Source: a virus. From it: 53,473 bases of DNA. Shown piece after piece: positions 1 through 53,473 of this stretch. Each line of letters begins with the position of its first letter. Position 1 is the stretch's first letter. A model generated the notes under the pieces. The model saw only the letters and a list, made by a program, of their open reading frames with translations. It had not been told where the DNA came from and did not search any database. Location of the stretch: IMG/VR virus record IMGVR_UViG_3300012176_000002, positions 1 through 53,473 of that record. One strand, 5' to 3'. The position numbers and the translations under genes were made by a program.

Positions 1-64
1 ACCACCGTCAACCCCGGCTTTGTTGTCACGTATCGTTCCGCCTGAGATGGTGTTCATGTAAAGC

Positions 65-95
65 AAAAAACGCAACCAGGAAATTCCTAATTGCA
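65..95 (-). terminator. Rho-independent terminator (probably the host tRNA terminator)
   Basis: Minus strand GCAATTAGGA-ATT-TCCTGGTTGC stem (two G-U pairs) followed by GTTTTTT, just downstream of the tRNA 3' fragment. Confidence 0.75.
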
Positions 96-103
96 TTGAG
101 CAG

Positions 104-123
104 TAGTCCATAGGGGAATCGAA
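104..123 (-). other. Prophage attachment site: 3' fragment of a tRNA (probably tRNA-Glu)
   Basis: Minus strand TTCGATTCCCCTATGGACTA is a T-loop, T-stem 3' strand and acceptor 3' strand with no 5' half of the tRNA; it lies 15 bp from the integrase stop. Confidence 0.8.
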
Positions 124-138
124 ACAAATATTTGTTCG

Positions 139-1407
139 TCAAACGCCGTATTTATGAGCTTTCCCTGATTTGTAATCATTCAATCCCACTACAATCCCAC
201 TATTTTGGGTGTTCTGGTACAGTGATTCCAGACTCCCGACTGCTTCCATTTCTTGCTCAAATATGATATGAACATATCTGTCTAGCGTAATTTGTATTTT
301 AGAATGCCCTAGCAGTTTACTTACTGTCTTAATATCCTTCCCTTGCCGGATTAGCTGTGATGCAAAAGTATGGCGCAAGGAATGGATACCGTGATGATTG
401 ACGCCAACTTCCTTGCAGATTTTTATAAAACGTTTCTGCACCGTACTCATACTAATATGATCACCACTCTGGTTATGAATTACATAATCAGAGTCAATTC
501 CCAATTCGGTGTCTCTACTCATTAGTATATTCAGACATTCAACCGCCAATGAGTTCAGAGGGATTTTTCTTACTCCGCTTTTTGTTTTAGTGGTAGAAAC
601 AACTTCAACCTTCTTCACATCCGTATCGAAACGACCCCTGTTCTTGACATATGTCATTCCTTTATTGATGGTTGCGGTTCTGTTTTTAAAGTCAATATCT
701 TTCCACTCCAATGCACAAACCTCGCCAAGTCTGAGTCCCGTCAAGAGCAAAAATAAATAAATAGGAGCATATCTCAATAGCCTTTTATCCTTTAAATATT
801 CGATGTCGCTTAGTACAAATTCAGCAATCACACTAACATCATCATCAGAGTAAATTTCAATCTCCTTTGTTTTTACTTTGAAATTTTTCTCCAATGGCAT
901 GGACACTAATTGCATACAATTGAATAGCAGATCTCCTTTAATGGTGGCATGTCTGAAGCAGGGATTCAATATCTCATAAATTTTCTTCACCTCAGACATC
1001 GAATAGCTTTCGGATTTTTCATCAATCATCCGCTGTATATCATCCGATTCAACCTTAGAGATTTTCATTTTTCCAACCGTAGAGCCCTTAATGTGGCGGT
1101 GAAAAGTATCCTCTGTGCGGTCATACGTTGAATCAGATACTTTCTTGAATTTGTATAGTGTAAGCCAGTTTTCCACATAATCTTCTACTGTTGTTTTGCT
1201 TGGTGAATAATCCCACTTCCGATTGTTTTTTTGGTATTCCCGGAATTTCCTTCTTGCTTCTGATTTATCCTTTCCTGAAAATGATTTAGAGACACCATCA
1301 ATTGTAACGCGGAATTCCACAGATCCATTCTCTTTTGTCCTGAAGCTTCCACTACCTTTTTCTCGTCTATCACATATATCTTTTGTGTCATCCATGTTTT
1401 TACTCAT
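139..1407 (-). CDS. int: Tyrosine integrase (phage integrase)
   Basis: TGLRLGE, HSLRHTF, LGHS and TLDRY catalytic motifs; N-terminal arm-binding and SAM-like regions. RBS AGGAGG places the start at 1407 (ORF track 139..1482). Confidence 0.95.
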   Translation of the reverse strand: MSKNMDDTKDICDRREKGSGSFRTKENGSVEFRVTIDGVSKSFSGKDKSEARRKFREYQKNNRKWDYSPSKTTVEDYVENWLTLYKFKKVSDSTYDRTEDTFHRHIKGSTVGKMKISKVESDDIQRMIDEKSESYSMSEVKKIYEILNPCFRHATIKGDLLFNCMQLVSMPLEKNFKVKTKEIEIYSDDDVSVIAEFVLSDIEYLKDKRLLRYAPIYLFLLLTGLRLGEVCALEWKDIDFKNRTATINKGMTYVKNRGRFDTDVKKVEVVSTTKTKSGVRKIPLNSLAVECLNILMSRDTELGIDSDYVIHNQSGDHISMSTVQKRFIKICKEVGVNHHGIHSLRHTFASQLIRQGKDIKTVSKLLGHSKIQITLDRYVHIIFEQEMEAVGSLESLYQNTQNSGIVVGLNDYKSGKAHKYGV

Positions 1408-1425
1408 AACCCTCCTTTTAATAAA

Positions 1426-1482
1426 CATAGATGCCGTAATGATTATGGCTATCATTATAGCATCTATGCGTCTAATTAACAA
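1426..1482 (-). promoter_or_regulatory. Putative integrase promoter with its -10 inside an 18-bp-arm palindrome
   Basis: TTGTTA (1482-1477), 17 bp, TATAAT (1459-1454) preceded by TGn; imperfect inverted repeat at 1426-1468. Confidence 0.6.
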
Positions 1483-1665
1483 TCAAAAAAATATCTCTTC
1501 CCCGATGTTGTCTGTTATCCATGTGTTGATTTTTTCTTCGGTGGTGATATAATCCTTCCCGATTCTCACGGCTGGAAACTCACCAGATTTTAGTAGTTGC
1601 AAAATTTTGGTTTTTCCAAATGGCAATAAAGAGTACAAATCCTTTTGTGTCAAATACTTACCCAT
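1483..1665 (-). CDS. xis: Excisionase-like HTH protein
   Basis: 60 aa, YLTQKDL...GEFPAVRIGKDY winged-HTH pattern, adjacent to int. Confidence 0.85.
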   Translation of the reverse strand: MGKYLTQKDLYSLLPFGKTKILQLLKSGEFPAVRIGKDYITTEEKINTWITDNIGEEIFF

Positions 1666-2324
1666 CCCTCTTTTTCTACCTCCTCCTTCAAAAATGATAA
1701 AAATTCAGTCCAATATACATCACCCATGTGGTGTATGTACTCTTTGCCTTTAAGTCCAGACTTTTTCATATCTGACTTTGTATCAAATTCAATTTTCTTT
1801 CTTGTCTTATTTACATTCCGATATAATTCAGGGATTGATTCGCGGATAAATCGCGTAGTGATATGACCTAATGTTAGAATTTTATCTTTCGGGATTTTAC
1901 TTGTTATGTCTTTGTATTTCGCTATTTCTTCATGGGGGATTTCGTATTTTTCTTTGGGAAGATTTTTAGTTGAATATGGGCTAATAGACGATCCAGATGT
2001 TTTAGGCTTTAATATTTTTGCAACCGATTCAAAATCGGAAAGTTTGAATTTGAATGTTACCTCTGTGTCACTATCTATTATGTCAAATATTACATCCTTT
2101 AATTGTTTAGTATAGCTTCTACCTCTCAGGATCTTAGGAATGTAAGCTTCTAAAACATTTTGCCCATAGTGGAATATTTTGCATCCGTGATAGCAGTCAA
2201 TATACACATCACAGGTATCATCTACTGATCCGTCTTTACATCGAGGAAAATCATGTGTTACTGTGTCACAATCAAGCTTTAATCGATATTGTCCTTTAAA
2301 ATTTTTAATCAAGTAATTACTCAT
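1650..2324 (-). CDS. Phage hypothetical protein
   Basis: Long ORF between nrdJ and xis; start taken at MSNYL. Confidence 0.7.
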   Translation of the reverse strand: MSNYLIKNFKGQYRLKLDCDTVTHDFPRCKDGSVDDTCDVYIDCYHGCKIFHYGQNVLEAYIPKILRGRSYTKQLKDVIFDIIDSDTEVTFKFKLSDFESVAKILKPKTSGSSISPYSTKNLPKEKYEIPHEEIAKYKDITSKIPKDKILTLGHITTRFIRESIPELYRNVNKTRKKIEFDTKSDMKKSGLKGKEYIHHMGDVYWTEFLSFLKEEVEKEGWVSI

Positions 2325-2334
2325 CAACGCGCCC

Positions 2335-4596
2335 CTAATCACATTTAGAATATCCACATGCTTTACAGGTCACACAACCACCTTCATATACTAAACCTGC
2401 ATCACATTCTGGACATAAGTTTTCTTTAGTTTCTTTATTTGTTTTATCAAGATTTTTGTCAAATGTTTGGTTCGCGTCATCTTCAAATAATTCAGATTGC
2501 ATTTCCTTACACATATCTATTAATGCGTTCCCAATGGCGACAGGACAAGATGATCCTTTGCTGGTATCTTGTTTTGTTGCGGATCTAACTGCATATGAAG
2601 GACACGCCATACAACTCTTTAACTGATCAGCAATTGCGAACGCATCAGCTCCAGATCTTGCAGAAAGAGACATTAATCTAGATACCGCAGTCAGGTTTGA
2701 CTGACACCCACCGATAGATCCTTTGCTTAAGTATGTTTCTAGTAAAGAACCAGTATTTGGGTCAAAAAATGCCACGCAATGTAAACTTCCGCATCCGGTT
2801 ATCAACTTTCTTTTTTTGCCTATAACATTGTCGTCCACTTGGATAATATACCCTCGTGGCAATTCGGCTTTTTCTTTGTCTGGGATTTTAGAATCTTCTT
2901 TTGTTTCCGTGGTAGTAGTAAGAACGCCTGATCGTTTACACCCGTCTCTGAATAAAGTAACACCCTTTAGCCCCTTTTCCCATGCCCACATATACATATC
3001 TTCTACTTGTTCTACCGTAAAATCATTAGGTACGTTAATCGTTGAACTAATAGAGGCATCAATGCAAAATTGCCATACTGCCTGCATATCAATCCTGTCC
3101 ATATATTTTAAAGTTTGTGCTGTTACGAAATAATCAGGTAATTCTTCTTCCTTTGTTAAACCATGCTCTTCCATGTATTCTTTTACAATTTGGGTATAGA
3201 CCTTATAGAATTTATCATGACCATGTAAAGACTCAGTTTTTCGTAAATAATAATTTGCATAGATTGGTTCAATTCCACCAGATACTCCAAGCATTGTTGA
3301 TATGGAGCCAGTGGGCGCTATAGTTAATAGCTGAGAATTTAACAACCCATTCTGTTTAACTTTTTTATCGGTTGTTGAAATGATATTTCCCATATAGAAG
3401 GCTGTAGATTTTACTGAATCGTAGTCAAATCCTTCGAATACTTTGTTTTTAGTACCGGCTAATTCAGATGATTGAGATACGGCATTATTAATTAATACGT
3501 GAGCAATTCGGGAACAGATATCTAATGATTCTTTACTTCCATATTTTAATTTCATTTTTATGAGCATATCTGCTAAACCAAATATTCCTAAGCCGATTTG
3601 CCTCCATTTTTTTACACTATCCCTTTGCTCTGCTAAAGGATGTAATGGTAACCCTTCGTCCAATATATCATTTAATGCGGTAACAGCAACTTTCACAGTG
3701 CCAACAAAATCATTAAAGTCAAAAATCCCATTAGGCATAACAAATTCTGATAAGTTAATACTTCCTAGCAGGCATGAGCCTCCGGCTGGCAATGGTTCTT
3801 CAGCGCATGGATTTGTCCCGGCGTACTGGAACTCCTCATTATCACTAAGCAAATTCCACTCTTCGATAATATCCCAGAATAACATACCCGGTTCACCATA
3901 ATCCCAGTTCATTTTACATATTTTGTGGAATACCTCGTAAGCATCTACTTCTTTAGTGATAACTTGTCCTGTTTCTTCAACTGTAAAATTTAAAACGTAT
4001 TTTTCTTTTTTACTTACGGCTTCCATAAATTTATCTGTAATACGGATTGATATGTTAGCCTTTGTTACCCTGTTTAGGTCGCTTTTGACCTCAATAAATT
4101 CTTCTAAATCTGGATGGTCACATGAGAGAGAGATCATTAAAGCCCCTCTGCGGCCATTCTGTCCAATTAGTTCAGTTGTGTTAGAATATAGATCCATAAA
4201 TGAAACCGCACCGCTAGTCTCTTTAGCAGCATTTCCAACCGTCGCACCACGAGGACGCAGCTTAGAAATATCAATTCCACATCCACCTCCGTAACTATAT
4301 GTACGTGCAAGTTTAGCCGCTGTTTCATATATACTTTCAATTGAATCAGATGGAGGCTCCATTACGTAACAATTAGACATTGTAGTTTTAACACCCATCT
4401 TATCAAGTCCTCTGTTAGAAAGGATTCTTCCTCCGAATAAGAACTTCTTTTCTATAATCAGCCTCTTAACATCTTCGTTTCCCCCTGATACCCGTATGAG
4501 CCATTCGTCAAATGACTCATTATTGTATTGATACTTTTTATACCAAATATTATGTCCGATTATATTATCTTTGCCCAACCATTCCTCTACCGTCAA
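2335..4596 (-). CDS. nrdJ: Adenosylcobalamin-dependent (class II) ribonucleotide reductase with C-terminal TSCPD-like/Zn-ribbon region
   Basis: SNCYV, TNPCAEEPL, CLLGSINL, TIAPTGSIS, SISSTIN and GLKGVTLFRDG motifs; C-terminal CPEC...CKACGYSKC; no beta subunit in the window. Confidence 0.93.
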   Translation of the reverse strand: MTVEEWLGKDNIIGHNIWYKKYQYNNESFDEWLIRVSGGNEDVKRLIIEKKFLFGGRILSNRGLDKMGVKTTMSNCYVMEPPSDSIESIYETAAKLARTYSYGGGCGIDISKLRPRGATVGNAAKETSGAVSFMDLYSNTTELIGQNGRRGALMISLSCDHPDLEEFIEVKSDLNRVTKANISIRITDKFMEAVSKKEKYVLNFTVEETGQVITKEVDAYEVFHKICKMNWDYGEPGMLFWDIIEEWNLLSDNEEFQYAGTNPCAEEPLPAGGSCLLGSINLSEFVMPNGIFDFNDFVGTVKVAVTALNDILDEGLPLHPLAEQRDSVKKWRQIGLGIFGLADMLIKMKLKYGSKESLDICSRIAHVLINNAVSQSSELAGTKNKVFEGFDYDSVKSTAFYMGNIISTTDKKVKQNGLLNSQLLTIAPTGSISTMLGVSGGIEPIYANYYLRKTESLHGHDKFYKVYTQIVKEYMEEHGLTKEEELPDYFVTAQTLKYMDRIDMQAVWQFCIDASISSTINVPNDFTVEQVEDMYMWAWEKGLKGVTLFRDGCKRSGVLTTTTETKEDSKIPDKEKAELPRGYIIQVDDNVIGKKRKLITGCGSLHCVAFFDPNTGSLLETYLSKGSIGGCQSNLTAVSRLMSLSARSGADAFAIADQLKSCMACPSYAVRSATKQDTSKGSSCPVAIGNALIDMCKEMQSELFEDDANQTFDKNLDKTNKETKENLCPECDAGLVYEGGCVTCKACGYSKCD

Positions 4597-4607
4597 TCCC
4601 TTACCTC

Positions 4608-5300
4608 CTAATGAATAATGTATGTCTTGTAATAGCCAGTGATGGAGTACGCTTCACAGTTTGATCCGCTTGTATGTTCACAGGTATTTACGCAAACATC
4701 AATAACTCCACTACCGACTCCTCGATCTTCTACGGAAAATTCTCCTAGTCCCTCTATATAGATCCTTGTCCCGAATGAGATACCTTTCATTGCCACTGTA
4801 TGCCATGGACTGAGACTAGCCCCTGACGCAGTTTTCCCTCCATTGCCACCACCATTGCAACAATCCCCGTACCCATATCCAGTAACATAATAATCCCCAA
4901 TGTATTCTAAGTCTGTATCTTTTCCATCACTGTCTGTTGAATCTTCTGTGTCTTCAACCTCCATAGATTCAGTTTCAATTACAGAGGATGACTCGGCGGT
5001 TCCTTTCCCTACTATCTTTGATTCTATCTTGATTGAAATCGTCGTTTTACCAATGTCAGAAGTTTCGATTTCCGTACTTTCCGCGATCGTTGTTTCGGTT
5101 TCTGCTGCCAACGTTGGTAATACAATGATTTGGGAATCATTGATTACTGGAATAGTAGTTGCCGTTGTTTCTTCTAAATCGTCCGACCATCCCATCGTTA
5201 CAATCGGAAAAATAATTAAAATGATACCAACAATAAGCCCCAAATACCTGAATAATCTTCCTTTAATTTTTGTATGATTTGTCTGCCGTTCTATAAACAC
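4608..5300 (-). CDS. Membrane-anchored 3D-domain (MltA-like) cell-wall protein
   Basis: N-terminal TM helix, Ser/Thr/Glu-rich linker, C-terminal VTGY...TASG...GTRIYIEG...EDRG...IDV. Confidence 0.8.
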   Translation of the reverse strand: MFIERQTNHTKIKGRLFRYLGLIVGIILIIFPIVTMGWSDDLEETTATTIPVINDSQIIVLPTLAAETETTIAESTEIETSDIGKTTISIKIESKIVGKGTAESSSVIETESMEVEDTEDSTDSDGKDTDLEYIGDYYVTGYGYGDCCNGGGNGGKTASGASLSPWHTVAMKGISFGTRIYIEGLGEFSVEDRGVGSGVIDVCVNTCEHTSGSNCEAYSITGYYKTYIIH

Positions 5301-6196
5301 ACCTCTTCTTTCTCAATTATTACATCTTCGTATATTTTATATGGGATATTATTATTTTTACAAAAAGCTATCTCTCCCAAAACCCCTGTGGAATCGTCGT
5401 AATCGTCGAATACCCACATTTCATGTGAAAGTCTCAGTAACGCAAGGCACATGTCCAATCCTTCTTTATATGACACGTCCGCATATAGAAAACCAAATGC
5501 GTGAATTGGGGACAGAAAAATATAATCTGGATACTTTTTAACTAAATATTTAATTATGTCTCTTACTCTATATTTGTTTTCTGGATTGTTTTGATATTTA
5601 TGAGATATATAGATAAGCTTTTTCTGCTTTGGAGTTGATAGAAATTCCTCATATTTTGAAATTACTTCATTCGCAATTTGATATGGGCTTCTACTGCCTT
5701 CATTAATGATAATCATTCTTGATAGTTCTTCCGCACCTATAAAGTCGATATCATCTGCTTTTAATCTTCGTTCCACTTCTTCATTGTTATCCCCTCTTCC
5801 ACTTTCACCGCACAACCGCTTCATAATTACGGTTTTGCTTGCTTTGATAAAGACAGGGAAAATATCATAGTGCTGAGTCTTATTTGCTTGACTGAGAAGT
5901 TGTGTTATTCCATTAGGGGTAAGAATTATAATGCTGTCTCTGCTATAATCCTCCCATGCGCTTCCATAGTGCCACTTTCCATAAACAGTGCTGTATGTAT
6001 TCGTTTCACCAAAAAATCCATTTTCTTTTTTCTTTAAGAACTCTTCATTATCGATAAAATGATAATCAACACCATTTATTTCACCTTCTCTTGGCGGCCT
6101 AGTCGTGTATGTCACGATCCGTCTATAACCTCTTCCCTCAATCGACTTAGCCACACAGGTCTTACCAGAACCCGTTCCACCATATAAGATAATCAT
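5291..6196 (-). CDS. gmk: Guanylate kinase-like domain fused to a DUF4406/NDT-like domain
   Basis: GGTGSGKT P-loop and YTTRPPREGEINGVDYHF signature; C-terminal IYISH...SPIH...STGVLGEI. Confidence 0.85.
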   Translation of the reverse strand: MIILYGGTGSGKTCVAKSIEGRGYRRIVTYTTRPPREGEINGVDYHFIDNEEFLKKKENGFFGETNTYSTVYGKWHYGSAWEDYSRDSIIILTPNGITQLLSQANKTQHYDIFPVFIKASKTVIMKRLCGESGRGDNNEEVERRLKADDIDFIGAEELSRMIIINEGSRSPYQIANEVISKYEEFLSTPKQKKLIYISHKYQNNPENKYRVRDIIKYLVKKYPDYIFLSPIHAFGFLYADVSYKEGLDMCLALLRLSHEMWVFDDYDDSTGVLGEIAFCKNNNIPYKIYEDVIIEKEEVCL

Positions 6197-6850
6197 TTAT
6201 TTCGCTCCCTTATACATAATTAATTCTACCGAATATGGGAGAGACTGCACCCAATCGATAAAACTTACTGACCATTCTGTAAGCTTATGATTTTTTCTTT
6301 GAAAATACATATTTCGTATATTTTCATAATTCATCGTAACGGTGCGCGTCTGCAACCATGACGATGGAAGCCACCTCACCAACTCCTTCCAATAGCGCTT
6401 ATCATTAGTTTCCATGTATTTCTTTCTTAAAGCCTCCAACCATGTGATTACATAATCAGCTTGTCTTACTTCTTGGAGATCTTCACTAAAATCATCTGTT
6501 TCAAAGCACTCTAAAGTAATTGGACTGTCTTTTAATTTGTGCATCGTGGAAGTAGAATTCGCCGTAACTCCAACCTTATATGTATCGAATTCCTTCCACC
6601 AATAGATAGGGGCTGTAATAGTTACTGACACTAATATCTGCCTTAGAAATTTACGATGCTCTGAACCTCCGCGAATAAGCCTTTGAGCTAAAGCCAAATC
6701 GTTATCCCCAATATCGTAACCATATGGCTTTTGGCAACTATCACTTTTGTGATGACTATTCATTGGAAGTCTCATTCCATAAAATGCTTCTTCAAAATTA
6801 TATACTTTCGTCCTTTCAAATTTCACGAGTATGAATCCCTCCATCCACAA
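6197..6850 (-). CDS. Divergent ThyX-like (flavin-dependent thymidylate synthase fold) protein
   Basis: H-x-KFLR, ITAPIYWWKEFDTY, LP...RTVTMNYENIRNMYFQRKNH..EW pattern; located in the nucleotide metabolism cluster. Confidence 0.65.
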   Translation of the reverse strand: MWMEGFILVKFERTKVYNFEEAFYGMRLPMNSHHKSDSCQKPYGYDIGDNDLALAQRLIRGGSEHRKFLRQILVSVTITAPIYWWKEFDTYKVGVTANSTSTMHKLKDSPITLECFETDDFSEDLQEVRQADYVITWLEALRKKYMETNDKRYWKELVRWLPSSWLQTRTVTMNYENIRNMYFQRKNHKLTEWSVSFIDWVQSLPYSVELIMYKGAK

Positions 6851-7131
6851 TTACGACATGATCTAATATATATATCCTCAAACACTCTTTGATCCCCGTA
6901 TTCCCCCCTATATTCTGAAATGGTATCAATTGTTAACCCCATAAAACATAATGGGCATAATTCATATTCTTTGCATATTCTCAATACTCTATTTCGCACT
7001 AATGACTCTTGTGTGCTTTTAAACAAATCACTTAATATAGGAAGTAATTCATCAATATTCCTATATCTCTTTTCGATTGCTTCCACTATTTCACTTGCAT
7101 AGTATATATTTATCACTCCTATCATGATCAA
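6823..7131 (-). CDS. Hypothetical protein with C-terminal Zn ribbon
   Basis: CPLC...CRNCG. Confidence 0.65.
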   Translation of the reverse strand: MIMIGVINIYYASEIVEAIEKRYRNIDELLPILSDLFKSTQESLVRNRVLRICKEYELCPLCFMGLTIDTISEYRGEYGDQRVFEDIYIRSCRNCGWRDSYS

Positions 7132-7384
7132 TACAGCAGTCTTTTAGGATAAAAGATTCCGTATGATTCCCTACATCAATAACCAACCCACCATCTTCTT
7201 GTTTCAATTCAAACTTTTTGATCCTATATGATCTCTCTTTACAATATTTTCTCACGCATCGTTCAGCTTCACCAATTGTATCCGGCTCCGAGATCTTTTT
7301 TAAGTTTCCAAGATAATTTTTGAAGTAAAGTTCCATAAGTATCCCCCTTAATTTCAATCTACTGCTTTTGAGTATTCTTAACAC
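7091..7384 (-). CDS. Hypothetical protein
   Basis: ORF in co-oriented run; true start probably MELYFK. Confidence 0.6.
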   Translation of the reverse strand: MLRILKSSRLKLRGILMELYFKNYLGNLKKISEPDTIGEAERCVRKYCKERSYRIKKFELKQEDGGLVIDVGNHTESFILKDCCIDHDRSDKYILCK

Positions 7385-7653
7385 TATAAACCGTTGTATT
7401 TACGACGAGTCTCAACTAATTCATCATACTCATGTCTTGATAACATCATCCAATCGTCATCATTAAATACACAAAGAGTAAAATTTTCTCCTTTATCCCC
7501 TTCAAATGCACATATACAATTCCCTGACCTCTTATAACCTCCACTACTAATAAGGGCTTCACAAACGGATTGAATGGCATCTTCTATGGTAATTTCTTCT
7601 TCATTCCCTCTCCTTCTATTATTCCTTCGTTGCTGGTTATAGTCCTTCTCCAC
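7384..7653 (-). CDS. Hypothetical protein
   Basis: ORF with RBS and GTG start. Confidence 0.6.
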   Translation of the reverse strand: MEKDYNQQRRNNRRRGNEEEITIEDAIQSVCEALISSGGYKRSGNCICAFEGDKGENFTLCVFNDDDWMMLSRHEYDELVETRRKYNGL

Positions 7654-7691
7654 TTATCATTCCCCATTTCTTTCGATTCTGAAAAATCCTC

Positions 7692-7952
7692 TTATCGTAA
7701 TTCCATCATCAAAGCATTCCTTAATTTTTTATAAGATGAAATATTTCTATATATCGCAACACCTTGATTGACAAGACACGTTCTAGTTTTTTGAAGATGC
7801 ATTAGATACATTTTTGCAAAAGTATTTTCTTTATAATAAAGCTCAAATATACCACCATCTTCACGTATAAATGTATAACCCGATTCATTTATAATTTGAA
7901 TTATTTTGTTCTTATTCCATCTGTTAAATGGACTAATATATTGTCCTTCCAT
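7692..7952 (-). CDS. Hypothetical protein
   Basis: ORF with AAGGA RBS. Confidence 0.6.
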   Translation of the reverse strand: MEGQYISPFNRWNKNKIIQIINESGYTFIREDGGIFELYYKENTFAKMYLMHLQKTRTCLVNQGVAIYRNISSYKKLRNALMMELR

Positions 7953-7982
7953 CTACAATTATCCTTTCGATATCTTAATAAA

Positions 7983-8000
7983 ATAGAATAATGGTTTTAT
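7983..8000. repeat. Junction repeat ATAGAA-TAATGG-TTTTAT
   Basis: Member of the ATRAAA-N6-(W)TYYAT family; overlaps the stop of 7997..8554. Confidence 0.6.
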
Positions 8001-8554
8001 TTAAATAATTTCTTGTACTTATTTGCACCGTGATTTTTACCATAGTTTAAAATTTCTTTGATCATTTTCTTTTCACCACCGCAAACATGCATATAGTTAT
8101 TCATGTATCCAATCATTTTATTTGTCATATATCGTTTGTTATTTTCACTATTACGTCCATATATTTTATTCCATTTCATCCGTGTATCCCATCCATTTAG
8201 ATGATGAGGGATACTATACATAGCTTCAAATTCTTCACAAGCAGACTTTTCTTGCAACTTTGCATCAAGTTCGGAAAAATCACTTTTAAAAAGCAATTCT
8301 TCAACCAAATCTTTTGCTATCTGTAACCGATCTCTTGCCCCTATTCTACATGGAAATGAAACATAATTACTCACAAATTCACCGTTGTTAATAACCCAAA
8401 AATATGTTTCTCCTTCTGTGTTGAAAATTTCGTCCTCGTAATATACTTGTATAGGGCAATCGTATTTTATATACTCATGGGGCTTAAGTATCTCATACAC
8501 TAATTCCATTTGAGGATACCATTGTCTCATTTGTTTCAATGATGTTGCCTTCAA
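7997..8554 (-). CDS. Hypothetical protein
   Basis: 185-aa ORF with GGAGG RBS. Confidence 0.7.
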   Translation of the reverse strand: MKATSLKQMRQWYPQMELVYEILKPHEYIKYDCPIQVYYEDEIFNTEGETYFWVINNGEFVSNYVSFPCRIGARDRLQIAKDLVEELLFKSDFSELDAKLQEKSACEEFEAMYSIPHHLNGWDTRMKWNKIYGRNSENNKRYMTNKMIGYMNNYMHVCGGEKKMIKEILNYGKNHGANKYKKLFK

Positions 8555-8740
8555 TTCTCATACTCCTCCTTAATTTTAATCTTTTTAAAATGAGAGTTTA
8601 TTCGAACTTATGGGCAGTAGATGTCAAGATGTTCCCAATATGCGTCCTCTACTTCATCCTCATCTTGATTTTCTTGTTCCGCTTTAGTAACGGGACTCAT
8701 GGTTTGTTCACAATGACAAGATCTTTCTAATGGCATCAAG

Positions 8741-9289
8741 TTAATCACATCCCTCCTGATATGGTGAAGATACTCGACCGACTTTCATTTGCAATTCATA
8801 TGCCTGCACCTTACCTTGTAAAAATCTAGTTTCTAACTGCAAATTATTGGTATTAGCAATCAATTCTTCTATAGATATTGATTTGTCTCGTTCCGATTGT
8901 AACTGATATTTCAGTTCGGCTATGCGGTCATTGAGGACTTGAGATGGATATGATAAAGATGATTTGATTTCATTAATGGCAATAGACACATCGCTTAATC
9001 GTGCAAGTTCCTTTTTACATACAGTCAATTCATCCACAGCATTTTTAACCTCAATTTTCAATTTTTCCATTTGATCCTTTTGCTGTTTAGCCTTATTTTC
9101 ATAGCTGGTAATGGTACGGTGTAATTGTTCCATATCTGACTTATGCATTCTTGCTTCTGAATCTTTGATGTCTATAGTTTTTTTATAATCTTCCATTCTC
9201 TTTTGTTGATCTTCAACTTGTGTTATTAATTCTGCTTTACTCGGCATTTTACCACTCCAATCTTTCTCCGTAGTTACCTCCAATCCCAT
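8741..9289 (-). CDS. Coiled-coil protein
   Basis: Heptad-like, K/E/Q-rich sequence. Confidence 0.65.
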   Translation of the reverse strand: MGLEVTTEKDWSGKMPSKAELITQVEDQQKRMEDYKKTIDIKDSEARMHKSDMEQLHRTITSYENKAKQQKDQMEKLKIEVKNAVDELTVCKKELARLSDVSIAINEIKSSLSYPSQVLNDRIAELKYQLQSERDKSISIEELIANTNNLQLETRFLQGKVQAYELQMKVGRVSSPYQEGCD

Positions 9290-9300
9290 TTTCTATATGA

Positions 9301-9519
9301 TCAAATATCATCAATTAGTGTAGGATTTTCAACACTATACTCAGAAGGACAATTTATCATGCATTCTTCATAATCTATTTTTGGTGCAAACCTATAACAT
9401 TTTTCCATCGATTCAACCCATTGATAAAAATCACTTTTAAATTTAATCGGAATCATAAACCAATGATAATCATTATCTTGAATAAAACAATATTTCATAT
9501 TTTTTTTATCCCCTCTCAA
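9301..9519 (-). CDS. Hypothetical phage protein
   Basis: QDNDYHWFMIP motif; start probably MKYCF. Confidence 0.6.
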   Translation of the reverse strand: MRGDKKNMKYCFIQDNDYHWFMIPIKFKSDFYQWVESMEKCYRFAPKIDYEECMINCPSEYSVENPTLIDDI

Positions 9520-9775
9520 CCCATTTCTTAACTGTTACTTCTCTTAACTCCACCTCTGTGCATTCAACATCATCATCGTATTCCCAAGGACTTTCATCCT
9601 GTGCTTCAGTGGCTCCCTCCCCGTAATATGTGGAATAGAATACCCCATTGTTCTCAAAAATAATTTTGTGATGAATTGTCCACCTTCCCGTATCTACAAT
9701 TTCATCATGAATCGCACTCCCCGGTAAATCTAGTTCATTAATTAAATAATCCTTACTGAATACTTTTTTAGCCAT
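9506..9775 (-). CDS. Phage hypothetical protein
   Basis: GRW...GATEAQDESPWE motif; RBS GGAGG. Confidence 0.7.
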   Translation of the reverse strand: MAKKVFSKDYLINELDLPGSAIHDEIVDTGRWTIHHKIIFENNGVFYSTYYGEGATEAQDESPWEYDDDVECTEVELREVTVKKWVERG

Positions 9776-10691
9776 TTTGTATATCCTCCTCAGATATTAT
9801 TCCCCACCCCATACAATGAGAGCACTCTTTATAGTCTTTATTAATTTCACGCATTAAATCTTCAAGGTATTCACTTACTTTTTTCTCCAGATCAAGATAA
9901 TTTATTCCGCAAATTGATGGTGCAAGGACACAATCTTTTCCATAATCAGATGAACTAGATTTATTTTTCAGATTAAGAATCGTCTGTTTTTTATCTGTTA
10001 TATTCTTCGTGACCCATCTAGGTTTTCTTCTTTTATCTCCTTTGTTTTCATCGTAAGAATATTGATATGGATCTGCCAAAAGTATCTTCTTCACTACTTC
10101 AAAATGAAAATCATAATCGGAAGAAATGTCTGCATATCTTTTGTCAATATGTAATTTCACATGATTTCTAATTATGCTATACATCTGCTCACTCGCAACG
10201 AAACACGGCTTGTCACATAACACGGATGGATGATATTGAATTTTATCTAAAAGGTAATTCTCAGCGTATAATTTGTTCTCAACAAAGCTAAAATCTTCTT
10301 TGTCATATATGACGTTAATTTCGAATTTAATATCCTCGTATCCACCATCTTCTTCATCATAGGCTCTCTTATATAGCCCAGAGACTTCTTCATACTCTTC
10401 CCCAAGTTTATCAACAACTATCGTCTTGGGCATGATATCACTTGGAGTATAACCGTCTTTCAACTCATACCTAATGTTGATCTGCTTATTAGGTAGTTTT
10501 CTTTGAATTTTTGTAGGTAGTACTGATAACTTAAACCAATTGTTCTGATATGTCTTCTCTGCAGCCGCCCCATCAAATAATAAATATTCAATCATTGGTA
10601 ATCCATAATTATTTTTATTCTTGCCGGTTTGTATATAAACGCATTTTGCGGTTATTATAACGTCATATTGAATTGGTGCATTATCGCTCAT
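9768..10691 (-). CDS. Phage hypothetical protein with C-terminal CxxCxGxG
   Basis: 307-aa ORF containing ISSDYDFHFEV and CSHCMGWG. Confidence 0.75.
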   Translation of the reverse strand: MSDNAPIQYDVIITAKCVYIQTGKNKNNYGLPMIEYLLFDGAAAEKTYQNNWFKLSVLPTKIQRKLPNKQINIRYELKDGYTPSDIMPKTIVVDKLGEEYEEVSGLYKRAYDEEDGGYEDIKFEINVIYDKEDFSFVENKLYAENYLLDKIQYHPSVLCDKPCFVASEQMYSIIRNHVKLHIDKRYADISSDYDFHFEVVKKILLADPYQYSYDENKGDKRRKPRWVTKNITDKKQTILNLKNKSSSSDYGKDCVLAPSICGINYLDLEKKVSEYLEDLMREINKDYKECSHCMGWGIISEEDIQNG

Positions 10692-10990
10692 TCTCTCTCC
10701 TCTTGATCATTTAGTTCAACGCTAAGTTCTATATCGTATTTCAAATCATCTTTGAATATGGTCTTATCCCATATGAAAAACTCCCCCACCAATAAATTGG
10801 CATCATCATCAAATTCTAAATCTTTCATCGCTACTCCGATTGGAATGCCAGTCGCTTCTTTCCGGTAGTCAATCAATGGCACATGTTTGCTATTCTGTAA
10901 CGCTTTTTCTATAACATCTTTTGAAATATATCTGTAGTCACTATTAATCCCCAAAGGAATTCGAACTTTTAATGTTATTAATTGATCCAT
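10688..10990 (-). CDS. Hypothetical protein resembling a prohead protease-like N-terminal domain
   Basis: N..YISKDVIEKAL...VPLI...PIGV pattern. Confidence 0.5.
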   Translation of the reverse strand: MDQLITLKVRIPLGINSDYRYISKDVIEKALQNSKHVPLIDYRKEATGIPIGVAMKDLEFDDDANLLVGEFFIWDKTIFKDDLKYDIELSVELNDQEERE

Positions 10991-11082
10991 TTTCCCCCTT
11001 TTACATTCCGGTGGTATTATCGATGATTAAATCATTTATCATGTCTCTATATCCAAAAGGACTATCTATACTTGGATATTGT

Positions 11083-11226
11083 TTAATTAGTATTTCTTTC
11101 CCATAATTCGCAATGATGTTCTGGTGGAGCCATATAATCATCTGCATCACAAGCATATTGCTGTGGATTTTCACATTTCTCATATCGTTCGTCCCAATGT
11201 TCACATGTCTTGCAAATTTCTTTCAT
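11083..11226 (-). CDS. Small Cys-rich protein (47 aa, not in ORF track)
   Basis: GGAGG RBS; translates as MKEICKTCEHWDERYEKCENPQQYACDADDYMAPPEHHCELWERNTN. Confidence 0.6.
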   Translation of the reverse strand: MKEICKTCEHWDERYEKCENPQQYACDADDYMAPPEHHCELWERNTN

Positions 11227-11373
11227 TACGTATTCCTCCTTGCTATTCAATTATTAGTGACATATTAGTAACAAAAATCATCTATAATGTGTAGTTATTC
11301 CAATCGGCAAAGAAAACATCTTTTTTAATTGCTTCATTTTCAACACTTATTGTTTCCCCCGCGTACTTTATTT

Positions 11374-12015
11374 TCATGATGATTTATCTTCCTTAAAAAA
11401 GTCAATATTTGAAACGAAATCCATGTTCCCGTTGCTTATTAAAACAAATTCTGATACCCTTTCATCCAATTCTGTTAATGCTCTATCAATATACTCACCA
11501 GTATCTTCATCATATTTTTCAAACCAATATTCGACGTTATCATCGACACTAGTGTTTTTGAAAATAAAGCATGGACTCTCGTTTTCGTCTACATTTAATA
11601 TGCACTCTGATATCTCAAGGAATCTCTCTGTAATGTGTCCCCCATATTCACTCATATAAGAAGCATTTAGGTTTAAAAATTCCTTAATGCAATTACTCAC
11701 AAATATTTTATCTTTCGTAAAAAATATCTGCTGGTTTGCCATTTCCCACAATACCCTGTCAGACATACAATCGCAATTGTTTATCTTCTCATTCAATTTT
11801 CGATTAATATTCAAACACTTATTAAACCTCATGGCAGACATAAATCCAATTGGTTTCGTGCCATTCTCAATAAACTGGCTACGATTATACCGACATAAGT
11901 ACTTTTCCATTAACACATCCCATACTATCGGAGAAAATAACCATGAATTCCTGAACTCCACACTTTCAAATCCCCTATAATCTGTATCCATAACCCACAA
12001 ACTACTTTTGCTCAT
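11374..12015 (-). CDS. Hypothetical protein
   Basis: 213-aa ORF with RBS. Confidence 0.7.
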   Translation of the reverse strand: MSKSSLWVMDTDYRGFESVEFRNSWLFSPIVWDVLMEKYLCRYNRSQFIENGTKPIGFMSAMRFNKCLNINRKLNEKINNCDCMSDRVLWEMANQQIFFTKDKIFVSNCIKEFLNLNASYMSEYGGHITERFLEISECILNVDENESPCFIFKNTSVDDNVEYWFEKYDEDTGEYIDRALTELDERVSEFVLISNGNMDFVSNIDFFKEDKSS

Positions 12016-12053
12016 TATTAATCATCCTTTCATATTTTAATAAATAATAGTTA

Positions 12054-12587
12054 TTATACGCATTCTAAAACTATATCAAGGGCATTCATTAAGCAATGTA
12101 GCCTTGTATAGTCAGCCTTCTCATCCTTTTCCTTGACTCTCAATACTGATGCAGAATCTATGTATACATCAATATTCGTGAATTCATCTATGATCTTATC
12201 GCATTCAAGGCGTAAAATTGCTGGCAAATTTGAAGCATAATTTAACACCCTTGGTAATATTTTAATATAATTATTGTTGCAAAAATATTTAGAATACTGT
12301 GATGAATAATTAGGAATTTGTGTTTTTACGTTATTCGGTGATTTCTCAGGAAGATTATCGTAAAAACTGGCACAAAGCCCCCTATTGTTGCAAACAATAA
12401 CATTTTCGAGAGCGTTACATTCCTCTAAAACCAACTTCACAATATCTTGCATGGAATAATCTGAAGGTATTTTGATGCTCTGTCTCAATTCACCTCTGTT
12501 AAATACCATCATGTGATTTTCGCCCTTGTTTCTACTAAAATCAATACTGACTATCTTCATTATGTTAACATTGCCTCCTGTTTTCAA
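12054..12587 (-). CDS. Hypothetical protein resembling a degenerate terminase large-subunit nuclease (RNase H-like) domain
   Basis: IVSIDFS ... IVCNNRGLCASFYDNL ... DYTRLHCLMNAL pattern. Confidence 0.45.
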   Translation of the reverse strand: MKTGGNVNIMKIVSIDFSRNKGENHMMVFNRGELRQSIKIPSDYSMQDIVKLVLEECNALENVIVCNNRGLCASFYDNLPEKSPNNVKTQIPNYSSQYSKYFCNNNYIKILPRVLNYASNLPAILRLECDKIIDEFTNIDVYIDSASVLRVKEKDEKADYTRLHCLMNALDIVLECV

Positions 12588-12619
12588 ATTTTGTTTGCTT
12601 TAATAATTACATGCAAGAG

Positions 12620-12910
12620 TTAGAGCTTTACAAATGGAATATCTGTAAGCGGATCAATTTTGCATTGTGGCAAAATATAATCAAGCAATTTATCAAAGCA
12701 GCCACAGCACATGTTTAGATCTATCTTAGTCAAATCGTAATTGCTGCCGTATCCAATCTTGTAATGGAATCCGAACTTTTCTTGTTTGTCCCACCTATCA
12801 AATTCTTTCCCACATATATTGCAAACTTGTTCTCTTTTGTTGTTGGACTTTTCCTCATCAATCATTTCTTCGTACATTTGCTTAATTAACATTTTTTGTC
12901 TTTCAGTCAT
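12620..12910 (-). CDS. Hypothetical Zn-binding protein
   Basis: CNICGK...GYGSNYD...MCCGC. Confidence 0.65.
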   Translation of the reverse strand: MTERQKMLIKQMYEEMIDEEKSNNKREQVCNICGKEFDRWDKQEKFGFHYKIGYGSNYDLTKIDLNMCCGCFDKLLDYILPQCKIDPLTDIPFVKL

Positions 12911-13362
12911 ATTGTCGCCTCTCCTTTTTCAATAGAATATACTGTGCAACCGATATTTTCTTCCCGAATTCCAACATTCATATCCCGGCACAAACATCTT
13001 ACTTTTCTAAGTGTATCTGTAAGCATTGATAGAGTGGTATAATCTCGCCCCCTTGTTTCAAATAACTCAATATTTGTATTCTCATCACAAAACATACAAA
13101 CTATATTTAGAATGTCATTCTCTGGAATTGCTAAATCCACATACGCCTTAGAACATTTAAAACTTCTACTATTATTCATGGGTCTTATCCATACGTAATC
13201 CTTCCCATCTTTTAGTCGTAGGTTTAATTCAATTTTATTTTTCTTATAAAATTTAACACGATAACTTATTTCACTAAATATCTTATCAAGTATTCTCTCG
13301 GCGGCTTCATAACTGTCTGAAAATATACCGCATCTTGTTTTTCTTGCCTCAAACATATTCAT
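12907..13362 (-). CDS. Hypothetical protein
   Basis: ORF with RBS. Confidence 0.65.
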   Translation of the reverse strand: MNMFEARKTRCGIFSDSYEAAERILDKIFSEISYRVKFYKKNKIELNLRLKDGKDYVWIRPMNNSRSFKCSKAYVDLAIPENDILNIVCMFCDENTNIELFETRGRDYTTLSMLTDTLRKVRCLCRDMNVGIREENIGCTVYSIEKGEATI

Positions 13363-13388
13363 CTCCCTTCTTTATCAACACTCCCTCA

Positions 13389-13406
13389 ATGAAATCATTC
13401 TTCTAT
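13389..13406. repeat. Junction repeat ATGAAA-TCATTC-TTCTAT
   Basis: Intergenic, upstream of the RBS of 12907..13362. Confidence 0.65.
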
Positions 13407-13436
13407 CGCTTTATATATATTTGTATAAATTTCATT

Positions 13437-13769
13437 CTACTCTGCATATTTTATACCATAGTTTTGTCCTCGCTTTGCGTATGTAAAACACCCACTAATC
13501 CTACCATTTTCGATAGTATGGTTTTTTATCATATCAACCATGTCTTTCATAAACATGTAATAACGCTTGCCACTTACTTCAGAATAAATTATAAAATGTG
13601 CAGCACTCCGACCTCTCTCTAATCCATCAAGAACCATCGTATCAGACCACATGTGATTTTGAACCCATTTATAACAATCAGAACCATTTTGATTATACTC
13701 ATATATTTTCCCAACATACTTCAACATTTCTTCCCTATCTCTTGTTACAGGAATCATAATTTTACTCAT
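13437..13769 (-). CDS. Hypothetical phage protein
   Basis: RGRSAAHF...FTYAKRGQNYGI. Confidence 0.7.
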   Translation of the reverse strand: MSKIMIPVTRDREEMLKYVGKIYEYNQNGSDCYKWVQNHMWSDTMVLDGLERGRSAAHFIIYSEVSGKRYYMFMKDMVDMIKNHTIENGRISGCFTYAKRGQNYGIKYAE

Positions 13770-13938
13770 TTAAAATACTTCCTTATTAATTAAATATTTT
13801 ATACTCTCTTAATACCTACTATTATTCAGCCAATATCTTTTCTGACTCAACCTCTCCGGTTTTTATTTTTATAGCTTTATCAATGGTCAATTCCCCCTCT
13901 ATTTAATCTCCTTTCAAAATGTGTTTCAAAATTAAATT

Positions 13939-14238
13939 TCATACCTGTCCTGCCCCAGATAGTTTATATGTCTTCTCAAAAATATCCGGTTTGCATGGGT
14001 AAAACTTTCCATTTACTCCTTTGATAATATAATCTCCATGCACAGCTCTCATATCACCTTCCGGTGTTTTTATTATTATGTCTCCAACGCGACATGTTCC
14101 ATTACAAAAATCTATCTCGAAATTTTTCCCATAAGACTTAATTTCCATTTGTGATTCAGCATTTGCACCTTCAAGAAAATTGTAAACATCAACTATGTTT
14201 TTATTGTCTTCTCCTGTGAACTGAATATATTCAGTCAT
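13939..14238 (-). CDS. PGDYG-like small phage protein
   Basis: TPEGDM...[24 protein letters not shown] motif. Confidence 0.75.
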
Positions 14239-14256
14239 TTATTTTTCCTCCAATTT

Positions 14257-14754
14257 TTAAATGAAATTATGATTTCGTTTTAGTTTATAGTGAGTTCCAT
14301 CTTTAATGCGTTCCAACTCATCTTCAGCCCACTTCAATTTTCTCTGCAATGAATTAATCTCATCGATTTGCTTGTTTAAAAGCTTCTCCTTTGATCTCTT
14401 TGCCTCTTTATCTACCCAATATAAATGAGCTCCGGAGTATCCCCAACTATCAGTAGCTACACGATAAACATTATTGTCCTCATACTCATCAGCTTCATCA
14501 TCCCCAATACGCTTAACGCTAGTAAAGTCAAAAATAAATTCAAATTCATCAATATTTTGGTCGGATAAAGTGTAGGTATTACCATCGCCAAAATATGTAT
14601 CGACCATATATATCTCACCATTATACTCGTGCGGTTTAAATGTCCAGTTCTTGCAATGATACATATCAGAACCATAGACCCTATATTTATCGGGTTCATG
14701 TTTATATAAACCCGTGAGGATAATTCTGTTTTTATTAGTATTTGATAACATCAC
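14257..14754 (-). CDS. Hypothetical protein
   Basis: 165-aa ORF with RBS. Confidence 0.65.
   Translation of the reverse strand: MMLSNTNKNRIILTGLYKHEPDKYRVYGSDMYHCKNWTFKPHEYNGEIYMVDTYFGDGNTYTLSDQNIDEFEFIFDFTSVKRIGDDEADEYEDNNVYRVATDSWGYSGAHLYWVDKEAKRSKEKLLNKQIDEINSLQRKLKWAEDELERIKDGTHYKLKRNHNFI
14261..14278. repeat. Junction repeat ATGAAA-TTATGA-TTTCGT
   Basis: At the 3' end of 14257..14754, just upstream of the next RBS. Confidence 0.65.
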
Positions 14755-14834
14755 AACACCGCCTCTATTTCGCCTATTTCAATCAACCTAATCCCCTTCA
14801 TTTATTTATTCCCCCTTGCATCCGACAACTCATT

Positions 14835-15986
14835 TTATGATATAGCGTTCAATCTCTCTTTACTCACATCACAAAAAGGTTCACTTTCGGTATTCATCAA
14901 TTCAACATTAACCCAACGAAGATTATAGCCTTCATCCCGATTTAGTTCTTCACAAGCCACTCCGTGTGTTCCACTTCCGGCTGTTATATCAATAGTCATC
15001 CCATCAATAGGGGTAAGTAATTTGATCAACCACTTTATCAAATCTACTGGCTTTAATGTCACATGAGGATTTCTTTCGCCACTTGGAAGTTTTCTTTCTG
15101 AGGGTGACACTTTGGGCGAATATTTGATAATTGGGAACATTCTACTCCCTCCATCACCTCCTGTTTGTTCATCAAGAATTTCTGCTGTATATTCATCCAA
15201 TATAATGTTTACAGGGAATCTACCTTGTTCATTCGCTGGACTAGCCTTGTCTTCGGCAAACTTTCCATAAATTTTATCATCTTTACTCGAATAATTTGTC
15301 GTTGGATTTTTTGATGCTTTTGCATTCATCATATTAATATCAGATTGTGATATAGGCACTCGACAAGCATCAATATTCATGCCGCCACAACCATACTTCT
15401 CAATATTTTTTATGTATGTTCCTTCTAGCGGCTTCTGGAATATAGTGATGGTCTCATGAGCAGGTTTTAATCCTGCCGTTTTCCATCCATCCCATTTCTT
15501 TGCTAAATCTGACTGAGGGGTATTAATGGTTTCGCCCCAATTGCCACCCTGACCTTGATAAACCCCGTTTTTACCTCCGATTGGACGCTGCACTTTACTT
15601 AAAGGTCTTTTGCAATCAGCAGCCTTATCAAATAACTTTCCAATGTCTTGATTTTTAGGCATTCCCGTAAGGTATATCCAATCTATTTCCTCTACAATTC
15701 TAAATCCCGAATCTTCAAAAGCGCATTTCATGCGATGATTCGTCTTTGGGTGCCCGAATATCGCAACATATCCACCCGGCTTGATAATTCGGTGTAACCC
15801 CTCTGCTCTTTGCTTGTTCCAATTATAGAAGTCTCCTATGTTGTCCCATTTTCGCCCCATAAATGATAGATCATAAGGGAAATCAGATATACAACTATCA
15901 ACTGAATTATCTTGCATTGAATCGAGGAATTCTAAGTTATCCCCGTGAATGATTTCCCCGTTTTCACTTTTATAAATTGTTTTAAT
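14835..15986 (-). CDS. DNA methyltransferase (N4-C/N6-A, beta class), probable ATT start
   Basis: SDFPY (DPPY variant), HVTLKP, DITAGSGT (FxGxG variant). The conserved IIHGDNLEFL N-terminus lies upstream of ATG 15917; ATT at 15986 sits 8 nt from GGAGG. Confidence 0.88.
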   Translation of the reverse strand: MKTIYKSENGEIIHGDNLEFLDSMQDNSVDSCISDFPYDLSFMGRKWDNIGDFYNWNKQRAEGLHRIIKPGGYVAIFGHPKTNHRMKCAFEDSGFRIVEEIDWIYLTGMPKNQDIGKLFDKAADCKRPLSKVQRPIGGKNGVYQGQGGNWGETINTPQSDLAKKWDGWKTAGLKPAHETITIFQKPLEGTYIKNIEKYGCGGMNIDACRVPISQSDINMMNAKASKNPTTNYSSKDDKIYGKFAEDKASPANEQGRFPVNIILDEYTAEILDEQTGGDGGSRMFPIIKYSPKVSPSERKLPSGERNPHVTLKPVDLIKWLIKLLTPIDGMTIDITAGSGTHGVACEELNRDEGYNLRWVNVELMNTESEPFCDVSKERLNAIS

Positions 15987-16007
15987 ATTCTTTTCCTCCC
16001 GGTGCGT

Positions 16008-16529
16008 TCATGTGCATCTTATCAATTCATCTAATGTCTTCGGTTCAAAATCTCTTACATCCACTCCGACATTGAAGGCATTCTTGCCCAAATCTACGCA
16101 TAGTGGATGATGACTTTCTTTATCACTGTGTATGTGCCCATAACAATGATAACTATCATGATGTTTACAGTCCCAGACAGCTATCGGATAATGGAATAAT
16201 GCTACCTTCCTGCCTTCGTCTTTTAATAATGTGTAATCTCTAATCCAAGCAAAAAGGCTTCTGTCAAAATCCTTGTCTTTTAAGAAAGAGTCGTGGTTTC
16301 CTTTGATCAGAAATTTTTGTCCATTTAATTTCTTTAATAATTCGTTGGCCTTTCTACCGCTGCAAAATGCAAAATCTCCTAAGATGTATACCTCATCGCC
16401 CTTGCCCACCTTATTATTCCATCTGCATATCATATAATCGTCCATTTCATCGACATTTTGAAATGGTCTGTTCTCATATTTGATAATGTTTTTGTGCGAT
16501 AAATGTAAATCGCTCGTATAATATTTCAT
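16008..16529 (-). CDS. Calcineurin-like metallophosphoesterase
   Basis: SDLH, LGDF, GNHD, HYP, GHIH and NVGVD motifs. Confidence 0.9.
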   Translation of the reverse strand: MKYYTSDLHLSHKNIIKYENRPFQNVDEMDDYMICRWNNKVGKGDEVYILGDFAFCSGRKANELLKKLNGQKFLIKGNHDSFLKDKDFDRSLFAWIRDYTLLKDEGRKVALFHYPIAVWDCKHHDSYHCYGHIHSDKESHHPLCVDLGKNAFNVGVDVRDFEPKTLDELIRCT

Positions 16530-16579
16530 CTTATCTCCTTATTCTCTCCACCCACCAACGATTCTCTTTCAATTTCTTC

Positions 16580-16942
16580 TTAAAACCCCTGATACTTTAA
16601 TATCCTATATTCCTCTGGAACGCATGAGAAGCCAATAGTTTCTTTTATTATGTGACGAATAATATCTTCTTTATAATAAGTAATATTCCATCGTTCATCA
16701 TCACAAAGAATTAGCTGATCAAATCTATACCTGCTTCCTATAAAATCTATCCGGTCATAGTCTACCGCCACAATTACGGTTCCATCTTTAAGTTTTAATA
16801 TAGAACCCCTTTGTTTCATTTTAAGATTATCGACTTGTTCAAAATTATCTTCTGCAAAGTGTTTTAATCCCTTTTGAGACAAAGCGCTCGTATACCCCAA
16901 AAATGCTATGACAAGGGGGTATGTCTTTTGTTCAATACTCAT
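16580..16942 (-). CDS. Hypothetical protein
   Basis: ORF coupled to the upstream gene. Confidence 0.6.
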   Translation of the reverse strand: MSIEQKTYPLVIAFLGYTSALSQKGLKHFAEDNFEQVDNLKMKQRGSILKLKDGTVIVAVDYDRIDFIGSRYRFDQLILCDDERWNITYYKEDIIRHIIKETIGFSCVPEEYRILKYQGF

Positions 16943-17160
16943 TACTTATTTGCCCCCTTCACCCACTTATTCCAAGCAGCTTCAAATTCTGAATAATCAC
17001 AGTATCTAGAAAAGAAAGAAACCCCGCATTCACAATTTATCGAATATGGTTCCCCGCCACTATCGGGATCATAAAATGTTGGTATCCATTTTTCGGAATC
17101 TCCATTCACCACTACTGGTTTGCCGCATATCGGACACGGTTTTAAATTATTAGACATCAA
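16942..17160 (-). CDS. Lar (restriction alleviation)-like Zn-ribbon protein
   Basis: LKPCPICG...CECG...AAWN. Confidence 0.65.
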   Translation of the reverse strand: MMSNNLKPCPICGKPVVVNGDSEKWIPTFYDPDSGGEPYSINCECGVSFFSRYCDYSEFEAAWNKWVKGANK

Positions 17161-17179
17161 GATCCCCTCCTAATTTCTG

Positions 17180-17197
17180 ATGAATTTAACAATTCAT
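17180..17197. repeat. Junction repeat ATGAAT-TTAACA-ATTCAT (perfect inverted arms)
   Basis: Intergenic, upstream of an RBS. Confidence 0.7.
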
Positions 17198-17218
17198 AAG
17201 ACGTTCTTTACTACTTCA

Positions 17219-17818
17219 TCATTTCCCAAAATAATCATTTAACGAATCTTCATACCACGTCCAATTATCTACCCCGCCTTGTTCAAGGGCTTCAAGTTTT
17301 TCGCTTCTGTCAATTAAACTTTGATATTCTTCTTCACTAATTATATTTTGTGTTTCTTTAATTTTAATGCCGGTTCCCATAATTGTATTGAGAGTCTGAG
17401 ATATAGAGTCATTAAGTCTTGCCTTTATTTGTCCTTGAATAGCAGAATATAGGTCGTTGTACAGCCTATTGACCGTCTTAGATTTGATTTCATTTATGAC
17501 TTCATCTTTTGCCTCTTCAAGTGCAGTAGAGACATCATTGTTGAAGTATTCTCCATATTGCTTTTTATAGTCATCCCTGATTTCGGCAATCATTTTCTGA
17601 TAAACTTTTTCCTTGATTTCCTTTTTAATTTCGTCTCTAATTTCATATTCATCTTTATATGTAAGCGATATTTCTTTCTTCATTTCCGACTTTATTTGAT
17701 CGATTGCATTAGATGTGATATTATCAAAAGCCATCTCTGACATTTCCTTCATTACCCCAAGCTTTATTCCCTCAAACACTTCATCAAAATCGAATTCAAA
17801 TTTTAATGGTGTACTCAA
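17219..17818 (-). CDS. Hypothetical helical phage protein
   Basis: C-terminal LEALEQGGVDNWTWY. Confidence 0.7.
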   Translation of the reverse strand: MSTPLKFEFDFDEVFEGIKLGVMKEMSEMAFDNITSNAIDQIKSEMKKEISLTYKDEYEIRDEIKKEIKEKVYQKMIAEIRDDYKKQYGEYFNNDVSTALEEAKDEVINEIKSKTVNRLYNDLYSAIQGQIKARLNDSISQTLNTIMGTGIKIKETQNIISEEEYQSLIDRSEKLEALEQGGVDNWTWYEDSLNDYFGK

Positions 17819-18057
17819 TTGATCTCCTCCTTATTCAATAGCTTGACACTATTTTGGTATTTTACTAATTCTTCTGTTGCATCATAATTTTCCAAATAAG
17901 CTTCATATGATTCTTCGCACCAAGCCCCCTCGCAACACGAATATCCGCTCGGAGTAATACATGACTTATGTTCTCCGTAATCAGTTCGATAGCAATAATT
18001 ACAAATTGAATCATCATCACACATTTCATCAAATGTTTTCAATACCACACTGTCCAT
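17815..18057 (-). CDS. Small Cys-rich hypothetical protein
   Basis: ICNYC...CCEGAWC. Confidence 0.6.
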   Translation of the reverse strand: MDSVVLKTFDEMCDDDSICNYCYRTDYGEHKSCITPSGYSCCEGAWCEESYEAYLENYDATEELVKYQNSVKLLNKEEIN

Positions 18058-18086
18058 ATTTTTTTAACCTCTTTCATACCCCATAT

Positions 18087-18545
18087 CTATGATTCAATTT
18101 CACTCATTGCAATATTCGCCAATTCATCAGCTTTGTTGTTTCCATCATTATCGGCATGCCCACGGCACTTTGTAAAAGTAATATCTTTAAATTGCTTGGT
18201 CAGTTCAATCAAACTCAGCCATAAATCCTTATTTTCAACGGGTTTCTTTTGCGAAGTCCTCCACCCTCTTTTGATCCATCCATCAATCCACTTCTCATTA
18301 AATGCAGAGATTACATATTGAGAATCCATGATGACCTCAATAGGAAAAGTCTTTCTGTTCACTGCCTCAAGTCCCTTTATACATGAAGTAAGTTCCATAC
18401 GGTTATTTGTGGTATTCTTTTCACCACCATATAATTCTTTTGTTGTACTCTTGTATTCTAAGTAAACTCCCCAACCGCCTATATTCTCTTTAAACTGATT
18501 TCCGCGGCAACCGCCATCACAATATATTTTTACGGTATCTTCCAC
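18087..18545 (-). CDS. rnhA: Ribonuclease HI
   Basis: DGGCRGN, TTNNRMEL, DSQYV, VENKDLW and GHAD..GNNKADELA motifs. Confidence 0.95.
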   Translation of the reverse strand: MEDTVKIYCDGGCRGNQFKENIGGWGVYLEYKSTTKELYGGEKNTTNNRMELTSCIKGLEAVNRKTFPIEVIMDSQYVISAFNEKWIDGWIKRGWRTSQKKPVENKDLWLSLIELTKQFKDITFTKCRGHADNDGNNKADELANIAMSEIES

Positions 18546-18577
18546 TTCTTCACCTCTTTTCCAAATCTCCTATATCA

Positions 18578-18595
18578 ATAAAATCCTTATTCAAT
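18578..18595. repeat. Junction repeat ATAAAA-TCCTTA-TTCAAT
   Basis: Intergenic, upstream of the rnhA RBS. Confidence 0.6.
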
Positions 18596-18694
18596 CGCTC
18601 TAATTATCCGGTGAGAAGCTTCTACTTTTTTACCCTTCTATTGTTTAATATGCGTAAAAACTTCTCAATCGAATAGGGGTAAAGTGAAGAAAAA

Positions 18695-18886
18695 TTATTT
18701 TTTTCCTGTCTTTTTCAACGCGTCTTGACAGAACTTTTTGATCTTCCCAACTGACGCGCCGCTGTTGCACATTTCAAGCACTGCTCCCAAAATTGCGGTT
18801 GAACCTTCTAGCAATCCGGCATGCCGCACCTTGTCCAAATTATCGCAATATGCTTTCATGATTACCTCTTCTGATTTCTTATCCAT
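18695..18886 (-). CDS. Hypothetical protein
   Basis: ORF with GGAGG RBS. Confidence 0.6.
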   Translation of the reverse strand: MDKKSEEVIMKAYCDNLDKVRHAGLLEGSTAILGAVLEMCNSGASVGKIKKFCQDALKKTGKK

Positions 18887-18889
18887 GCG

Positions 18890-19207
18890 CTAATCCTCCG
18901 TATTATTTTCTACTTTAAGAAATTTGTATCTTGAATTCTGCGTTTCTATAATAATGATTGTTTTCTTTGCATTCTCAATAGTGAAGATTTCCTTCACCGT
19001 ACTAGTTAATAGACATCTATTGCTATAGTCACTTCCATCAGAATTTTTTAGATACTCAATGACTGCTCTGTATCCACACTTCGCTTCTGGTTTTTTACAT
19101 GTACGCCCTATTCTTAATGGATATCTTCCATCTAATTTTGGATTTTCCTCATGATCCGTAATACTAACAATCTCAAATATTTCTTTATCCAAATTATCCT
19201 CCTTCAA
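18890..19207 (-). CDS. Hypothetical protein
   Basis: TSTV...IETQNSRYKF. Confidence 0.6.
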   Translation of the reverse strand: MKEDNLDKEIFEIVSITDHEENPKLDGRYPLRIGRTCKKPEAKCGYRAVIEYLKNSDGSDYSNRCLLTSTVKEIFTIENAKKTIIIIETQNSRYKFLKVENNTED

Positions 19208-19237
19208 AAATTATCTCTGATTTTAGTACGTCCATTT

Positions 19238-19531
19238 CTACAGCCTATAAAACCTCGTTCCGTTTCGGGCTCCGCGTTCTGATAAAAAGAATGTTTTTCC
19301 AAAATTAAGAACCTCAACTTGCTTATGAAAATCTATACCCATTAGTGTTGATTTAGCCCACACGTGGCATTCCTGTCTTTGGCTTATTTCGAATGAATGT
19401 ATGAAGCCTTCACACAGATCTCCCCAATACGGATCATTTAACCATATTTTAGTTCCTACCTTACATGGTAACCAAACATAGAGTCCATTTCTCTCCTCCG
19501 GTTCACCAATATGCTCTGTAAATCTATTCAT
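19238..19531 (-). CDS. Hypothetical phage protein
   Basis: LPCKVG...FGKTFFL motif. Confidence 0.65.
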   Translation of the reverse strand: MNRFTEHIGEPEERNGLYVWLPCKVGTKIWLNDPYWGDLCEGFIHSFEISQRQECHVWAKSTLMGIDFHKQVEVLNFGKTFFLSERGARNGTRFYRL

Positions 19532-19566
19532 GTTATTCCCTTTCCGTAAGTGCCATCAACGCCGCT

Positions 19567-19809
19567 TTAAAGGCATCGCATAAAGCCCCCCCCATGCTTA
19601 TCTACTAATTCATCAAACGGGATATTAATAGCTGGTCTGCCCGAATACATTCCCGCTCCGCAAGTGGGCAGTTTTCGGATTAAACTTAGGTTGTTTTTGT
19701 TTGCGCCGTCAACAACTTCTTGTAAAAGTCCATATGTTTCCCGCAAGGCGTCGTATGCAATATTCAATTTTCTATTTTCCTCCACCTCAATACTTATCCA
19801 TTTTCCCAT
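19567..19809 (-). CDS. Hypothetical protein
   Basis: GGAGG RBS; shares its MGKWIS start with 19965..20255. Confidence 0.5.
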   Translation of the reverse strand: MGKWISIEVEENRKLNIAYDALRETYGLLQEVVDGANKNNLSLIRKLPTCGAGMYSGRPAINIPFDELVDKHGGGFMRCL

Positions 19810-19835
19810 TCTATGCTATCCTCCTCCGCTTTTAC

Positions 19836-19976
19836 TATTTTCTGTGATGGACGATACAGTGTATAATGAACTTCAAATGGAGAAACCTATTCAATATCCA
19901 TTGATTCCACCAGTAACCCGCTGTTTCAAATTTTTTGCCGCATACTGCGCATCTAAAGCTGTATTTACTTACCATC
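19836..19976 (-). CDS. Small Zn-finger-like protein (46 aa, not in ORF track)
   Basis: GGAGG RBS; MVSKYSFRCAVCGKKF...HCIVHHRK. Confidence 0.5.
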
Positions 19977-20255
19977 TATACTTTCCTCCTTGTCCTCCGC
20001 ATTATACGGCTCTGGCAGCGGTTGCCATGCGATCACCTCAAAGGTCCCGTTAAAATTACTCCATTCTCCGTCCGTTGTACAATCATCGGAAACGAATATC
20101 TTATCGTCTTCATGATCTTTAACTGTGACACTTACAAGGTCAGATGTTTTATATACCTCACAATCCGCAATTGAAAGTGTCCCCATGTCAAATATATCTC
20201 TTGTTTCTTCGCATTCTTCGGGTAATCTCTCTTTAACGCTTATCCATTTTCCCAT
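19965..20255 (-). CDS. DUF551-like phage protein
   Basis: WISVKERLPE...VIAWQPLPEPY. Confidence 0.8.
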   Translation of the reverse strand: MGKWISVKERLPEECEETRDIFDMGTLSIADCEVYKTSDLVSVTVKDHEDDKIFVSDDCTTDGEWSNFNGTFEVIAWQPLPEPYNAEDKEESIDGK

Positions 20256-20548
20256 TCCGGATTTCCCTCCTCGTATGTTGTTTTGAATAATTGCAACATT
20301 TCTTTGTAGTAACCTATCTTGTCTTCAAAATGTTGACGAAGACTGTCCATGAAATCTTCCTTTGCTTCTTCCAGTGTTTCTGCGTCCGCAGTACCGCCCC
20401 TAAAGCCAAAATAACAACGCGTGTAATACCAAGACTCCGGGTCATCTTCACATTGTGTTAGATAACCAATCTTTATTTCACTGTAGAATATATTCGCCCA
20501 TAGTTCACTTCTGCCTGCCGCGTCTTCCCACCAATATTCTTCGCTCAT
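20240..20548 (-). CDS. Hypothetical protein
   Basis: AETLEEAK motif. Confidence 0.6.
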   Translation of the reverse strand: MSEEYWWEDAAGRSELWANIFYSEIKIGYLTQCEDDPESWYYTRCYFGFRGGTADAETLEEAKEDFMDSLRQHFEDKIGYYKEMLQLFKTTYEEGNPEWENG

Positions 20549-20615
20549 CTTCTTGCTCTGATTTCTTCAATTTTTTTCTGATTCATTTTACCTCCCATAT
20601 TCCTTCGCCATTTGG

Positions 20616-20867
20616 TTAAACTCCGCTCCTAACATCGAATTTTGTTCCGCATACAGGACATGTGAAATGTTCTATCCATGACGCATTCCCTTCGTAACCA
20701 TAACTCATGTCTGTGAGGTATGCATTTTCCAGCATATCGTCGTTAGTGGAGTCCCAGTAACAAGTTGGGCATTTATAATCGGCGTCATCTTCCCAAATGG
20801 GAATATCTCGACCGTAAATAAACCATAATTTTAGTCGTGTTGCTATATAATAAAATATCTTTCTCAC
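20616..20867 (-). CDS. Small Zn-ribbon protein
   Basis: CPTC...CPVCG. Confidence 0.6.
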   Translation of the reverse strand: MRKIFYYIATRLKLWFIYGRDIPIWEDDADYKCPTCYWDSTNDDMLENAYLTDMSYGYEGNASWIEHFTCPVCGTKFDVRSGV

Positions 20868-20897
20868 ACTGCCCCTCCTTTTAATCGCCTTGCCACA

Positions 20898-23800
20898 TCA
20901 ACTACGAAGTTTCTTCAGATAAGTCTGCTGTCTATCGTCGGTATATAGAAATTCCACTTTTTCATAATTACTAATCCAAATTTCTTTTGTCCCCTCAATA
21001 GCCATATACCCCCCTTCTGGAAGCCTTGCGTATTTTGGTTTTGAAGACTGTTTAATTACTCTGATTATGTCTCCTTTATTAAGTGTTTTGTTATCGAAAA
21101 CTTTTTTATCTATTTTTACATCAGCGGTTATACCATTAGCTAACGAATACACTTTTAACTTTGGCGTGTATTTAGTATCAATTTTTTGAACTACTATAAG
21201 ACCTGAATATCTCTTATCTTTTATGTCTATAGAACCAATATGTTGCATTTGGTAACGAATAATATCTTTTAATGTTGTAGTGTTTTTGGGAATTTGTTTT
21301 TCCAGAGATTTAATTAGTTCCATCGAATTGATGCCAGAATATGTTTTGCCTGTAAACTTATTTGTGTGCGGCATTAAATCCTCATAAGTTAATCCAATTT
21401 TCTCAAGCGAATCTACCTTGATGGATTTCTTTTCGTACAATTTTAAAAACCAATCACTAATGTTTGATAGGTAATTAATATCTCCAAACTCGTCAAAGAA
21501 TCCTACTTCTATTAAAATCTTAAGTTGTCTTGAATTAATTGATGTATTATTTAGATCCTCTAGCAACTCGATGAAGTTTGAATAATCTAAATCTCTTAGA
21601 TTATATAGCTGATCTGCTACTTGATTATTTAAAAATTTAATAGAGGCTATCCCTTTGTATATCTGAAGTTTTTTATCGTCTAAGAAATACTTACCTCTAG
21701 AATATCTGAATTTTACTCCATTTATATTGATTCCTTTTACTTCTGCAAGTTCAGTACCTAGTAAGATGTCATCATCATTATCTGAGTTATTTAAGTACGA
21801 TGTTATAAACTCTGCGGGATAATAAAAACGTAGATATGCACACAAGTATCCGATCATTGAATAGCCAGTCGAATGATTGTAACCAAACATATATGAACTT
21901 GCGTCTTCTATAATTTTCAAAAATACTTTTGCTTCCTCTTCCGCAACGTCTCTCTGTTTGGTGGATTTAGAGCAATATCCCTCTAATATTTCCGGCAATG
22001 CCTCTTGAAGTCTATCTATCTGCTTACGTCCAATTGCACGTCTAACATTGTCAGCTCTGCTACCAGATAATCCGCAAATATCTTGGAGGAATTTTGTTAC
22101 GTCCTCCTGAAAGACGAGATATCCATTATTGTCTTTAAGCAGTTCGTCAATAATTTCCGATGGATTATTATTAACTTTTCTTGCAATAAGTCTATCTCTG
22201 TATGATTCTCCAGACGGCCTCAAGCTTGCGTTAACAAGTGACATATCATTAACCTTTTGTGGTTTAAACCTTTTTAGCAGATCAAAGGCGTATAATGATT
22301 CAAACTGAAAAATTCCAACATGAGATACAACCATATCATCCCACACCTTTTTATCTAACCAGTCTATCTCGTGAGATTTCGGATATGGAATTCCGATTAG
22401 TTTGCATGCAGCCTTGATAATTCCAATATTTTTCAATCCCAAAATATCATATTTAACAAGGCTTACTATATGTATTTCTTCCATATTGATGGACATAACT
22501 CGTTTCCCATCATACCAGAACGTTCCATAATTATCAGGCAACGTAATTGGAGATGCAACGATTCCTGCCGGGTGTATACCTTTTGATACTACGCACCCCT
22601 TCATGCCATCAAAATAGTAAAATACTTCTTTATATTTGGCTCTCGCTTCTTCTGGAGATACTTCATAATCCTGCTTTATTTTTTTTGCAAATTCTAATGA
22701 ATATGGTGTGTCTGCATCTTTTGGTAGATTATTGTCTCGCCTATATTTATTTGCATACCCCCTAACAATATCATCAATTGAACCTTTATCTGCTGATGTA
22801 TTGGTTGTAAGTATATATGCAGTCTTATCTAATCCAAAGCGTCCTATTATGTACTCATACACCCTTTCCCTATCTTCTGGGGCAAAATCAATATCAATAT
22901 CGCCTATTTCAATTCTATCTTCATTTGCGAATCTTGAAAATTTAGTCCCCCATACTAATGGGTTAAGATCGATTATATCTAAGATATATGCTATGTAGCT
23001 GCCGCCAATAGATCCTCTGCAAAACCCAGTTGGTATATCGTTTTCATGGCACCAACAACATAGTTCCGACATAAAATATATGAAACCAAGCATACCAATT
23101 TTCTTCAACACTCTGAACTCTTCTTTGATGTTTTCTAAATATCTTTTGTTATTACTTATAACACCATTTATTAATTTTTCAACGTACATCCTATTAACAC
23201 GTTCTTTGAATAGTTCCTCTTCTTTGCCTTCGATTTTAGGATATTTGAAAGATAAGTCCAGATCAAATTCATATACGCTATCAGACATGATATTCGTATT
23301 CTCAATAGCTTGACAAATAACATCATTAGGTAAAGCATCTTGTCTCTTGAACATTTCAACCAATTCATCATATGTTTTATATGTAAGGTCGAATACATCC
23401 TCATTATCAAAAATAATATTTTTACTATATTGCTGCATTGTTCTACATTCAGCTTTGTAATGATTTATAGAATGCGTGTCAGTTCCGGCGATCAGCGGTA
23501 TACCCGTGATTTTTGACAACTCATACAATTTTTTATTATAAAGCCGTTGCTCGTCCGAATTAACATGCGGTTGTATTTCATAATAGTCATATGCTGTAAT
23601 AAGTTTTTCATAATAGCTGTTTAACCTATCTACTCTGTCAACATCATCAGCGCTCTCAATGTTCACCCCGATCCTATTTAACGGCGACTGCAGACATGCC
23701 GATATTTTAATTATGTTATTGGATATGTTTAAGAATTCATCAAATGATAATCTGGGCTTATAATACATATGTTGGCTATCCGTTGACAAATCAATTAACA

Positions 23801-24101
23801 AGTTAAGCTCTTCAAATCCATCTGAATTTTTAGCAATCAGTATAGTGTGGTAATTATCCCTGATTTTGTCAGTTAATGATTCTGTAAGATATATTTCGCA
23901 TCCATGCATATACTTTATTCCGAATTCTTTGCAACACATTTTTTTCTCAATCCAGTTATACGTATTGCCATGTTCAGTAAAACATATTGATTTCTGCCCT
24001 AATTCAGACGCACGTTTTATATAATCCTTATAATTTGTCGTACTATCCAATAACGATAATTCTGTGTGTAAATGAAATACTGTATAATTTTTATCTGATA
24101 T
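20898..24101 (-). CDS. dnaE: DNA polymerase III alpha subunit (phage DnaE), probable ATA/ATT start
   Basis: PHP motifs (HLHTELSLLDS upstream of the ORF-track start, FTEHG, GTDTH); RGS, DIDID, HPAG, KYDILGL, VFQE and YMFGYNH motifs. Confidence 0.95.
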   Translation of the reverse strand: MSDKNYTVFHLHTELSLLDSTTNYKDYIKRASELGQKSICFTEHGNTYNWIEKKMCCKEFGIKYMHGCEIYLTESLTDKIRDNYHTILIAKNSDGFEELNLLIDLSTDSQHMYYKPRLSFDEFLNISNNIIKISACLQSPLNRIGVNIESADDVDRVDRLNSYYEKLITAYDYYEIQPHVNSDEQRLYNKKLYELSKITGIPLIAGTDTHSINHYKAECRTMQQYSKNIIFDNEDVFDLTYKTYDELVEMFKRQDALPNDVICQAIENTNIMSDSVYEFDLDLSFKYPKIEGKEEELFKERVNRMYVEKLINGVISNNKRYLENIKEEFRVLKKIGMLGFIYFMSELCCWCHENDIPTGFCRGSIGGSYIAYILDIIDLNPLVWGTKFSRFANEDRIEIGDIDIDFAPEDRERVYEYIIGRFGLDKTAYILTTNTSADKGSIDDIVRGYANKYRRDNNLPKDADTPYSLEFAKKIKQDYEVSPEEARAKYKEVFYYFDGMKGCVVSKGIHPAGIVASPITLPDNYGTFWYDGKRVMSINMEEIHIVSLVKYDILGLKNIGIIKAACKLIGIPYPKSHEIDWLDKKVWDDMVVSHVGIFQFESLYAFDLLKRFKPQKVNDMSLVNASLRPSGESYRDRLIARKVNNNPSEIIDELLKDNNGYLVFQEDVTKFLQDICGLSGSRADNVRRAIGRKQIDRLQEALPEILEGYCSKSTKQRDVAEEEAKVFLKIIEDASSYMFGYNHSTGYSMIGYLCAYLRFYYPAEFITSYLNNSDNDDDILLGTELAEVKGININGVKFRYSRGKYFLDDKKLQIYKGIASIKFLNNQVADQLYNLRDLDYSNFIELLEDLNNTSINSRQLKILIEVGFFDEFGDINYLSNISDWFLKLYEKKSIKVDSLEKIGLTYEDLMPHTNKFTGKTYSGINSMELIKSLEKQIPKNTTTLKDIIRYQMQHIGSIDIKDKRYSGLIVVQKIDTKYTPKLKVYSLANGITADVKIDKKVFDNKTLNKGDIIRVIKQSSKPKYARLPEGGYMAIEGTKEIWISNYEKVEFLYTDDRQQTYLKKLRS

Positions 24102-24116
24102 AATGTCACCTCCAGT

Positions 24117-24878
24117 CTATTGGGGTTTATATTCACAAGCGCAAAATCTCATGTCGCAAATGTTGTAACAAAAAAATTGTGATGGGTTTGGCAACCATAA
24201 AGTCTCATTTTCAATCTGCCCAACCGTATCTTCAGCCCACTTAATGGCTTGATTAAATTCTTCTATGTCAAATTCGACATTTAGTTTATTACAATCTTTA
24301 AACAAATTCCATTCTAGATACTTAGGATACTTGCCGTACTCATCAAATACCGACAACGAGTATAAGTATAATTGCCTTTTGAAATTTAAAACATGCCCCA
24401 AATCTGACTTACTTACGTCACCATTTTTTTTAAATTTGATACTAGCACTTTTATGATCTAATATTGTGATGTCGTGTGTGATCTTGTCCTCTAATAATAG
24501 ATCAATGTATCCAATCATTTCATATTTTCCTATGTTAAATTTTACTTCCTTTTCAATTCCAAGAATGAAATATTTATCTAGAACCAAGTCTATATTATCT
24601 AAGTAGTTCAACCCTTTATCAAAATAGGTATCTCTAATACTTACATACTTGTTATTTGGAGCATCACACGTAATATAATTATTAAAATTGTCAATATAAA
24701 ATTGCGATATTTCGAATATAGACAATTCTCCCCTTTCATATTTCTCAAGAATACTATGTATAAAAGATCCGTATTGCCCAAAGAAATTTGGAGAGCCTTC
24801 ATTGCATTGCATATACTTCAGCCAAAAACCATAGGGACATTGATGGAAAGAACTTAATCTTGAAAAGCTCCAAACCAT
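24117..24878 (-). CDS. PD-(D/E)XK nuclease (AddB/Cas4-like, probable Fe-S cluster)
   Basis: SFSRL...CP, GYIDLL, ILDHKS, QLYLY and C-terminal C..C...C; may start at ATA 24908. Confidence 0.85.
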   Translation of the reverse strand: MVWSFSRLSSFHQCPYGFWLKYMQCNEGSPNFFGQYGSFIHSILEKYERGELSIFEISQFYIDNFNNYITCDAPNNKYVSIRDTYFDKGLNYLDNIDLVLDKYFILGIEKEVKFNIGKYEMIGYIDLLLEDKITHDITILDHKSASIKFKKNGDVSKSDLGHVLNFKRQLYLYSLSVFDEYGKYPKYLEWNLFKDCNKLNVEFDIEEFNQAIKWAEDTVGQIENETLWLPNPSQFFCYNICDMRFCACEYKPQ

Positions 24879-24894
24879 TGTATCTATTATAAAT

Positions 24895-25902
24895 CTATCT
24901 TCGTTTATTTATTTTCACCTTCTCTCGATATAAAGTTTCCCAAGTGTCTTTATCTAAGTCAACAGGAGACATTTTTAATGCTTTGTCACCAAGAATATTA
25001 TTTTTATCATTGATATAATACACATTGGTGAATTTAGATAAAGTCTTAGTGCACTCAATTATTTTAGATTTTTCTACGTCGTTATCATATGCAATTACAA
25101 CATTTTTCACTTTTAAGTCGATAAGAATTTTTACTTGTTCATCGTTTAAATAACCAGTTTCACTTGAAATCCAGTTGTAATACCCCCACCCCTCTGCTTT
25201 CATTCCAGACTTTATTCCCTCAAAAACTATCGCTTCGTCTGACTCCTTTATTGCATCTATATTTTCGCGCAACCCGATAAAGAAATCTGTTGTCCCGATC
25301 TTGTGATAATTCTGGTATTTTTTTAAACCCAAATCTTTATAATTTTTGTATCTTGTTCTCCCCTTAATACCAATTAGGTCAAAGTTGTTATCATATACTG
25401 GATACACGATCCTATTTGACTTGCTATCAATCCTAATATTATATTTTTCCATTATTTCTGGATTGATACCTTCGTCTATCCATTCTTTAGGCGGTGCCAA
25501 TTCATATTGATTTAAAATAGATTCATCAAGAATATCCCTATTAGGTTTATTTTTAGAAGCTTGTTTGTATTTTAAATTTTTGAAAATTGACACCGCATTT
25601 GGTATTTTAATATCCCGTAATTCTATTCCAGTTAGAAGAGATACCTTTTCAAGCGCTTGATAATATGTCATGCCCTCTGTCATCATAATCCAATTAATAA
25701 TATTTCCCCCAACGCCGCAACTAAAACAGTGAAATAGGTTACGATGCGGTGTAATGAATAAGGAGGGGGTTTTATCAGTATGTCTTGGACAATTTGTTGC
25801 ATATTCATCGCCGCGCTTATTAAACTCATATGACTTTTGTGCGTATTCTAGCAAATCAATTTTGCTACACATCTCATTAATCGCTTCATTATCATACTCC
25901 AC
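24895..25902 (-). CDS. dnaG: DNA primase (CHC2 zinc finger + Toprim)
   Basis: CPRHTDKTPS...HCFSC; VFEG; IAYDND. Confidence 0.9.
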   Translation of the reverse strand: MEYDNEAINEMCSKIDLLEYAQKSYEFNKRGDEYATNCPRHTDKTPSLFITPHRNLFHCFSCGVGGNIINWIMMTEGMTYYQALEKVSLLTGIELRDIKIPNAVSIFKNLKYKQASKNKPNRDILDESILNQYELAPPKEWIDEGINPEIMEKYNIRIDSKSNRIVYPVYDNNFDLIGIKGRTRYKNYKDLGLKKYQNYHKIGTTDFFIGLRENIDAIKESDEAIVFEGIKSGMKAEGWGYYNWISSETGYLNDEQVKILIDLKVKNVVIAYDNDVEKSKIIECTKTLSKFTNVYYINDKNNILGDKALKMSPVDLDKDTWETLYREKVKINKRR

Positions 25903-25921
25903 CCTCCTATATCACCACCTG

Positions 25922-27268
25922 TCAACTAAAAATATTATTATCTGTATGATGTTGTTTCGCCTGTTCAATTCTCATACGGCTGCCGTCAAATTTGAAATCT
26001 ATATATTCCTCTTCATTCATTTGAGCCCCCATACGATTAAGGTCTATTGTTAGAGCATAATTGCCACAATCTAGTGTATCTTTTGCAATTTCTTCACCTG
26101 TTTTGTCGCGCCACATAATACTGGCAGAAACGTATCTTTCTAACTTATCAGAATCAGCCACTTGATTGGATCTACCGAGTTGAGCTCCGGCTAACATAGC
26201 TATGTTTAATTCTCCCGCAATATTATTTTTCAAAAAATCACACCTTGCGCCCAAAGCGTTGTAATTCTCTGATGCAGATAGCATGTTGCTTTTTATATAG
26301 TCAAAAATGCTAAACTCCAAATTCATTTTATACTTTAGGATCTTATGTATCGCATAAATCTCCTCGTCTGATGTAGACGGCTTGTAAATGTGAACAAATG
26401 GCTGCTTCTTTATCCAATCGTTAGTTTTTTGCAGTAATTGCCCTTCGTCGTAAGAATAAGAACCATTTTTTATCCGTTTAACCTCGATTCCAGTGAGGTT
26501 AGCGAGCATTCTTTCGAAGAAAAGTCTATCCTTCATTTCTGTGTCAAAAAATAATGTAGGGACGCCGTTTTGTATCTTATGGATTGCTTCATTCATAAAA
26601 AAAGCCGACTTACCCTTTTTCATCCTCGCCTTCAATAAGACCAATTCACTAGGCTCATAGGTAAAGTATTCATTTAATGCTTCGTACTTAGAAGGTATTC
26701 CATATACTCCATTTTCGTTTCTTCTACTAACTATCTCATTCCAGAGGTCTTCAACACGAGTCCCAAATAATTCTATTTCATTTGATGTAATATATCGCTC
26801 AGTGAGCTTGTTGATTTTTGTATTTACGATGGAGTTTAATTTCGATAAATCAGAATTTGGATTGAAACATTCTCTTTGAATTTCAGATGCTATATTATTT
26901 AGTTCTCTTTTAAATGACATTGTTACGACATTATTCACAAGTAATTTATATTCTTCTAGTGTATCACGACGTGCGTATTGACTTAGTGATATAAACTCCT
27001 GAAAGTTAGATAAGTTGTAACTATCAATTTTCTTCTTAATGGCGCGATTTGAATTGAGCATATTCGTAATATTTAACGCATCAATTGACTCTACCCCATT
27101 TTTATATAATTCTTGAATCGCCCAGTATATACACCCATTTTCTACGTTATAAAAATAAGAAGCTTTTAAGTAATCCGTATATAAAATGAACTCTGGGTGA
27201 TATACCAATGTTGCAATAACCCCGGCTTCCGCTTGATTATCAACAATCTCAGAAATATCTAAAGCCAA
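25922..27268 (-). CDS. dnaB: DnaB-like replicative helicase
   Basis: Walker A ARMKKGKS, DTEM, FDYIK, AQLGR, ADSDKL. Confidence 0.9.
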   Translation of the reverse strand: MALDISEIVDNQAEAGVIATLVYHPEFILYTDYLKASYFYNVENGCIYWAIQELYKNGVESIDALNITNMLNSNRAIKKKIDSYNLSNFQEFISLSQYARRDTLEEYKLLVNNVVTMSFKRELNNIASEIQRECFNPNSDLSKLNSIVNTKINKLTERYITSNEIELFGTRVEDLWNEIVSRRNENGVYGIPSKYEALNEYFTYEPSELVLLKARMKKGKSAFFMNEAIHKIQNGVPTLFFDTEMKDRLFFERMLANLTGIEVKRIKNGSYSYDEGQLLQKTNDWIKKQPFVHIYKPSTSDEEIYAIHKILKYKMNLEFSIFDYIKSNMLSASENYNALGARCDFLKNNIAGELNIAMLAGAQLGRSNQVADSDKLERYVSASIMWRDKTGEEIAKDTLDCGNYALTIDLNRMGAQMNEEEYIDFKFDGSRMRIEQAKQHHTDNNIFS

Positions 27269-27277
27269 ACTATTTCA

Positions 27278-27730
27278 TCACCCCTTTATAATGTCTTGAA
27301 AACCACATGTTTTTCTTGGCGTATAGTCAAAAGTTGATTCTGTCACTTCTTCAATGGTAAAATCGCCCGCTATCTTTACTTGATTTTTACTATACGACTC
27401 TATGACCTTTTTATTTTGGATTACATAATATAATCCTTGTGGATAATTTAATGGGATTTTGTTTTGAATATAGTATTTTAATGCGAATAACAAGAAGTTG
27501 CTACCAAGATTTTTAGTGATCACAATGTTTTTAATAATGCTCTGCAGTTGTGTATAAACCGGGTGAGGATTTACATGTTTAACAAATAAATCTATGATTT
27601 CTCTTATTTCATCCTTCTCTTTGCTGCAATCCTTGTGATAATAACTATCTCCGCTTTTAACTGCTTCATCTTCGACTATATCCCTGCTTTCATGTCTACA
27701 ATTTTTATATTTACATGTCACGGCACACAT
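27278..27730 (-). CDS. Hypothetical replication-module protein with Cys/His N-terminus
   Basis: CKYKNC...YYHKDC; sits between ssb and dnaB. Confidence 0.7.
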   Translation of the reverse strand: MCAVTCKYKNCRHESRDIVEDEAVKSGDSYYHKDCSKEKDEIREIIDLFVKHVNPHPVYTQLQSIIKNIVITKNLGSNFLLFALKYYIQNKIPLNYPQGLYYVIQNKKVIESYSKNQVKIAGDFTIEEVTESTFDYTPRKTCGFQDIIKG

Positions 27731-27753
27731 AACTCACAACCCACTTTCAATTA

Positions 27754-27779
27754 TTGAGGCTAGACTATGCCAGCCTCAA
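27754..27779. terminator. Stem-loop downstream of ssb
   Basis: Minus strand TTGAGGCTGG-CATAGT-CTAGCCTCAA; no U tract on the coding strand. Confidence 0.4.
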
Positions 27780-27793
27780 GTCTTTTGCTTGTC

Positions 27794-28216
27794 TTAGTTG
27801 AAGGGCAATTCTTCGTCCTCTACCCCATCAGGGATATTCACAAATCCACTATCATTTTGGGTATTATTTGTCCTATCATTTTGCGAACCGCCACCCTTGC
27901 TCTCGACAAATTCTACTTCTTCAACTACAACGTCGGTGGTATATACTTTTACACTTTCTTTATTTACATAACTTCCCGTTTGAATGCGTCCCACTAAGCC
28001 AATCGCATTGCCTTTGCGGAAATAATTCCCAACAAACTCTGCGGTTTTTCCAAACGCTATGCAAGAAATAAAATCCGCATCATAATTACCTTCTTGATTT
28101 TTCATTCTACGATTAACGGCCACTGTAAAACGAATAATCGCATTTGCATTCTCTCCAGTTGAATATCTTATTTCTGGATCTCTTACCAATCTACCTACAA
28201 TTTGAACTTTATTCAT
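27794..28216 (-). CDS. ssb: Single-stranded DNA-binding protein
   Basis: MNKVQIVGRLVRDPE...GRIQTGSY...acidic tail ending EELPFN. Confidence 0.97.
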   Translation of the reverse strand: MNKVQIVGRLVRDPEIRYSTGENANAIIRFTVAVNRRMKNQEGNYDADFISCIAFGKTAEFVGNYFRKGNAIGLVGRIQTGSYVNKESVKVYTTDVVVEEVEFVESKGGGSQNDRTNNTQNDSGFVNIPDGVEDEELPFN

Positions 28217-28219
28217 ATA

Positions 28220-29161
28220 TTACTTTCCCTCCTGTAGTGTTTTAATTCTATTTAAACAATCTTTTGCTTTGTCGATATTTCTAATTTGGTTCGGGTTTCC
28301 GTTTGTGGAGTACTCTTTCAATATCAACATTAGTTCGTCATTCTGCGTCCCACCCAACTGTGTGCACAAAGTAATGATTTCAGTTTTTACAAGCTTTAGA
28401 CCGTCGTTGTTGGATTCTTCACCGTCTTCCTTTCTTACAATTGGAGTATATCCTTCTCCAGAGTTAGCCCATGTCATAATTTTCCTTCCATAAGATTCGC
28501 TTAACAATGTGGCGGTTTCATTTTCGAAAATATGCGTATTATCCTTTTGCGGCTCTGCCATGTGCGTCTTCTGGTCAATAAGGAAAGTGCATGTGAACTC
28601 ATATTCAAATCCATCCCTCTGTTTTGCGCCAACCCCAAGCTTTTTAACGTTTGTTTTACCGTTACTATCTTTTTCTACTTCATATTGATCTTTACCACGC
28701 ATTGTCGCAATAATATGAATGGGACTGTCGGAAATCGCCTCGATAAACTTATTGTGTCGAGGAGTGACATTTTTCCATGCCTGATATGTACCACCGGCCT
28801 GTTGCTGTAGCTCTAAACATCCACCTTTTCCCTCCCACTCATGTGATGAACTGTCAAGAATAACAATATCATACCCTTCTTTTACCGCAAACCCAATAAA
28901 TTCAACATATTTTTCTGGGTTATGTGGCGACTCGATATCTACAATATCGTAATTAAACTCGTCTGCATAATAGTAGCCACGCTTTGATTCTGTATTACCC
29001 ATTATAATTCTCGCTGGTTTTCCGGTCTGTTTCTCAATTTCCTCAGACATGCCCGTAGCAAGTTTTAATGCGGAATAAGTCTTCCCGCCTCCGCTCGGAC
29101 TCATTAATGCTACTTTTACATAAATCTTTTCTCTTAACGCCTTCTTAACTTGAAATCCCAA
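28220..29161 (-). CDS. AAA_24-family ATPase (Sak4-like recombination protein)
   Basis: SPSGGGKTYSAL, ILDSSSHEW, IIATMRGK, QRDGFEYEF. Confidence 0.85.
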   Translation of the reverse strand: MGFQVKKALREKIYVKVALMSPSGGGKTYSALKLATGMSEEIEKQTGKPARIIMGNTESKRGYYYADEFNYDIVDIESPHNPEKYVEFIGFAVKEGYDIVILDSSSHEWEGKGGCLELQQQAGGTYQAWKNVTPRHNKFIEAISDSPIHIIATMRGKDQYEVEKDSNGKTNVKKLGVGAKQRDGFEYEFTCTFLIDQKTHMAEPQKDNTHIFENETATLLSESYGRKIMTWANSGEGYTPIVRKEDGEESNNDGLKLVKTEIITLCTQLGGTQNDELMLILKEYSTNGNPNQIRNIDKAKDCLNRIKTLQEGK

Positions 29162-29218
29162 ATTTTTTCCTCCATTATTTTTAAATTATCTATGTAAACA
29201 CCGTTTGGTGATTGCTCT

Positions 29219-29236
29219 ATGAAATGCGAATTCTAA
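29219..29236. repeat. Junction repeat ATGAAA-TGCGAA-TTCTAA
   Basis: Overlaps the stop of 29233..29472 at the upstream edge of the replication module. Confidence 0.65.
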
Positions 29237-29472
29237 GTTTCTTTGTCTAATATCTCAATATTATCCTTTAAGTATTTCGTTACTTTTTCGTATCCCCCTG
29301 AGTTTATATCTCCAGAAAACCCTCTAAATTTTACTCTGGCGGGGTATGCCTCTATCACAGCATCGTCTTCAATTTCAAGGACGATAGCCCAGCCAAAAGT
29401 ATGTAATATCATGTTAAGCCACCATAATAACCCTGATTCTCTAAGTTCATTCCAAGTTTTTTTTGTTACCAC
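29233..29472 (-). CDS. Phage hypothetical protein
   Basis: GLLWWLNMILHTFGWAI...YPARVKFRGF; RBS supports a GTG start at 29472. Confidence 0.7.
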   Translation of the reverse strand: MVTKKTWNELRESGLLWWLNMILHTFGWAIVLEIEDDAVIEAYPARVKFRGFSGDINSGGYEKVTKYLKDNIEILDKET

Positions 29473-29690
29473 CCTGTTTCTCCTTTCCCAGTCAAGCCGC
29501 CGATGAGTAAAAACGCCAACCATATACAGGTAGCAATGCTCCAGTTGAAACTGATTCCTAAAATTATTGTTACTACTTTTACGAGTCCGCAGAAAATTAT
29601 CCAATTTAAAGACACGGTTAGACATAGCATTAATATGAAAAATAATAACTTAACTACGAAAACAGCAATTTTTTCTAGTTTTTTATTCAA
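29466..29690 (-). CDS. Small membrane protein
   Basis: Two hydrophobic segments. Confidence 0.6.
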   Translation of the reverse strand: MNKKLEKIAVFVVKLLFFILMLCLTVSLNWIIFCGLVKVVTIILGISFNWSIATCIWLAFLLIGGLTGKGETGW

Positions 29691-30144
29691 TCTTCCCCAG
29701 CCTCCCACATTCCTCTACCCTGTGAAATTTGTTTGCAAAAGGTAGTATGGCATTGCGTACTGCAATAAACTCTGGGTCATCGCATTGCATGGAACATAAG
29801 TGATATGCAATCTGTCTAGCAATGCGTACATCAATTTTTATATGTAAACCCCCACACCATAACGGAAGACAGGAAAAATCAATGTCCGCGCCACCAAGAT
29901 CTGCATCCCGAAGATCTGCTCTCCATAGTTCTGCTTCCCGAAGGTCAGCAGTTCGAAGGTCAGCACCCCGAAGGTCGGCATTATGAAGGTCGGAAACCCG
30001 AAGGTCGATATTATGAAGGTCAGCGCCCCGAAGGTCAATATTGTGAAGGTCAGCATATTGCAAGTCATATTCCCTTAGTTTAGTTATATTTTCACCTTCT
30101 ATGAGTTTAAAAACCTTATTTCTATCAAATGGTTTTAATTCCAT
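29683..30144 (-). CDS. Pentapeptide repeat protein
   Basis: A(D/N)LxG-type repeats with 15-bp DNA periodicity; C-terminal PLWCG. Confidence 0.9.
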   Translation of the reverse strand: MELKPFDRNKVFKLIEGENITKLREYDLQYADLHNIDLRGADLHNIDLRVSDLHNADLRGADLRTADLREAELWRADLRDADLGGADIDFSCLPLWCGGLHIKIDVRIARQIAYHLCSMQCDDPEFIAVRNAILPFANKFHRVEECGRLGKIE

Positions 30145-31031
30145 TTTTCCTCCTTTCTTACTATACTGAACATATCGTCGATGTTTTTTAACAAACCATA
30201 TCTATTAGTAGAGACGGAGCTTTTTGCAAATTTCTGTTCAACCAAATCAATGTGGAATGTCATTGTGCCATCATCCCCCATATAAAATTGATCCCACTCC
30301 TCCTGTGTCATTAATCGTCTTACATCTAATTGTTCAATGGAGAGATTGTCAAATGACACCACATTAAAGGCGCTAATAATGTTTTGAATATTATCGTAGA
30401 GCCACTTCTGATTTTCTGATATGTCTTCATGCCATTCTTTAAGCCATTCGGTTCCACGGCGTAAATCCTTATAGCCCAATATCAACATTTTTAAGTTTTT
30501 ATTTTGAAGGATTTCAAGATTGTTAGCGTTAAAGATCCCATTTATAACATGCAATACTGCATTAGGAAACTCTTGCAGAGATTCAACTAGAATTTCAGAA
30601 GGTTTATTTAAAGATACCCCTAGCCCGTAGATGAGTTTTTTATTAGTGAGTTCATGTAATAGGTCTTTGTTTTGTTCAAAATGTTGCTGATTTACTGTTA
30701 TATTGGATATAACCTTCTTATGTTTTAGTTTGGTAAGGAATTTAATAAGATCTGGATGAGAAAGCGGATTCCCTCCACCTATGGCAATTTCGGTAAATGG
30801 ATGTAGTGTATCAAGAAATTCTTGATTTAATATATCTCCGTACACGCCATCCTTCGTAGAACCTTCATGACAATACGGGCAATTCATGTCGCATTGATTG
30901 GTAATTTTACAATCACAATTTTCTGAAAAGGATGGAATAAATTCATTTTCTCTTGTTTCTCTTATCTTAGATCCGTCTGACAGAATAGTCGTTGTATAAT
31001 TACCATTTTTATAGATCCCAAGAATTTTCAT
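30135..31031 (-). CDS. Radical SAM protein
   Basis: CDMNCPYC (CxxxCxxC), IGGGNPL, NITVN. Confidence 0.9.
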   Translation of the reverse strand: MKILGIYKNGNYTTTILSDGSKIRETRENEFIPSFSENCDCKITNQCDMNCPYCHEGSTKDGVYGDILNQEFLDTLHPFTEIAIGGGNPLSHPDLIKFLTKLKHKKVISNITVNQQHFEQNKDLLHELTNKKLIYGLGVSLNKPSEILVESLQEFPNAVLHVINGIFNANNLEILQNKNLKMLILGYKDLRRGTEWLKEWHEDISENQKWLYDNIQNIISAFNVVSFDNLSIEQLDVRRLMTQEEWDQFYMGDDGTMTFHIDLVEQKFAKSSVSTNRYGLLKNIDDMFSIVRKEEKWN

Positions 31032-31033
31032 AC

Positions 31034-31417
31034 TCAACATCCATACCCAAATTCCCCAAATGCTACAACTTTTTCCCCTGATGGTGTAGTAAAATACTCA
31101 TCAAAATATTCCAAATCTGATCCGACATCTTCAAATCTCTTGAATCCATACCCTCTTAACTCTTTATAAAGTTTTTCGTCATCTACGCTGTTTAATCTAT
31201 CTAAATTAACATATTGTGAATGTTTACAACATTCAATAGCCTCTTTTTTGGTACAAAATTGACCTTGTGGGATATAATCCTCATCAACATCCCAAACTTC
31301 ATCCATTAGTAATACTTCACCAGAAACCCACCTATCAAAGTCTGACTTCATACACATGGTTAAAGAATGTGTACTACTACTATTAGTTTCAAATACGCCT
31401 CTACGAATTGTCCTCAT
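31034..31417 (-). CDS. 'FETNSSS' family hypothetical protein
   Basis: N-terminal IRRGVFETNSSSTHS. Confidence 0.8.
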   Translation of the reverse strand: MRTIRRGVFETNSSSTHSLTMCMKSDFDRWVSGEVLLMDEVWDVDEDYIPQGQFCTKKEAIECCKHSQYVNLDRLNSVDDEKLYKELRGYGFKRFEDVGSDLEYFDEYFTTPSGEKVVAFGEFGYGC

Positions 31418-31428
31418 TCGTCTTCCTC

Positions 31429-31968
31429 CTAATAATTATAATTTGGTAATTCCACTTCAATTTCGTCCGGATTAATAACCCCCGTTCTTTTCAGCCTATT
31501 CCACACGCTATACTCATCCCCATCTACAATGATAATGTATCTCTTATTAAGAAGAAATTCTTTGAAAGATATATTATTCTCCTCAAGATATCCGCTTAAA
31601 ATCCCATCAGATTCATGATCAATTGATCCGTGGTATTCTTCCTCGTCCCAATTGGTGGGGAATTCAATGCCACTACAGTTATTTAAAATCTCTTTTAATA
31701 CATCAATGATTTCTTCAGTTTTATCGTTATCATTAGAATAAGCCGCTAATAGGTATCGTAGCTTTTCATATGGAGATGATAAAACATTAAATGGGAAACG
31801 TCCAAATTCCAAGTCCTCTTCTCTCAAAAAACTTATCTTCCCATCATCATCCAGCCAAAAACACCTCTCTATTTCTTCCACATTAAAATATTCTGATTTC
31901 TTTTTTATAACAAGAGAATGAGAACTACTTGAATTTATTTCAAAAACTCCACGCCTGATAACTTTCAT
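31429..31968 (-). CDS. 'FE(I)NSSS' family hypothetical protein (N-terminal paralog of 31034..31417)
   Basis: MKVIRRGVFEINSSSSHS; GSIDH; RBS GGAGG before 31968. Confidence 0.8.
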   Translation of the reverse strand: MKVIRRGVFEINSSSSHSLVIKKKSEYFNVEEIERCFWLDDDGKISFLREEDLEFGRFPFNVLSSPYEKLRYLLAAYSNDNDKTEEIIDVLKEILNNCSGIEFPTNWDEEEYHGSIDHESDGILSGYLEENNISFKEFLLNKRYIIIVDGDEYSVWNRLKRTGVINPDEIEVELPNYNY

Positions 31969-32005
31969 CGGTTCCTCCCTTTTAAATTTAAATGAATTGT
32001 CCAAT

Positions 32006-33211
32006 TTATACACTTTTCACCGTCTGTCTTGTCATTCCGTTGCTCTTATAAATCTTTTCAATACAACCAAGACTTGATGACAATTCTTCTACGGGCAATC
32101 CATTTTTCGAGCCATCCATAATAGTATTATCGGTTTCATCTAAATGAGTAACCGCAAGACTATATTTAACTTTCCTACCTTTTATCTTATCAATATCTTT
32201 TTTGACTGTCTTGACAAATAACTCTTTATCAAAGTAGCCGTATCTAAAATCGCCTTGAAACTCGTTATAGTGATTTGTTAAATCCACAAGATTTTCACCT
32301 ATATCTACCTTTTGGCATTCCGTTGGGAAAGCGCCTGCCCCATGTCGCGTCATATAAGAACGTGTAATGTAGCAAATTTCAACATCATTGAACTTATCCC
32401 AATCAGCTCCTAAGTAATAAAGGGCAGTAAGTACATTGTCTATTCCTGTGTTCGATGGTGTTAAGTTAGGGAAGAACGCCTTATTGTTTTTATCCAATAA
32501 CAAACCCTGAGACCCTTCAAACACTAATGTATTGAATTTGTCTAAAATTTCATCCCCAACAATTTCACAGTAGTTCAGCATTTCGTTGAATTGCCTAATA
32601 TAATTTCTTTGAATCGTTTTGTTATTAAGTAATTCCATGTCTTGCAAAGAGATATTTTTTACGCCCAACTCTTTTAATCTATCTACCGAATACTCTGCCC
32701 TCACTGTATCCATGAAGTCATCCATATATGAATTTATATGAGCATTCGAAACTGTGTTGTCAATATTTAGAGTTTTGTTTCTTACAAGTGTTTCATTAAT
32801 TCCCAGACCACAACTGCCGTGTCTGTTATCGCCCCTATATCTTTCAATCATTTGATTAACCATCATATCAAAGGGCAATGTAATCTTGCATTGTGGATGT
32901 AAGTAAACTTTTGGCTTAATACCAAGCTTAACTAATTTATTATATTCCTTCCAAAAGATGATTGGATTTACTATGAAATCCTTATTAAGATAAGTGGCAA
33001 CATTATTATTTAGAATACCTGCACCAAAATGACTAAATACATGCCTTACTCCATCTGGAGTAACCACAGTATGCCCTGCCTGTGAGCCGCCACAAAATCT
33101 TATGTTGAGAGCATCTTCTATAAAGGACTTTTGATTACAGAAATAATCCGTCATCAGTCCCTTGCCCTCGTCCCCGAAATTAGTTCCAATTAATATTTTT
33201 ATCTTTTTCAT
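32006..33211 (-). CDS. Divergent adenylosuccinate synthetase (PurA)-like ligase
   Basis: GDEGKG, GGSQAGHT, EGSQG and YMTRHGAGAFPTE motifs; Asp-binding loop replaced. Confidence 0.85.
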   Translation of the reverse strand: MKKIKILIGTNFGDEGKGLMTDYFCNQKSFIEDALNIRFCGGSQAGHTVVTPDGVRHVFSHFGAGILNNNVATYLNKDFIVNPIIFWKEYNKLVKLGIKPKVYLHPQCKITLPFDMMVNQMIERYRGDNRHGSCGLGINETLVRNKTLNIDNTVSNAHINSYMDDFMDTVRAEYSVDRLKELGVKNISLQDMELLNNKTIQRNYIRQFNEMLNYCEIVGDEILDKFNTLVFEGSQGLLLDKNNKAFFPNLTPSNTGIDNVLTALYYLGADWDKFNDVEICYITRSYMTRHGAGAFPTECQKVDIGENLVDLTNHYNEFQGDFRYGYFDKELFVKTVKKDIDKIKGRKVKYSLAVTHLDETDNTIMDGSKNGLPVEELSSSLGCIEKIYKSNGMTRQTVKSV

Positions 33212-33234
33212 AATGTTGCCACCTCCCTTCTTAT

Positions 33235-34137
33235 TTACATTTCAACCAAGTCGTTACTTTGGCTTAATGTTAATAAATCCTTAATTGCTTCTTTTACTAC
33301 CAGTGCAGTATTACCGTCCCAGCTTCCAACTACCTCATCAACAGGCTTGCCGCCCATTGTTTCAAGAATGGATACGATTATCTCTGGAATTTTAGTATAG
33401 TCTGATACCTTAATGGCTCTCTCCCCAAGTAACTCTACCCATGCCGGTTTATTCATAGAATGTGCGCTACCGCCTTGCTCTAACAATAAGTGGAATACCT
33501 CGTATTGCCGATTTACTTGAGCCAGCACTTCTTTGACTGGAATATCAGCTTCTACAACATCACCAAAGAACTCTTCAATTTCCCTTTTAGTAATAACTTT
33601 GGGATAACAGTCATCACCCATAGTAAAAATAAATCCCTTTTTGTTTCTCTTTTCATAACAATCAATCTTTGTATGATTGGCGGCAAAGTACCATACTAGC
33701 GGATAACTTTCAAAATTATTCCCGCCGCCGCCTTGTTCAAACCATAAGTCGGTAAGCTGTTCGGCAATACGGATATCCGATTCAAACTGGGTTGATTGCA
33801 ATGGGGCATCATCACACATTGCATCCCCGACAGCATTAAACATGATCTGTGGGTCTGCCACCGGCTGACGGTCATATATATTACCTACCAATGTACCTAG
33901 CTTTTCAGCAACGGCTTCTAAAATCCTCGACATCGAGCCAGTTACGTCTAACCCAATAATGATTGCATTACTGTTGGGATGTTCGTCACTATCACAGCTT
34001 TCTCTGATATCTACGTTTTTGGGATCATATTCTGGCTTGATGCTTCGTGACTTATAAATTGATGTAGCTGATTTACCTTTGATGTGCGTTGTAGAATAAC
34101 TTGACCAATCGCTTGCTGTCCAACTTCCTCCACCCAT
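33235..34137 (-). CDS. vWA domain protein with MGGGSW N-terminus
   Basis: MIDAS-like LDVTGSM, GGGNNFESY, TMGD. Confidence 0.85.
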   Translation of the reverse strand: MGGGSWTASDWSSYSTTHIKGKSATSIYKSRSIKPEYDPKNVDIRESCDSDEHPNSNAIIIGLDVTGSMSRILEAVAEKLGTLVGNIYDRQPVADPQIMFNAVGDAMCDDAPLQSTQFESDIRIAEQLTDLWFEQGGGGNNFESYPLVWYFAANHTKIDCYEKRNKKGFIFTMGDDCYPKVITKREIEEFFGDVVEADIPVKEVLAQVNRQYEVFHLLLEQGGSAHSMNKPAWVELLGERAIKVSDYTKIPEIIVSILETMGGKPVDEVVGSWDGNTALVVKEAIKDLLTLSQSNDLVEM

Positions 34138-34139
34138 AA

Positions 34140-34250
34140 TTACTTATCCTCCTTTTCGTCTTTACCCTTTACTTCTGTTTCAGTGGCAGTTGTCTCCACT
34201 GTTTTCTCTTCCATCATTTCTTCCCATGTTCTTTCTGTCGTCATTCCCAT
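34140..34250 (-). CDS. 36-aa Thr/Glu-rich peptide (not in ORF track)
   Basis: MGMTTERTWEEMMEEKTVETTATETEVKGKDEKEDK; fills the gap between genes and stops 2 nt before the vWA start. Confidence 0.5.
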   Translation of the reverse strand: MGMTTERTWEEMMEEKTVETTATETEVKGKDEKEDK

Positions 34251-34273
34251 TTTTAATAATCTCTTTTTTAATA

Positions 34274-35296
34274 TTATATTTTGTAAATATCGTTTTTATT
34301 GATATTCAGTTTTATAAACTTGCGTTTGCCAAATGCTTCTGTTAATGAATCATTCCATTTTCTAAATTCATCAACTGCCTTTTCTGACGATCCACTTCTT
34401 AAAAATCTTGCAATTGCTTTTGGATATGATGCTGCCTCTTTCTTAGAGGATGTTAAAGATAGGTTTCCAAGTATCTGTCTTCCTATTAATTTACTACTTT
34501 CTAAATCAGTGATAATTGTTGCAATTTTCATCCCTTTTTCTTTAATTGGAATAATATCGTATATTGCTTTTTGAGTCCCAATCATTTTTTCTCCTTGATT
34601 GATACAGTACCACCACCCTCCTAATAAAATGATAGTATGATATTCTGGAGATACAAAACAATTACTAAGACTTATACCGTTATGAGCTACTTTTATATAA
34701 TCTAAGTAGCAACATATATTATTGAGCCTACTTATAATCCATGCAGAGTGTTCTGGAGGTATCTTACCATTGAAGTGATTTAGCAAATCATCCAGTAAAA
34801 ACATGTCAGCCGTTTTATAAAAAGCAATACACCATCTCCCATCTTTTAATTTATAGTTATACATGATTTTCGGCATAAAACGGGATACTTCTTTCTTCAT
34901 ACCATCGTTTGCGTATTTTAGACTTTGAATCTTTCGAATAGCATTTTGATAGTATTTTTCATGCTTCGCTTCTAAAATATAAATCACTTCATCGTCACAT
35001 ATGTAGAACACCCCCAATTCAAAATTATTTTCTGATAGAAATTTATGATTTGATTTTTTACCAGAAAACTCCACAAGGATTACTTGGTTACTAACCTCCC
35101 ACTCTCCAATCTCAATAAGGTACATTGCTTTTTCATATAATGAATTTATTTTAGCCATTATGCCATTATCATTCTTGTAAATGTCTGGATGATACTTTCG
35201 TGATAGTTCTCTATATTCTGCCTTTGCAACGTCTTTATTATTTGAAAAAATATCACCACACTTTTTTGCCGCAAGTATTACTTTTTCCGAAATCAA
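34274..35296 (-). CDS. J-domain protein fused to a kinase-like (pseudokinase) domain
   Basis: YRELSRKYHPD J motif; HNGISLSN and LGGW replace HxDxxxxN and DFG. Confidence 0.75.
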   Translation of the reverse strand: MISEKVILAAKKCGDIFSNNKDVAKAEYRELSRKYHPDIYKNDNGIMAKINSLYEKAMYLIEIGEWEVSNQVILVEFSGKKSNHKFLSENNFELGVFYICDDEVIYILEAKHEKYYQNAIRKIQSLKYANDGMKKEVSRFMPKIMYNYKLKDGRWCIAFYKTADMFLLDDLLNHFNGKIPPEHSAWIISRLNNICCYLDYIKVAHNGISLSNCFVSPEYHTIILLGGWWYCINQGEKMIGTQKAIYDIIPIKEKGMKIATIITDLESSKLIGRQILGNLSLTSSKKEAASYPKAIARFLRSGSSEKAVDEFRKWNDSLTEAFGKRKFIKLNINKNDIYKI

Positions 35297-35326
35297 TTAG
35301 CCCCCTCCTTCCACTAATATATTTGA

Positions 35327-35344
35327 ATGAAACTGGCAATTCAT
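35327..35344. repeat. Junction repeat ATGAAA-CTGGCA-ATTCAT
   Basis: Between the sigma factor gene and the J-domain operon. Confidence 0.65.
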
Positions 35345-35359
35345 AGTCCCCTGGTTACA

Positions 35360-35893
35360 CTATTCCTGACTGAACTCTATGTATTTATTCCGAACCTTTT
35401 TCATAATCTGCTGAACGCGGGATTTAGATAATCCTTCTACTATAGCAACATCACCATTAGAAAACCCATTCATTTTCATCAGTAGCACTTTTACCTCTCT
35501 ATTTCTTAATATGCGTAAAAAATCTAAAATCGAATAGTGGGAAATGACATTTTTTTCAAAATAATTTTCATCAGGGATTAAATCAATTAGTGGAACCTTC
35601 CTGCCCTCTAAAAACCGCTCTGTAGATAATGATAAAACAGCACTATTCATTTTCCTTTTAAGACTTTTCTCTTTCCTTATTTCATCAACAATAGAGTCAT
35701 GAATATATTTGCAGGCGCGTTCCTCAAATCCTCCCAACTCTTCGTTATAATTCATTGCAGCCTTGCACAATCCTTCCGCTGCCGCACCATAATAATCATC
35801 ATGGTTTCGGTATGGAATTTTCATATGCTTAAGAGACCTTGCAATGAGATAGTGGGAATCTTCCACCAGTTTGCTTTGATTATCAGTTAAAAT
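35360..35893 (-). CDS. Phage sigma70-family RNA polymerase sigma factor, probable ATT start
   Basis: Region 2 (AAEGLCKAAMNY...F...A...I) and region 4 HTH (GFSNGDVA...SKSRVQQI); ATT at 35893 is 8 nt after GGAGG. Confidence 0.85.
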   Translation of the reverse strand: MLTDNQSKLVEDSHYLIARSLKHMKIPYRNHDDYYGAAAEGLCKAAMNYNEELGGFEERACKYIHDSIVDEIRKEKSLKRKMNSAVLSLSTERFLEGRKVPLIDLIPDENYFEKNVISHYSILDFLRILRNREVKVLLMKMNGFSNGDVAIVEGLSKSRVQQIMKKVRNKYIEFSQE

Positions 35894-35982
35894 ATCCTTG
35901 TCCTCCTAAATTTAAGTTTACAAAATCGAGGTATCTAATCGATACCGTAAAAATCGTTTGTTCTAATGGAATTCTGTGGTAA

Positions 35983-36024
35983 TTAGTCAATCGTGTTCTG
36001 TGATGCAGACCGCCAAATCCGCAT
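35983..36024 (-). promoter_or_regulatory. Bipartite RNA motif copy 1 (UUGGCG-loop hairpin + GAACAC..UGACUAA)
   Basis: AUGCGGAU-UUGGCG-GUCUGCAU, then CAGAACACGAUUGACUAA; upstream of the sigma gene. Confidence 0.6.
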
Positions 36025-36644
36025 TATTTTTCCATTATAAGATCAACATTACAACTGCCGCATTTAATAGCTTTGTTAATTTTTGCTTTCACTGCAAGGC
36101 CGCATTTGGGACACCTATACTCAAATGTCTTTTTCTCCCGTGGCTTTGCTTCCTTTTTAGCACTACTAACGCGAAAATACTCAAATGCTTCTGGATCAGG
36201 CCTAATGATGTCCTCTATGTACGATAATAGTTCCGTATCTGGCGTAGTAAAACCCCACCCATATTTATCGCTCTTTTCACAAATGAGTCCTACACTTTCG
36301 GCAAGTACTTTGAATTTCTTATTATGCTTTTGGCCATTACAGTCTTTTACGTCATTGAGTTTGTTTGAAAAGTGAACCATTTCATGGTGCAGAGTAGAAA
36401 CGATACCGGAGGCCGGTCTGTTTAGATTTACTGGATTGATGTTGATTTCGTAAAGAGAATTTTCTTCCTTATCTTTTTCTTCAGTCTTCTTCCACGCTTT
36501 GTATAAAGTAAAATGCCCCAAACTGTTCGCTCTTGATTTCTGAATTGTTATCATTGGGTGCGGGAGCTGCCCGTCATAGTATCTTTCATTTAACATATCA
36601 AAAACTCTATATAACTCTGTGGTTGTCTTAACTATTGTATTCAA
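36024..36644 (-). CDS. SprT-like zinc metalloprotease with C-terminal Zn ribbon
   Basis: LHHEMVH, HNKKFK, CPKC...CGSC. Confidence 0.85.
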   Translation of the reverse strand: MNTIVKTTTELYRVFDMLNERYYDGQLPHPMITIQKSRANSLGHFTLYKAWKKTEEKDKEENSLYEININPVNLNRPASGIVSTLHHEMVHFSNKLNDVKDCNGQKHNKKFKVLAESVGLICEKSDKYGWGFTTPDTELLSYIEDIIRPDPEAFEYFRVSSAKKEAKPREKKTFEYRCPKCGLAVKAKINKAIKCGSCNVDLIMEK

Positions 36645-36662
36645 TTTAAGCTCCTTTTCTTT

Positions 36663-36680
36663 ATAAAATAATCATTTTAA
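36663..36680. repeat. Junction repeat ATAAAA-TAATCA-TTTTAA
   Basis: Upstream of the SprT-like gene RBS. Confidence 0.6.
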
Positions 36681-36961
36681 TGTGGCTGGATTTATTCTGT
36701 GACGGGGGTAGGGGCTTTAAAGCTTCGATAGAAGTCAAGTGCATCATTCCAAGCGATTTCTGGTGTAGCAGCCCATCCGCAGCAGTCATTACACCAGTCG
36801 TTGCCAGTGTTAGACCACAGAATCCAATAATATGGCTTTTGTAAATTGTTCTCTGACTTTGCTGAGACGGACACTTCAATTTTGTATGCAAATTTCAAAT
36901 AAAACACCGCCTTTGTATATATTGTTATCCATATGATGATACCCCCTTACCCCATGCTCAA

Positions 36962-36979
36962 ATGAAACTTAGAATCTAT
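36962..36979. repeat. Junction repeat ATGAAA-CTTAGA-ATCTAT
   Basis: Overlaps the stop of 36976..37485. Confidence 0.65.
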
Positions 36980-37485
36980 TGCCTTTTGCTTTTCAGATAA
37001 TCATCTCTAAAAATTTCGTACATTTTACTATCGTAAAATTTGTTATCCATTAACTTAGAGTCCTCTTTATATATGCCAACAATCCTGCCGCCATATTTGG
37101 CTACCAGCCTATCGTATGAACGCTCTATAGGATTCCCAACAATAACACTGAATGCTATTTTTCTAAAGTTATATTTCTCAAAGATATCTGTAATAACATT
37201 CATCAGATCCCTTCCGTATGTAACTTTGTTATCAGAAAAGTTAATCGCTCCAATACTACTTACACAATCATTTGGTCTATTGATGCTATAGGATATAAAA
37301 CCTAATATCTTTCCATCCTTATCTATAGAAACAAACTGGTGGTTATCCCAAGTTGAATCTGCTGCCTTGTATGCTTCCGAGTAGCATGTATGATAAAATT
37401 TGTATTTTTCGTCATGCCAAGTATCTATAAGCAGTTTTTGCAATTCAGCTTCATATTTATTAGCTACGTCGAGCATTTTATTCAC
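36976..37485 (-). CDS. GNAT (RimJ/RimL-like) acetyltransferase-fold protein
   Basis: ILGFISY...F..YNFRKI...VIVGN...G...DNKFYD...YEI pattern. Confidence 0.7.
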   Translation of the reverse strand: MNKMLDVANKYEAELQKLLIDTWHDEKYKFYHTCYSEAYKAADSTWDNHQFVSIDKDGKILGFISYSINRPNDCVSSIGAINFSDNKVTYGRDLMNVITDIFEKYNFRKIAFSVIVGNPIERSYDRLVAKYGGRIVGIYKEDSKLMDNKFYDSKMYEIFRDDYLKSKRQ

Positions 37486-37831
37486 CCGCCTTTTTGTATC
37501 CTGCTATGTACTCTTCATCTCCGTGAATATTCGTAATAGCATCCTTGCAGTTTTGACAATCTCCGTCACAAATAACTTCCATTTTTGATACATCTGAAAT
37601 ACCATTTTCATCGACACACGGAAGTAAATCGTACCCTTCCCAGCAAAACACTATACCTGTGATATTTACGGTTGCATATTCGTCGTCGAAATCCGGATGA
37701 CTTTTTACTGTGCGTTTTATGGTTTTAAAGCAAACATCAAATTCTCTGACTTCCCCGTCATCCAAAACCAACCTTGTCCTGTCTCCGACGTTGATAGGAA
37801 GACCATTCTTATCTTTTAATCCTGCATCCAT
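37478..37831 (-). CDS. YopX-like protein
   Basis: GLKDKNG..I..GD...MEVI...NIH. Confidence 0.6.
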   Translation of the reverse strand: MDAGLKDKNGLPINVGDRTRLVLDDGEVREFDVCFKTIKRTVKSHPDFDDEYATVNITGIVFCWEGYDLLPCVDENGISDVSKMEVICDGDCQNCKDAITNIHGDEEYIAGYKKAGE

Positions 37832-37866
37832 ACATTTTCCCTTTCTTGATTAAATATTAATTTACA

Positions 37867-38277
37867 TTACGTTGCAAATTCATGATACGGACAATCTCTG
37901 CCGCCATTTATTTCGTCATATGGCACTTCTACATTTTCGTCCATATACGGGCAATTACATCTATGACCTTTTCTCAGTATTGCCGCATAGACTCTGTATG
38001 GTGTGATACCACCGCCTTCTATCGAACCCCACCTGCATTCTTCACAGCATTTTTCCTTGTACCGCCAATCTTCTCTTCCCCGCCCAAAAGCATCCGACAC
38101 TCTTTGAGTAAAACCCTCCCCAAACTCCACCGAAAAAGATAACCCTTTAATTACTTTTTCATCCTCGTCTTCTCCTACGTCCTCCATTGAAACATACACT
38201 ATTTTAGCGTCTGTCCATTGTCTCCTATAATCACCCGTTCTTACCTGCATTGGTATTTTTAAATCTAGTGATTGCAT
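37867..38277 (-). CDS. Hypothetical protein with Cys-rich C-terminus
   Basis: CEECRW...CNCPY...DCPY. Confidence 0.6.
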   Translation of the reverse strand: MQSLDLKIPMQVRTGDYRRQWTDAKIVYVSMEDVGEDEDEKVIKGLSFSVEFGEGFTQRVSDAFGRGREDWRYKEKCCEECRWGSIEGGGITPYRVYAAILRKGHRCNCPYMDENVEVPYDEINGGRDCPYHEFAT

Positions 38278-38278
38278 T

Positions 38279-38533
38279 TTATACCCCCATTACCGTTATT
38301 CCCCAACATTCCTCACACGTAATGCCTCTACAGCCACGTTCAATACACCCATCCAGAAACCTATAAGTATCGATATCTTGATCGGGCAAAATACTATCAA
38401 TCTCATAGGGGCAGTGTTCATCAATTATTTCTGTCCTACACAGGTGTTTAAATAATTTAAATCCAACATCAATTCTCTTCATACTCATCTCCCGTACACA
38501 TTTCTCTAATTGCACAACTACTACAAAAGTCAT
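38279..38533 (-). CDS. Small Cys-rich protein
   Basis: CPY...CRGITCEECW; start probably MSMKR. Confidence 0.55.
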   Translation of the reverse strand: MTFVVVVQLEKCVREMSMKRIDVGFKLFKHLCRTEIIDEHCPYEIDSILPDQDIDTYRFLDGCIERGCRGITCEECWGITVMGV

Positions 38534-38648
38534 CTATATACTCACAGTTCTCACAACCACAATAATCTGGCTCACTATATCCCTCACACATTCCACCAAC
38601 ATCATAAATACATTCAAACATTTCGCACTCTGCGTCTATCAAGCTCAT
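38469..38648 (-). CDS. Small Cys-rich acidic protein (59 aa, not in ORF track)
   Basis: MSLIDAECEMFECIYDVGGMC...CGCENCEY...CSSC. Confidence 0.55.
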   Translation of the reverse strand: MSLIDAECEMFECIYDVGGMCEGYSEPDYCGCENCEYIDDFCSSCAIREMCTGDEYEEN

Positions 38649-38942
38649 ATCGCACCTGCCTCCATTAAATTACCAATCTTCACATTGTACCTGTTCTTCT
38701 GGACTGCAAACACTCTGCCCCCATCCATTAAACCAAACTTGATCTTCATCAGTAGAACAATGTTGACATTCATAGGTTCCATAAAAACCACTGCCATATA
38801 CTTCATTTTCCTCGCCGCATACTGGGCATATTACAACCTCGCCCTTCATTCTACTTCCTCCTTTAAATCTTAATTCAATTGTCCACGCGTATGCTTCTCA
38901 TACAGGCTCCTTCTCCAATTAATCCAGTGTCAGTGATTTAGG

Positions 38943-39251
38943 TTATGTCAGGTATTCATCACACTCCAATGCAAACAATTCATCTTCCAAGAAAGCCAAT
39001 TTTCCAAACTTGTCGTTGAGTCTTTTTAACCTTTGCCACGTTGCATCTGTCCAGCCAAATCTTCGGTTGAAATCTTCAAACCATTCATCACTCCAGCCGA
39101 ATATTATACCCCATGTCCAAGCATCTCGCTGTTCTTGCTCCCAATCTCTAGCGCTAAGAGCAAGCGTATTTTTTAATGATTGCAACGGGTACTCTATATC
39201 TTTACGCATAATTTTTACCCTTCTCCTTTCTTCATGAAATGTTAGTTTCAT
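38943..39251 (-). CDS. Hypothetical phage protein
   Basis: RDW...DAWTWGIIFGW; start probably MRKDIE. Confidence 0.65.
   Translation of the reverse strand: MKLTFHEERRRVKIMRKDIEYPLQSLKNTLALSARDWEQEQRDAWTWGIIFGWSDEWFEDFNRRFGWTDATWQRLKRLNDKFGKLAFLEDELFALECDEYLT
39234..39251. repeat. Junction repeat ATGAAA-TGTTAG-TTTCAT (perfect consensus)
   Basis: Between the stop of 39260..39622 and the RBS of the next gene. Confidence 0.75.
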
Positions 39252-39259
39252 TTCTAGTG

Positions 39260-39622
39260 TCAGTAGACTAACGTAACCCGTTGTTTTCCAGTAATCCAGT
39301 AAACCATCAGCGGATCTTTTCTAATAATCCTTGTTGTTTCATCTCCAAAATGTTCTATGGCTATATATTCATCCCCATCATAATCTTTAAAAGATCCTCT
39401 TGGACTGACTTCTGATAATCGTAGATCATTATCATTATCAATGGTAATTCTTGCTCCTTCGCTTGTATGATCTACTGTGATCCTGAATTCTTTTCCCGCA
39501 TTGTTCACTACTTCAACTTTGTTCGTTTTATACGCCATTCCCCTCTCATCAGTCCGATATTCCTCATATGCTTCTGCATTCCACGCCCCGTCTTTCTCCA
39601 CCTCATATATCCAAAATGGCAT
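39260..39622 (-). CDS. Hypothetical protein
   Basis: ORF in co-oriented run. Confidence 0.55.
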   Translation of the reverse strand: MPFWIYEVEKDGAWNAEAYEEYRTDERGMAYKTNKVEVVNNAGKEFRITVDHTSEGARITIDNDNDLRLSEVSPRGSFKDYDGDEYIAIEHFGDETTRIIRKDPLMVYWITGKQRVTLVY

Positions 39623-39628
39623 TTTTCT

Positions 39629-40294
39629 TCACCACCTATCATACAATTCACGGACTGTGTAGTCGTACCACGCTTCGCCCTTAATATGTATCAATTCCTT
39701 TTTAAGATCTTTAAATAGAGAATGATAATGCATGGCGAATCCATCACCATTCTCTTTTATTTGGGAGTAAGTATAAAACCCATCTGTGATACCCAAAAGC
39801 GTAATATCATCCACCTCAAGGAAGAAATCTCTTCTTCTCATTTTTTTATGTAGGAAGTCTATACATGATTTGTTCTCCGCTAAATGCCTCTCGTATGTAT
39901 TCAATTCCCTTAAATAGATCCCGCTTGCAGCTTTAATTAGGTCTTCAGTGATCCAGATATGCTTTTCATCTTTCTGGAGTTCACACAGTTCCCTAATACT
40001 CAACTCCGTTCCTTCTTCAACAATTTCTTTCCATGCTTGATCTGATTGTATGGTTATGATCCCATATTCACAGGCTTCATGCTCCCACCACTTGGTAGCG
40101 ATTTCTACAGCCTTTGAATGGCTCCTTGTGAACTTCTTATCGCCCCACATTTCCAAGACTCTTGATGGAACCAGTAGATCTTGTGACCCGTTAAGATAAG
40201 ACCAGTAGGCATTCTCAATGGCGCTTAATAATGCCACTCTGTACTGTCCATCCTTCGTTTTTAAAATATAAATACCGTTGTCTTTGCTCATCAC
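39629..40294 (-). CDS. Hypothetical phage protein
   Basis: MSKDNGIYILKT...EYGI. Confidence 0.7.
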   Translation of the reverse strand: MMSKDNGIYILKTKDGQYRVALLSAIENAYWSYLNGSQDLLVPSRVLEMWGDKKFTRSHSKAVEIATKWWEHEACEYGIITIQSDQAWKEIVEEGTELSIRELCELQKDEKHIWITEDLIKAASGIYLRELNTYERHLAENKSCIDFLHKKMRRRDFFLEVDDITLLGITDGFYTYSQIKENGDGFAMHYHSLFKDLKKELIHIKGEAWYDYTVRELYDRW

Positions 40295-40332
40295 TTTTAC
40301 TCCTTAAATTATTATTTTTTCATTGTGAAAAC

Positions 40333-40406
40333 TGGAGCCGGTAGGATTTGAACCTACGACTTATCGTTTATGAGACGATTGCTCTAACCATCTGAACTAC
40401 GGCTCC
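40333..40406 (-). tRNA. tRNA with CAT anticodon (elongator Met or Ile2)
   Basis: GGAGCCG/CGGCTCC acceptor, ATCGT-CTCATAA-ACGAT anticodon arm, GTAGG-TTCAAAT-CCTAC T arm; no encoded CCA and no initiator features. Confidence 0.92.
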
Positions 40407-40410
40407 CTGC

Positions 40411-40482
40411 TGGCGAGATTGAACTTGAACCAACACATTTTAGGAATCAAAATCCTACGCCTTGCCATTTGGCAACACTCGA
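40411..40482 (-). tRNA. Degenerate tRNA-Gln(TTG), possible pseudogene
   Basis: Gln-type GCCAAATGGCAAGGC D arm and TAGGA-TTTTGAT-TCCTA anticodon arm; weak T stem and a shortened acceptor 3' strand. Confidence 0.65.
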
Positions 40483-40622
40483 AAAAACCAATATTTTGTT
40501 GTTTTTTGCTACGAATACTTTTGGGGATTGTAATGCTTCGAAGTTGTATGCTTGACTGAACTCGATAGAATTGATATACTATAAGAGCGTGGAGTTCTCC
40601 GCGCATCTAACTCCCTTGTGGG

Positions 40623-40682
40623 TGTTAGTCAGTGTTCGATGGATACAGCCGAGGTGCGCCAACACCGTTTGAGGCTGTATCC
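40623..40682 (-). promoter_or_regulatory. Bipartite RNA motif copy 2
   Basis: GGAUACAGCC..GGUG-UUGGCG-CACC..GGCUGUAUCC, then GAACACUGACUAACA. Confidence 0.65.
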
Positions 40683-40948
40683 TTTTGTTTACCTATGTAT
40701 ATTATCACCACCTTTCCTGTGGTTATATTTTGTTGGAACATTTCGTAGTGAATATCTATTCTTGTGAATACTCTTTGCGGATAAAATAATACTTTGTATT
40801 CATACAGTGTTTTGAATAGACGTTTTAATTTTTTTAAAGAAAGTGCTTTTATATTATTCCCCGGTTGATTAAGATCTATTATTGATGCAGAATTATTTAA
40901 TACGCTGTGCTTTTTTATCAAATCCTTAACAGTGGCCAAATCTTCCAT
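40625..40948 (-). CDS. Hypothetical protein under a LexA-boxed promoter
   Basis: GGAGG RBS; first ORF after the SOS-box promoter. Confidence 0.6.
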   Translation of the reverse strand: MEDLATVKDLIKKHSVLNNSASIIDLNQPGNNIKALSLKKLKRLFKTLYEYKVLFYPQRVFTRIDIHYEMFQQNITTGKVVIIYIGKQKDTASNGVGAPRLYPSNTD

Positions 40949-40977
40949 TTACTCTACCTCCAACTTGTGTTAAACTG

Positions 40978-41029
40978 ATGATATCACAAACACTCGTTCG
41001 TGTCAACCATTTTCTAGAACTTTTGTTCT
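40978..41029 (-). promoter_or_regulatory. SigA promoter with LexA (SOS/Cheo) boxes
   Basis: TTGACA (41006-41001), 17 bp, TATCAT; the spacer contains CGAACGAGTGTTTG; a second box AGAACTTTTGTTCT lies at 41016-41029. Confidence 0.8.
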
Positions 41030-41124
41030 TTTTATTTTTCTTTCAAATAATTCTAGGTTGTAAAACCCTTATTATTTGGCAGCCCATGACGAAAGTCACG
41101 GGGGTTCACTAAATACTAAGATCC

Positions 41125-42036
41125 TTAGACGTATTTAACCCAGTCTTTATATTGATTTTTGAATGAAGCAAAATTCAGATGATATCCATATTCCTCAAAA
41201 AGTGCACTATATTTTTTCCCATTCCTTGGACGACTTATCATATCATGCAGAAGATCATACTTCATCTCTCTTGATCTTTTTTTAATATGATTGAATAAAC
41301 CAGATCTTTCAAGCGCTGACTTTGTGATTTTATCATCACCAATGCAATTTGCGATCGGTCTTGACAACCAGTATCGAAATCGGGGGTATACATTCCCACT
41401 TTTTGCAACTGGAAACCTCCAGACGGAATCTGGATACATGCAATAATCAAGTTTTGTTATCCGCTGGGATGCCAATTCCACCACATCCGCAGACTTTGTA
41501 AGAAGATAAATCAGTCTATCGCTAATCTTTCTTCTGCTTCCATCTTTTAATTTTATGGTCTTTGTGGCGCGGTCGATATCCGATAATCTCATATGCATTA
41601 AATTATCCCAATTTTCCCCTGCTATATTTTCATAGCAAGATAAAATGATGGAAGAAAAATAGTATGGATTATCAGTCTTGTCCAGAGTGGTGATTATTTC
41701 CTCAAGGTATTCAGGAGATATATAATAATTTTCGTCCCTTGCTCCCCAGATCTCATATAAAAACTCATCCGGCGTGACTCTTTTATCCATCTGATTAATT
41801 TTGCACAGACCTCTTGCGCGGCACCATTCGATATACGTAAATAATTTCTTACGGTAAAGATCAAGAGTTTTTTTCGCCAACCCCTGAGTTGCCAAGTTCG
41901 CAATCTCATTAATATCCATGTTGCAAATGTCTTTACCTAGAGTTCTCTCCCATGCTTCAAATAAATCGAAGAATTCCTCGTATGAAGAGTCCCCTACAAA
42001 AGAAATAAATTCAAATTTTTGTTGTTCGTTATACAT
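41125..42036 (-). CDS. MrpR/YopR-like lysogeny master repressor (degenerate tyrosine-recombinase fold)
   Basis: MYNEQQKFEF...E...GKDIC..EI N-terminus, recombinase-like core lacking the catalytic R and HxxR, ending LERSG; has its own promoter. Confidence 0.7.
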   Translation of the reverse strand: MYNEQQKFEFISFVGDSSYEEFFDLFEAWERTLGKDICNMDINEIANLATQGLAKKTLDLYRKKLFTYIEWCRARGLCKINQMDKRVTPDEFLYEIWGARDENYYISPEYLEEIITTLDKTDNPYYFSSIILSCYENIAGENWDNLMHMRLSDIDRATKTIKLKDGSRRKISDRLIYLLTKSADVVELASQRITKLDYCMYPDSVWRFPVAKSGNVYPRFRYWLSRPIANCIGDDKITKSALERSGLFNHIKKRSREMKYDLLHDMISRPRNGKKYSALFEEYGYHLNFASFKNQYKDWVKYV

Positions 42037-42065
42037 TGCTTTTTCTCCTCCTACAACATACAACG

Positions 42066-42094
42066 AGTATATATTTTTCTAGATGTTTTGTCAA
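42066..42094 (-). promoter_or_regulatory. SigA promoter for the MrpR-like gene
   Basis: TTGACA, 17 bp, TATACT. Confidence 0.75.
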
Positions 42095-42104
42095 TAACAA
42101 AGTT

Positions 42105-42560
42105 TTAAGCTGCAAAATTGCCGTTGCTCTTAAGAGCTGCGGCTATGACGTTATTAAAGCTTTGCAGTCCTAACTTTTTAATTAGCCGCACTACCTCATT
42201 TTCTGCATTCCTGCCGAATTGGACATCAATAATACAGTGAATGCTTTCCCTAATATCCACGTTACTGATAAATCCGATGTTTTCTTTTATTCTACCTCTA
42301 TCCACGGGACAAATACTTTCGCCTAAGATTGTTGTAGAACCATCCAGTCCGTGTGATTTTGCCGTATACTCATTTAGATGAAGATGTGTCGGCAAATTGT
42401 TGTGTGTATGAGTCATAGGTATAACTGTTAATACTGGGCTGTAATTATTGCACTTATCATTAGAATATACTATAGCTGGTCTTATTCCTCCTTGTAGTTT
42501 GCTTTGAGGATTTTTTGGAAAGTCTATCCAATAAATTCCCCACTGTCTAATTGTCATCAA
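42105..42560 (-). CDS. PemK/MazF-family endoribonuclease-like protein (no adjacent antitoxin)
   Basis: GIYWIDF...QGGIRPAIVYSND..N..SP...VIPMT. Confidence 0.85.
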   Translation of the reverse strand: MMTIRQWGIYWIDFPKNPQSKLQGGIRPAIVYSNDKCNNYSPVLTVIPMTHTHNNLPTHLHLNEYTAKSHGLDGSTTILGESICPVDRGRIKENIGFISNVDIRESIHCIIDVQFGRNAENEVVRLIKKLGLQSFNNVIAAALKSNGNFAA

Positions 42561-42589
42561 ATCACTCCTTTCTGTTGGCTTTTTCTTTT

Positions 42590-42618
42590 ATTATACCACC
42601 CCTCTCGCTATTTGTCAA
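42590..42618 (-). promoter_or_regulatory. Consensus SigA promoter for the PemK/MazF-like gene
   Basis: TTGACA, 17 bp, TATAAT with extended TGn. Confidence 0.85.
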
Positions 42619-42641
42619 CAGAAATATTTTAGATTGCAAAA

Positions 42642-43406
42642 TTAATTATACTCTTGTTCGACTTCCTGCGTCCCAATATTTAATGAATTATACATCTCCT
42701 TTTCATCCTCCAGAGTCAGTCCAATATATTTGAGAGTATCTGTAATTTTACTGTGTCCTAATACGTACTGCAGCATAGTTAAAGCATGTGATTTATCTGT
42801 AGCTTTTTTATAACACCAAAAAGCGAAGGTCTTTCTGAGGCTATGGCTGCTTAAATTTTGCCTTATACCGCTCTCTTCTCCCGCTTTCTTAATGATATTC
42901 CCGATTGTTTTTCTTGTAATATTTTCTCCCTTTTTGCTGAGGAAAATATATTCATCAAGGTTTAGAATTTCTTTACAGTTCAACGATAAGAAATCCCTAT
43001 ATTCATTTAAAGCTGACATAAACGCTTCATTATATATAATGTCAACATACTTGCCGGTTTTCCTTGTTTTGTATGGCTTTATTCTTTGCTCTTTTTTGTA
43101 TTCCCAATTAGAGTCAAATACGTCTCCCCATTTTAGAGCCGATATATCAGATCCACGAATTCCAATGTTGATTCCACAAACAAATAACGCTTTGTCTCTT
43201 CTAGCCACCCTTCCATTCGTTGGTGTTTCGGCATTCTCAATTCTTTTGTCAAAATATGAGAGCATGCGGCTTATTTCTTTCTCTGTGCGGAGAGCATATA
43301 CTAAGTTGCTATTACCCTTTTGGGGAGACTTAACCACTCTTATCTTGCTATTATTGCTCTTGTTTTTCTTAAATTTTTCGGGGTACATTACTTTTTCAGC
43401 GTTCAT
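42642..43406 (-). CDS. Second tyrosine recombinase (catalytic domain only, catalytic residues intact)
   Basis: GIRGSD, KTGK, HSLRKTF, LGHS, TLKYIG. Confidence 0.9.
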   Translation of the reverse strand: MNAEKVMYPEKFKKNKSNNSKIRVVKSPQKGNSNLVYALRTEKEISRMLSYFDKRIENAETPTNGRVARRDKALFVCGINIGIRGSDISALKWGDVFDSNWEYKKEQRIKPYKTRKTGKYVDIIYNEAFMSALNEYRDFLSLNCKEILNLDEYIFLSKKGENITRKTIGNIIKKAGEESGIRQNLSSHSLRKTFAFWCYKKATDKSHALTMLQYVLGHSKITDTLKYIGLTLEDEKEMYNSLNIGTQEVEQEYN

Positions 43407-43490
43407 AATTTATCTCTCCTTTCAAAAAACTCAGCAAGAATTCCCCCGCCTCTATGTGAAGTATAGGCGGCGGGAGTATGTCACAAAATA

Positions 43491-43540
43491 TGTTAGTCAG
43501 TGTGTTCAAAGAACGTATCCGAGGTGCGCCAACACCAAGC
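43491..43540 (-). promoter_or_regulatory. Bipartite RNA motif copy 3, followed by a GC-rich hairpin (about 43441-43476)
   Basis: GGUG-UUGGCG-CACCUCGG..GAACACACUGACUAACA; shares CCGAGGTGCGCCAACACC and TGTTAGTCAGTGT with copy 2. Confidence 0.65.
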
Positions 43541-43541
43541 A

Positions 43542-43694
43542 CTACATCTTCATGATAATTGTTGCCAATTCGTTATTATCCGAATAGGTACTGGCAAAAG
43601 CATCCGCTTCTATATAAGATCCAAAATGCCTTTCGTCCAAAATTTGACTCTCAAAAGAGCCTTTCCTTATTATAACCACTGAATACCAAATCAT
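43542..43694 (-). CDS. Small hypothetical protein (50 aa, not in ORF track)
   Basis: GGAGGG RBS; MIWYSVVIIRKG...IIMKM. Confidence 0.5.
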   Translation of the reverse strand: MIWYSVVIIRKGSFESQILDERHFGSYIEADAFASTYSDNNELATIIMKM

Positions 43695-43708
43695 ATTTTT
43701 TCCCTCCA

Positions 43709-44590
43709 CTATTTGAGCAAATTCTGATTGATTGTTTCTGCCGGGCTTACACCGTACTTCTCACACATAGCCGAAAATGAGCTTAATACGGGTTTCCACT
43801 CCTCTTCTTTGATCCATTGGATGTATGGGGTACCTCCACGCATTTTAACGGCGATATGGTGCTTATACTGCAATTCCTTATATAATTCGTTCCACATGGT
43901 GGCGAATGGGATGCCCCTGATTGCCGCCAGTTTCCTAACCGCAGCGTTTAATTTTGCCCTGTCTTTCCATTCAAGGATTTCTCCGGCCAAAGCCTTGTTA
44001 TCCATTTCCAGTGCCTGAATATGGCGATTTTTGAAGTTCATCATCTTGGTTGTTGCGATCATAATCGCCTCTGTGTTGCCGGAAGCAAAAGACATGCCGA
44101 CTTCTAGGGCAAGCATCTGTTCTTCGTTGATGTCAGATATTTTTATTTCATCAGACGCCTTCTCTTCAATATTTAGAAGCTGGGAACGGACTTCCTTTGC
44201 AACTTCGGAATCTCGCAATAACATTCCTATGCGGAGGATGGCCCGGCGTGGAAGTAATGTATTGCTTTTATTATTGAAGTCAATATCACCAACCGAAAAA
44301 CCATACCGATGCACAACGGAGGTTGCAAGTTGCAACCTCCGTAAATATTCCTTCATTTTTGTTCCGTTGAAGCGTTTTAGTCCATCAGATTCTAGTTCTT
44401 CTTTATTTCTATTTACTACTGCTTTTACTGCCTCTTCTCCGACCTCATAGAACGTAGCTGTTTGTTTGATAGTGGAAAATTCAGTATTTGGAATTAAGAG
44501 TAATTCCTTTACCTTTTCCAACACATCATACCGCTCTGCTAAACTGTCTCTTAGTTCCCGATTCTTAATTAATTGCTCTTCATTAACCAT
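43709..44590 (-). CDS. Phage antirepressor-like DNA-binding protein
   Basis: ATFYEV...RNKEELESDG...RRAILRIGMLLRDSEVAKEVR. Confidence 0.7.
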   Translation of the reverse strand: MVNEEQLIKNRELRDSLAERYDVLEKVKELLLIPNTEFSTIKQTATFYEVGEEAVKAVVNRNKEELESDGLKRFNGTKMKEYLRRLQLATSVVHRYGFSVGDIDFNNKSNTLLPRRAILRIGMLLRDSEVAKEVRSQLLNIEEKASDEIKISDINEEQMLALEVGMSFASGNTEAIMIATTKMMNFKNRHIQALEMDNKALAGEILEWKDRAKLNAAVRKLAAIRGIPFATMWNELYKELQYKHHIAVKMRGGTPYIQWIKEEEWKPVLSSFSAMCEKYGVSPAETINQNLLK

Positions 44591-44720
44591 TATTAAATTC
44601 CTTTCTTTTTTTTATTTTTTATAGTTTCTGCTCTACTATCTTCAATTGACTACATGACACCCACCCCCTAAAAAATTGACTCTGTCTCTTCTTGCTCTAT
44701 ATATAAAAAAAAGATGGGAA

Positions 44721-46118
44721 TTACTCTCCATCCTTTTTCTCTACTATTTGTTTGATTTTTAATGTTTCTCTGTACTGTTGAGCTTCTGGTACTTCGACAA
44801 ACTCAGCTATCTTATCATAATTTTCTCTTATTACAGAGCGTATTTCTTCTAAACTAACATAAAAAAATTCCTTCCTACTGTTTATTAAATTTACTCTCTT
44901 ATTCTTAAATGTGTTATGTAATGACGTCTCTAAAGCCGGAGCGTCTTCTGAAAATAAAAGTGCGTGTATATCAAATTTGAAAGGAACTGACGCCCCACTT
45001 AATTCTGCTATCCTCTCATGCGGATTTAATCTTCTGGTCATGCCGATTTTGAAAACATTTTCTCCAAAAGCGCCAATGTTAGATATTATATATACGTAAC
45101 CGGCTTTTTGATTCGCTTCTCTATAATCCACATTGTATATATCTTGTTCAAGATCATCCAATATCTTTATTAACTCCAATTTTTTATTCTTTAATATATT
45201 TAACCGAGACTCTTCTTTCTCATTACAAATTTGATCTTCAAGATAATTCAGTTGATTATTATAGTGGCTCTGCTCCTTTTTAATTCGTGACCGCTCTTCC
45301 TCAATTTCCTTTAGTAAAGCCAGTTGCTCCTTTTGTTGTTCACGTATAAATCTTCTTTCTTCTTTTTCTTGCCATTTTTTATCTTCGTATTCATAACATA
45401 ATTCCAATTCCTGTAATTTCAAATTTAAATATTTTGGTGATATTTCCATTCCTGTTGTCTTATTAAGTTCTTTTAAAATTTCGGCCGATCTATTTACCTT
45501 TTGAACAATTGAATGGTAATTGTTAAACTTTACTTTAGAAATAGCATCGTCACATTCTAAGTTAAAGCAACGCAATATCTGTTTTTTGGTTTTATTTATA
45601 AACGACCTTCCCTTACTTCTACTGTTATTGACATGCCAAACATCACATCCTATAAATATAGCTTTACCATCCTTTATCATATTCCTTTGATTTTCTCTAC
45701 ATTTAATCAACCTCTCTTTATATTCTTCGGAACTTAATAGCTTGTATTTAGGTTCATAAAGCCCAAAATTTTGATAAAGAATTTTCTCATCTAGTTCGAC
45801 ATATAAAGATTTCAAATTAGATATCTCTTTAGATAAAACACTTTTTCTGTCTGCAAGTTCATTCATCATTTTTCTGTACTTCAAAATTTGTAATATGGTA
45901 ATAAATTCAAATTTAAGATATCTTCGTTGATAATTTGATAGGGAAGATTCAATTATTTGATCAGCCAATAAACACATATCATCAATTTCTCTTTTTAATA
46001 TGCGATTAATCTGAATTAGTTCTTCTATGTCCATTTCTAGAATACGGTTGCCTTGAATTAGTTCTTCTATATCCTTTTTTAATTTTCGATTTTCTTCTTT
46101 AGTTTTTCTAAAAATCAT
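44721..46118 (-). CDS. DUF4041 + T5orf172 (GIY-YIG-like) domain protein
   Basis: LRCFNLECD; AGYVYIISNIGAFGENVFKIGMTRR; SVPFKFDIHA; KEFF. RBS and promoter support a start at 46118. Confidence 0.88.
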   Translation of the reverse strand: MIFRKTKEENRKLKKDIEELIQGNRILEMDIEELIQINRILKREIDDMCLLADQIIESSLSNYQRRYLKFEFITILQILKYRKMMNELADRKSVLSKEISNLKSLYVELDEKILYQNFGLYEPKYKLLSSEEYKERLIKCRENQRNMIKDGKAIFIGCDVWHVNNSRSKGRSFINKTKKQILRCFNLECDDAISKVKFNNYHSIVQKVNRSAEILKELNKTTGMEISPKYLNLKLQELELCYEYEDKKWQEKEERRFIREQQKEQLALLKEIEEERSRIKKEQSHYNNQLNYLEDQICNEKEESRLNILKNKKLELIKILDDLEQDIYNVDYREANQKAGYVYIISNIGAFGENVFKIGMTRRLNPHERIAELSGASVPFKFDIHALLFSEDAPALETSLHNTFKNKRVNLINSRKEFFYVSLEEIRSVIRENYDKIAEFVEVPEAQQYRETLKIKQIVEKKDGE

Positions 46119-46149
46119 AAACACAGACCTCCATAACACCAATAATAGC

Positions 46150-46178
46150 ATTATACAGGTCTGTGCAAGCCGTGTCAA
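46150..46178 (-). promoter_or_regulatory. Consensus SigA promoter for the DUF4041 gene
   Basis: TTGACA, 17 bp, TATAAT. Confidence 0.8.
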
Positions 46179-46271
46179 AGGCAAGGAAATATTTTAATGC
46201 CTTTCATCGGATCAGGACTCAGTTTCTCCCCCTCTTCCTTATGAAACCCCACTTTTATTCACTCTCAACCA

Positions 46272-46619
46272 TCAAATATGGTATCCCAAAGATTCCATTG
46301 TTAAGATTAAAAAGTAGCATATTGCCGTTTCAATATCTACATTTTGCTTATCAGAAATATCTTTAACAAGGCTTTCGTCAAGTTTTCCAAGATCAAGTTC
46401 AATAGTTGGGTCTTCAAGAACGTACCATTTTCTATCTAAGTCATCATGTCCCCAAAGTTCCAAAGCAATAGATACATATTCAGCCTTAAGAATTTTCTTA
46501 TGCGTTTCAAGGCTAATAGAAAATGCTATTGCCTCTTTAGCAGATAATCCTTTTTCTTTCATAATAATTCTTATCATATCCTGTGCCGCAAAATTATCTT
46601 TCAAATTTAATTTGATCAT
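46272..46619 (-). CDS. Hypothetical protein
   Basis: ORF with AGGAG RBS. Confidence 0.65.
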   Translation of the reverse strand: MIKLNLKDNFAAQDMIRIIMKEKGLSAKEAIAFSISLETHKKILKAEYVSIALELWGHDDLDRKWYVLEDPTIELDLGKLDESLVKDISDKQNVDIETAICYFLILTMESLGYHI

Positions 46620-46685
46620 TATTGTTTTCTCCTTCTTCTTGTATCATTCTCATCCTCCGGGTTCCCATATAGTCATCAAAATCTA

Positions 46686-46886
46686 TTAACTCGTCTGAAT
46701 CGGAGCTGGCACACCAATAAGTGGACAGTCATTTCTTCGTCCTTCATCTGGGCATTTCGGCATATTGCCCAATGCTGCACACCCCGTAATGGATTCACCA
46801 TTGCTATCTAGTCCTTTGCCTCTGCACAACATACAACAAATACACTCAGCTTCATTTTTAAAATTAAGATTATAAATATATTTCAT
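46686..46886 (-). CDS. Small Cys-rich protein
   Basis: CICCMLC...RRNDCPL. Confidence 0.6.
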   Translation of the reverse strand: MKYIYNLNFKNEAECICCMLCRGKGLDSNGESITGCAALGNMPKCPDEGRRNDCPLIGVPAPIQTS

Positions 46887-47143
46887 ATTTCCTCCTTCCT
46901 CCTCTGCCCTAGTTATACCTTCCCGCCTCCCACATCTTCATGATTACTTTGATGGGGTACTTCCCTGAATCTTCACAGTATAAATCAATGTTTTTAATCG
47001 GTGGCAACGGTTTTACCGTCTTTTCTTTAATGAGTTTTGCAACTACCCCTACTAAACAAATAAAAGCTAAAATAATTTCCATTTTTATATCCTCCTTTTG
47101 GATAATATGATTATTTTTATTCTATCATTTTTAAATTCACTAA

Positions 47144-47326
47144 TCAAGATTTGGCATTTGTCAGTTTCAGAAACTCAGATTCCGGCATAGTAGACACCCC
47201 TCCAGGAGTCTTAAACGTCACATACCGCGAACCTCTGATTATCACGCTTGAAATAATCTGGTACACTTCTTTTTTCTTCACTCGTCTCCTTTCTTTACTA
47301 CCATGTGATTTGCTTTTTCTCTTCAT
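47144..47326 (-). CDS. Small basic hypothetical protein
   Basis: 60-aa ORF. Confidence 0.45.
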   Translation of the reverse strand: MKRKSKSHGSKERRRVKKKEVYQIISSVIIRGSRYVTFKTPGGVSTMPESEFLKLTNAKS

Positions 47327-47481
47327 AATAGGAATTGAATTCTGAAATCGAATCCTTCAATTCTCCGGGATCGCAGCTCATTTTGATTCCATCCCGTTCC
47401 AATAAATAATAGCCGCTGCAATGAGTGATATTAACATCCCCTCTTAACATTTTTATTCTTTCATCCTCCTATTCAAGTAAT

Positions 47482-47511
47482 AAAAAACCCGTACACTCTA
47501 TGCATACGGGG
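47482..47511 (-). terminator. Rho-independent terminator
   Basis: CCCGTATGC-ATAGA-GTGTACGGG followed by TTTTTT. Confidence 0.8.
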
Positions 47512-48155
47512 TATAATCTGTCTTACATTGCTTCACCAAAGATACAAGGACATTAGGTCGCAAGATTAAAAATGGGCGCACAGCCCAAGCGTGGGAATAG
47601 AAGTCATAGGTAACACTTCCATTTAAGTTGACGCACAGAACGAAACCATCCCCGTATGGAGTAGACAACCACATATAAGAGGGGGTCGATATAATACATA
47701 TTATTTAGGTAAATATCATAGGTTATAATCCCAAAAAGGTCGCCCCTGCACGGCATATGCGCTCCAGAGTTATTAAAACTCATTAAATCAATCTCTACCG
47801 GAACAAATGCATTTTCCCCCAATACTTCCAATGCAACCTTTGACGGGACGCATTCATTTGCTACTCTTCTGGCGTGACTGTCGATGTAATTATTAGATTT
47901 CTCGCCAAACGGAATGTTTTTGATCTCATGTTCTTTATCCAGTAAAAAATAGACACCATCATCATTACTATAGAATTCTGTCCATGTGTAGTTACCTAGC
48001 TTGATGGACTCCCTTAGGTTCACCTCCCCTGCTTCGATTTTGTTTTTGTTTATTCCTTCTGACTCATTGTTTCTTTCTCTTATAACCACTTCAAGCAACT
48101 CCTTGACGGCGGCATATATCTCAACAACCTTTTCTTCTATTTCTTTATTCTCCAT
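47498..48155 (-). pseudogene. DUF6273-like (CLec-fold) gene, frameshifted at a C5 run
   Basis: Removing one base at 47681-47685 restores MWLSTPYG..VLCVNLNG...WAVRPFLIL, the family's C-terminal WxxTP...VRP signature. Confidence 0.7.
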
Positions 48156-48167
48156 AAAATTCCCCTT

Positions 48168-48464
48168 CTATTCACAGTCAACTATCGCAACATAATCAAC
48201 AAAAGGTTTTTCGTGAACAATACCAAAATATAATACACTTTCTCCCGTTTTTTGTTCAAAATATTTTATTGATTCTTCAAATCTATCCATTTCAACACTT
48301 CTAGTAACTGTATTCTTAAATATATCGTAAGAAATAGTACCTCCCAAATATTTATAAAATTTCACAAGTGCATCCGCATAAAAGCTATCTTTAATTTTTA
48401 ATACAGTCACATCGTTACCCAAATTTCTACTTGTAACAAATAAATACTCTTTTGTCTGTGCCAT
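48168..48464 (-). CDS. Hypothetical protein
   Basis: ORF with GGAGG RBS. Confidence 0.6.
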   Translation of the reverse strand: MAQTKEYLFVTSRNLGNDVTVLKIKDSFYADALVKFYKYLGGTISYDIFKNTVTRSVEMDRFEESIKYFEQKTGESVLYFGIVHEKPFVDYVAIVDCE

Positions 48465-48940
48465 TAACTTCCTCCTTTAAACAGAACTTCCATTTGCTGC
48501 AAATTCTTATCTAATCTTTCATTTAATCTCTTGCACTCATTGGAAGCATCATCTAGAGTAAAATGAATATAAGCAATTCCATCTGGATATTCTTTGTTCA
48601 CAGAATAAGCCTTATAATAATTCGACATATCCGTCCAAAATCTAAAATATTTACCGTCTTCTGTTCTATCAATTTTTACTATTATTACAGGATGCTTGTT
48701 TACAACCCACTGCTTATTTGTTTTCTTGTGAACACCCTTTCCACCACATTCGGGACACTCTTCGTTTACTTCTCCAAGTTTGTAACAACGCCCACATACA
48801 ACTTGCTTGGTAAAATCACTCAGCCTTATCGTAAACGCAGATAAAAAATTATGTTCGCTAATTCCAAAATTTTTTATTACAGATTTAAGAATCTTGTTTT
48901 CCTCTTTAAGCTTCTGATATCCAATCCATAAATCATCCAT
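48464..48940 (-). CDS. Hypothetical protein with CxxC..CxxCxGxG Zn finger
   Basis: CGRC...CPECGGKG; C-terminal ECKRLN. Confidence 0.65.
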   Translation of the reverse strand: MDDLWIGYQKLKEENKILKSVIKNFGISEHNFLSAFTIRLSDFTKQVVCGRCYKLGEVNEECPECGGKGVHKKTNKQWVVNKHPVIIVKIDRTEDGKYFRFWTDMSNYYKAYSVNKEYPDGIAYIHFTLDDASNECKRLNERLDKNLQQMEVLFKGGS

Positions 48941-48971
48941 ATATTATCTCTCCTTCAAATTGATTAAAACT

Positions 48972-49262
48972 TTACTCATAATATTTACACTCATCTCCAC
49001 CATGATAAATACCGTCTTCATAAATGCAATCGCCGGGATCGTCAGGGCCATTATTACAAAGACAATCTTCGATATGACGATGCCACCTACAAGGTTTAGG
49101 AATAGCCTCAAAATCTAAATCTTTTACGTCATCCATATCTGGCAATTCAGAACCATCACGATTATATCGTTTATCAGCAATTTGTAATGCTTCTTCTTTT
49201 GAATTTGCCTCGATTCTAACATACCCTTCCAATGATTGTATAATTTTTACATCGTATTTCAT
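48972..49262 (-). CDS. DpnD/PcfM-like small protein with Cys-rich tail
   Basis: MKYDVKI...VRIEANSKEEAL. Confidence 0.6.
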   Translation of the reverse strand: MKYDVKIIQSLEGYVRIEANSKEEALQIADKRYNRDGSELPDMDDVKDLDFEAIPKPCRWHRHIEDCLCNNGPDDPGDCIYEDGIYHGGDECKYYE

Positions 49263-49277
49263 AACTCTTGTTCCTCC

Positions 49278-49556
49278 TCACAATTTCATATTGTGTTCTT
49301 TTTCATAATTCATCAATTCTTTCAAAGCGTCATCTTGTCGTTGCAATAATTCTGGATTTTGAGCACAAGACAAAATTCTTGAAGCGTCATCAAATATCTT
49401 GACCAATAAATCATATTCTTCCAGTTCTTCAATTGAATTTAACCCATAGTGTTTTGCCTCGCACAATTTAATTTCATTTATATCGCTTGATTCTTTCTTG
49501 CACTTCTCGCAAACATACATTGTGTAACGTCGCATTATTTCACCTCGTCCTCTCAA
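49278..49556 (-). CDS. Hypothetical protein
   Basis: YVCEKC...CEAKH. Confidence 0.6.
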   Translation of the reverse strand: MRGRGEIMRRYTMYVCEKCKKESSDINEIKLCEAKHYGLNSIEELEEYDLLVKIFDDASRILSCAQNPELLQRQDDALKELMNYEKEHNMKL

Positions 49557-49563
49557 TTTTAAT

Positions 49564-49581
49564 ATAAAATCCGCTGTCTAT
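49564..49581. repeat. Junction repeat ATAAAA-TCCGCT-GTCTAT
   Basis: Intergenic. Confidence 0.6.
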
Positions 49582-49584
49582 GTG

Positions 49585-49914
49585 TTATCTAAGTTTCTTC
49601 TCATCAAATTTGTCAAACGTTATCTTGGTGTGGCCGCTTTGCATTTTCCCGTTCTTGAAGTATTTAATCCATATATCCCCACGGATTTCTCCTTCCCCGT
49701 ATAATTCAAAAACGATATCTGGATATTTTATTGATAGCTTCCTCATATCTGTTTCATGATCATGCCAAAAATTTGATATAACACGCCACTCTCCATCGTC
49801 ATCAATTGCGTATTTTAACCATTCAAATTCATCTTCTGAGGCATCATCTGAAATCTCGATTATATCCTTATCAGAATCGTATGTACGTAATGTATAAGTT
49901 GTGTTGTATCCCAT
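49585..49914 (-). CDS. Phage hypothetical protein
   Basis: MGYNTTY...W.DHE.DM..LS.KYP...F.LYGEGE..GD.W...F.NG. Confidence 0.7.
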   Translation of the reverse strand: MGYNTTYTLRTYDSDKDIIEISDDASEDEFEWLKYAIDDDGEWRVISNFWHDHETDMRKLSIKYPDIVFELYGEGEIRGDIWIKYFKNGKMQSGHTKITFDKFDEKKLR

Positions 49915-49940
49915 TTTACATTCTCCTTTTATATTTTTCA

Positions 49941-49958
49941 ATGAAACCCGTAATTTAT
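49941..49958. repeat. Junction repeat ATGAAA-CCCGTA-ATTTAT
   Basis: Intergenic, upstream of an RBS. Confidence 0.65.
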
Positions 49959-49968
49959 ACACATTTTA

Positions 49969-50784
49969 TCAAGCAATTAATACTCTTATATTTTCTTTGC
50001 TAAGCATTTTGCATACCAAATAACCAACATATCCATCCACTAAAACATTATTCTTATCAATAATAATATCTCTATCAAGCTTATTGTTCTTTTTGTAAAA
50101 ATCATAACATTCCTTGATTTTATCTGTGTTTGGCATGGTTGATTTAAAACAACTTGATATTTGAATATCTTTTAAGTCAATCCTCTTAACTGGTCGATTG
50201 CGCTTATCACATTCTGCTTGAGCCAATTCCTTCGAACAAAATATATTCATTTCTGATGGATTATATTTATTTCCAAGTGCTTGTCTTACACTATATTTTA
50301 TGTAATAATTCTCCTTAGAATATGCTTTTATTCGCATTTCTGTAACTTTAAACAAATCATCTATTACACACCATGTTTTAGTATCGCTTAATATTACTTT
50401 TCCTTTCCCATTACAACAAGGGCACTTAATTTTTGCTTGTGTCATGGGATTATCAATAGTACATTCCCCATTACACATAGCACACTGTATCTCAGTTGGG
50501 CTTTCTTTAATTAAATAAACCTCATCTCCAAAATCAAATTTAGAATCAAATGTCTTTGTTATCATCGTATTAACTCCTCTTTTAATAAGTTTATATTCTC
50601 CATCAATAGAAACACGCCATATCTGGTTTAACTTACCAATCTCAACATTAAATCCGACATCATAGTCTAATAATCCATTGCCGTTTTTCTTTTTAGTAAC
50701 AACACCCACGTGTCCATCTGCTCCCATTGCACCTAAGCCACCATTTAATATTTTTATTGTATCGCCAACATTATATTTATTCAT
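49969..50784 (-). CDS. Multi-domain protein: SH3-like N-terminus, DnaJ-type Zn finger, ParB-like C-terminus
   Basis: CAMCNG...CPCCNGKG; IDKNNVLVDGY. Confidence 0.6.
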   Translation of the reverse strand: MNKYNVGDTIKILNGGLGAMGADGHVGVVTKKKNGNGLLDYDVGFNVEIGKLNQIWRVSIDGEYKLIKRGVNTMITKTFDSKFDFGDEVYLIKESPTEIQCAMCNGECTIDNPMTQAKIKCPCCNGKGKVILSDTKTWCVIDDLFKVTEMRIKAYSKENYYIKYSVRQALGNKYNPSEMNIFCSKELAQAECDKRNRPVKRIDLKDIQISSCFKSTMPNTDKIKECYDFYKKNNKLDRDIIIDKNNVLVDGYVGYLVCKMLSKENIRVLIA

Positions 50785-50819
50785 ATGTTTGTTCTCCTTT
50801 TTATTTTTTATATTTGTAA

Positions 50820-50837
50820 ATAAAACTACAATTCTAT
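50820..50837. repeat. Junction repeat ATAAAA-CTACAA-TTCTAT
   Basis: Overlaps the stop of 50834..51193. Confidence 0.65.
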
Positions 50838-51193
50838 ACACATTTTGATTTATACAAGAAACCAGATTCAAGCGGAATACGAACCACTGTATTACCCCTA
50901 TAAGAGAAGGTTATATTATCATTACCGTTACAATAACAAGGATAGCAAGTATCAGTATAAATTGTATCAAAATCACATTGTAATGGACGTTTTTTTGCTT
51001 CATCATTAAGTAAATGACAAAAGTTATGAAACCAAATTATTTCATAATATCGGCCCAACACTTCAAATTTCAACGTCCTCGAAAAACTAATGCCATCTTT
51101 GTCTTCCCACTTAACATTATCAGCAACTTTTGACATAAATTCGTAAAGAGATTCTTTTGTATGTGTATTTTCATTTTCAGCTTTCCACTGCAT
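50834..51193 (-). CDS. Hypothetical protein
   Basis: ORF with GGAGG RBS. Confidence 0.65.
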   Translation of the reverse strand: MQWKAENENTHTKESLYEFMSKVADNVKWEDKDGISFSRTLKFEVLGRYYEIIWFHNFCHLLNDEAKKRPLQCDFDTIYTDTCYPCYCNGNDNITFSYRGNTVVRIPLESGFLYKSKCV

Positions 51194-51338
51194 TATTTAT
51201 CCTCCTTCTTAGGGATTAAATATCCTTCCAAAACATAATATTTTTGATTATTTTGTAATATTTCTTCCATCTCATCACATAACCTTAATGCTTCTAATGT
51301 CCCCTCAATACGTACTACTTCCCATATTGTGTATGGTT

Positions 51339-51662
51339 TCATTTCAATTCCTCCAACGTATTTTTTATTAAGCTATCAACCAATTCAAGTAAACTTTCTC
51401 TACTCAAATCCCTCGTAGAAAATATCTCTGCGTCCTTTCCTGTTATGCCATCAATCAAATGTACGGAGTAATAGTATTCATCTGGCGCTAACCCCTCTTT
51501 TTCTTCTGTAATATTTACACAGACACAATTTCCATTTTCATCTTCCACAAATGAATGATAGTCGCTTAGTCTGTCGCCAGAACTGTTTATTGAAATTCCT
51601 TCCGATATATCATTCAATAAGCAAGCAACCATTTCATCAGCAGTAATCAAAACTTTATTCAT
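51339..51662 (-). CDS. Hypothetical protein
   Basis: ORF with GGAGG RBS. Confidence 0.65.
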   Translation of the reverse strand: MNKVLITADEMVACLLNDISEGISINSSGDRLSDYHSFVEDENGNCVCVNITEEKEGLAPDEYYYSVHLIDGITGKDAEIFSTRDLSRESLLELVDSLIKNTLEELK

Positions 51663-51677
51663 ACAGCCTCGCCTCCT

Positions 51678-52109
51678 CTATTTGTCACTGACAAAACAAA
51701 TCTCTTCTAAATCAACATACATGAAATATCCAATAATATTAATTCCTAAATAGTTTCCAATTATATCCGTAATCTCATCTTCATCATATACATGATGAGA
51801 ACCCTCACTATACATAGATAAAACAGGATATTCTTTTTCTATTTTCAGAGATGAATCATCTAGTAGTTCTTGCATGACTTTTTCAAAACAATCAAAATTT
51901 GTTAAAAACGCCGCTCTCTTAAAGAATCTTGTCTCCGGCTTAATATTTTTCTTTTCCTCCTGTTCCTCAAAAAATTTGCATATTGGATTACCACATTCAA
52001 TACCATTTCCATATACGCACCCCCCTTCATCATCAATATTATTATTCAATGTACATAGTTCTTCATAATATGTTCCTTTAAAAAATTTACATACTTTATT
52101 ATTATTCAT
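51678..52109 (-). CDS. Hypothetical protein with Cys-rich N-terminus
   Basis: CKFF...C...C...C...CKFF. Confidence 0.65.
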   Translation of the reverse strand: MNNNKVCKFFKGTYYEELCTLNNNIDDEGGCVYGNGIECGNPICKFFEEQEEKKNIKPETRFFKRAAFLTNFDCFEKVMQELLDDSSLKIEKEYPVLSMYSEGSHHVYDEDEITDIIGNYLGINIIGYFMYVDLEEICFVSDK

Positions 52110-52128
52110 ATTCCCTCCAATTTTTTCA

Positions 52129-52146
52129 ATGAAATCCGTCTTCTAT
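52129..52146. repeat. Junction repeat ATGAAA-TCCGTC-TTCTAT
   Basis: Between the stop at 52147 and the next RBS. Confidence 0.7.
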
Positions 52147-52368
52147 TTATTTACATACAAGTTCATCAATGATTTTCAAGATCATTTCTGTGTCATCAAT
52201 CCCCGTTACATCAACTCTCTTAACGGCTCCACTTATAAATTCGGCAAGAACATACTCTTCATCCCATGCATAATAAGTCAGTGAACCCAGATCCCATAGA
52301 TTGCGTGTAGCCCACAAAACTGGCAAAAGCAGAAGGCAAATTCTTTTCTTGCTTCCCATTTCAATCAT
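52147..52368 (-). CDS. Hypothetical protein
   Basis: ORF in co-oriented run. Confidence 0.55.
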   Translation of the reverse strand: MIEMGSKKRICLLLLPVLWATRNLWDLGSLTYYAWDEEYVLAEFISGAVKRVDVTGIDDTEMILKIIDELVCK

Positions 52369-52589
52369 CCTCCCCTCACAATTGATAACATACTTACAAC
52401 ATACAATCCTATTCCCAGCAGCGACATTATAGGAGTATCCTGCCTATACAGTGCTAAAATCATTACTATCCATGATGCAAAATAAGCAATGATTATAAGA
52501 ACATGAGTGACTTCTCGACACCAGTATTTAAGTTGATGCATATTTTCTCCTTGTTTTTTGCATAAAAAAAGACTTATGGTTTTCGCCAT
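52365..52589 (-). CDS. Small membrane protein
   Basis: Two hydrophobic helices; start probably MHQLK. Confidence 0.55.
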   Translation of the reverse strand: MAKTISLFLCKKQGENMHQLKYWCREVTHVLIIIAYFASWIVMILALYRQDTPIMSLLGIGLYVVSMLSIVRGG

Positions 52590-52595
52590 AAGTCC
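52564..52595 (-). terminator. Rho-independent terminator
   Basis: GACTTATGG-CGAAAA-CCATAAGTC followed by TTTTTTT. Confidence 0.8.
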
Positions 52596-52600
52596 AATGT

Positions 52601-52629
52601 TTTGTAGTTACATCCTTATATGTTGTCAA
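52601..52629 (-). promoter_or_regulatory. Putative SigA promoter
   Basis: TTGACA, 17 bp, TACAAA. Confidence 0.5.
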
Positions 52630-52684
52630 GGGTTTTAATAAATCACCCATTATCCGGTTCTATGCCAATTCATACTAAGCTTGT

Positions 52685-53473
52685 TTAAATTTTCACCCGA
52701 AATAAATTGTCTCTTCTTTTTTTTGCACATTGTTTATCTAAAGACTCGATATCAAACCCGAAGTAACATACTCCCGTCATAGGGGGTCTTATGACTTCGG
52801 ATTCTAGATCAGAAAAATCACCAAAAATGGATCTTCTATAATTATAAATCATCCCGCCACAAACAAAATACAAGTATGTACTCTTATAACAGTAGTCTCT
52901 ACCTGTTTCTGATTCCTTGTATGCAATTGAATTTTCTTTAGGAATGACTTCTAAGATATCAGCCCCTAAAATATCCCTGACAGTTGAGATTTCTTGAAGC
53001 TTCTTTTTGTATTCTTTCACTTTTTCTTCTAACATTTTATATTTTTTTTCTGATTCTCCGTATAAACCAGAACTGATGTAAATACCATCAGGGGAATTAC
53101 ACGACGCATAAAAAATATATTCATTATTTTCAAGAAATTTTTTCCATGTTGAGTGAGGGACTTTATCAACTGCAATGAAATTCCATTTGTGAGATTCGTT
53201 CATGGGACTTATATATTCTATCCAATCACCTGTTATGATTGGTGTATCCACAATCTCAAATACATCATTAGTCAAGCCAAACTCCCCCGTATGAAAGTAT
53301 TTATAATCATATATTCTTCCTTCGGAAACTCTATAGAGGAAAGCATTTTCAAGGTTCCTATCATGCGTGACAGCATAATAGCCATCAGCGGATTCACAGG
53401 AGGCAAACCATGCATACACCTCAGTAGCGATATACCACTTTAGTGCTGAAAGTGATTCTTCATCAATTTTATT
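52685..53473 (-). CDS. Hypothetical protein with internal duplication (5' end beyond the window)
   Basis: Frame stays open to the window edge; repeated FASC.S.DG.Y...LY.V..G.IY.Y...FG...P..TG unit. Confidence 0.65.
   Translation of the reverse strand, partial: NKIDEESLSALKWYIATEVYAWFASCESADGYYAVTHDRNLENAFLYRVSEGRIYDYKYFHTGEFGLTNDVFEIVDTPIITGDWIEYISPMNESHKWNFIAVDKVPHSTWKKFLENNEYIFYASCNSPDGIYISSGLYGESEKKYKMLEEKVKEYKKKLQEISTVRDILGADILEVIPKENSIAYKESETGRDYCYKSTYLYFVCGGMIYNYRRSIFGDFSDLESEVIRPPMTGVCYFGFDIESLDKQCAKKRRDNLFRVKI

Follow-up and report, generated by a model that had tools for sequence, protein, structure and literature searches.

The window analysed here is the whole stretch of 53,473 nucleotides (positions 1 to 53,473 of IMG/VR virus record IMGVR_UViG_3300012176_000002) of a phage whose minus strand carries all early genes. 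The phage has about 20 copies of an 18-base, two-armed site between its early accessory genes; 13 strong and four weak copies lie in the window, and further ones lie beyond it. In gene orientation, the motif of the early genes reads ATRRAW-N6-(R)TTTYAT, and the consensus of the array is ATAGAA-N6-RTTTCAT. The genome was scanned with a position-weight matrix (PWM; scores in bits). Sites are listed below in gene orientation together with the proteins of interest, and L numbers denote related metagenomic phages.

7983..8000, minus strand: weak site ATAAAA-CCATTA-TTCTAT (pattern search and PWM)
13389..13406, minus strand: strong site ATAGAA-GAATGA-TTTCAT (PWM 17.4)
14261..14278, minus strand: weak site ACGAAA-TCATAA-TTTCAT, read through by the upstream ORF (PWM 11.6)
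17180..17197, minus strand: strong site ATGAAT-TGTTAA-ATTCAT (PWM 14.4)
18578..18595, minus strand: weak site ATTGAA-TAAGGA-TTTTAT (PWM 11.7)
29219..29236, minus strand: strong site TTAGAA-TTCGCA-TTTCAT, before an AAA_24 (Sak4-like) gene (PWM 14.9)
31992..32009, minus strand: strong site ATAAAT-TGGACA-ATTCAT, within the PurA-like/radical-SAM gene run (PWM 15.9)
35327..35344, minus strand: strong site ATGAAT-TGCCAG-TTTCAT, directly after the phage sigma-factor gene (PWM 17.8)
35360..35866, minus strand: phage sigma factor (phrog_351, E 2e-13; no Pfam match)
36663..36680, minus strand: weak site TTAAAA-TGATTA-TTTTAT, before a SprT-like gene (PWM 8.2)
36962..36979, minus strand: strong site ATAGAT-TCTAAG-TTTCAT (PWM 18.7)
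39234..39251, minus strand: strong site and perfect palindrome ATGAAA-CTAACA-TTTCAT (pattern search and PWM)
41125..42036, minus strand: MrpR-family (recombinase-fold) repressor candidate (PF22822, E 4e-9)
42642..43406, minus strand: small tyrosine recombinase, 254 aa (PF00589, E 7e-19; phrog_216 integrase, E 6e-44)
46241..46258, minus strand: strong site ATAAAA-GTGGGG-TTTCAT (PWM 19.7)
48154..48171, minus strand: strong site ATAGAA-GGGGAA-TTTTAT (PWM 18.7)
49564..49581, minus strand: strong site ATAGAC-AGCGGA-TTTTAT (PWM 16.4), kept in L007 and L032
49941..49958, minus strand: strong site ATAAAT-TACGGG-TTTCAT (PWM 19.3)
50820..50837, minus strand: strong site ATAGAA-TTGTAG-TTTTAT (PWM 17.5), kept in L004, L007 and L011
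52129..52146, minus strand: strong site ATAGAA-GACGGA-TTTCAT (PWM 19.8), kept in L007
53605, 53976, 55333 and 118515 (genome coordinates), outside the window: further sites (PWM scan)

The repressor candidate matches SPbeta YopR at 25% identity over 166 aa, in the N-terminal half only (BLASTP, E 4e-5), and its gene has its own sigma-A-type promoter at 42094-42066. The 254-aa recombinase, with Arg, His-x-x-Arg, His and Tyr catalytic residues aligned to XerA, is apparently intact and adjoins the repressor in every relative. An initial annotation of the DNA had named the same two proteins, an MrpR-like repressor and a separate recombinase, and the profile matches and catalytic residues bear it out. 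The lysogeny module also includes a PemK-like gene.

The initial annotation had further proposed that such sites are non-random, co-oriented and placed at accessory-gene junctions, and had named comparison with shuffled sequence as its own test. In the window, ATRAAA-N6-WTYYAT has 12 matches at 10 places versus 1.47 expected, and none of 100 dinucleotide shuffles reaches 12. In the junction segments alone (75 segments, 7.5 kb, 67% AT), there are 11 matches to the gene-oriented pattern versus 0.07 expected, with at most one match in any of 500 shuffles. Perfect ATGAAA-N6-TTTCAT palindromes number three in the genome versus about 0.05 expected, by our estimate from base composition. In the early arm, a PWM score of at least 14 always falls at a gene junction and points with transcription, and the late half of the genome has matches at chance level only, except for 118515. 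Enrichment and PWM placement thus agree with the proposal, and the better-conserved arm does lie on a constant side, being TTTYAT, the downstream arm in gene orientation. Ten of the 14 main sites first proposed are strong and the other four (7983, 14261, 18578 and 36663) are real but weak; the five weaker copies suggested at 8585, 12040, 13423, 13925 and 47102 score below 10.5 and are dropped, and the strong sites at 31992, 46241 and 48154 had been overlooked.

Only 6 bp are conserved in each arm, position 12 is a purine in every site, and the spacers all differ within one genome. Although the two arms repeat each other in inverted form, no co-variation is seen between positions 3 and 16, and left arm ATAGAA is frequently combined with right arm TTTCAT, which argues for recognition by a protein and not for a hairpin; an Rfam search of the element returned no matching family. 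The left arm is mostly ATAGAA and the complement of the right arm never is, a difference that a simple homodimer does not account for. The site at 49941 shares an extended similarity of 40-46 nt with those at 50820, 52129, 13389 and 31992.

All strong early-arm sites lie at gene junctions, overlapping or following a stop codon. Among 44 near-non-redundant sites from the phage and its relatives, the left-arm TRR triplet is the upstream stop codon in 10, the upstream stop ends within one base of the site start in six more, and the left arm contains a stop triplet in 43. TGG is never present there (P about 2e-4) and TAG is strongly favoured (P about 1e-10), although it is used least often as a real stop codon. 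At 50820 and 36962, the upstream gene ends in frame on the left-arm TAG, which is also the upstream stop at 48154, where the spacer is also the RBS and TTTTATG contains the next start codon; at 7983, where the plus strand gives a better pattern fit, the left-arm TAA is the stop of the gene at 7997-8554. Sites lie a few bases upstream of the RBS, and in 27 of 39 cases the next start codon follows 18-39 nt after the site end, so that the placement first described, over or just past a stop and ahead of the RBS, is confirmed. Also as first described, the int-nrdJ-thyX block (1-7.9 kb) and the dnaE core (19-29 kb) are free of junction sites in the PWM scan. No conserved -35 or -10 was found around the sites, which do not lie within recognisable sigma-A promoters; four near-perfect promoters occur in other places. 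The motif was not found before the late operons. The copy at 118515 is a perfect palindrome, with additional half-sites nearby, in the promoter region from which a serine recombinase gene and an Xre HTH gene diverge, a typical operator position.

The sites are retained in five to six related metagenomic phages, and identical 18-mers, spacer included, occur there between unrelated genes. The starts of homology blocks fall at offsets -5 to +1 relative to a site, and their ends at +18 to +27. Of 19 matches to site 18-mers, 7 are in a changed context, versus 66 of 1082 matches to other 18-mers from junctions (p=1e-4), and the commonest class among broken junctions is that in which the site stays with the downstream gene (10 pairs). 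The upstream gene is unrelated at 52129 in L006 and different at 17180 in L016; at 36962, L006 and L014 share the spacer and downstream flank and have a different upstream gene, and the same upstream flank is joined to a different site in L014. At 29219, one spacer, right arm and downstream gene are shared by three different upstream flanks, each of which brings a left-arm variant of its own, and the spacer family of 31992 stands before an unrelated gene in L007 and L011. Conversely, the upstream side is retained at 39234 in L007, where the downstream gene is replaced directly after the site, and at 18578 in L016, where the downstream side is different. Both sides vary at 48154 (three unrelated upstream and two unrelated downstream proteins), at 46241 (two upstream and four downstream contexts, with another left/right combination in L033) and at 13389 (three upstream by three downstream contexts, with a TnpB element within the spacer in L016). 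Homology with L006 and L007 starts at 36663, and homology with L007 and L011 ends at the right edge of 35327.

Between close relatives, the left arms are locally variable, patchwork-like patches, and in the TCGTGT family the arm variants do not consistently accompany their flank. Since the left arm varies, the L007 orthologue of 35327 has a 5-nt spacer, and L011 precisely lacks the 36663 element while retaining the downstream gene, constraint is loose. The sites are almost the sole sequence common to otherwise unrelated junctions and are therefore also short conserved boundary sequences. The analysis establishes a real, oriented motif that is placed at junctions, conserved in relatives and coincident with module boundaries. 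The array also marks points at which related phages have exchanged gene modules; alternative modules, many of them anti-defence genes in the relatives, start and stop exactly at sites, and crossovers may have occurred inside them.

The initial annotation had read the array as a candidate integron-like gene-cassette system, which is not supported. Only about a quarter of accessory junctions bear a site, and breaks are seen at site junctions in 18 of 28 comparisons versus 62 of 130 at others (odds ratio 2.0, p=0.15). Clean single-gene indels are nearly all at RBS/start-codon microhomology, intragenic, or TnpB insertions; among the relatives, no site-to-site excision or insertion was found, nor any collapse of two sites into one chimeric site or the reverse. 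An attC-like fold is rejected because the arms show no pairing covariation. The annotation's own alternative, an operator/roadblock network for the MrpR-like protein, fits at least as well as cassettes.

The reading we favour, with a probability of roughly 0.4, is a stoperator/SPBRE-like array of predicted protein-binding sites, probably for the MrpR-like repressor. SPbeta MrpR binds repeated SPBRE at 10 intergenic places (PMC10516654), and SPBRE, as derived from NC_001884, contains ATACA-N7-TGTAT, the same arm-spacer geometry as the array sites; the stoperators of L5 and Bxb1 are intergenic, in 24-34 copies and a single orientation (PMC3029335). We infer protein binding, the identity of the binder and the regulatory effect. 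The roughly 20 oriented elements would form a lineage-specific array between the early accessory-operon cistrons of an SPbeta-like temperate phage, with two subunits of the recombinase-fold repressor, the likeliest binder, docked on the inverted arms; a small Xre-type regulator may bind instead. The array would be the functional counterpart of SPBRE, arranged like L5 stoperators; its effect would be to silence the read-through transcription of early and accessory genes, or to gate it. Against this, the sites, unlike SPBRE, lie outside recognisable sigma-A promoters and are limited to the accessory portions of the early arm, whereas L5 stoperators span both arms. The apparently loose constraint on left arms, spacer length and weak-site retention also counts against a regulator array, and the fairly fixed 18-39 nt to the start would also suit a promoter or RNA-level signal.

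It is unlikely that these are core-type recombination sites of the 254-aa recombinase, with 6-bp spacers as addresses, by which accessory modules would be swapped in register between two co-infecting relatives, without a genome deleting genes of its own. The geometry, 6-bp inverted arms with a 6-bp spacer between them, is that of core sites, the extra, apparently intact recombinase is retained beside the repressor in every relative, arm edges are homology boundaries, the 29219 flanks carry their own left arms as expected from arm/spacer-border exchange, and the same spacer recurs between unrelated genes while spacers are all distinct per genome. However, just 6 bp are conserved per arm. Core sites such as dif and loxP have arms of 11-13 bp. 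Site junctions show no significant excess of rearrangement (p=0.15), RBS microhomology underlies most indels, and site-to-site deletion, insertion and chimeric sites are all unseen in the relatives; the 5-nt spacer and the TCGTGT-family arm variants do not fit either, and a homology breakpoint marks the meeting point of unrelated modules and not the place of a crossover.

We give similarly low odds to phage-specific promoter elements, one start per accessory gene or small operon, read for example by the sigma factor at 35360-35866. Co-orientation, the usual 18-39 nt to the start codon, limitation to early and accessory genes, the constant purine at position 12, the phage-encoded sigma factor and the 10 pairs in which the site stays with its downstream gene all suit promoters, but dyad symmetry is unusual in them, nothing stands at -35 spacing, the sites frequently run over the stop codon of a gene that belongs to the same operon, no copy was found ahead of late operons, and L011 lacks one weak site and retains the downstream gene. 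Less probable still, the sites may have no regulatory role and be only short boundary sequences, or footprints that persist because joining at them gives viable recombinants; general or phage (Sak4-type) recombination, by homology or microhomology, would use them. Module boundaries coincide with sites, these phages gain and lose genes through RBS microhomology as well, the left arms look like patchwork, and there is precedent (PMC3029335; PeSLs, PMC2839356); yet two distinct, specific arms at a fixed distance of 6 nt and in strict orientation would be hard to keep unless the sequence is specifically recognised, twelve conserved bases offer very little length for exchange driven by homology, and the left arm avoids TGG and favours TAG (P about 2e-4 and 1e-10). 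The least likely reading, an mRNA-level element between cistrons (a site for an RNA-binding protein or an endoribonuclease such as the PemK/MazF-like protein of the lysogeny module, or a stop-linked translation signal), suits the strict orientation with transcription, the stop triplet in 43 of 44 left arms (a real stop in 10) and the position just ahead of the RBS, but there is no conserved hairpin, since the arms do not covary, Rfam gives no family, one perfect copy (118515) lies in a promoter region and not between cistrons, and TAG is favoured despite being the rarest real stop.

Several known systems resemble the array in part. Integrons, with attC/attI and IntI, also have co-oriented sites at accessory-ORF 3' ends, in some cases over the stop codon, and a tyrosine recombinase encoded within the element. 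An attC site is 57-141 bp long and is recognised as a folded single strand, with one per cassette, beside intI, attI and Pc. The phage sites, in contrast, are 18 bp without a fold, most junctions are site-free, units are multi-gene, the recombinase does not head the array, and cassette-type events are unseen in relatives. The promoter-early stem-loops (PeSLs) of T4-type phages (PMC2839356, PMC4122927) are likewise repeated intergenic elements that flank non-essential genes in hyperplastic regions and coincide with gene-content differences between relatives, which recalls the older idea of boundary sequences at mosaic junctions. However, PeSLs are promoter-plus-terminator units of about 100 bp, and neighbouring PeSLs recombine, delete genes and release mini-circles, whereas the phage element is 18 bp long and lacks a promoter and a terminator, and different sites are not seen to recombine.

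The stoperators of Cluster A mycobacteriophages (L5 gp71, Bxb1 gp69; PMC3029335) are asymmetric, 13 bp long, bound by an HTH repressor and present in both genome arms, whereas the phage sites are quasi-palindromic 18-mers in accessory early-arm parts only, with a presumed recombinase-fold binder; both come in at least 20 copies, in short intergenic gaps and in one orientation relative to transcription, often touching stop or start codons. The SPBRE/MrpR (YopR) system of SPbeta (Kohm et al. 2023, PMC10516654) differs in that SPBRE, about 30 bp long, hardly varies and supplies both the spacer and the -10 of sigma-A promoters, whereas the phage sites have 12 conserved bases and a free spacer, lie within operons at stop codons, carry no promoter hexamers and have no sequence similarity to SPBRE; the phage repressor is only 25% identical to YopR, in its N-terminal half. 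Nevertheless, both phages are SPbeta-like, in both an intergenic element recurs ahead of early genes, with short inverted arms that enclose a spacer of 6-7 bp, and both encode an MrpR-family protein of tyrosine-recombinase fold beside a second recombinase-like gene.

Short two-armed elements of 18 bp recur at gene junctions in the early region of this phage. The pattern described in the initial annotation has 12 matches compared with 1.47 expected, and in gene orientation the motif reads ATRRAW-N6-(R)TTTYAT. This gene-oriented pattern occurs 11 times in 75 junction segments, versus 0.07 expected from dinucleotide-preserving shuffles in which each segment was shuffled separately. AT-rich intergenic composition thus does not explain the motif, and the enrichment at junctions over shuffled AT-rich sequence is borne out. 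When the whole genome was scanned with a position-weight matrix (PWM) of the sites, all early-arm matches of at least 14 bits were found at junctions and in gene orientation, and the late genome half contained only chance-level matches; at 15 bits or more, 15 matches are on the minus strand versus 3 on the plus strand. The window holds 13 strong and 4 weak sites, 3 further sites are found up to 55.4 kb, and every one of the ~20 junction sites is gene-oriented. Most of the sites originally listed by eye are real, although sites 31992, 46241 and 48154 (named by start coordinate) had been overlooked and all five "weaker copies" score below threshold. The int-nrdJ-thyX block and the dnaE core are both free of sites, as had been claimed. 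The sites are confined to accessory regions, approximately one quarter of junctions have one, and the units between sites contain one to five genes.

The anatomy of the element was assessed in 44 near-non-redundant sites from the studied phage and its relatives. All strong sites consist of 6-bp arms and a 6-bp spacer, and inverted arms around such a spacer fit the geometry of tyrosine-recombinase core sites (6–8 bp spacer). Conservation is stronger in the downstream arm than in the upstream one, position 12 is a purine in every case, and no conservation is observed outside the 18 bp, information content falling to background beyond the 6-bp arms. Left-arm positions 2–4 read TAG in 26 sites, TGA in 10 and TAA in 7, but TGG in none, which has a probability of ~2e-4 against the intergenic background. 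Since TAG is the rarest real stop codon in this phage (21 of 93), the preference for ATAGAA is sequence-specific. The left-arm triplet is the true stop of the upstream gene in 10 sites, and in 6 others the upstream stop ends no more than 1 base from the site start. TTTCAT (26 sites) is the commonest right arm, followed by TTTTAT (13) and ATTCAT (5), and in 27 of 39 cases the next start codon follows the site end by 18–39 nt. Many sites combine ATAGAA with TTTCAT, and positions 3 and 16 do not covary. Given this lack of covariation between the inverted-repeat arms, the element is not a conserved hairpin, and the different variants favored by the two arms make the site directional. An RNA family was likewise rejected, with no covariation and no Rfam match. 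Perfect ATGAAA-N6-TTTCAT palindromes occur 3 times in the genome, versus ~0.05 expected by our base-composition estimate. Purifying selection on the arms was assessed at orthologous junctions, which provided only 6 informative pairs and thus little statistical power.

The virus contig is 119,764 bp long, of which the window covers the initial 53.5 kb, and belongs to an SPbeta-like, temperate phage. The minus strand carries all genes in approximately the first 60 kb, and the late genes past that point are on the plus strand. The following features bear on the interpretation of the sites:

139–1482, tyrosine integrase, adjoining a tRNA-derived repeat
35360–35866, phage sigma factor (phrog_351)
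41125–42036, MrpR-family protein (PF22822, E 4e-9)
within the lysogeny module, mid-array, separate tyrosine recombinase of 254 aa, with Arg, His-x-x-Arg, His and Tyr aligning to XerA
encoded in the phage, PemK/MazF-like protein
genome 117520–118362, minus strand, serine recombinase, 280 aa
genome 118515–118532, perfect palindrome ATGAAA-TATATG-TTTCAT, outside the window
genome 118577–118768, plus strand, Xre-type HTH protein, 63 aa

The MrpR-like protein shares 25% identity over 166 residues with YopR of SPbeta (BLASTP, E 4e-5). Its closest relatives outside the phage group, at 29–34% identity, are annotated as MrpR family, and their origin in Lachnospiraceae suggests a clostridial host. These distant homologues are located at the ends of Lachnospiraceae prophages, beside a YonO-like polymerase and flanked by host DNA. 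The 254-aa recombinase matches only the general family PF00589 and phrog_216. The direct repeat AGTCCATAGGGGAATCGAA is present at both contig ends (window 105–125 and genome ~119650–119670), and its far-end copy appears to belong to a tRNA-like sequence; together with the integrase at 139–1482, the repeats look like the attL and attR of a prophage in a tRNA gene. Another, weak tRNA-like gene (40410–40482, minus strand) adjoins tRNA-Met, scores 35 bits against Rfam with no ARAGORN call, and has the anticodon loop UUG and a mispaired acceptor stem. A 56-nt element with inverted ends TTTTACCC...GGGGTAAA is present twice, at 18628–18683, adjoining site 18578, and at 35489–35544, within the annotated sigma-factor ORF; the two copies share 80% identity. 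Ten tandem 15-nt units at 29882–30055 lie within ORF 29683–30144; the counterpart of this ORF in two related phages, L007 and L011, gives a match to a Pfam pentapeptide-repeat family, so the units probably belong to the coding sequence rather than forming a regulatory array.

Searches with the MrpR-like protein and with ten other proteins identified contigs of five to six related phages. They are 83–100% identical where alignable, and their accessory genes are very different, including anti-defence genes, methyltransferases, an RtcB protein and several TnpB insertions. Pfam matches to the anti-defence proteins Gad1, Apyc1 (anti-Pycsar) and Tad4 are located at L015:7086–8057 and 15752–16675, L016:12455–13195 and L007:15523–16332 (L numbers denote loci of related phages). 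Since these genes occupy variable slots, the accessory regions are predicted to be counter-defence islands.

Sites with the same spacer recur in different surroundings. Among same-spacer site pairs, both flanks are kept in 25, only the downstream flank in 10, only the upstream flank in 6 and neither in 23, and a protein-level check places one and the same spacer family between unrelated proteins. Counted as upstream by downstream contexts, the spacer families show combinations of 3x2 (GGGGAA), 2x4 (GTGGGG), 3x3 (GAATGA) and 2x3 (TCGTGT), with an additional left/right combination for the GTGGGG site in a metagenome contig. A changed context is seen for 7 of 19 matches of exact site 18-mers and for 66 of 1082 matches of other junction 18-mers (Fisher p=1e-4). 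Relative to a site, homology blocks begin at offsets of -5 to +1 and end at +18 to +27. For example, block 35326–36681, containing a SprT-like gene and the sigma factor, is flanked by two sites and kept in L007, where both neighboring modules differ. The sites are thus common to unrelated module junctions and located at homology breakpoints, as short conserved boundary sequences would be. A homology breakpoint is where unrelated modules abut and is not evidence of crossover location, and part of the coincidence is a matter of geometry alone, given that sites abut the stop codon of the upstream gene. A widespread motif was rejected: extended and exact site patterns are at chance level in 2.9 million viral contigs, and a metagenome scan yielded four contigs from this phage group along with four unrelated ones of much higher G+C content. 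Judging from these scans, the motif is confined to this phage group.

Junctions with a site are broken in 18 of 28 cases versus 62 of 130 for junctions without one (odds ratio 2.0, p=0.15). Nearly all of the ~30 clean indels have their borders at RBS or start-codon microhomology (e.g. direct repeats of TTTAAATATTTGAGGAGG) or inside genes, or are TnpB elements. The proposal that breakpoints in relatives map to the sites therefore holds for the edges of homology blocks, which coincide with site edges, but not for clean indels, most of which have RBS or start-codon borders. Single small genes are gained or lost between direct repeats in the RBS region or right at the start codon (e.g. L011:5060–5424 versus window 48476, and L006:3866–4095 versus window 51656), which makes RBS microhomology a second and commoner joint at which this phage group gains and loses genes. 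Among the relatives compared, two sites of one phage were never found to correspond to one chimeric site in another. The spacer of one orthologous site is 5 nt long, and in L011 one weak site is cleanly missing from the same junction. TnpB elements (IS605-family, Cas12f-like) are at a different location in each relative, the one in L016 being inserted within the spacer of a GAATGA site:

L016:13893–15185, TnpB element
L006:11092–12528, TnpB element
L007:7057–8157, TnpB element
L014:7411–8840, TnpB element
L017:3369–4484, TnpB element

The perfect palindrome at genome 118515–118532 lies in a 214-nt divergent promoter region between the serine recombinase gene and the Xre HTH gene, with extra ATGAAA/TTTCAT half-sites close by. 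It occupies a typical operator position and looks like a candidate operator. The junction sites were rejected as sigma-A promoters, with no conservation of flanking -35 or -10 hexamers, and none of four near-perfect promoters (46178, 42618, 42094 and 41006) is at a site. The promoters of the PemK-like and MrpR-like genes (42594–42643 and 42070–42119) share a box, AATTTTGCA(A/G)(T/C)(C/T)TAAAA, immediately upstream of the -35 hexamer, and this box may act as a separate operator in the lysogeny module. A candidate late-promoter word, AAGTCAATAGTAGTAT, was rejected, having two copies only.

We favor, with a probability of roughly 40%, the interpretation that the sites are a protein-binding array that also provides short conserved boundary sequences for module exchange. 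Multi-copy, directional, two-armed junction elements resemble repressor arrays, and the palindrome at 118515 is operator-like. The leading candidate binder is the MrpR-like, recombinase-fold protein, followed by the Xre protein, and the array may double as a boundary sequence in the sense of PeSLs or of the older boundary-sequence idea. Our confidence is limited because the sites are outside promoters, confined to accessory regions, and at a fairly fixed distance from the next start codon; some of these observations would be compatible with a phage-specific promoter, some with a recombinase target and some with an RNA-level signal. In one specific form of recombinase target, a tyrosine recombinase would exchange DNA only between sites with identical 6-bp spacers, such that related phages or prophages could trade accessory modules, anti-defence genes among them, in register and without loss of their own genes. 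The MrpR-like protein could be a recombinase-fold partner, which could account for the differing arms. We consider such addressed recombination unlikely: tyrosine-recombinase arms are 9–13 bp long in the lambda core, dif and loxP, whereas the conserved arms here are only 6 bp. The integron-like cassette system proposed initially is not supported, since attC sites are imperfect inverted repeats of 57–141 bp recognised as a folded strand and present once per cassette, whereas the sites here are 18 bp, show no arm covariation or flank conservation, and occupy about a quarter of junctions, with no site-to-site gain or loss found among the relatives compared. Integrons have an IntI-type integrase beside attI and a promoter at the array head; the 254-aa recombinase of this phage is located mid-array in the lysogeny module.

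Phage genomes are mosaics, and short conserved boundary sequences have long been proposed to guide module exchange. Such sequences are usually not found at module junctions (PMC3029335). Many module borders in this lineage are marked exactly by a defined 18-bp element, and the modules of relatives carry Gad1, Apyc1 and Tad4. If a recombinase acts on the sites, this would be a new way of trading accessory genes between phages. PeSLs are ~100-bp units combining a sigma-70-like promoter with a stem-loop terminator, whereas the present sites have no promoter hexamers and no G+C-rich stem.

A protein-binding array invites comparison with two repressor systems. Ten MrpR-bound promoters are named for SPbeta (PMC10516654), and from these promoters in NC_001884 we derived the SPbeta repeated element (SPBRE) as tAGACAAAtACAAAtAATATGTATATAAT, which contains ATACA-N7-TGTAT. 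Both phages encode an MrpR-family repressor, and the dyad and arm-spacer geometry of the two elements is alike, but their sequences are unrelated, and SPBRE lies within sigma-A promoters of early genes whereas the present sites do not. The same motif system in SPbeta was rejected, as PWM matches there are only AT-rich ATAAAA-N6-TTTTAT, and the annotated SPbeta palindromes are unrelated. Phages L5 and Bxb1 have 24–34 oriented, intergenic stoperators (PMC3029335). The present sites resemble L5-type stoperators in their many copies, their location in intergenic gaps and their single orientation relative to transcription, although stoperators are genome-wide, including late operons, and the late half here shows chance-level matches only. 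If the sites are docking sites of the recombinase-fold repressor, prophage silencing would be linked to modular exchange, and the SPBRE/MrpR principle would extend to Clostridia-type phages in a stoperator-like layout.

Follow-up and report, generated by a model that had tools for sequence, protein, structure and literature searches.

The seven co-oriented genes on the minus strand at positions 30135-35296 of the window (the whole 53,473-nucleotide stretch of viral DNA analysed here) very probably constitute one probable transcription unit made up of two functionally separate and independently mobile modules. Module A encodes a protein with a J-domain and a kinase-like domain, a vWA-fold protein, and an adenylosuccinate-synthetase-fold (PurA-like) enzyme, and belongs to a cassette found widely among bacteria and large phages; module B encodes two proteins with a common N-terminal tag and a compact radical SAM enzyme. 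The overall explanation, in which each module is also given the function proposed below, is likely, if less firmly so. A literature search found no published description of either module.

An ORF check located all seven genes, with intergenic spacings of 23, 2, 23, 37, 11 and -7 nt from the J-domain/kinase-like gene to the radical SAM gene, and a scan of the minus strand across 30135-35296 found no terminator-like sites, in agreement with the tight packing described in the original prediction. Its placement of the array downstream of a phage sigma factor also holds, as the sigma factor gene lies directly upstream and matches phrog_351; this gene is 97.6% conserved in a sister contig (L247) and probably belongs to the same transcription unit. 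The features of the encoded proteins (the J-domain HPD, the dead-kinase motifs, the vWA/MIDAS fold, the FE(T/I)NSSS tag and the CX3CX2C enzyme) were all confirmed. An eighth gene, coding for a pentapeptide-repeat protein, overlaps the radical SAM stop by 10 nt; tblastn with this protein against the other loci gave no match, and it was not found with module B elsewhere. All features are listed in Table 1.

Table 1. Positions of the array genes and associated features in the window.
Feature	Position	Strand	Remarks
Phage sigma factor	35360..35866	-	phrog_351 E 2.3e-13; weak Sigma70_r4_2; context only
Module A gene 1, J-domain + kinase-like domain	34274..35296	-	HPD at residues 36-38
36-aa acidic ORF (MGMTTERTW...)	34140..34250	-	uncertain gene
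Module A gene 2, vWA-fold protein	33235..34137	-	MIDAS D64, T66, S68; MG-x-G-x-W N-terminus
Module A gene 3, adenylosuccinate-synthetase-fold enzyme	32006..33211	-	PF00709 E 4.4e-42, profile positions 1-313 of 416
16-mer ATTGGACAATTCATTT, left edge of swapped cassette	31990..32005	-	exact copy in L247
Module B client 1, 179 aa, N-terminal tag MKVIRRGVFEINSSSSHS	31429..31968	-	body without recognised fold
Module B client 2, 127 aa, same tag (MRTIRRGVFETNSSSTHS), unrelated body	31034..31417	-	tag alignment
Module B enzyme, compact radical SAM (C50, C54, C57)	30135..31040	-	PF04055 30.1 bits vs cut-off 29.5; phrog_16999 E 1.6e-41
Pentapeptide-repeat protein	29683..30144	-	PF00805 E 3.9e-17; inside swapped cassette
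Exchangeable 2.3-kb cassette, module B + pentapeptide gene	29706..32021	.	comparison with sister contig L247

Neighbourhood surveys separate the two modules. In 80 vWA-seeded bacterial loci, the J-pseudokinase gene is present in 73 and the PurA-like gene in 79, with constant gene order, and the tagged proteins and radical SAM gene in none. Module A is also present in Mycobacterium, Vibrio and Rhizobium phages; no radical SAM homologue was found anywhere in the records of Pleione, Va1, RHph_Y65 and two IMG/VR relatives, all of which carry module A. The predicted recurrence of the genes together in other genomes is upheld for the module A trio, which co-occurs across very distant genomes; the radical SAM enzyme and the two FE(T/I)NSSS proteins do not belong to that system and form a separate conserved module. 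Linkage within module B holds in both directions, as 74 of 80 tag-seeded viral loci have a radical SAM gene within 7 kb and every one of the 79 radical-SAM-seeded loci includes one or more same-strand tagged ORFs (within 3 kb upstream in 76), although these loci come for the most part from closely related viruses in a small number of metagenomes and the counts are therefore not independent events. A PurA-like gene is found in only 8 of 50 radical SAM records and in only three of the 21 complete ones, and there is no overlap between the isolates with the radical SAM gene (Lak phages, Microcystis phages) and those with the vWA/PurA-like pair.

Comparison with L247 suggests how the modules came to adjoin here. 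Window positions 35610-32022 and 29705-26359 are 95-98% identical to this contig, spanning the genes from sigma to PurA-like and the downstream replication genes, and in place of window 29706-32021 L247 has 2660 bp encoding ORFs of 683 and 131 aa. The 16-mer at the left edge of the exchanged segment has an exact copy at L247 6110-6125, just before homology resumes, and was not found in the other 248 loci. We propose that modules A and B adjoin because module B and the pentapeptide gene were inserted as a 2.3-kb cassette, the target of which would be a variable slot immediately downstream of the PurA-like gene.

The first module A protein is a J-domain pseudokinase, as predicted. The family profile matches solved J-domains (E 1.5e-6), 18 of 24 family members match PF00226, and 64 of 69 bacterial homologues have the HPD motif; the catalytic motifs of the kinase-like domain are dead, with HNG for HRD and GGW for DFG. 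The protein matches phrog_3043 ('kinase', E 2.3e-5) and has a full-length homologue in mycobacteriophage Pleione (gp265) that passes PF00069. The 36-aa ORF that follows is intact in L247, where all four nucleotide differences are nonsynonymous, and locus L004 has at the equivalent position a 79-aa ORF with a similar N-terminus; it is absent from locus L005 and from the mycobacteriophage and bacterial module A loci, and by these comparisons the peptide shows no conservation beyond close relatives. Pfam and PDB sequence searches with the third protein gave no match, and its predicted vWA identity is borne out by structure: the AF2 model (pLDDT 90, pTM 0.90) retrieved integrin beta-I, vWFA and NorD domains with Foldseek (187 matches at E <= 1e-3), consistent with a vWA/MIDAS fold. 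Both ends of this protein are conserved, with MG.[GAS].[WFL] at the N-terminus of 72 of the 74 bacterial homologues, an MG start followed by x-G-x-W/F in all nine phage homologues, and a C-terminal Phe, at the end of a disordered, hydrophobic tail in the window protein, in 63 of the 74 bacterial homologues.

We aligned 78 members of the PurA-like family to E. coli PurA numbering. GDEGKG, AGHT and EG(S/A)QG are retained, GSCGLGINE replaces GTTGRGIGP, and NEFQGDFRY replaces the TTGRRRR aspartate loop, such that the motifs noted in the window protein hold throughout its relatives. In this alignment the PurA-fold enzyme has kept its GTP-type P-loop and phosphotransfer residues and has lost the aspartate pocket, with the three Asp-binding arginines missing family-wide and two IMP-phosphate ligands changed. 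The enzyme would still transfer phosphate from a nucleoside triphosphate to an oxygen of some nucleotide-like substrate, and an uncharged nucleophile other than aspartate would then displace this phosphate, a scheme to which we give roughly an even chance.

The surroundings of module A in other genomes point to a particular metabolism. NrtR (NUDIX + NrtR_WHD), an ADP-ribose-sensing repressor, directly precedes module A in 42 of the 80 bacterial loci, and operator-like inverted repeats overlap a TTGACA/TATTAT promoter between NrtR and the module A trio. In Clostridium, module A ends an array of NrtR, PRPP-synthetase-like, nicotinamidase-like, Nampt and PARG genes, and among the phages there is a NADAR gene near module A in Va1, and PRTase_3 and NUDIX genes in RHph_Y65. 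From NrtR, the Clostridium operon and the NADAR, Nudix and PRTase neighbours, we infer that the substrate of the PurA-like enzyme would belong to NAD/ADP-ribose metabolism. The link is not visible in the phage record itself (68% complete), since searches of it for NAPRTase, NUDIX and NMNAT-type genes, and for an NrtR-like box upstream of the trio, gave no match. As for products and for the roles of the vWA protein and the J-pseudokinase, we infer that through module A the phage would process or rebuild NAD-derived nucleotides during infection, that the J-domain would bring in host DnaK, and that the vWA protein would serve as a partner or scaffold. The counter-defence or host-takeover role suggested earlier is plausible, the lead being the NAD/ADP-ribose genes that surround module A in bacteria and in other phages.

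The two module B clients share nothing but a near-invariant, predicted-disordered N-terminal tag, in which I4, R5, F9, E10, N12, S13-15 and H17 are invariant alignment columns. A start for client 1 at GTG 32013 was rejected, as a GGGAGGA ribosome-binding site precedes the ATG at 31968 and the database form has 179 aa. In the AF2 model of client 1 the body has a pLDDT of 84 and residues 1-13 lie below 50; fold searches with the body gave no match, Foldseek reaching E 0.37 and VIA Z 2.4 at best. A first tagged ORF is followed by a second in 75 of the 80 viral loci, and in the 119.8-kb record to which the window belongs clients 1 and 2 are the sole tagged ORFs. The CX3CX2C triad contains the only invariant cysteines among 21 radical SAM relatives, in which no second conserved cysteine set was found, and among solved structures the sole sequence relative is a lipid synthase, matched weakly (E 0.0065) in its cluster-binding region. 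The radical SAM enzyme would bind the tag of both clients and chemically modify it, a proposal for which we see the case as about evenly balanced; the tag is near-invariant on unrelated bodies, at a fixed distance from Met1, and predicted to be disordered, as would be expected of a recognition or modification site. These same properties, together with the two-way linkage of tag and enzyme, argue against a reading in which the tag serves for docking or targeting, as in packaging, export or assembly with the enzyme, and a small molecule is the radical SAM substrate. That reading is nonetheless the most credible of the alternatives, if rather unlikely: the enzyme lacks the SPASM/twitch cysteines found in most radical SAM enzymes that modify peptides, MoaA and viperin-type enzymes, which act on small molecules, are among its weak family matches, and the conserved D/H/E-rich motifs of client 1 (GxIDHxS, VDGDE) could make an active site.

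More doubtful still is the original proposal that all seven genes form one chaperone-assisted ligation system, in which the acceptor is made or presented by the radical SAM enzyme and FE(T/I)NSSS proteins and joined to a purine nucleotide by the PurA-like enzyme. The tight packing without an internal terminator-like site fits such a system, and other phages show A and B close together in at least three further arrangements: module B directly followed by a variant of module A (L077, L079), module A followed 2.3 kb on by module B (L060), and module B followed about 4 kb on by module A (L045-like contigs). A vWA gene lies within 6 kb in 23 of the 79 radical-SAM-seeded loci, and in a quick tree the PurA-like genes of the window and those of L077/L060 cluster with different bacterial relatives; such repeated juxtaposition could point to a functional connection instead of a common region for accessory genes. 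However, module B is missing from all 80 bacterial loci and all five phage records examined that carry A, 18 of 21 complete module B phage genomes lack A, the near-isogenic sister phage retains A with other genes in place of B, and two records that hold both modules have them 45-60 kb apart, and we consider a single system highly improbable. Scarcely better placed is a protein nucleotidylation reading, in which, once Met is removed, the PurA-like enzyme attaches a purine nucleotide to the Gly exposed at the N-terminus of the vWA protein or of the MG-peptide. The conserved MG start of the vWA homologues would fit it, the enzyme gene adjoins the vWA gene in 79 of 80 loci, and the pocket that replaces the aspartate site is less charged and more aromatic; but no vWA/PurA-like fusion was found among longer proteins, the peptide is missing in most relatives and differs from that of the sister phage only by nonsynonymous changes, and the vWA N-terminus is modelled as packed on the domain (pLDDT 77-93) rather than as a free tail. 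Least likely by far is an ordinary auxiliary purine function for the PurA-like gene, whether as adenylosuccinate synthetase or as a PurZ-type enzyme for 2-aminoadenine DNA. The PF00709 match is strong, the catalytic Asp, Lys, His and Gln are retained, and relatives are annotated as (2-aminooxy) adenylosuccinate synthetase in PHROG and GenBank; yet the protein falls under all NCBIfam PurA and PurZ cut-offs (125.6 bits against 402 for the PurA equivalog, 38 against 300 for PurZ), and the aspartate-site residues T300, T301, R303, R305 and R131 are replaced or deleted in 78 of 78 members. PurZ itself keeps the tip of the aspartate loop and has Ser at the PurA Asp13 position (PMC8342488), and the earlier statement that the enzyme is not PurZ stands.

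Our preferred reading of two separate modules can be set against several known systems. With PurA (EC 6.3.4.4; E. coli 1ADE, 1KJX, 1CG0) the module A enzyme has in common the fold and Pfam family, the GDEGKG P-loop with catalytic Asp13 and Lys16, and His41, Gln224, Thr239 and Arg272, these residues being kept in all or nearly all 78 relatives. It differs family-wide in Asn38 to Gln, Thr128/129 to Ser/Cys, Pro135 to Glu, Val273 to His, Thr300 to Tyr/Phe/Trp, Thr301 to Gln, Lys331 to His/Cys, deletion of Arg303 and hydrophobic residues for Arg131 and Arg305, as well as in a shorter C-terminal domain and in the vWA gene that always adjoins it, and its scores never come close to the equivalog cut-off. 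Like PurZ/PurZ0 of the 2-aminoadenine phages (S-2L, phiVC8), it is a phage-borne PurA homologue, and its substrate specificity would likewise be altered, but it has Asp13 and lacks the aspartate-binding loop. Like the J-domain co-chaperones (DnaJ, CbpA, DjlA), the module A gene 1 product has helix II, HPD and helix III, which match solved J-domains, whereas its J-domain is joined to a pseudokinase and not to Gly/Phe-rich, zinc-finger or client-binding domains. The TerY-P triad (TerY-type vWA, Ser/Thr kinase, PP2C phosphatase) similarly combines vWA and kinase-fold neighbours in conflict-type neighbourhoods, but the module A kinase is catalytically dead and fused to a J-domain, the third gene encodes a PurA-fold enzyme, and no recurrent phosphatase was found among module A neighbours.

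Phage pathways of NAD+ reconstitution include NARP1 (Adps and Namat) and NARP2 (Nampt and Nmnat). Module A resembles these pathways and the bacterial NrtR regulons in its position beside NrtR, in sharing the Clostridium array with Nampt and PARG, and in the NADAR, Nudix and PRTase genes near it in other phages; none of its three proteins is known to be homologous to a NARP enzyme. Module B recalls the radical SAM maturases (anSME/AtsB with sulfatases; SkfB, SuiB, PqqE) in having an enzyme beside several proteins that share a short Ser-rich stretch, but differs from them in lacking SPASM or twitch cysteines and in the location of that stretch at the extreme N-terminus of full-size folded proteins.

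Nine co-oriented genes form the array in the window, encoding, in order, a sigma factor, a protein with J-domain and kinase-like parts, a 36-aa ORF, a vWA protein, a PurA-like protein, two tagged proteins, a radical SAM protein and a pentapeptide-repeat protein, as defined by the ORF map. The seven genes from the J-domain gene to the radical SAM gene are separated by 23, 2, 23, 37, 11, and -7 nt; a consensus scan found no terminator-like site on the minus strand inside this stretch, and it is likely to be co-transcribed. Tagged protein 1 begins at an ATG preceded by a GGGAGGA site, and the corresponding 179-aa form is present in the database and the Atlas. The pentapeptide-repeat protein (153 aa) is encoded with a 10-nt overlap with the radical SAM stop codon. 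Neighbors of the array are ordinary early or replication genes, encoding SprT-like and GNAT proteins upstream, and AAA_24, SSB and DnaB downstream. The virus record containing the window is 119.8 kb long and 68% complete. A nucleotide search of a phage collection gave one weak match only, PADLOC returned nothing meaningful for any of the proteins (a weak pVip match covered only the radical SAM core), and full-text literature searches found no published description of either set of genes described below.

The original prediction joined all seven genes in a single chaperone-assisted ligation system. We refer to the J-domain pseudokinase, vWA and PurA-like genes as module A and to the two tagged genes and the radical SAM gene as module B, and comparison with a sister phage contig (Ga0153939_1000246, locus L247) settles the question of one versus two modules. 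The contig has 95–98% identity to the window on either side of a 2316 bp segment that holds both tagged genes, the radical SAM gene and the pentapeptide-repeat gene, and in its place carries 2660 bp with 683-aa and 131-aa ORFs lacking Pfam matches. Homology breaks off within the final codons of the PurA-like gene. The 16-mer ATTGGACAATTCATTT occurs, without mismatch, just inside the window cassette at its left edge and, in the sister contig, just before the right junction; it does not recur as a repeat elsewhere in the window or in the remaining loci. Its location at opposite cassette edges suggests two different insertions into a single short ancestral spacer. Module B is absent as well from the next relative (L004/L248, 72% identity).

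Coordinates of features in the window and in compared loci (L-numbers)
Feature	Locus	Coordinates	Strand
Nine-gene array	Window	29683-35866	minus
J-domain pseudokinase	Window	34274-35296	minus
J-pseudokinase N-terminal part unlike sister phage	Window	35144-35241	minus
Same part in sister phage	L247	366-371	
vWA protein	Window	33235-34137	minus
PurA-like protein	Window	32006-33211	minus
Tagged protein 1 (ATG at 31968)	Window	31429-31968	minus
Tagged protein 2	Window	31034-31417	minus
Radical SAM protein	Window	30135-31040	minus
Pentapeptide-repeat protein	Window	29683-30144	minus
Stretch shared with sister phage	Window	35610-32022	
Stretch shared with sister phage	Window	29705-26359	
Window cassette	Window	29706-32021	
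Sister phage cassette	L247	3489-6148	
Met-rich protein	L001	4252-4965	
Met-rich protein	L002 (Rhizobium phage RHph_Y65)	3753-4544	
Met-rich protein	L045	12609-13226	
Met-rich protein	L060 (gut phage contig)	2009-2650	
Met-rich protein	L077	9074-9949	
HIRAN-domain protein	L002 (RHph_Y65)	4655-4972	
Thg1-like gene	L060 (gut phage contig)	1163-1999	
AbiH gene	L089 (Desulfitobacterium sp. Sab5)	8160-9158	
DUF4291 protein	L117	4378-4947	
PurA-like gene with intein	L141 (Paenibacillus sp. J5C2022)	6980-9289	

The wider distribution of the two modules is in keeping with this separation. The vWA gene lies next to the PurA-like gene in phages of Mycobacterium (about 200 records), Rhizobium and Vibrio, with a J-kinase gene ahead of the pair in mycobacteriophage Pleione. 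A survey in which each prokaryote species was represented by a single genome yielded at least 587 matches. Of the 80 best loci, 73 encode the J-pseudokinase and 79 the PurA-like protein, in constant order; none of the 80 contains the tagged proteins or the radical SAM gene, and no radical SAM homologue was found in the five module A phage records searched. Co-occurrence thus holds for the J-pseudokinase/vWA/PurA-like trio, and the proposal of one seven-gene system fails on the absence of module B from these bacterial loci and its replacement in the near-isogenic sister phage. A functional tie between modules A and B could still be argued from their adjoining in other orders in the L077/L079, L060 and L045-like viral contigs, and from a quick tree in which the window PurA-like protein groups with a Clostridiales bacterium and those of L077 and L060 with Lachnospiraceae, such that the juxtapositions may be independent events. 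Against a tie, the slot following the PurA-like gene is clearly a variable one, in two records carrying both modules these lie 45–60 kb apart, and no bacterium has the two together; we regard such a tie as improbable. The PurA-like protein is encoded in 8 of 50 module B records (3 of the 21 complete ones), and the pentapeptide-repeat gene accompanies module B only in the window phage. Treating the modules separately avoids experiments built around a non-existent seven-gene system, and the window phage and Ga0153939_1000246 amount to a naturally occurring near-isogenic pair, alike in module A and distinguished by the module B cassette.

The individual protein assignments of the original prediction fared better, and its J-domain pseudokinase, vWA/MIDAS protein, radical SAM enzyme, and PurA-like protein with a replaced aspartate loop, distinct from PurZ, are all borne out. 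In the first of these, an HPD tripeptide lies at residues 36–38, between helices II and III. Alone, the window protein scores 18.2 bits against DnaJ PF00226, under the 27.8 cut-off, but PF00226 matches 18 of 24 family members, a profile of these 24 matches J-domains in the PDB (E 1.5e-6), and HPD is kept in 64 of 69 bacterial homologues. The remainder is assigned a kinase fold because it matches phrog_3043 (E 2.3e-5) and because the protein is homologous along its entire length to Pleione gp265, itself scored as a protein kinase by PF00069. In the family consensus, HRD and DFG have become HNG and GGW; both catalytic aspartates of an active PF00069 kinase are thus absent, and the protein is a pseudokinase. 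We also considered a TerY-P triad, but the kinase motifs are dead and PP2C is not among the recurrent neighbors of the bacterial loci. Within module A, marked divergence from the sister phage is confined to the N-terminal coding region of the J-pseudokinase, with about 97 nt unalignable and 88.5% protein identity, compared with 97–99% for its neighbors.

No Pfam match was found for the vWA protein, and neither the sequence nor its family profile matched PDB sequences, and its fold was therefore shown by modeling. Foldseek pairs an AlphaFold (AF2) model built from 28 homologues, with pLDDT 90, with integrin beta-I, vWFA and NorD domains at probability 1.00 (187 matches at E ≤ 1e-3), and the MIDAS residues D64, T66 and S68 (D-x-S/T-x-S) are invariant in the 28 sequences. 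An N-terminal MG-x-G-x-W/F and a hydrophobic C-terminal residue are also found family-wide. A search for fusions among longer proteins revealed one 619-aa protein with an unassigned extension but no PurA-like part, and no counterpart of the 36-aa peptide was found in the intergenic gaps of bacterial module A loci.

The PurA-like protein matches PF00709 (E 4.4e-42) along profile positions 1–313 of 416. Placing 78 family members on E. coli PurA shows that Asp13, Lys16, His41 and Gln224 are conserved in all 78; the P-loop (GDEGKG), Thr239 and Arg272 are also retained. Other positions are changed invariantly in the family, with Asn38 replaced by Gln, Thr128/129 by Ser/Cys, Pro135 by Glu and Val273 by His, such that Gln38 and Cys129 occupy positions of IMP 5'-phosphate ligands. 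On the aspartate side, Thr300 is aromatic, Thr301 is Gln, Arg303 is deleted, and Arg131 and Arg305 are hydrophobic, again family-wide (F, Q, a deletion, F and L at positions 300, 301, 303, 305 and 131 of the window protein), and Lys331 is His or Cys. The functional roles of the mapped residues, R303 excepted, are those we take to apply to the E. coli enzyme. The role of R303 in PurA is stated in PMC8342488. In the Paenibacillus sp. J5C2022 homologue an intein (Intein_splicing, E 4.5e-7) occupies about residues 72–387, with the PF00709 match picking up again at residue 387.

Several genes are associated with module A in relatives. In Vibrio and Rhizobium phages and one gut-phage clade, the J-pseudokinase is replaced before the vWA gene by a Met-rich protein that combines a conserved domain at its N-terminus with a run rich in Met and Gly, reminiscent of the GroEL GGM tail, and an acidic end; no homologue was found in the window phage genome. 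RHph_Y65 encodes a HIRAN-domain protein (E 2.7e-7) between the Met-rich and vWA proteins, and a gut phage contig carries a gene for a Thg1-like tRNA-His guanylyltransferase just upstream of the Met-rich/vWA/PurA-like genes. The NrtR/J-pseudokinase/vWA/PurA-like genes of Desulfitobacterium sp. Sab5 are immediately followed by an abortive-infection gene of the AbiH type (E 1.9e-62). In three related Lachnospiraceae loci, L117 among them, a gene for a DUF4291 protein (E 1.5e-72) separates NrtR from the J-pseudokinase.

When flanking ORFs of the 80 bacterial loci were clustered, only one neighbor recurred in more than five loci, NrtR (NUDIX plus an NrtR winged-helix), which is directly upstream of the trio in 42 of the 80 and often divergent. 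NrtR is a repressor released by ADP-ribose, and in Ruminococcus, Lachnospiraceae and Competibacter loci operator-like inverted repeats lie over a TTGACA/TATTAT promoter in the NrtR-trio gap. Clostridium loci encode, in one direction, NrtR, a PRPP-synthetase-like protein, a nicotinamidase-like isochorismatase, Nampt, a microbial PARG, and the trio. Among phages, NADAR is encoded two genes upstream in Vibrio phage Va1, and PRTase_3 and NUDIX genes occur in RHph_Y65. No NrtR-like box was found upstream of the trio in the window phage, and no NUDIX, NAPRTase or CTP_transf_like (NMNAT-type) match in its 119.8-kb, 68% complete record. From the action of NrtR and the bacterial neighborhoods, we infer that the trio would act on an NAD/ADP-ribose-derived compound, and that the PurA-like enzyme may still phosphorylate an oxygen and let a nucleophile, here an uncharged one, displace the phosphate. 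A speculative extension of the residue map and neighborhoods, which we consider unlikely, is a route by which this enzyme alone would regenerate NAD+ or a closely related compound. NTP-driven phosphorylation would occur on the anomeric 1''-oxygen of ADP-ribose, the counterpart of IMP O6, and nicotinamide, held in the uncharged pocket (the aromatic residue at 300 and Gln 301), would displace the phosphate, with the vWA and J-pseudokinase proteins gating or assembling the enzyme. If true, this route would explain the placement of module A behind an ADP-ribose sensor, its travelling with Nampt, PARG and NADAR genes, and its presence in large phages, for use against NAD-depleting defenses.

Both module B tagged proteins begin with M-x-x-IRRGVFE(T/I)NSSS-x-HS, a tag that is invariant although the bodies do not align with one another. 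Scanning viral contigs with the tag pattern gave at least 330 confirmed stretches; among the best 80 of these loci, a radical SAM homologue lies within 7 kb in 74 and a second tagged ORF is present in 75. Conversely, a same-strand tagged ORF was found in all 79 radical-SAM-seeded loci (within 3 kb upstream in 76), which are mostly close relatives and do not represent independent events. The tag is predicted to be disordered and the body of tagged protein 1 is modeled with pLDDT 84; no solved relative of its fold was found (Foldseek best E 0.37; VIA-align wide best Z 2.4), and the protein has eight sequence relatives and falls only into unnamed viral clusters in the Atlas. The simplest reading of the linkage and the predicted disorder is that the radical SAM enzyme would modify the tag, with the tag as a docking element rather than a modification site being a serious rival. 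With modification of the tag as the simplest reading, module B is likely to represent new post-translational chemistry.

Comparison with known enzymes sets both modules apart. Canonical PurA (EC 6.3.4.4) shares PF00709 and the catalytic core with the PurA-like protein, but the aspartate-binding residues and Asn38/Thr129 are not kept and the equivalog scores are low (125.6 bits against a cut-off of 402 for NF002223, and 117.2 against 395.55 for TIGR00184). In PurZ (succino-amino-deoxyadenylate synthase), Ser replaces Asp13 and the aspartate-loop tip is conserved (PMC8342488), whereas the PurA-like protein has Asp13 and a replaced loop and scores 38.2 bits against the NF038379 cut-off of 300. 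As judged from sequence, it is neither PurA nor PurZ, because its residue map departs from PurA and PurZ departs in other ways (PMC8342488). Module A pairs a PurA-fold enzyme, whose new pocket is conserved, with a vWA protein and a predicted DnaK-recruiting pseudokinase. It occurs across hundreds of bacteria and large phages, and its neighbors tie it to the ADP-ribose/NAD circuit; working out what the enzyme does could reveal a further step of NAD or nucleotide metabolism used in conflict between phage and host. The radical SAM protein narrowly passes PF04055 (30.1 bits against 29.5) with an invariant CX3CX2C (C50, C54, C57), its family profile has one marginal PDB match, and no other invariant Cys was found in 21 relatives. 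The C-terminal auxiliary Fe-S cysteines of SPASM/twitch maturases (anSME, SkfB, SuiB, PqqE) are absent, and NCBIfam matches to those families cover only the cluster-binding region, far under their cut-offs. Module B joins a radical SAM enzyme that is widespread in phages to putative protein clients marked by an invariant N-terminal tag.
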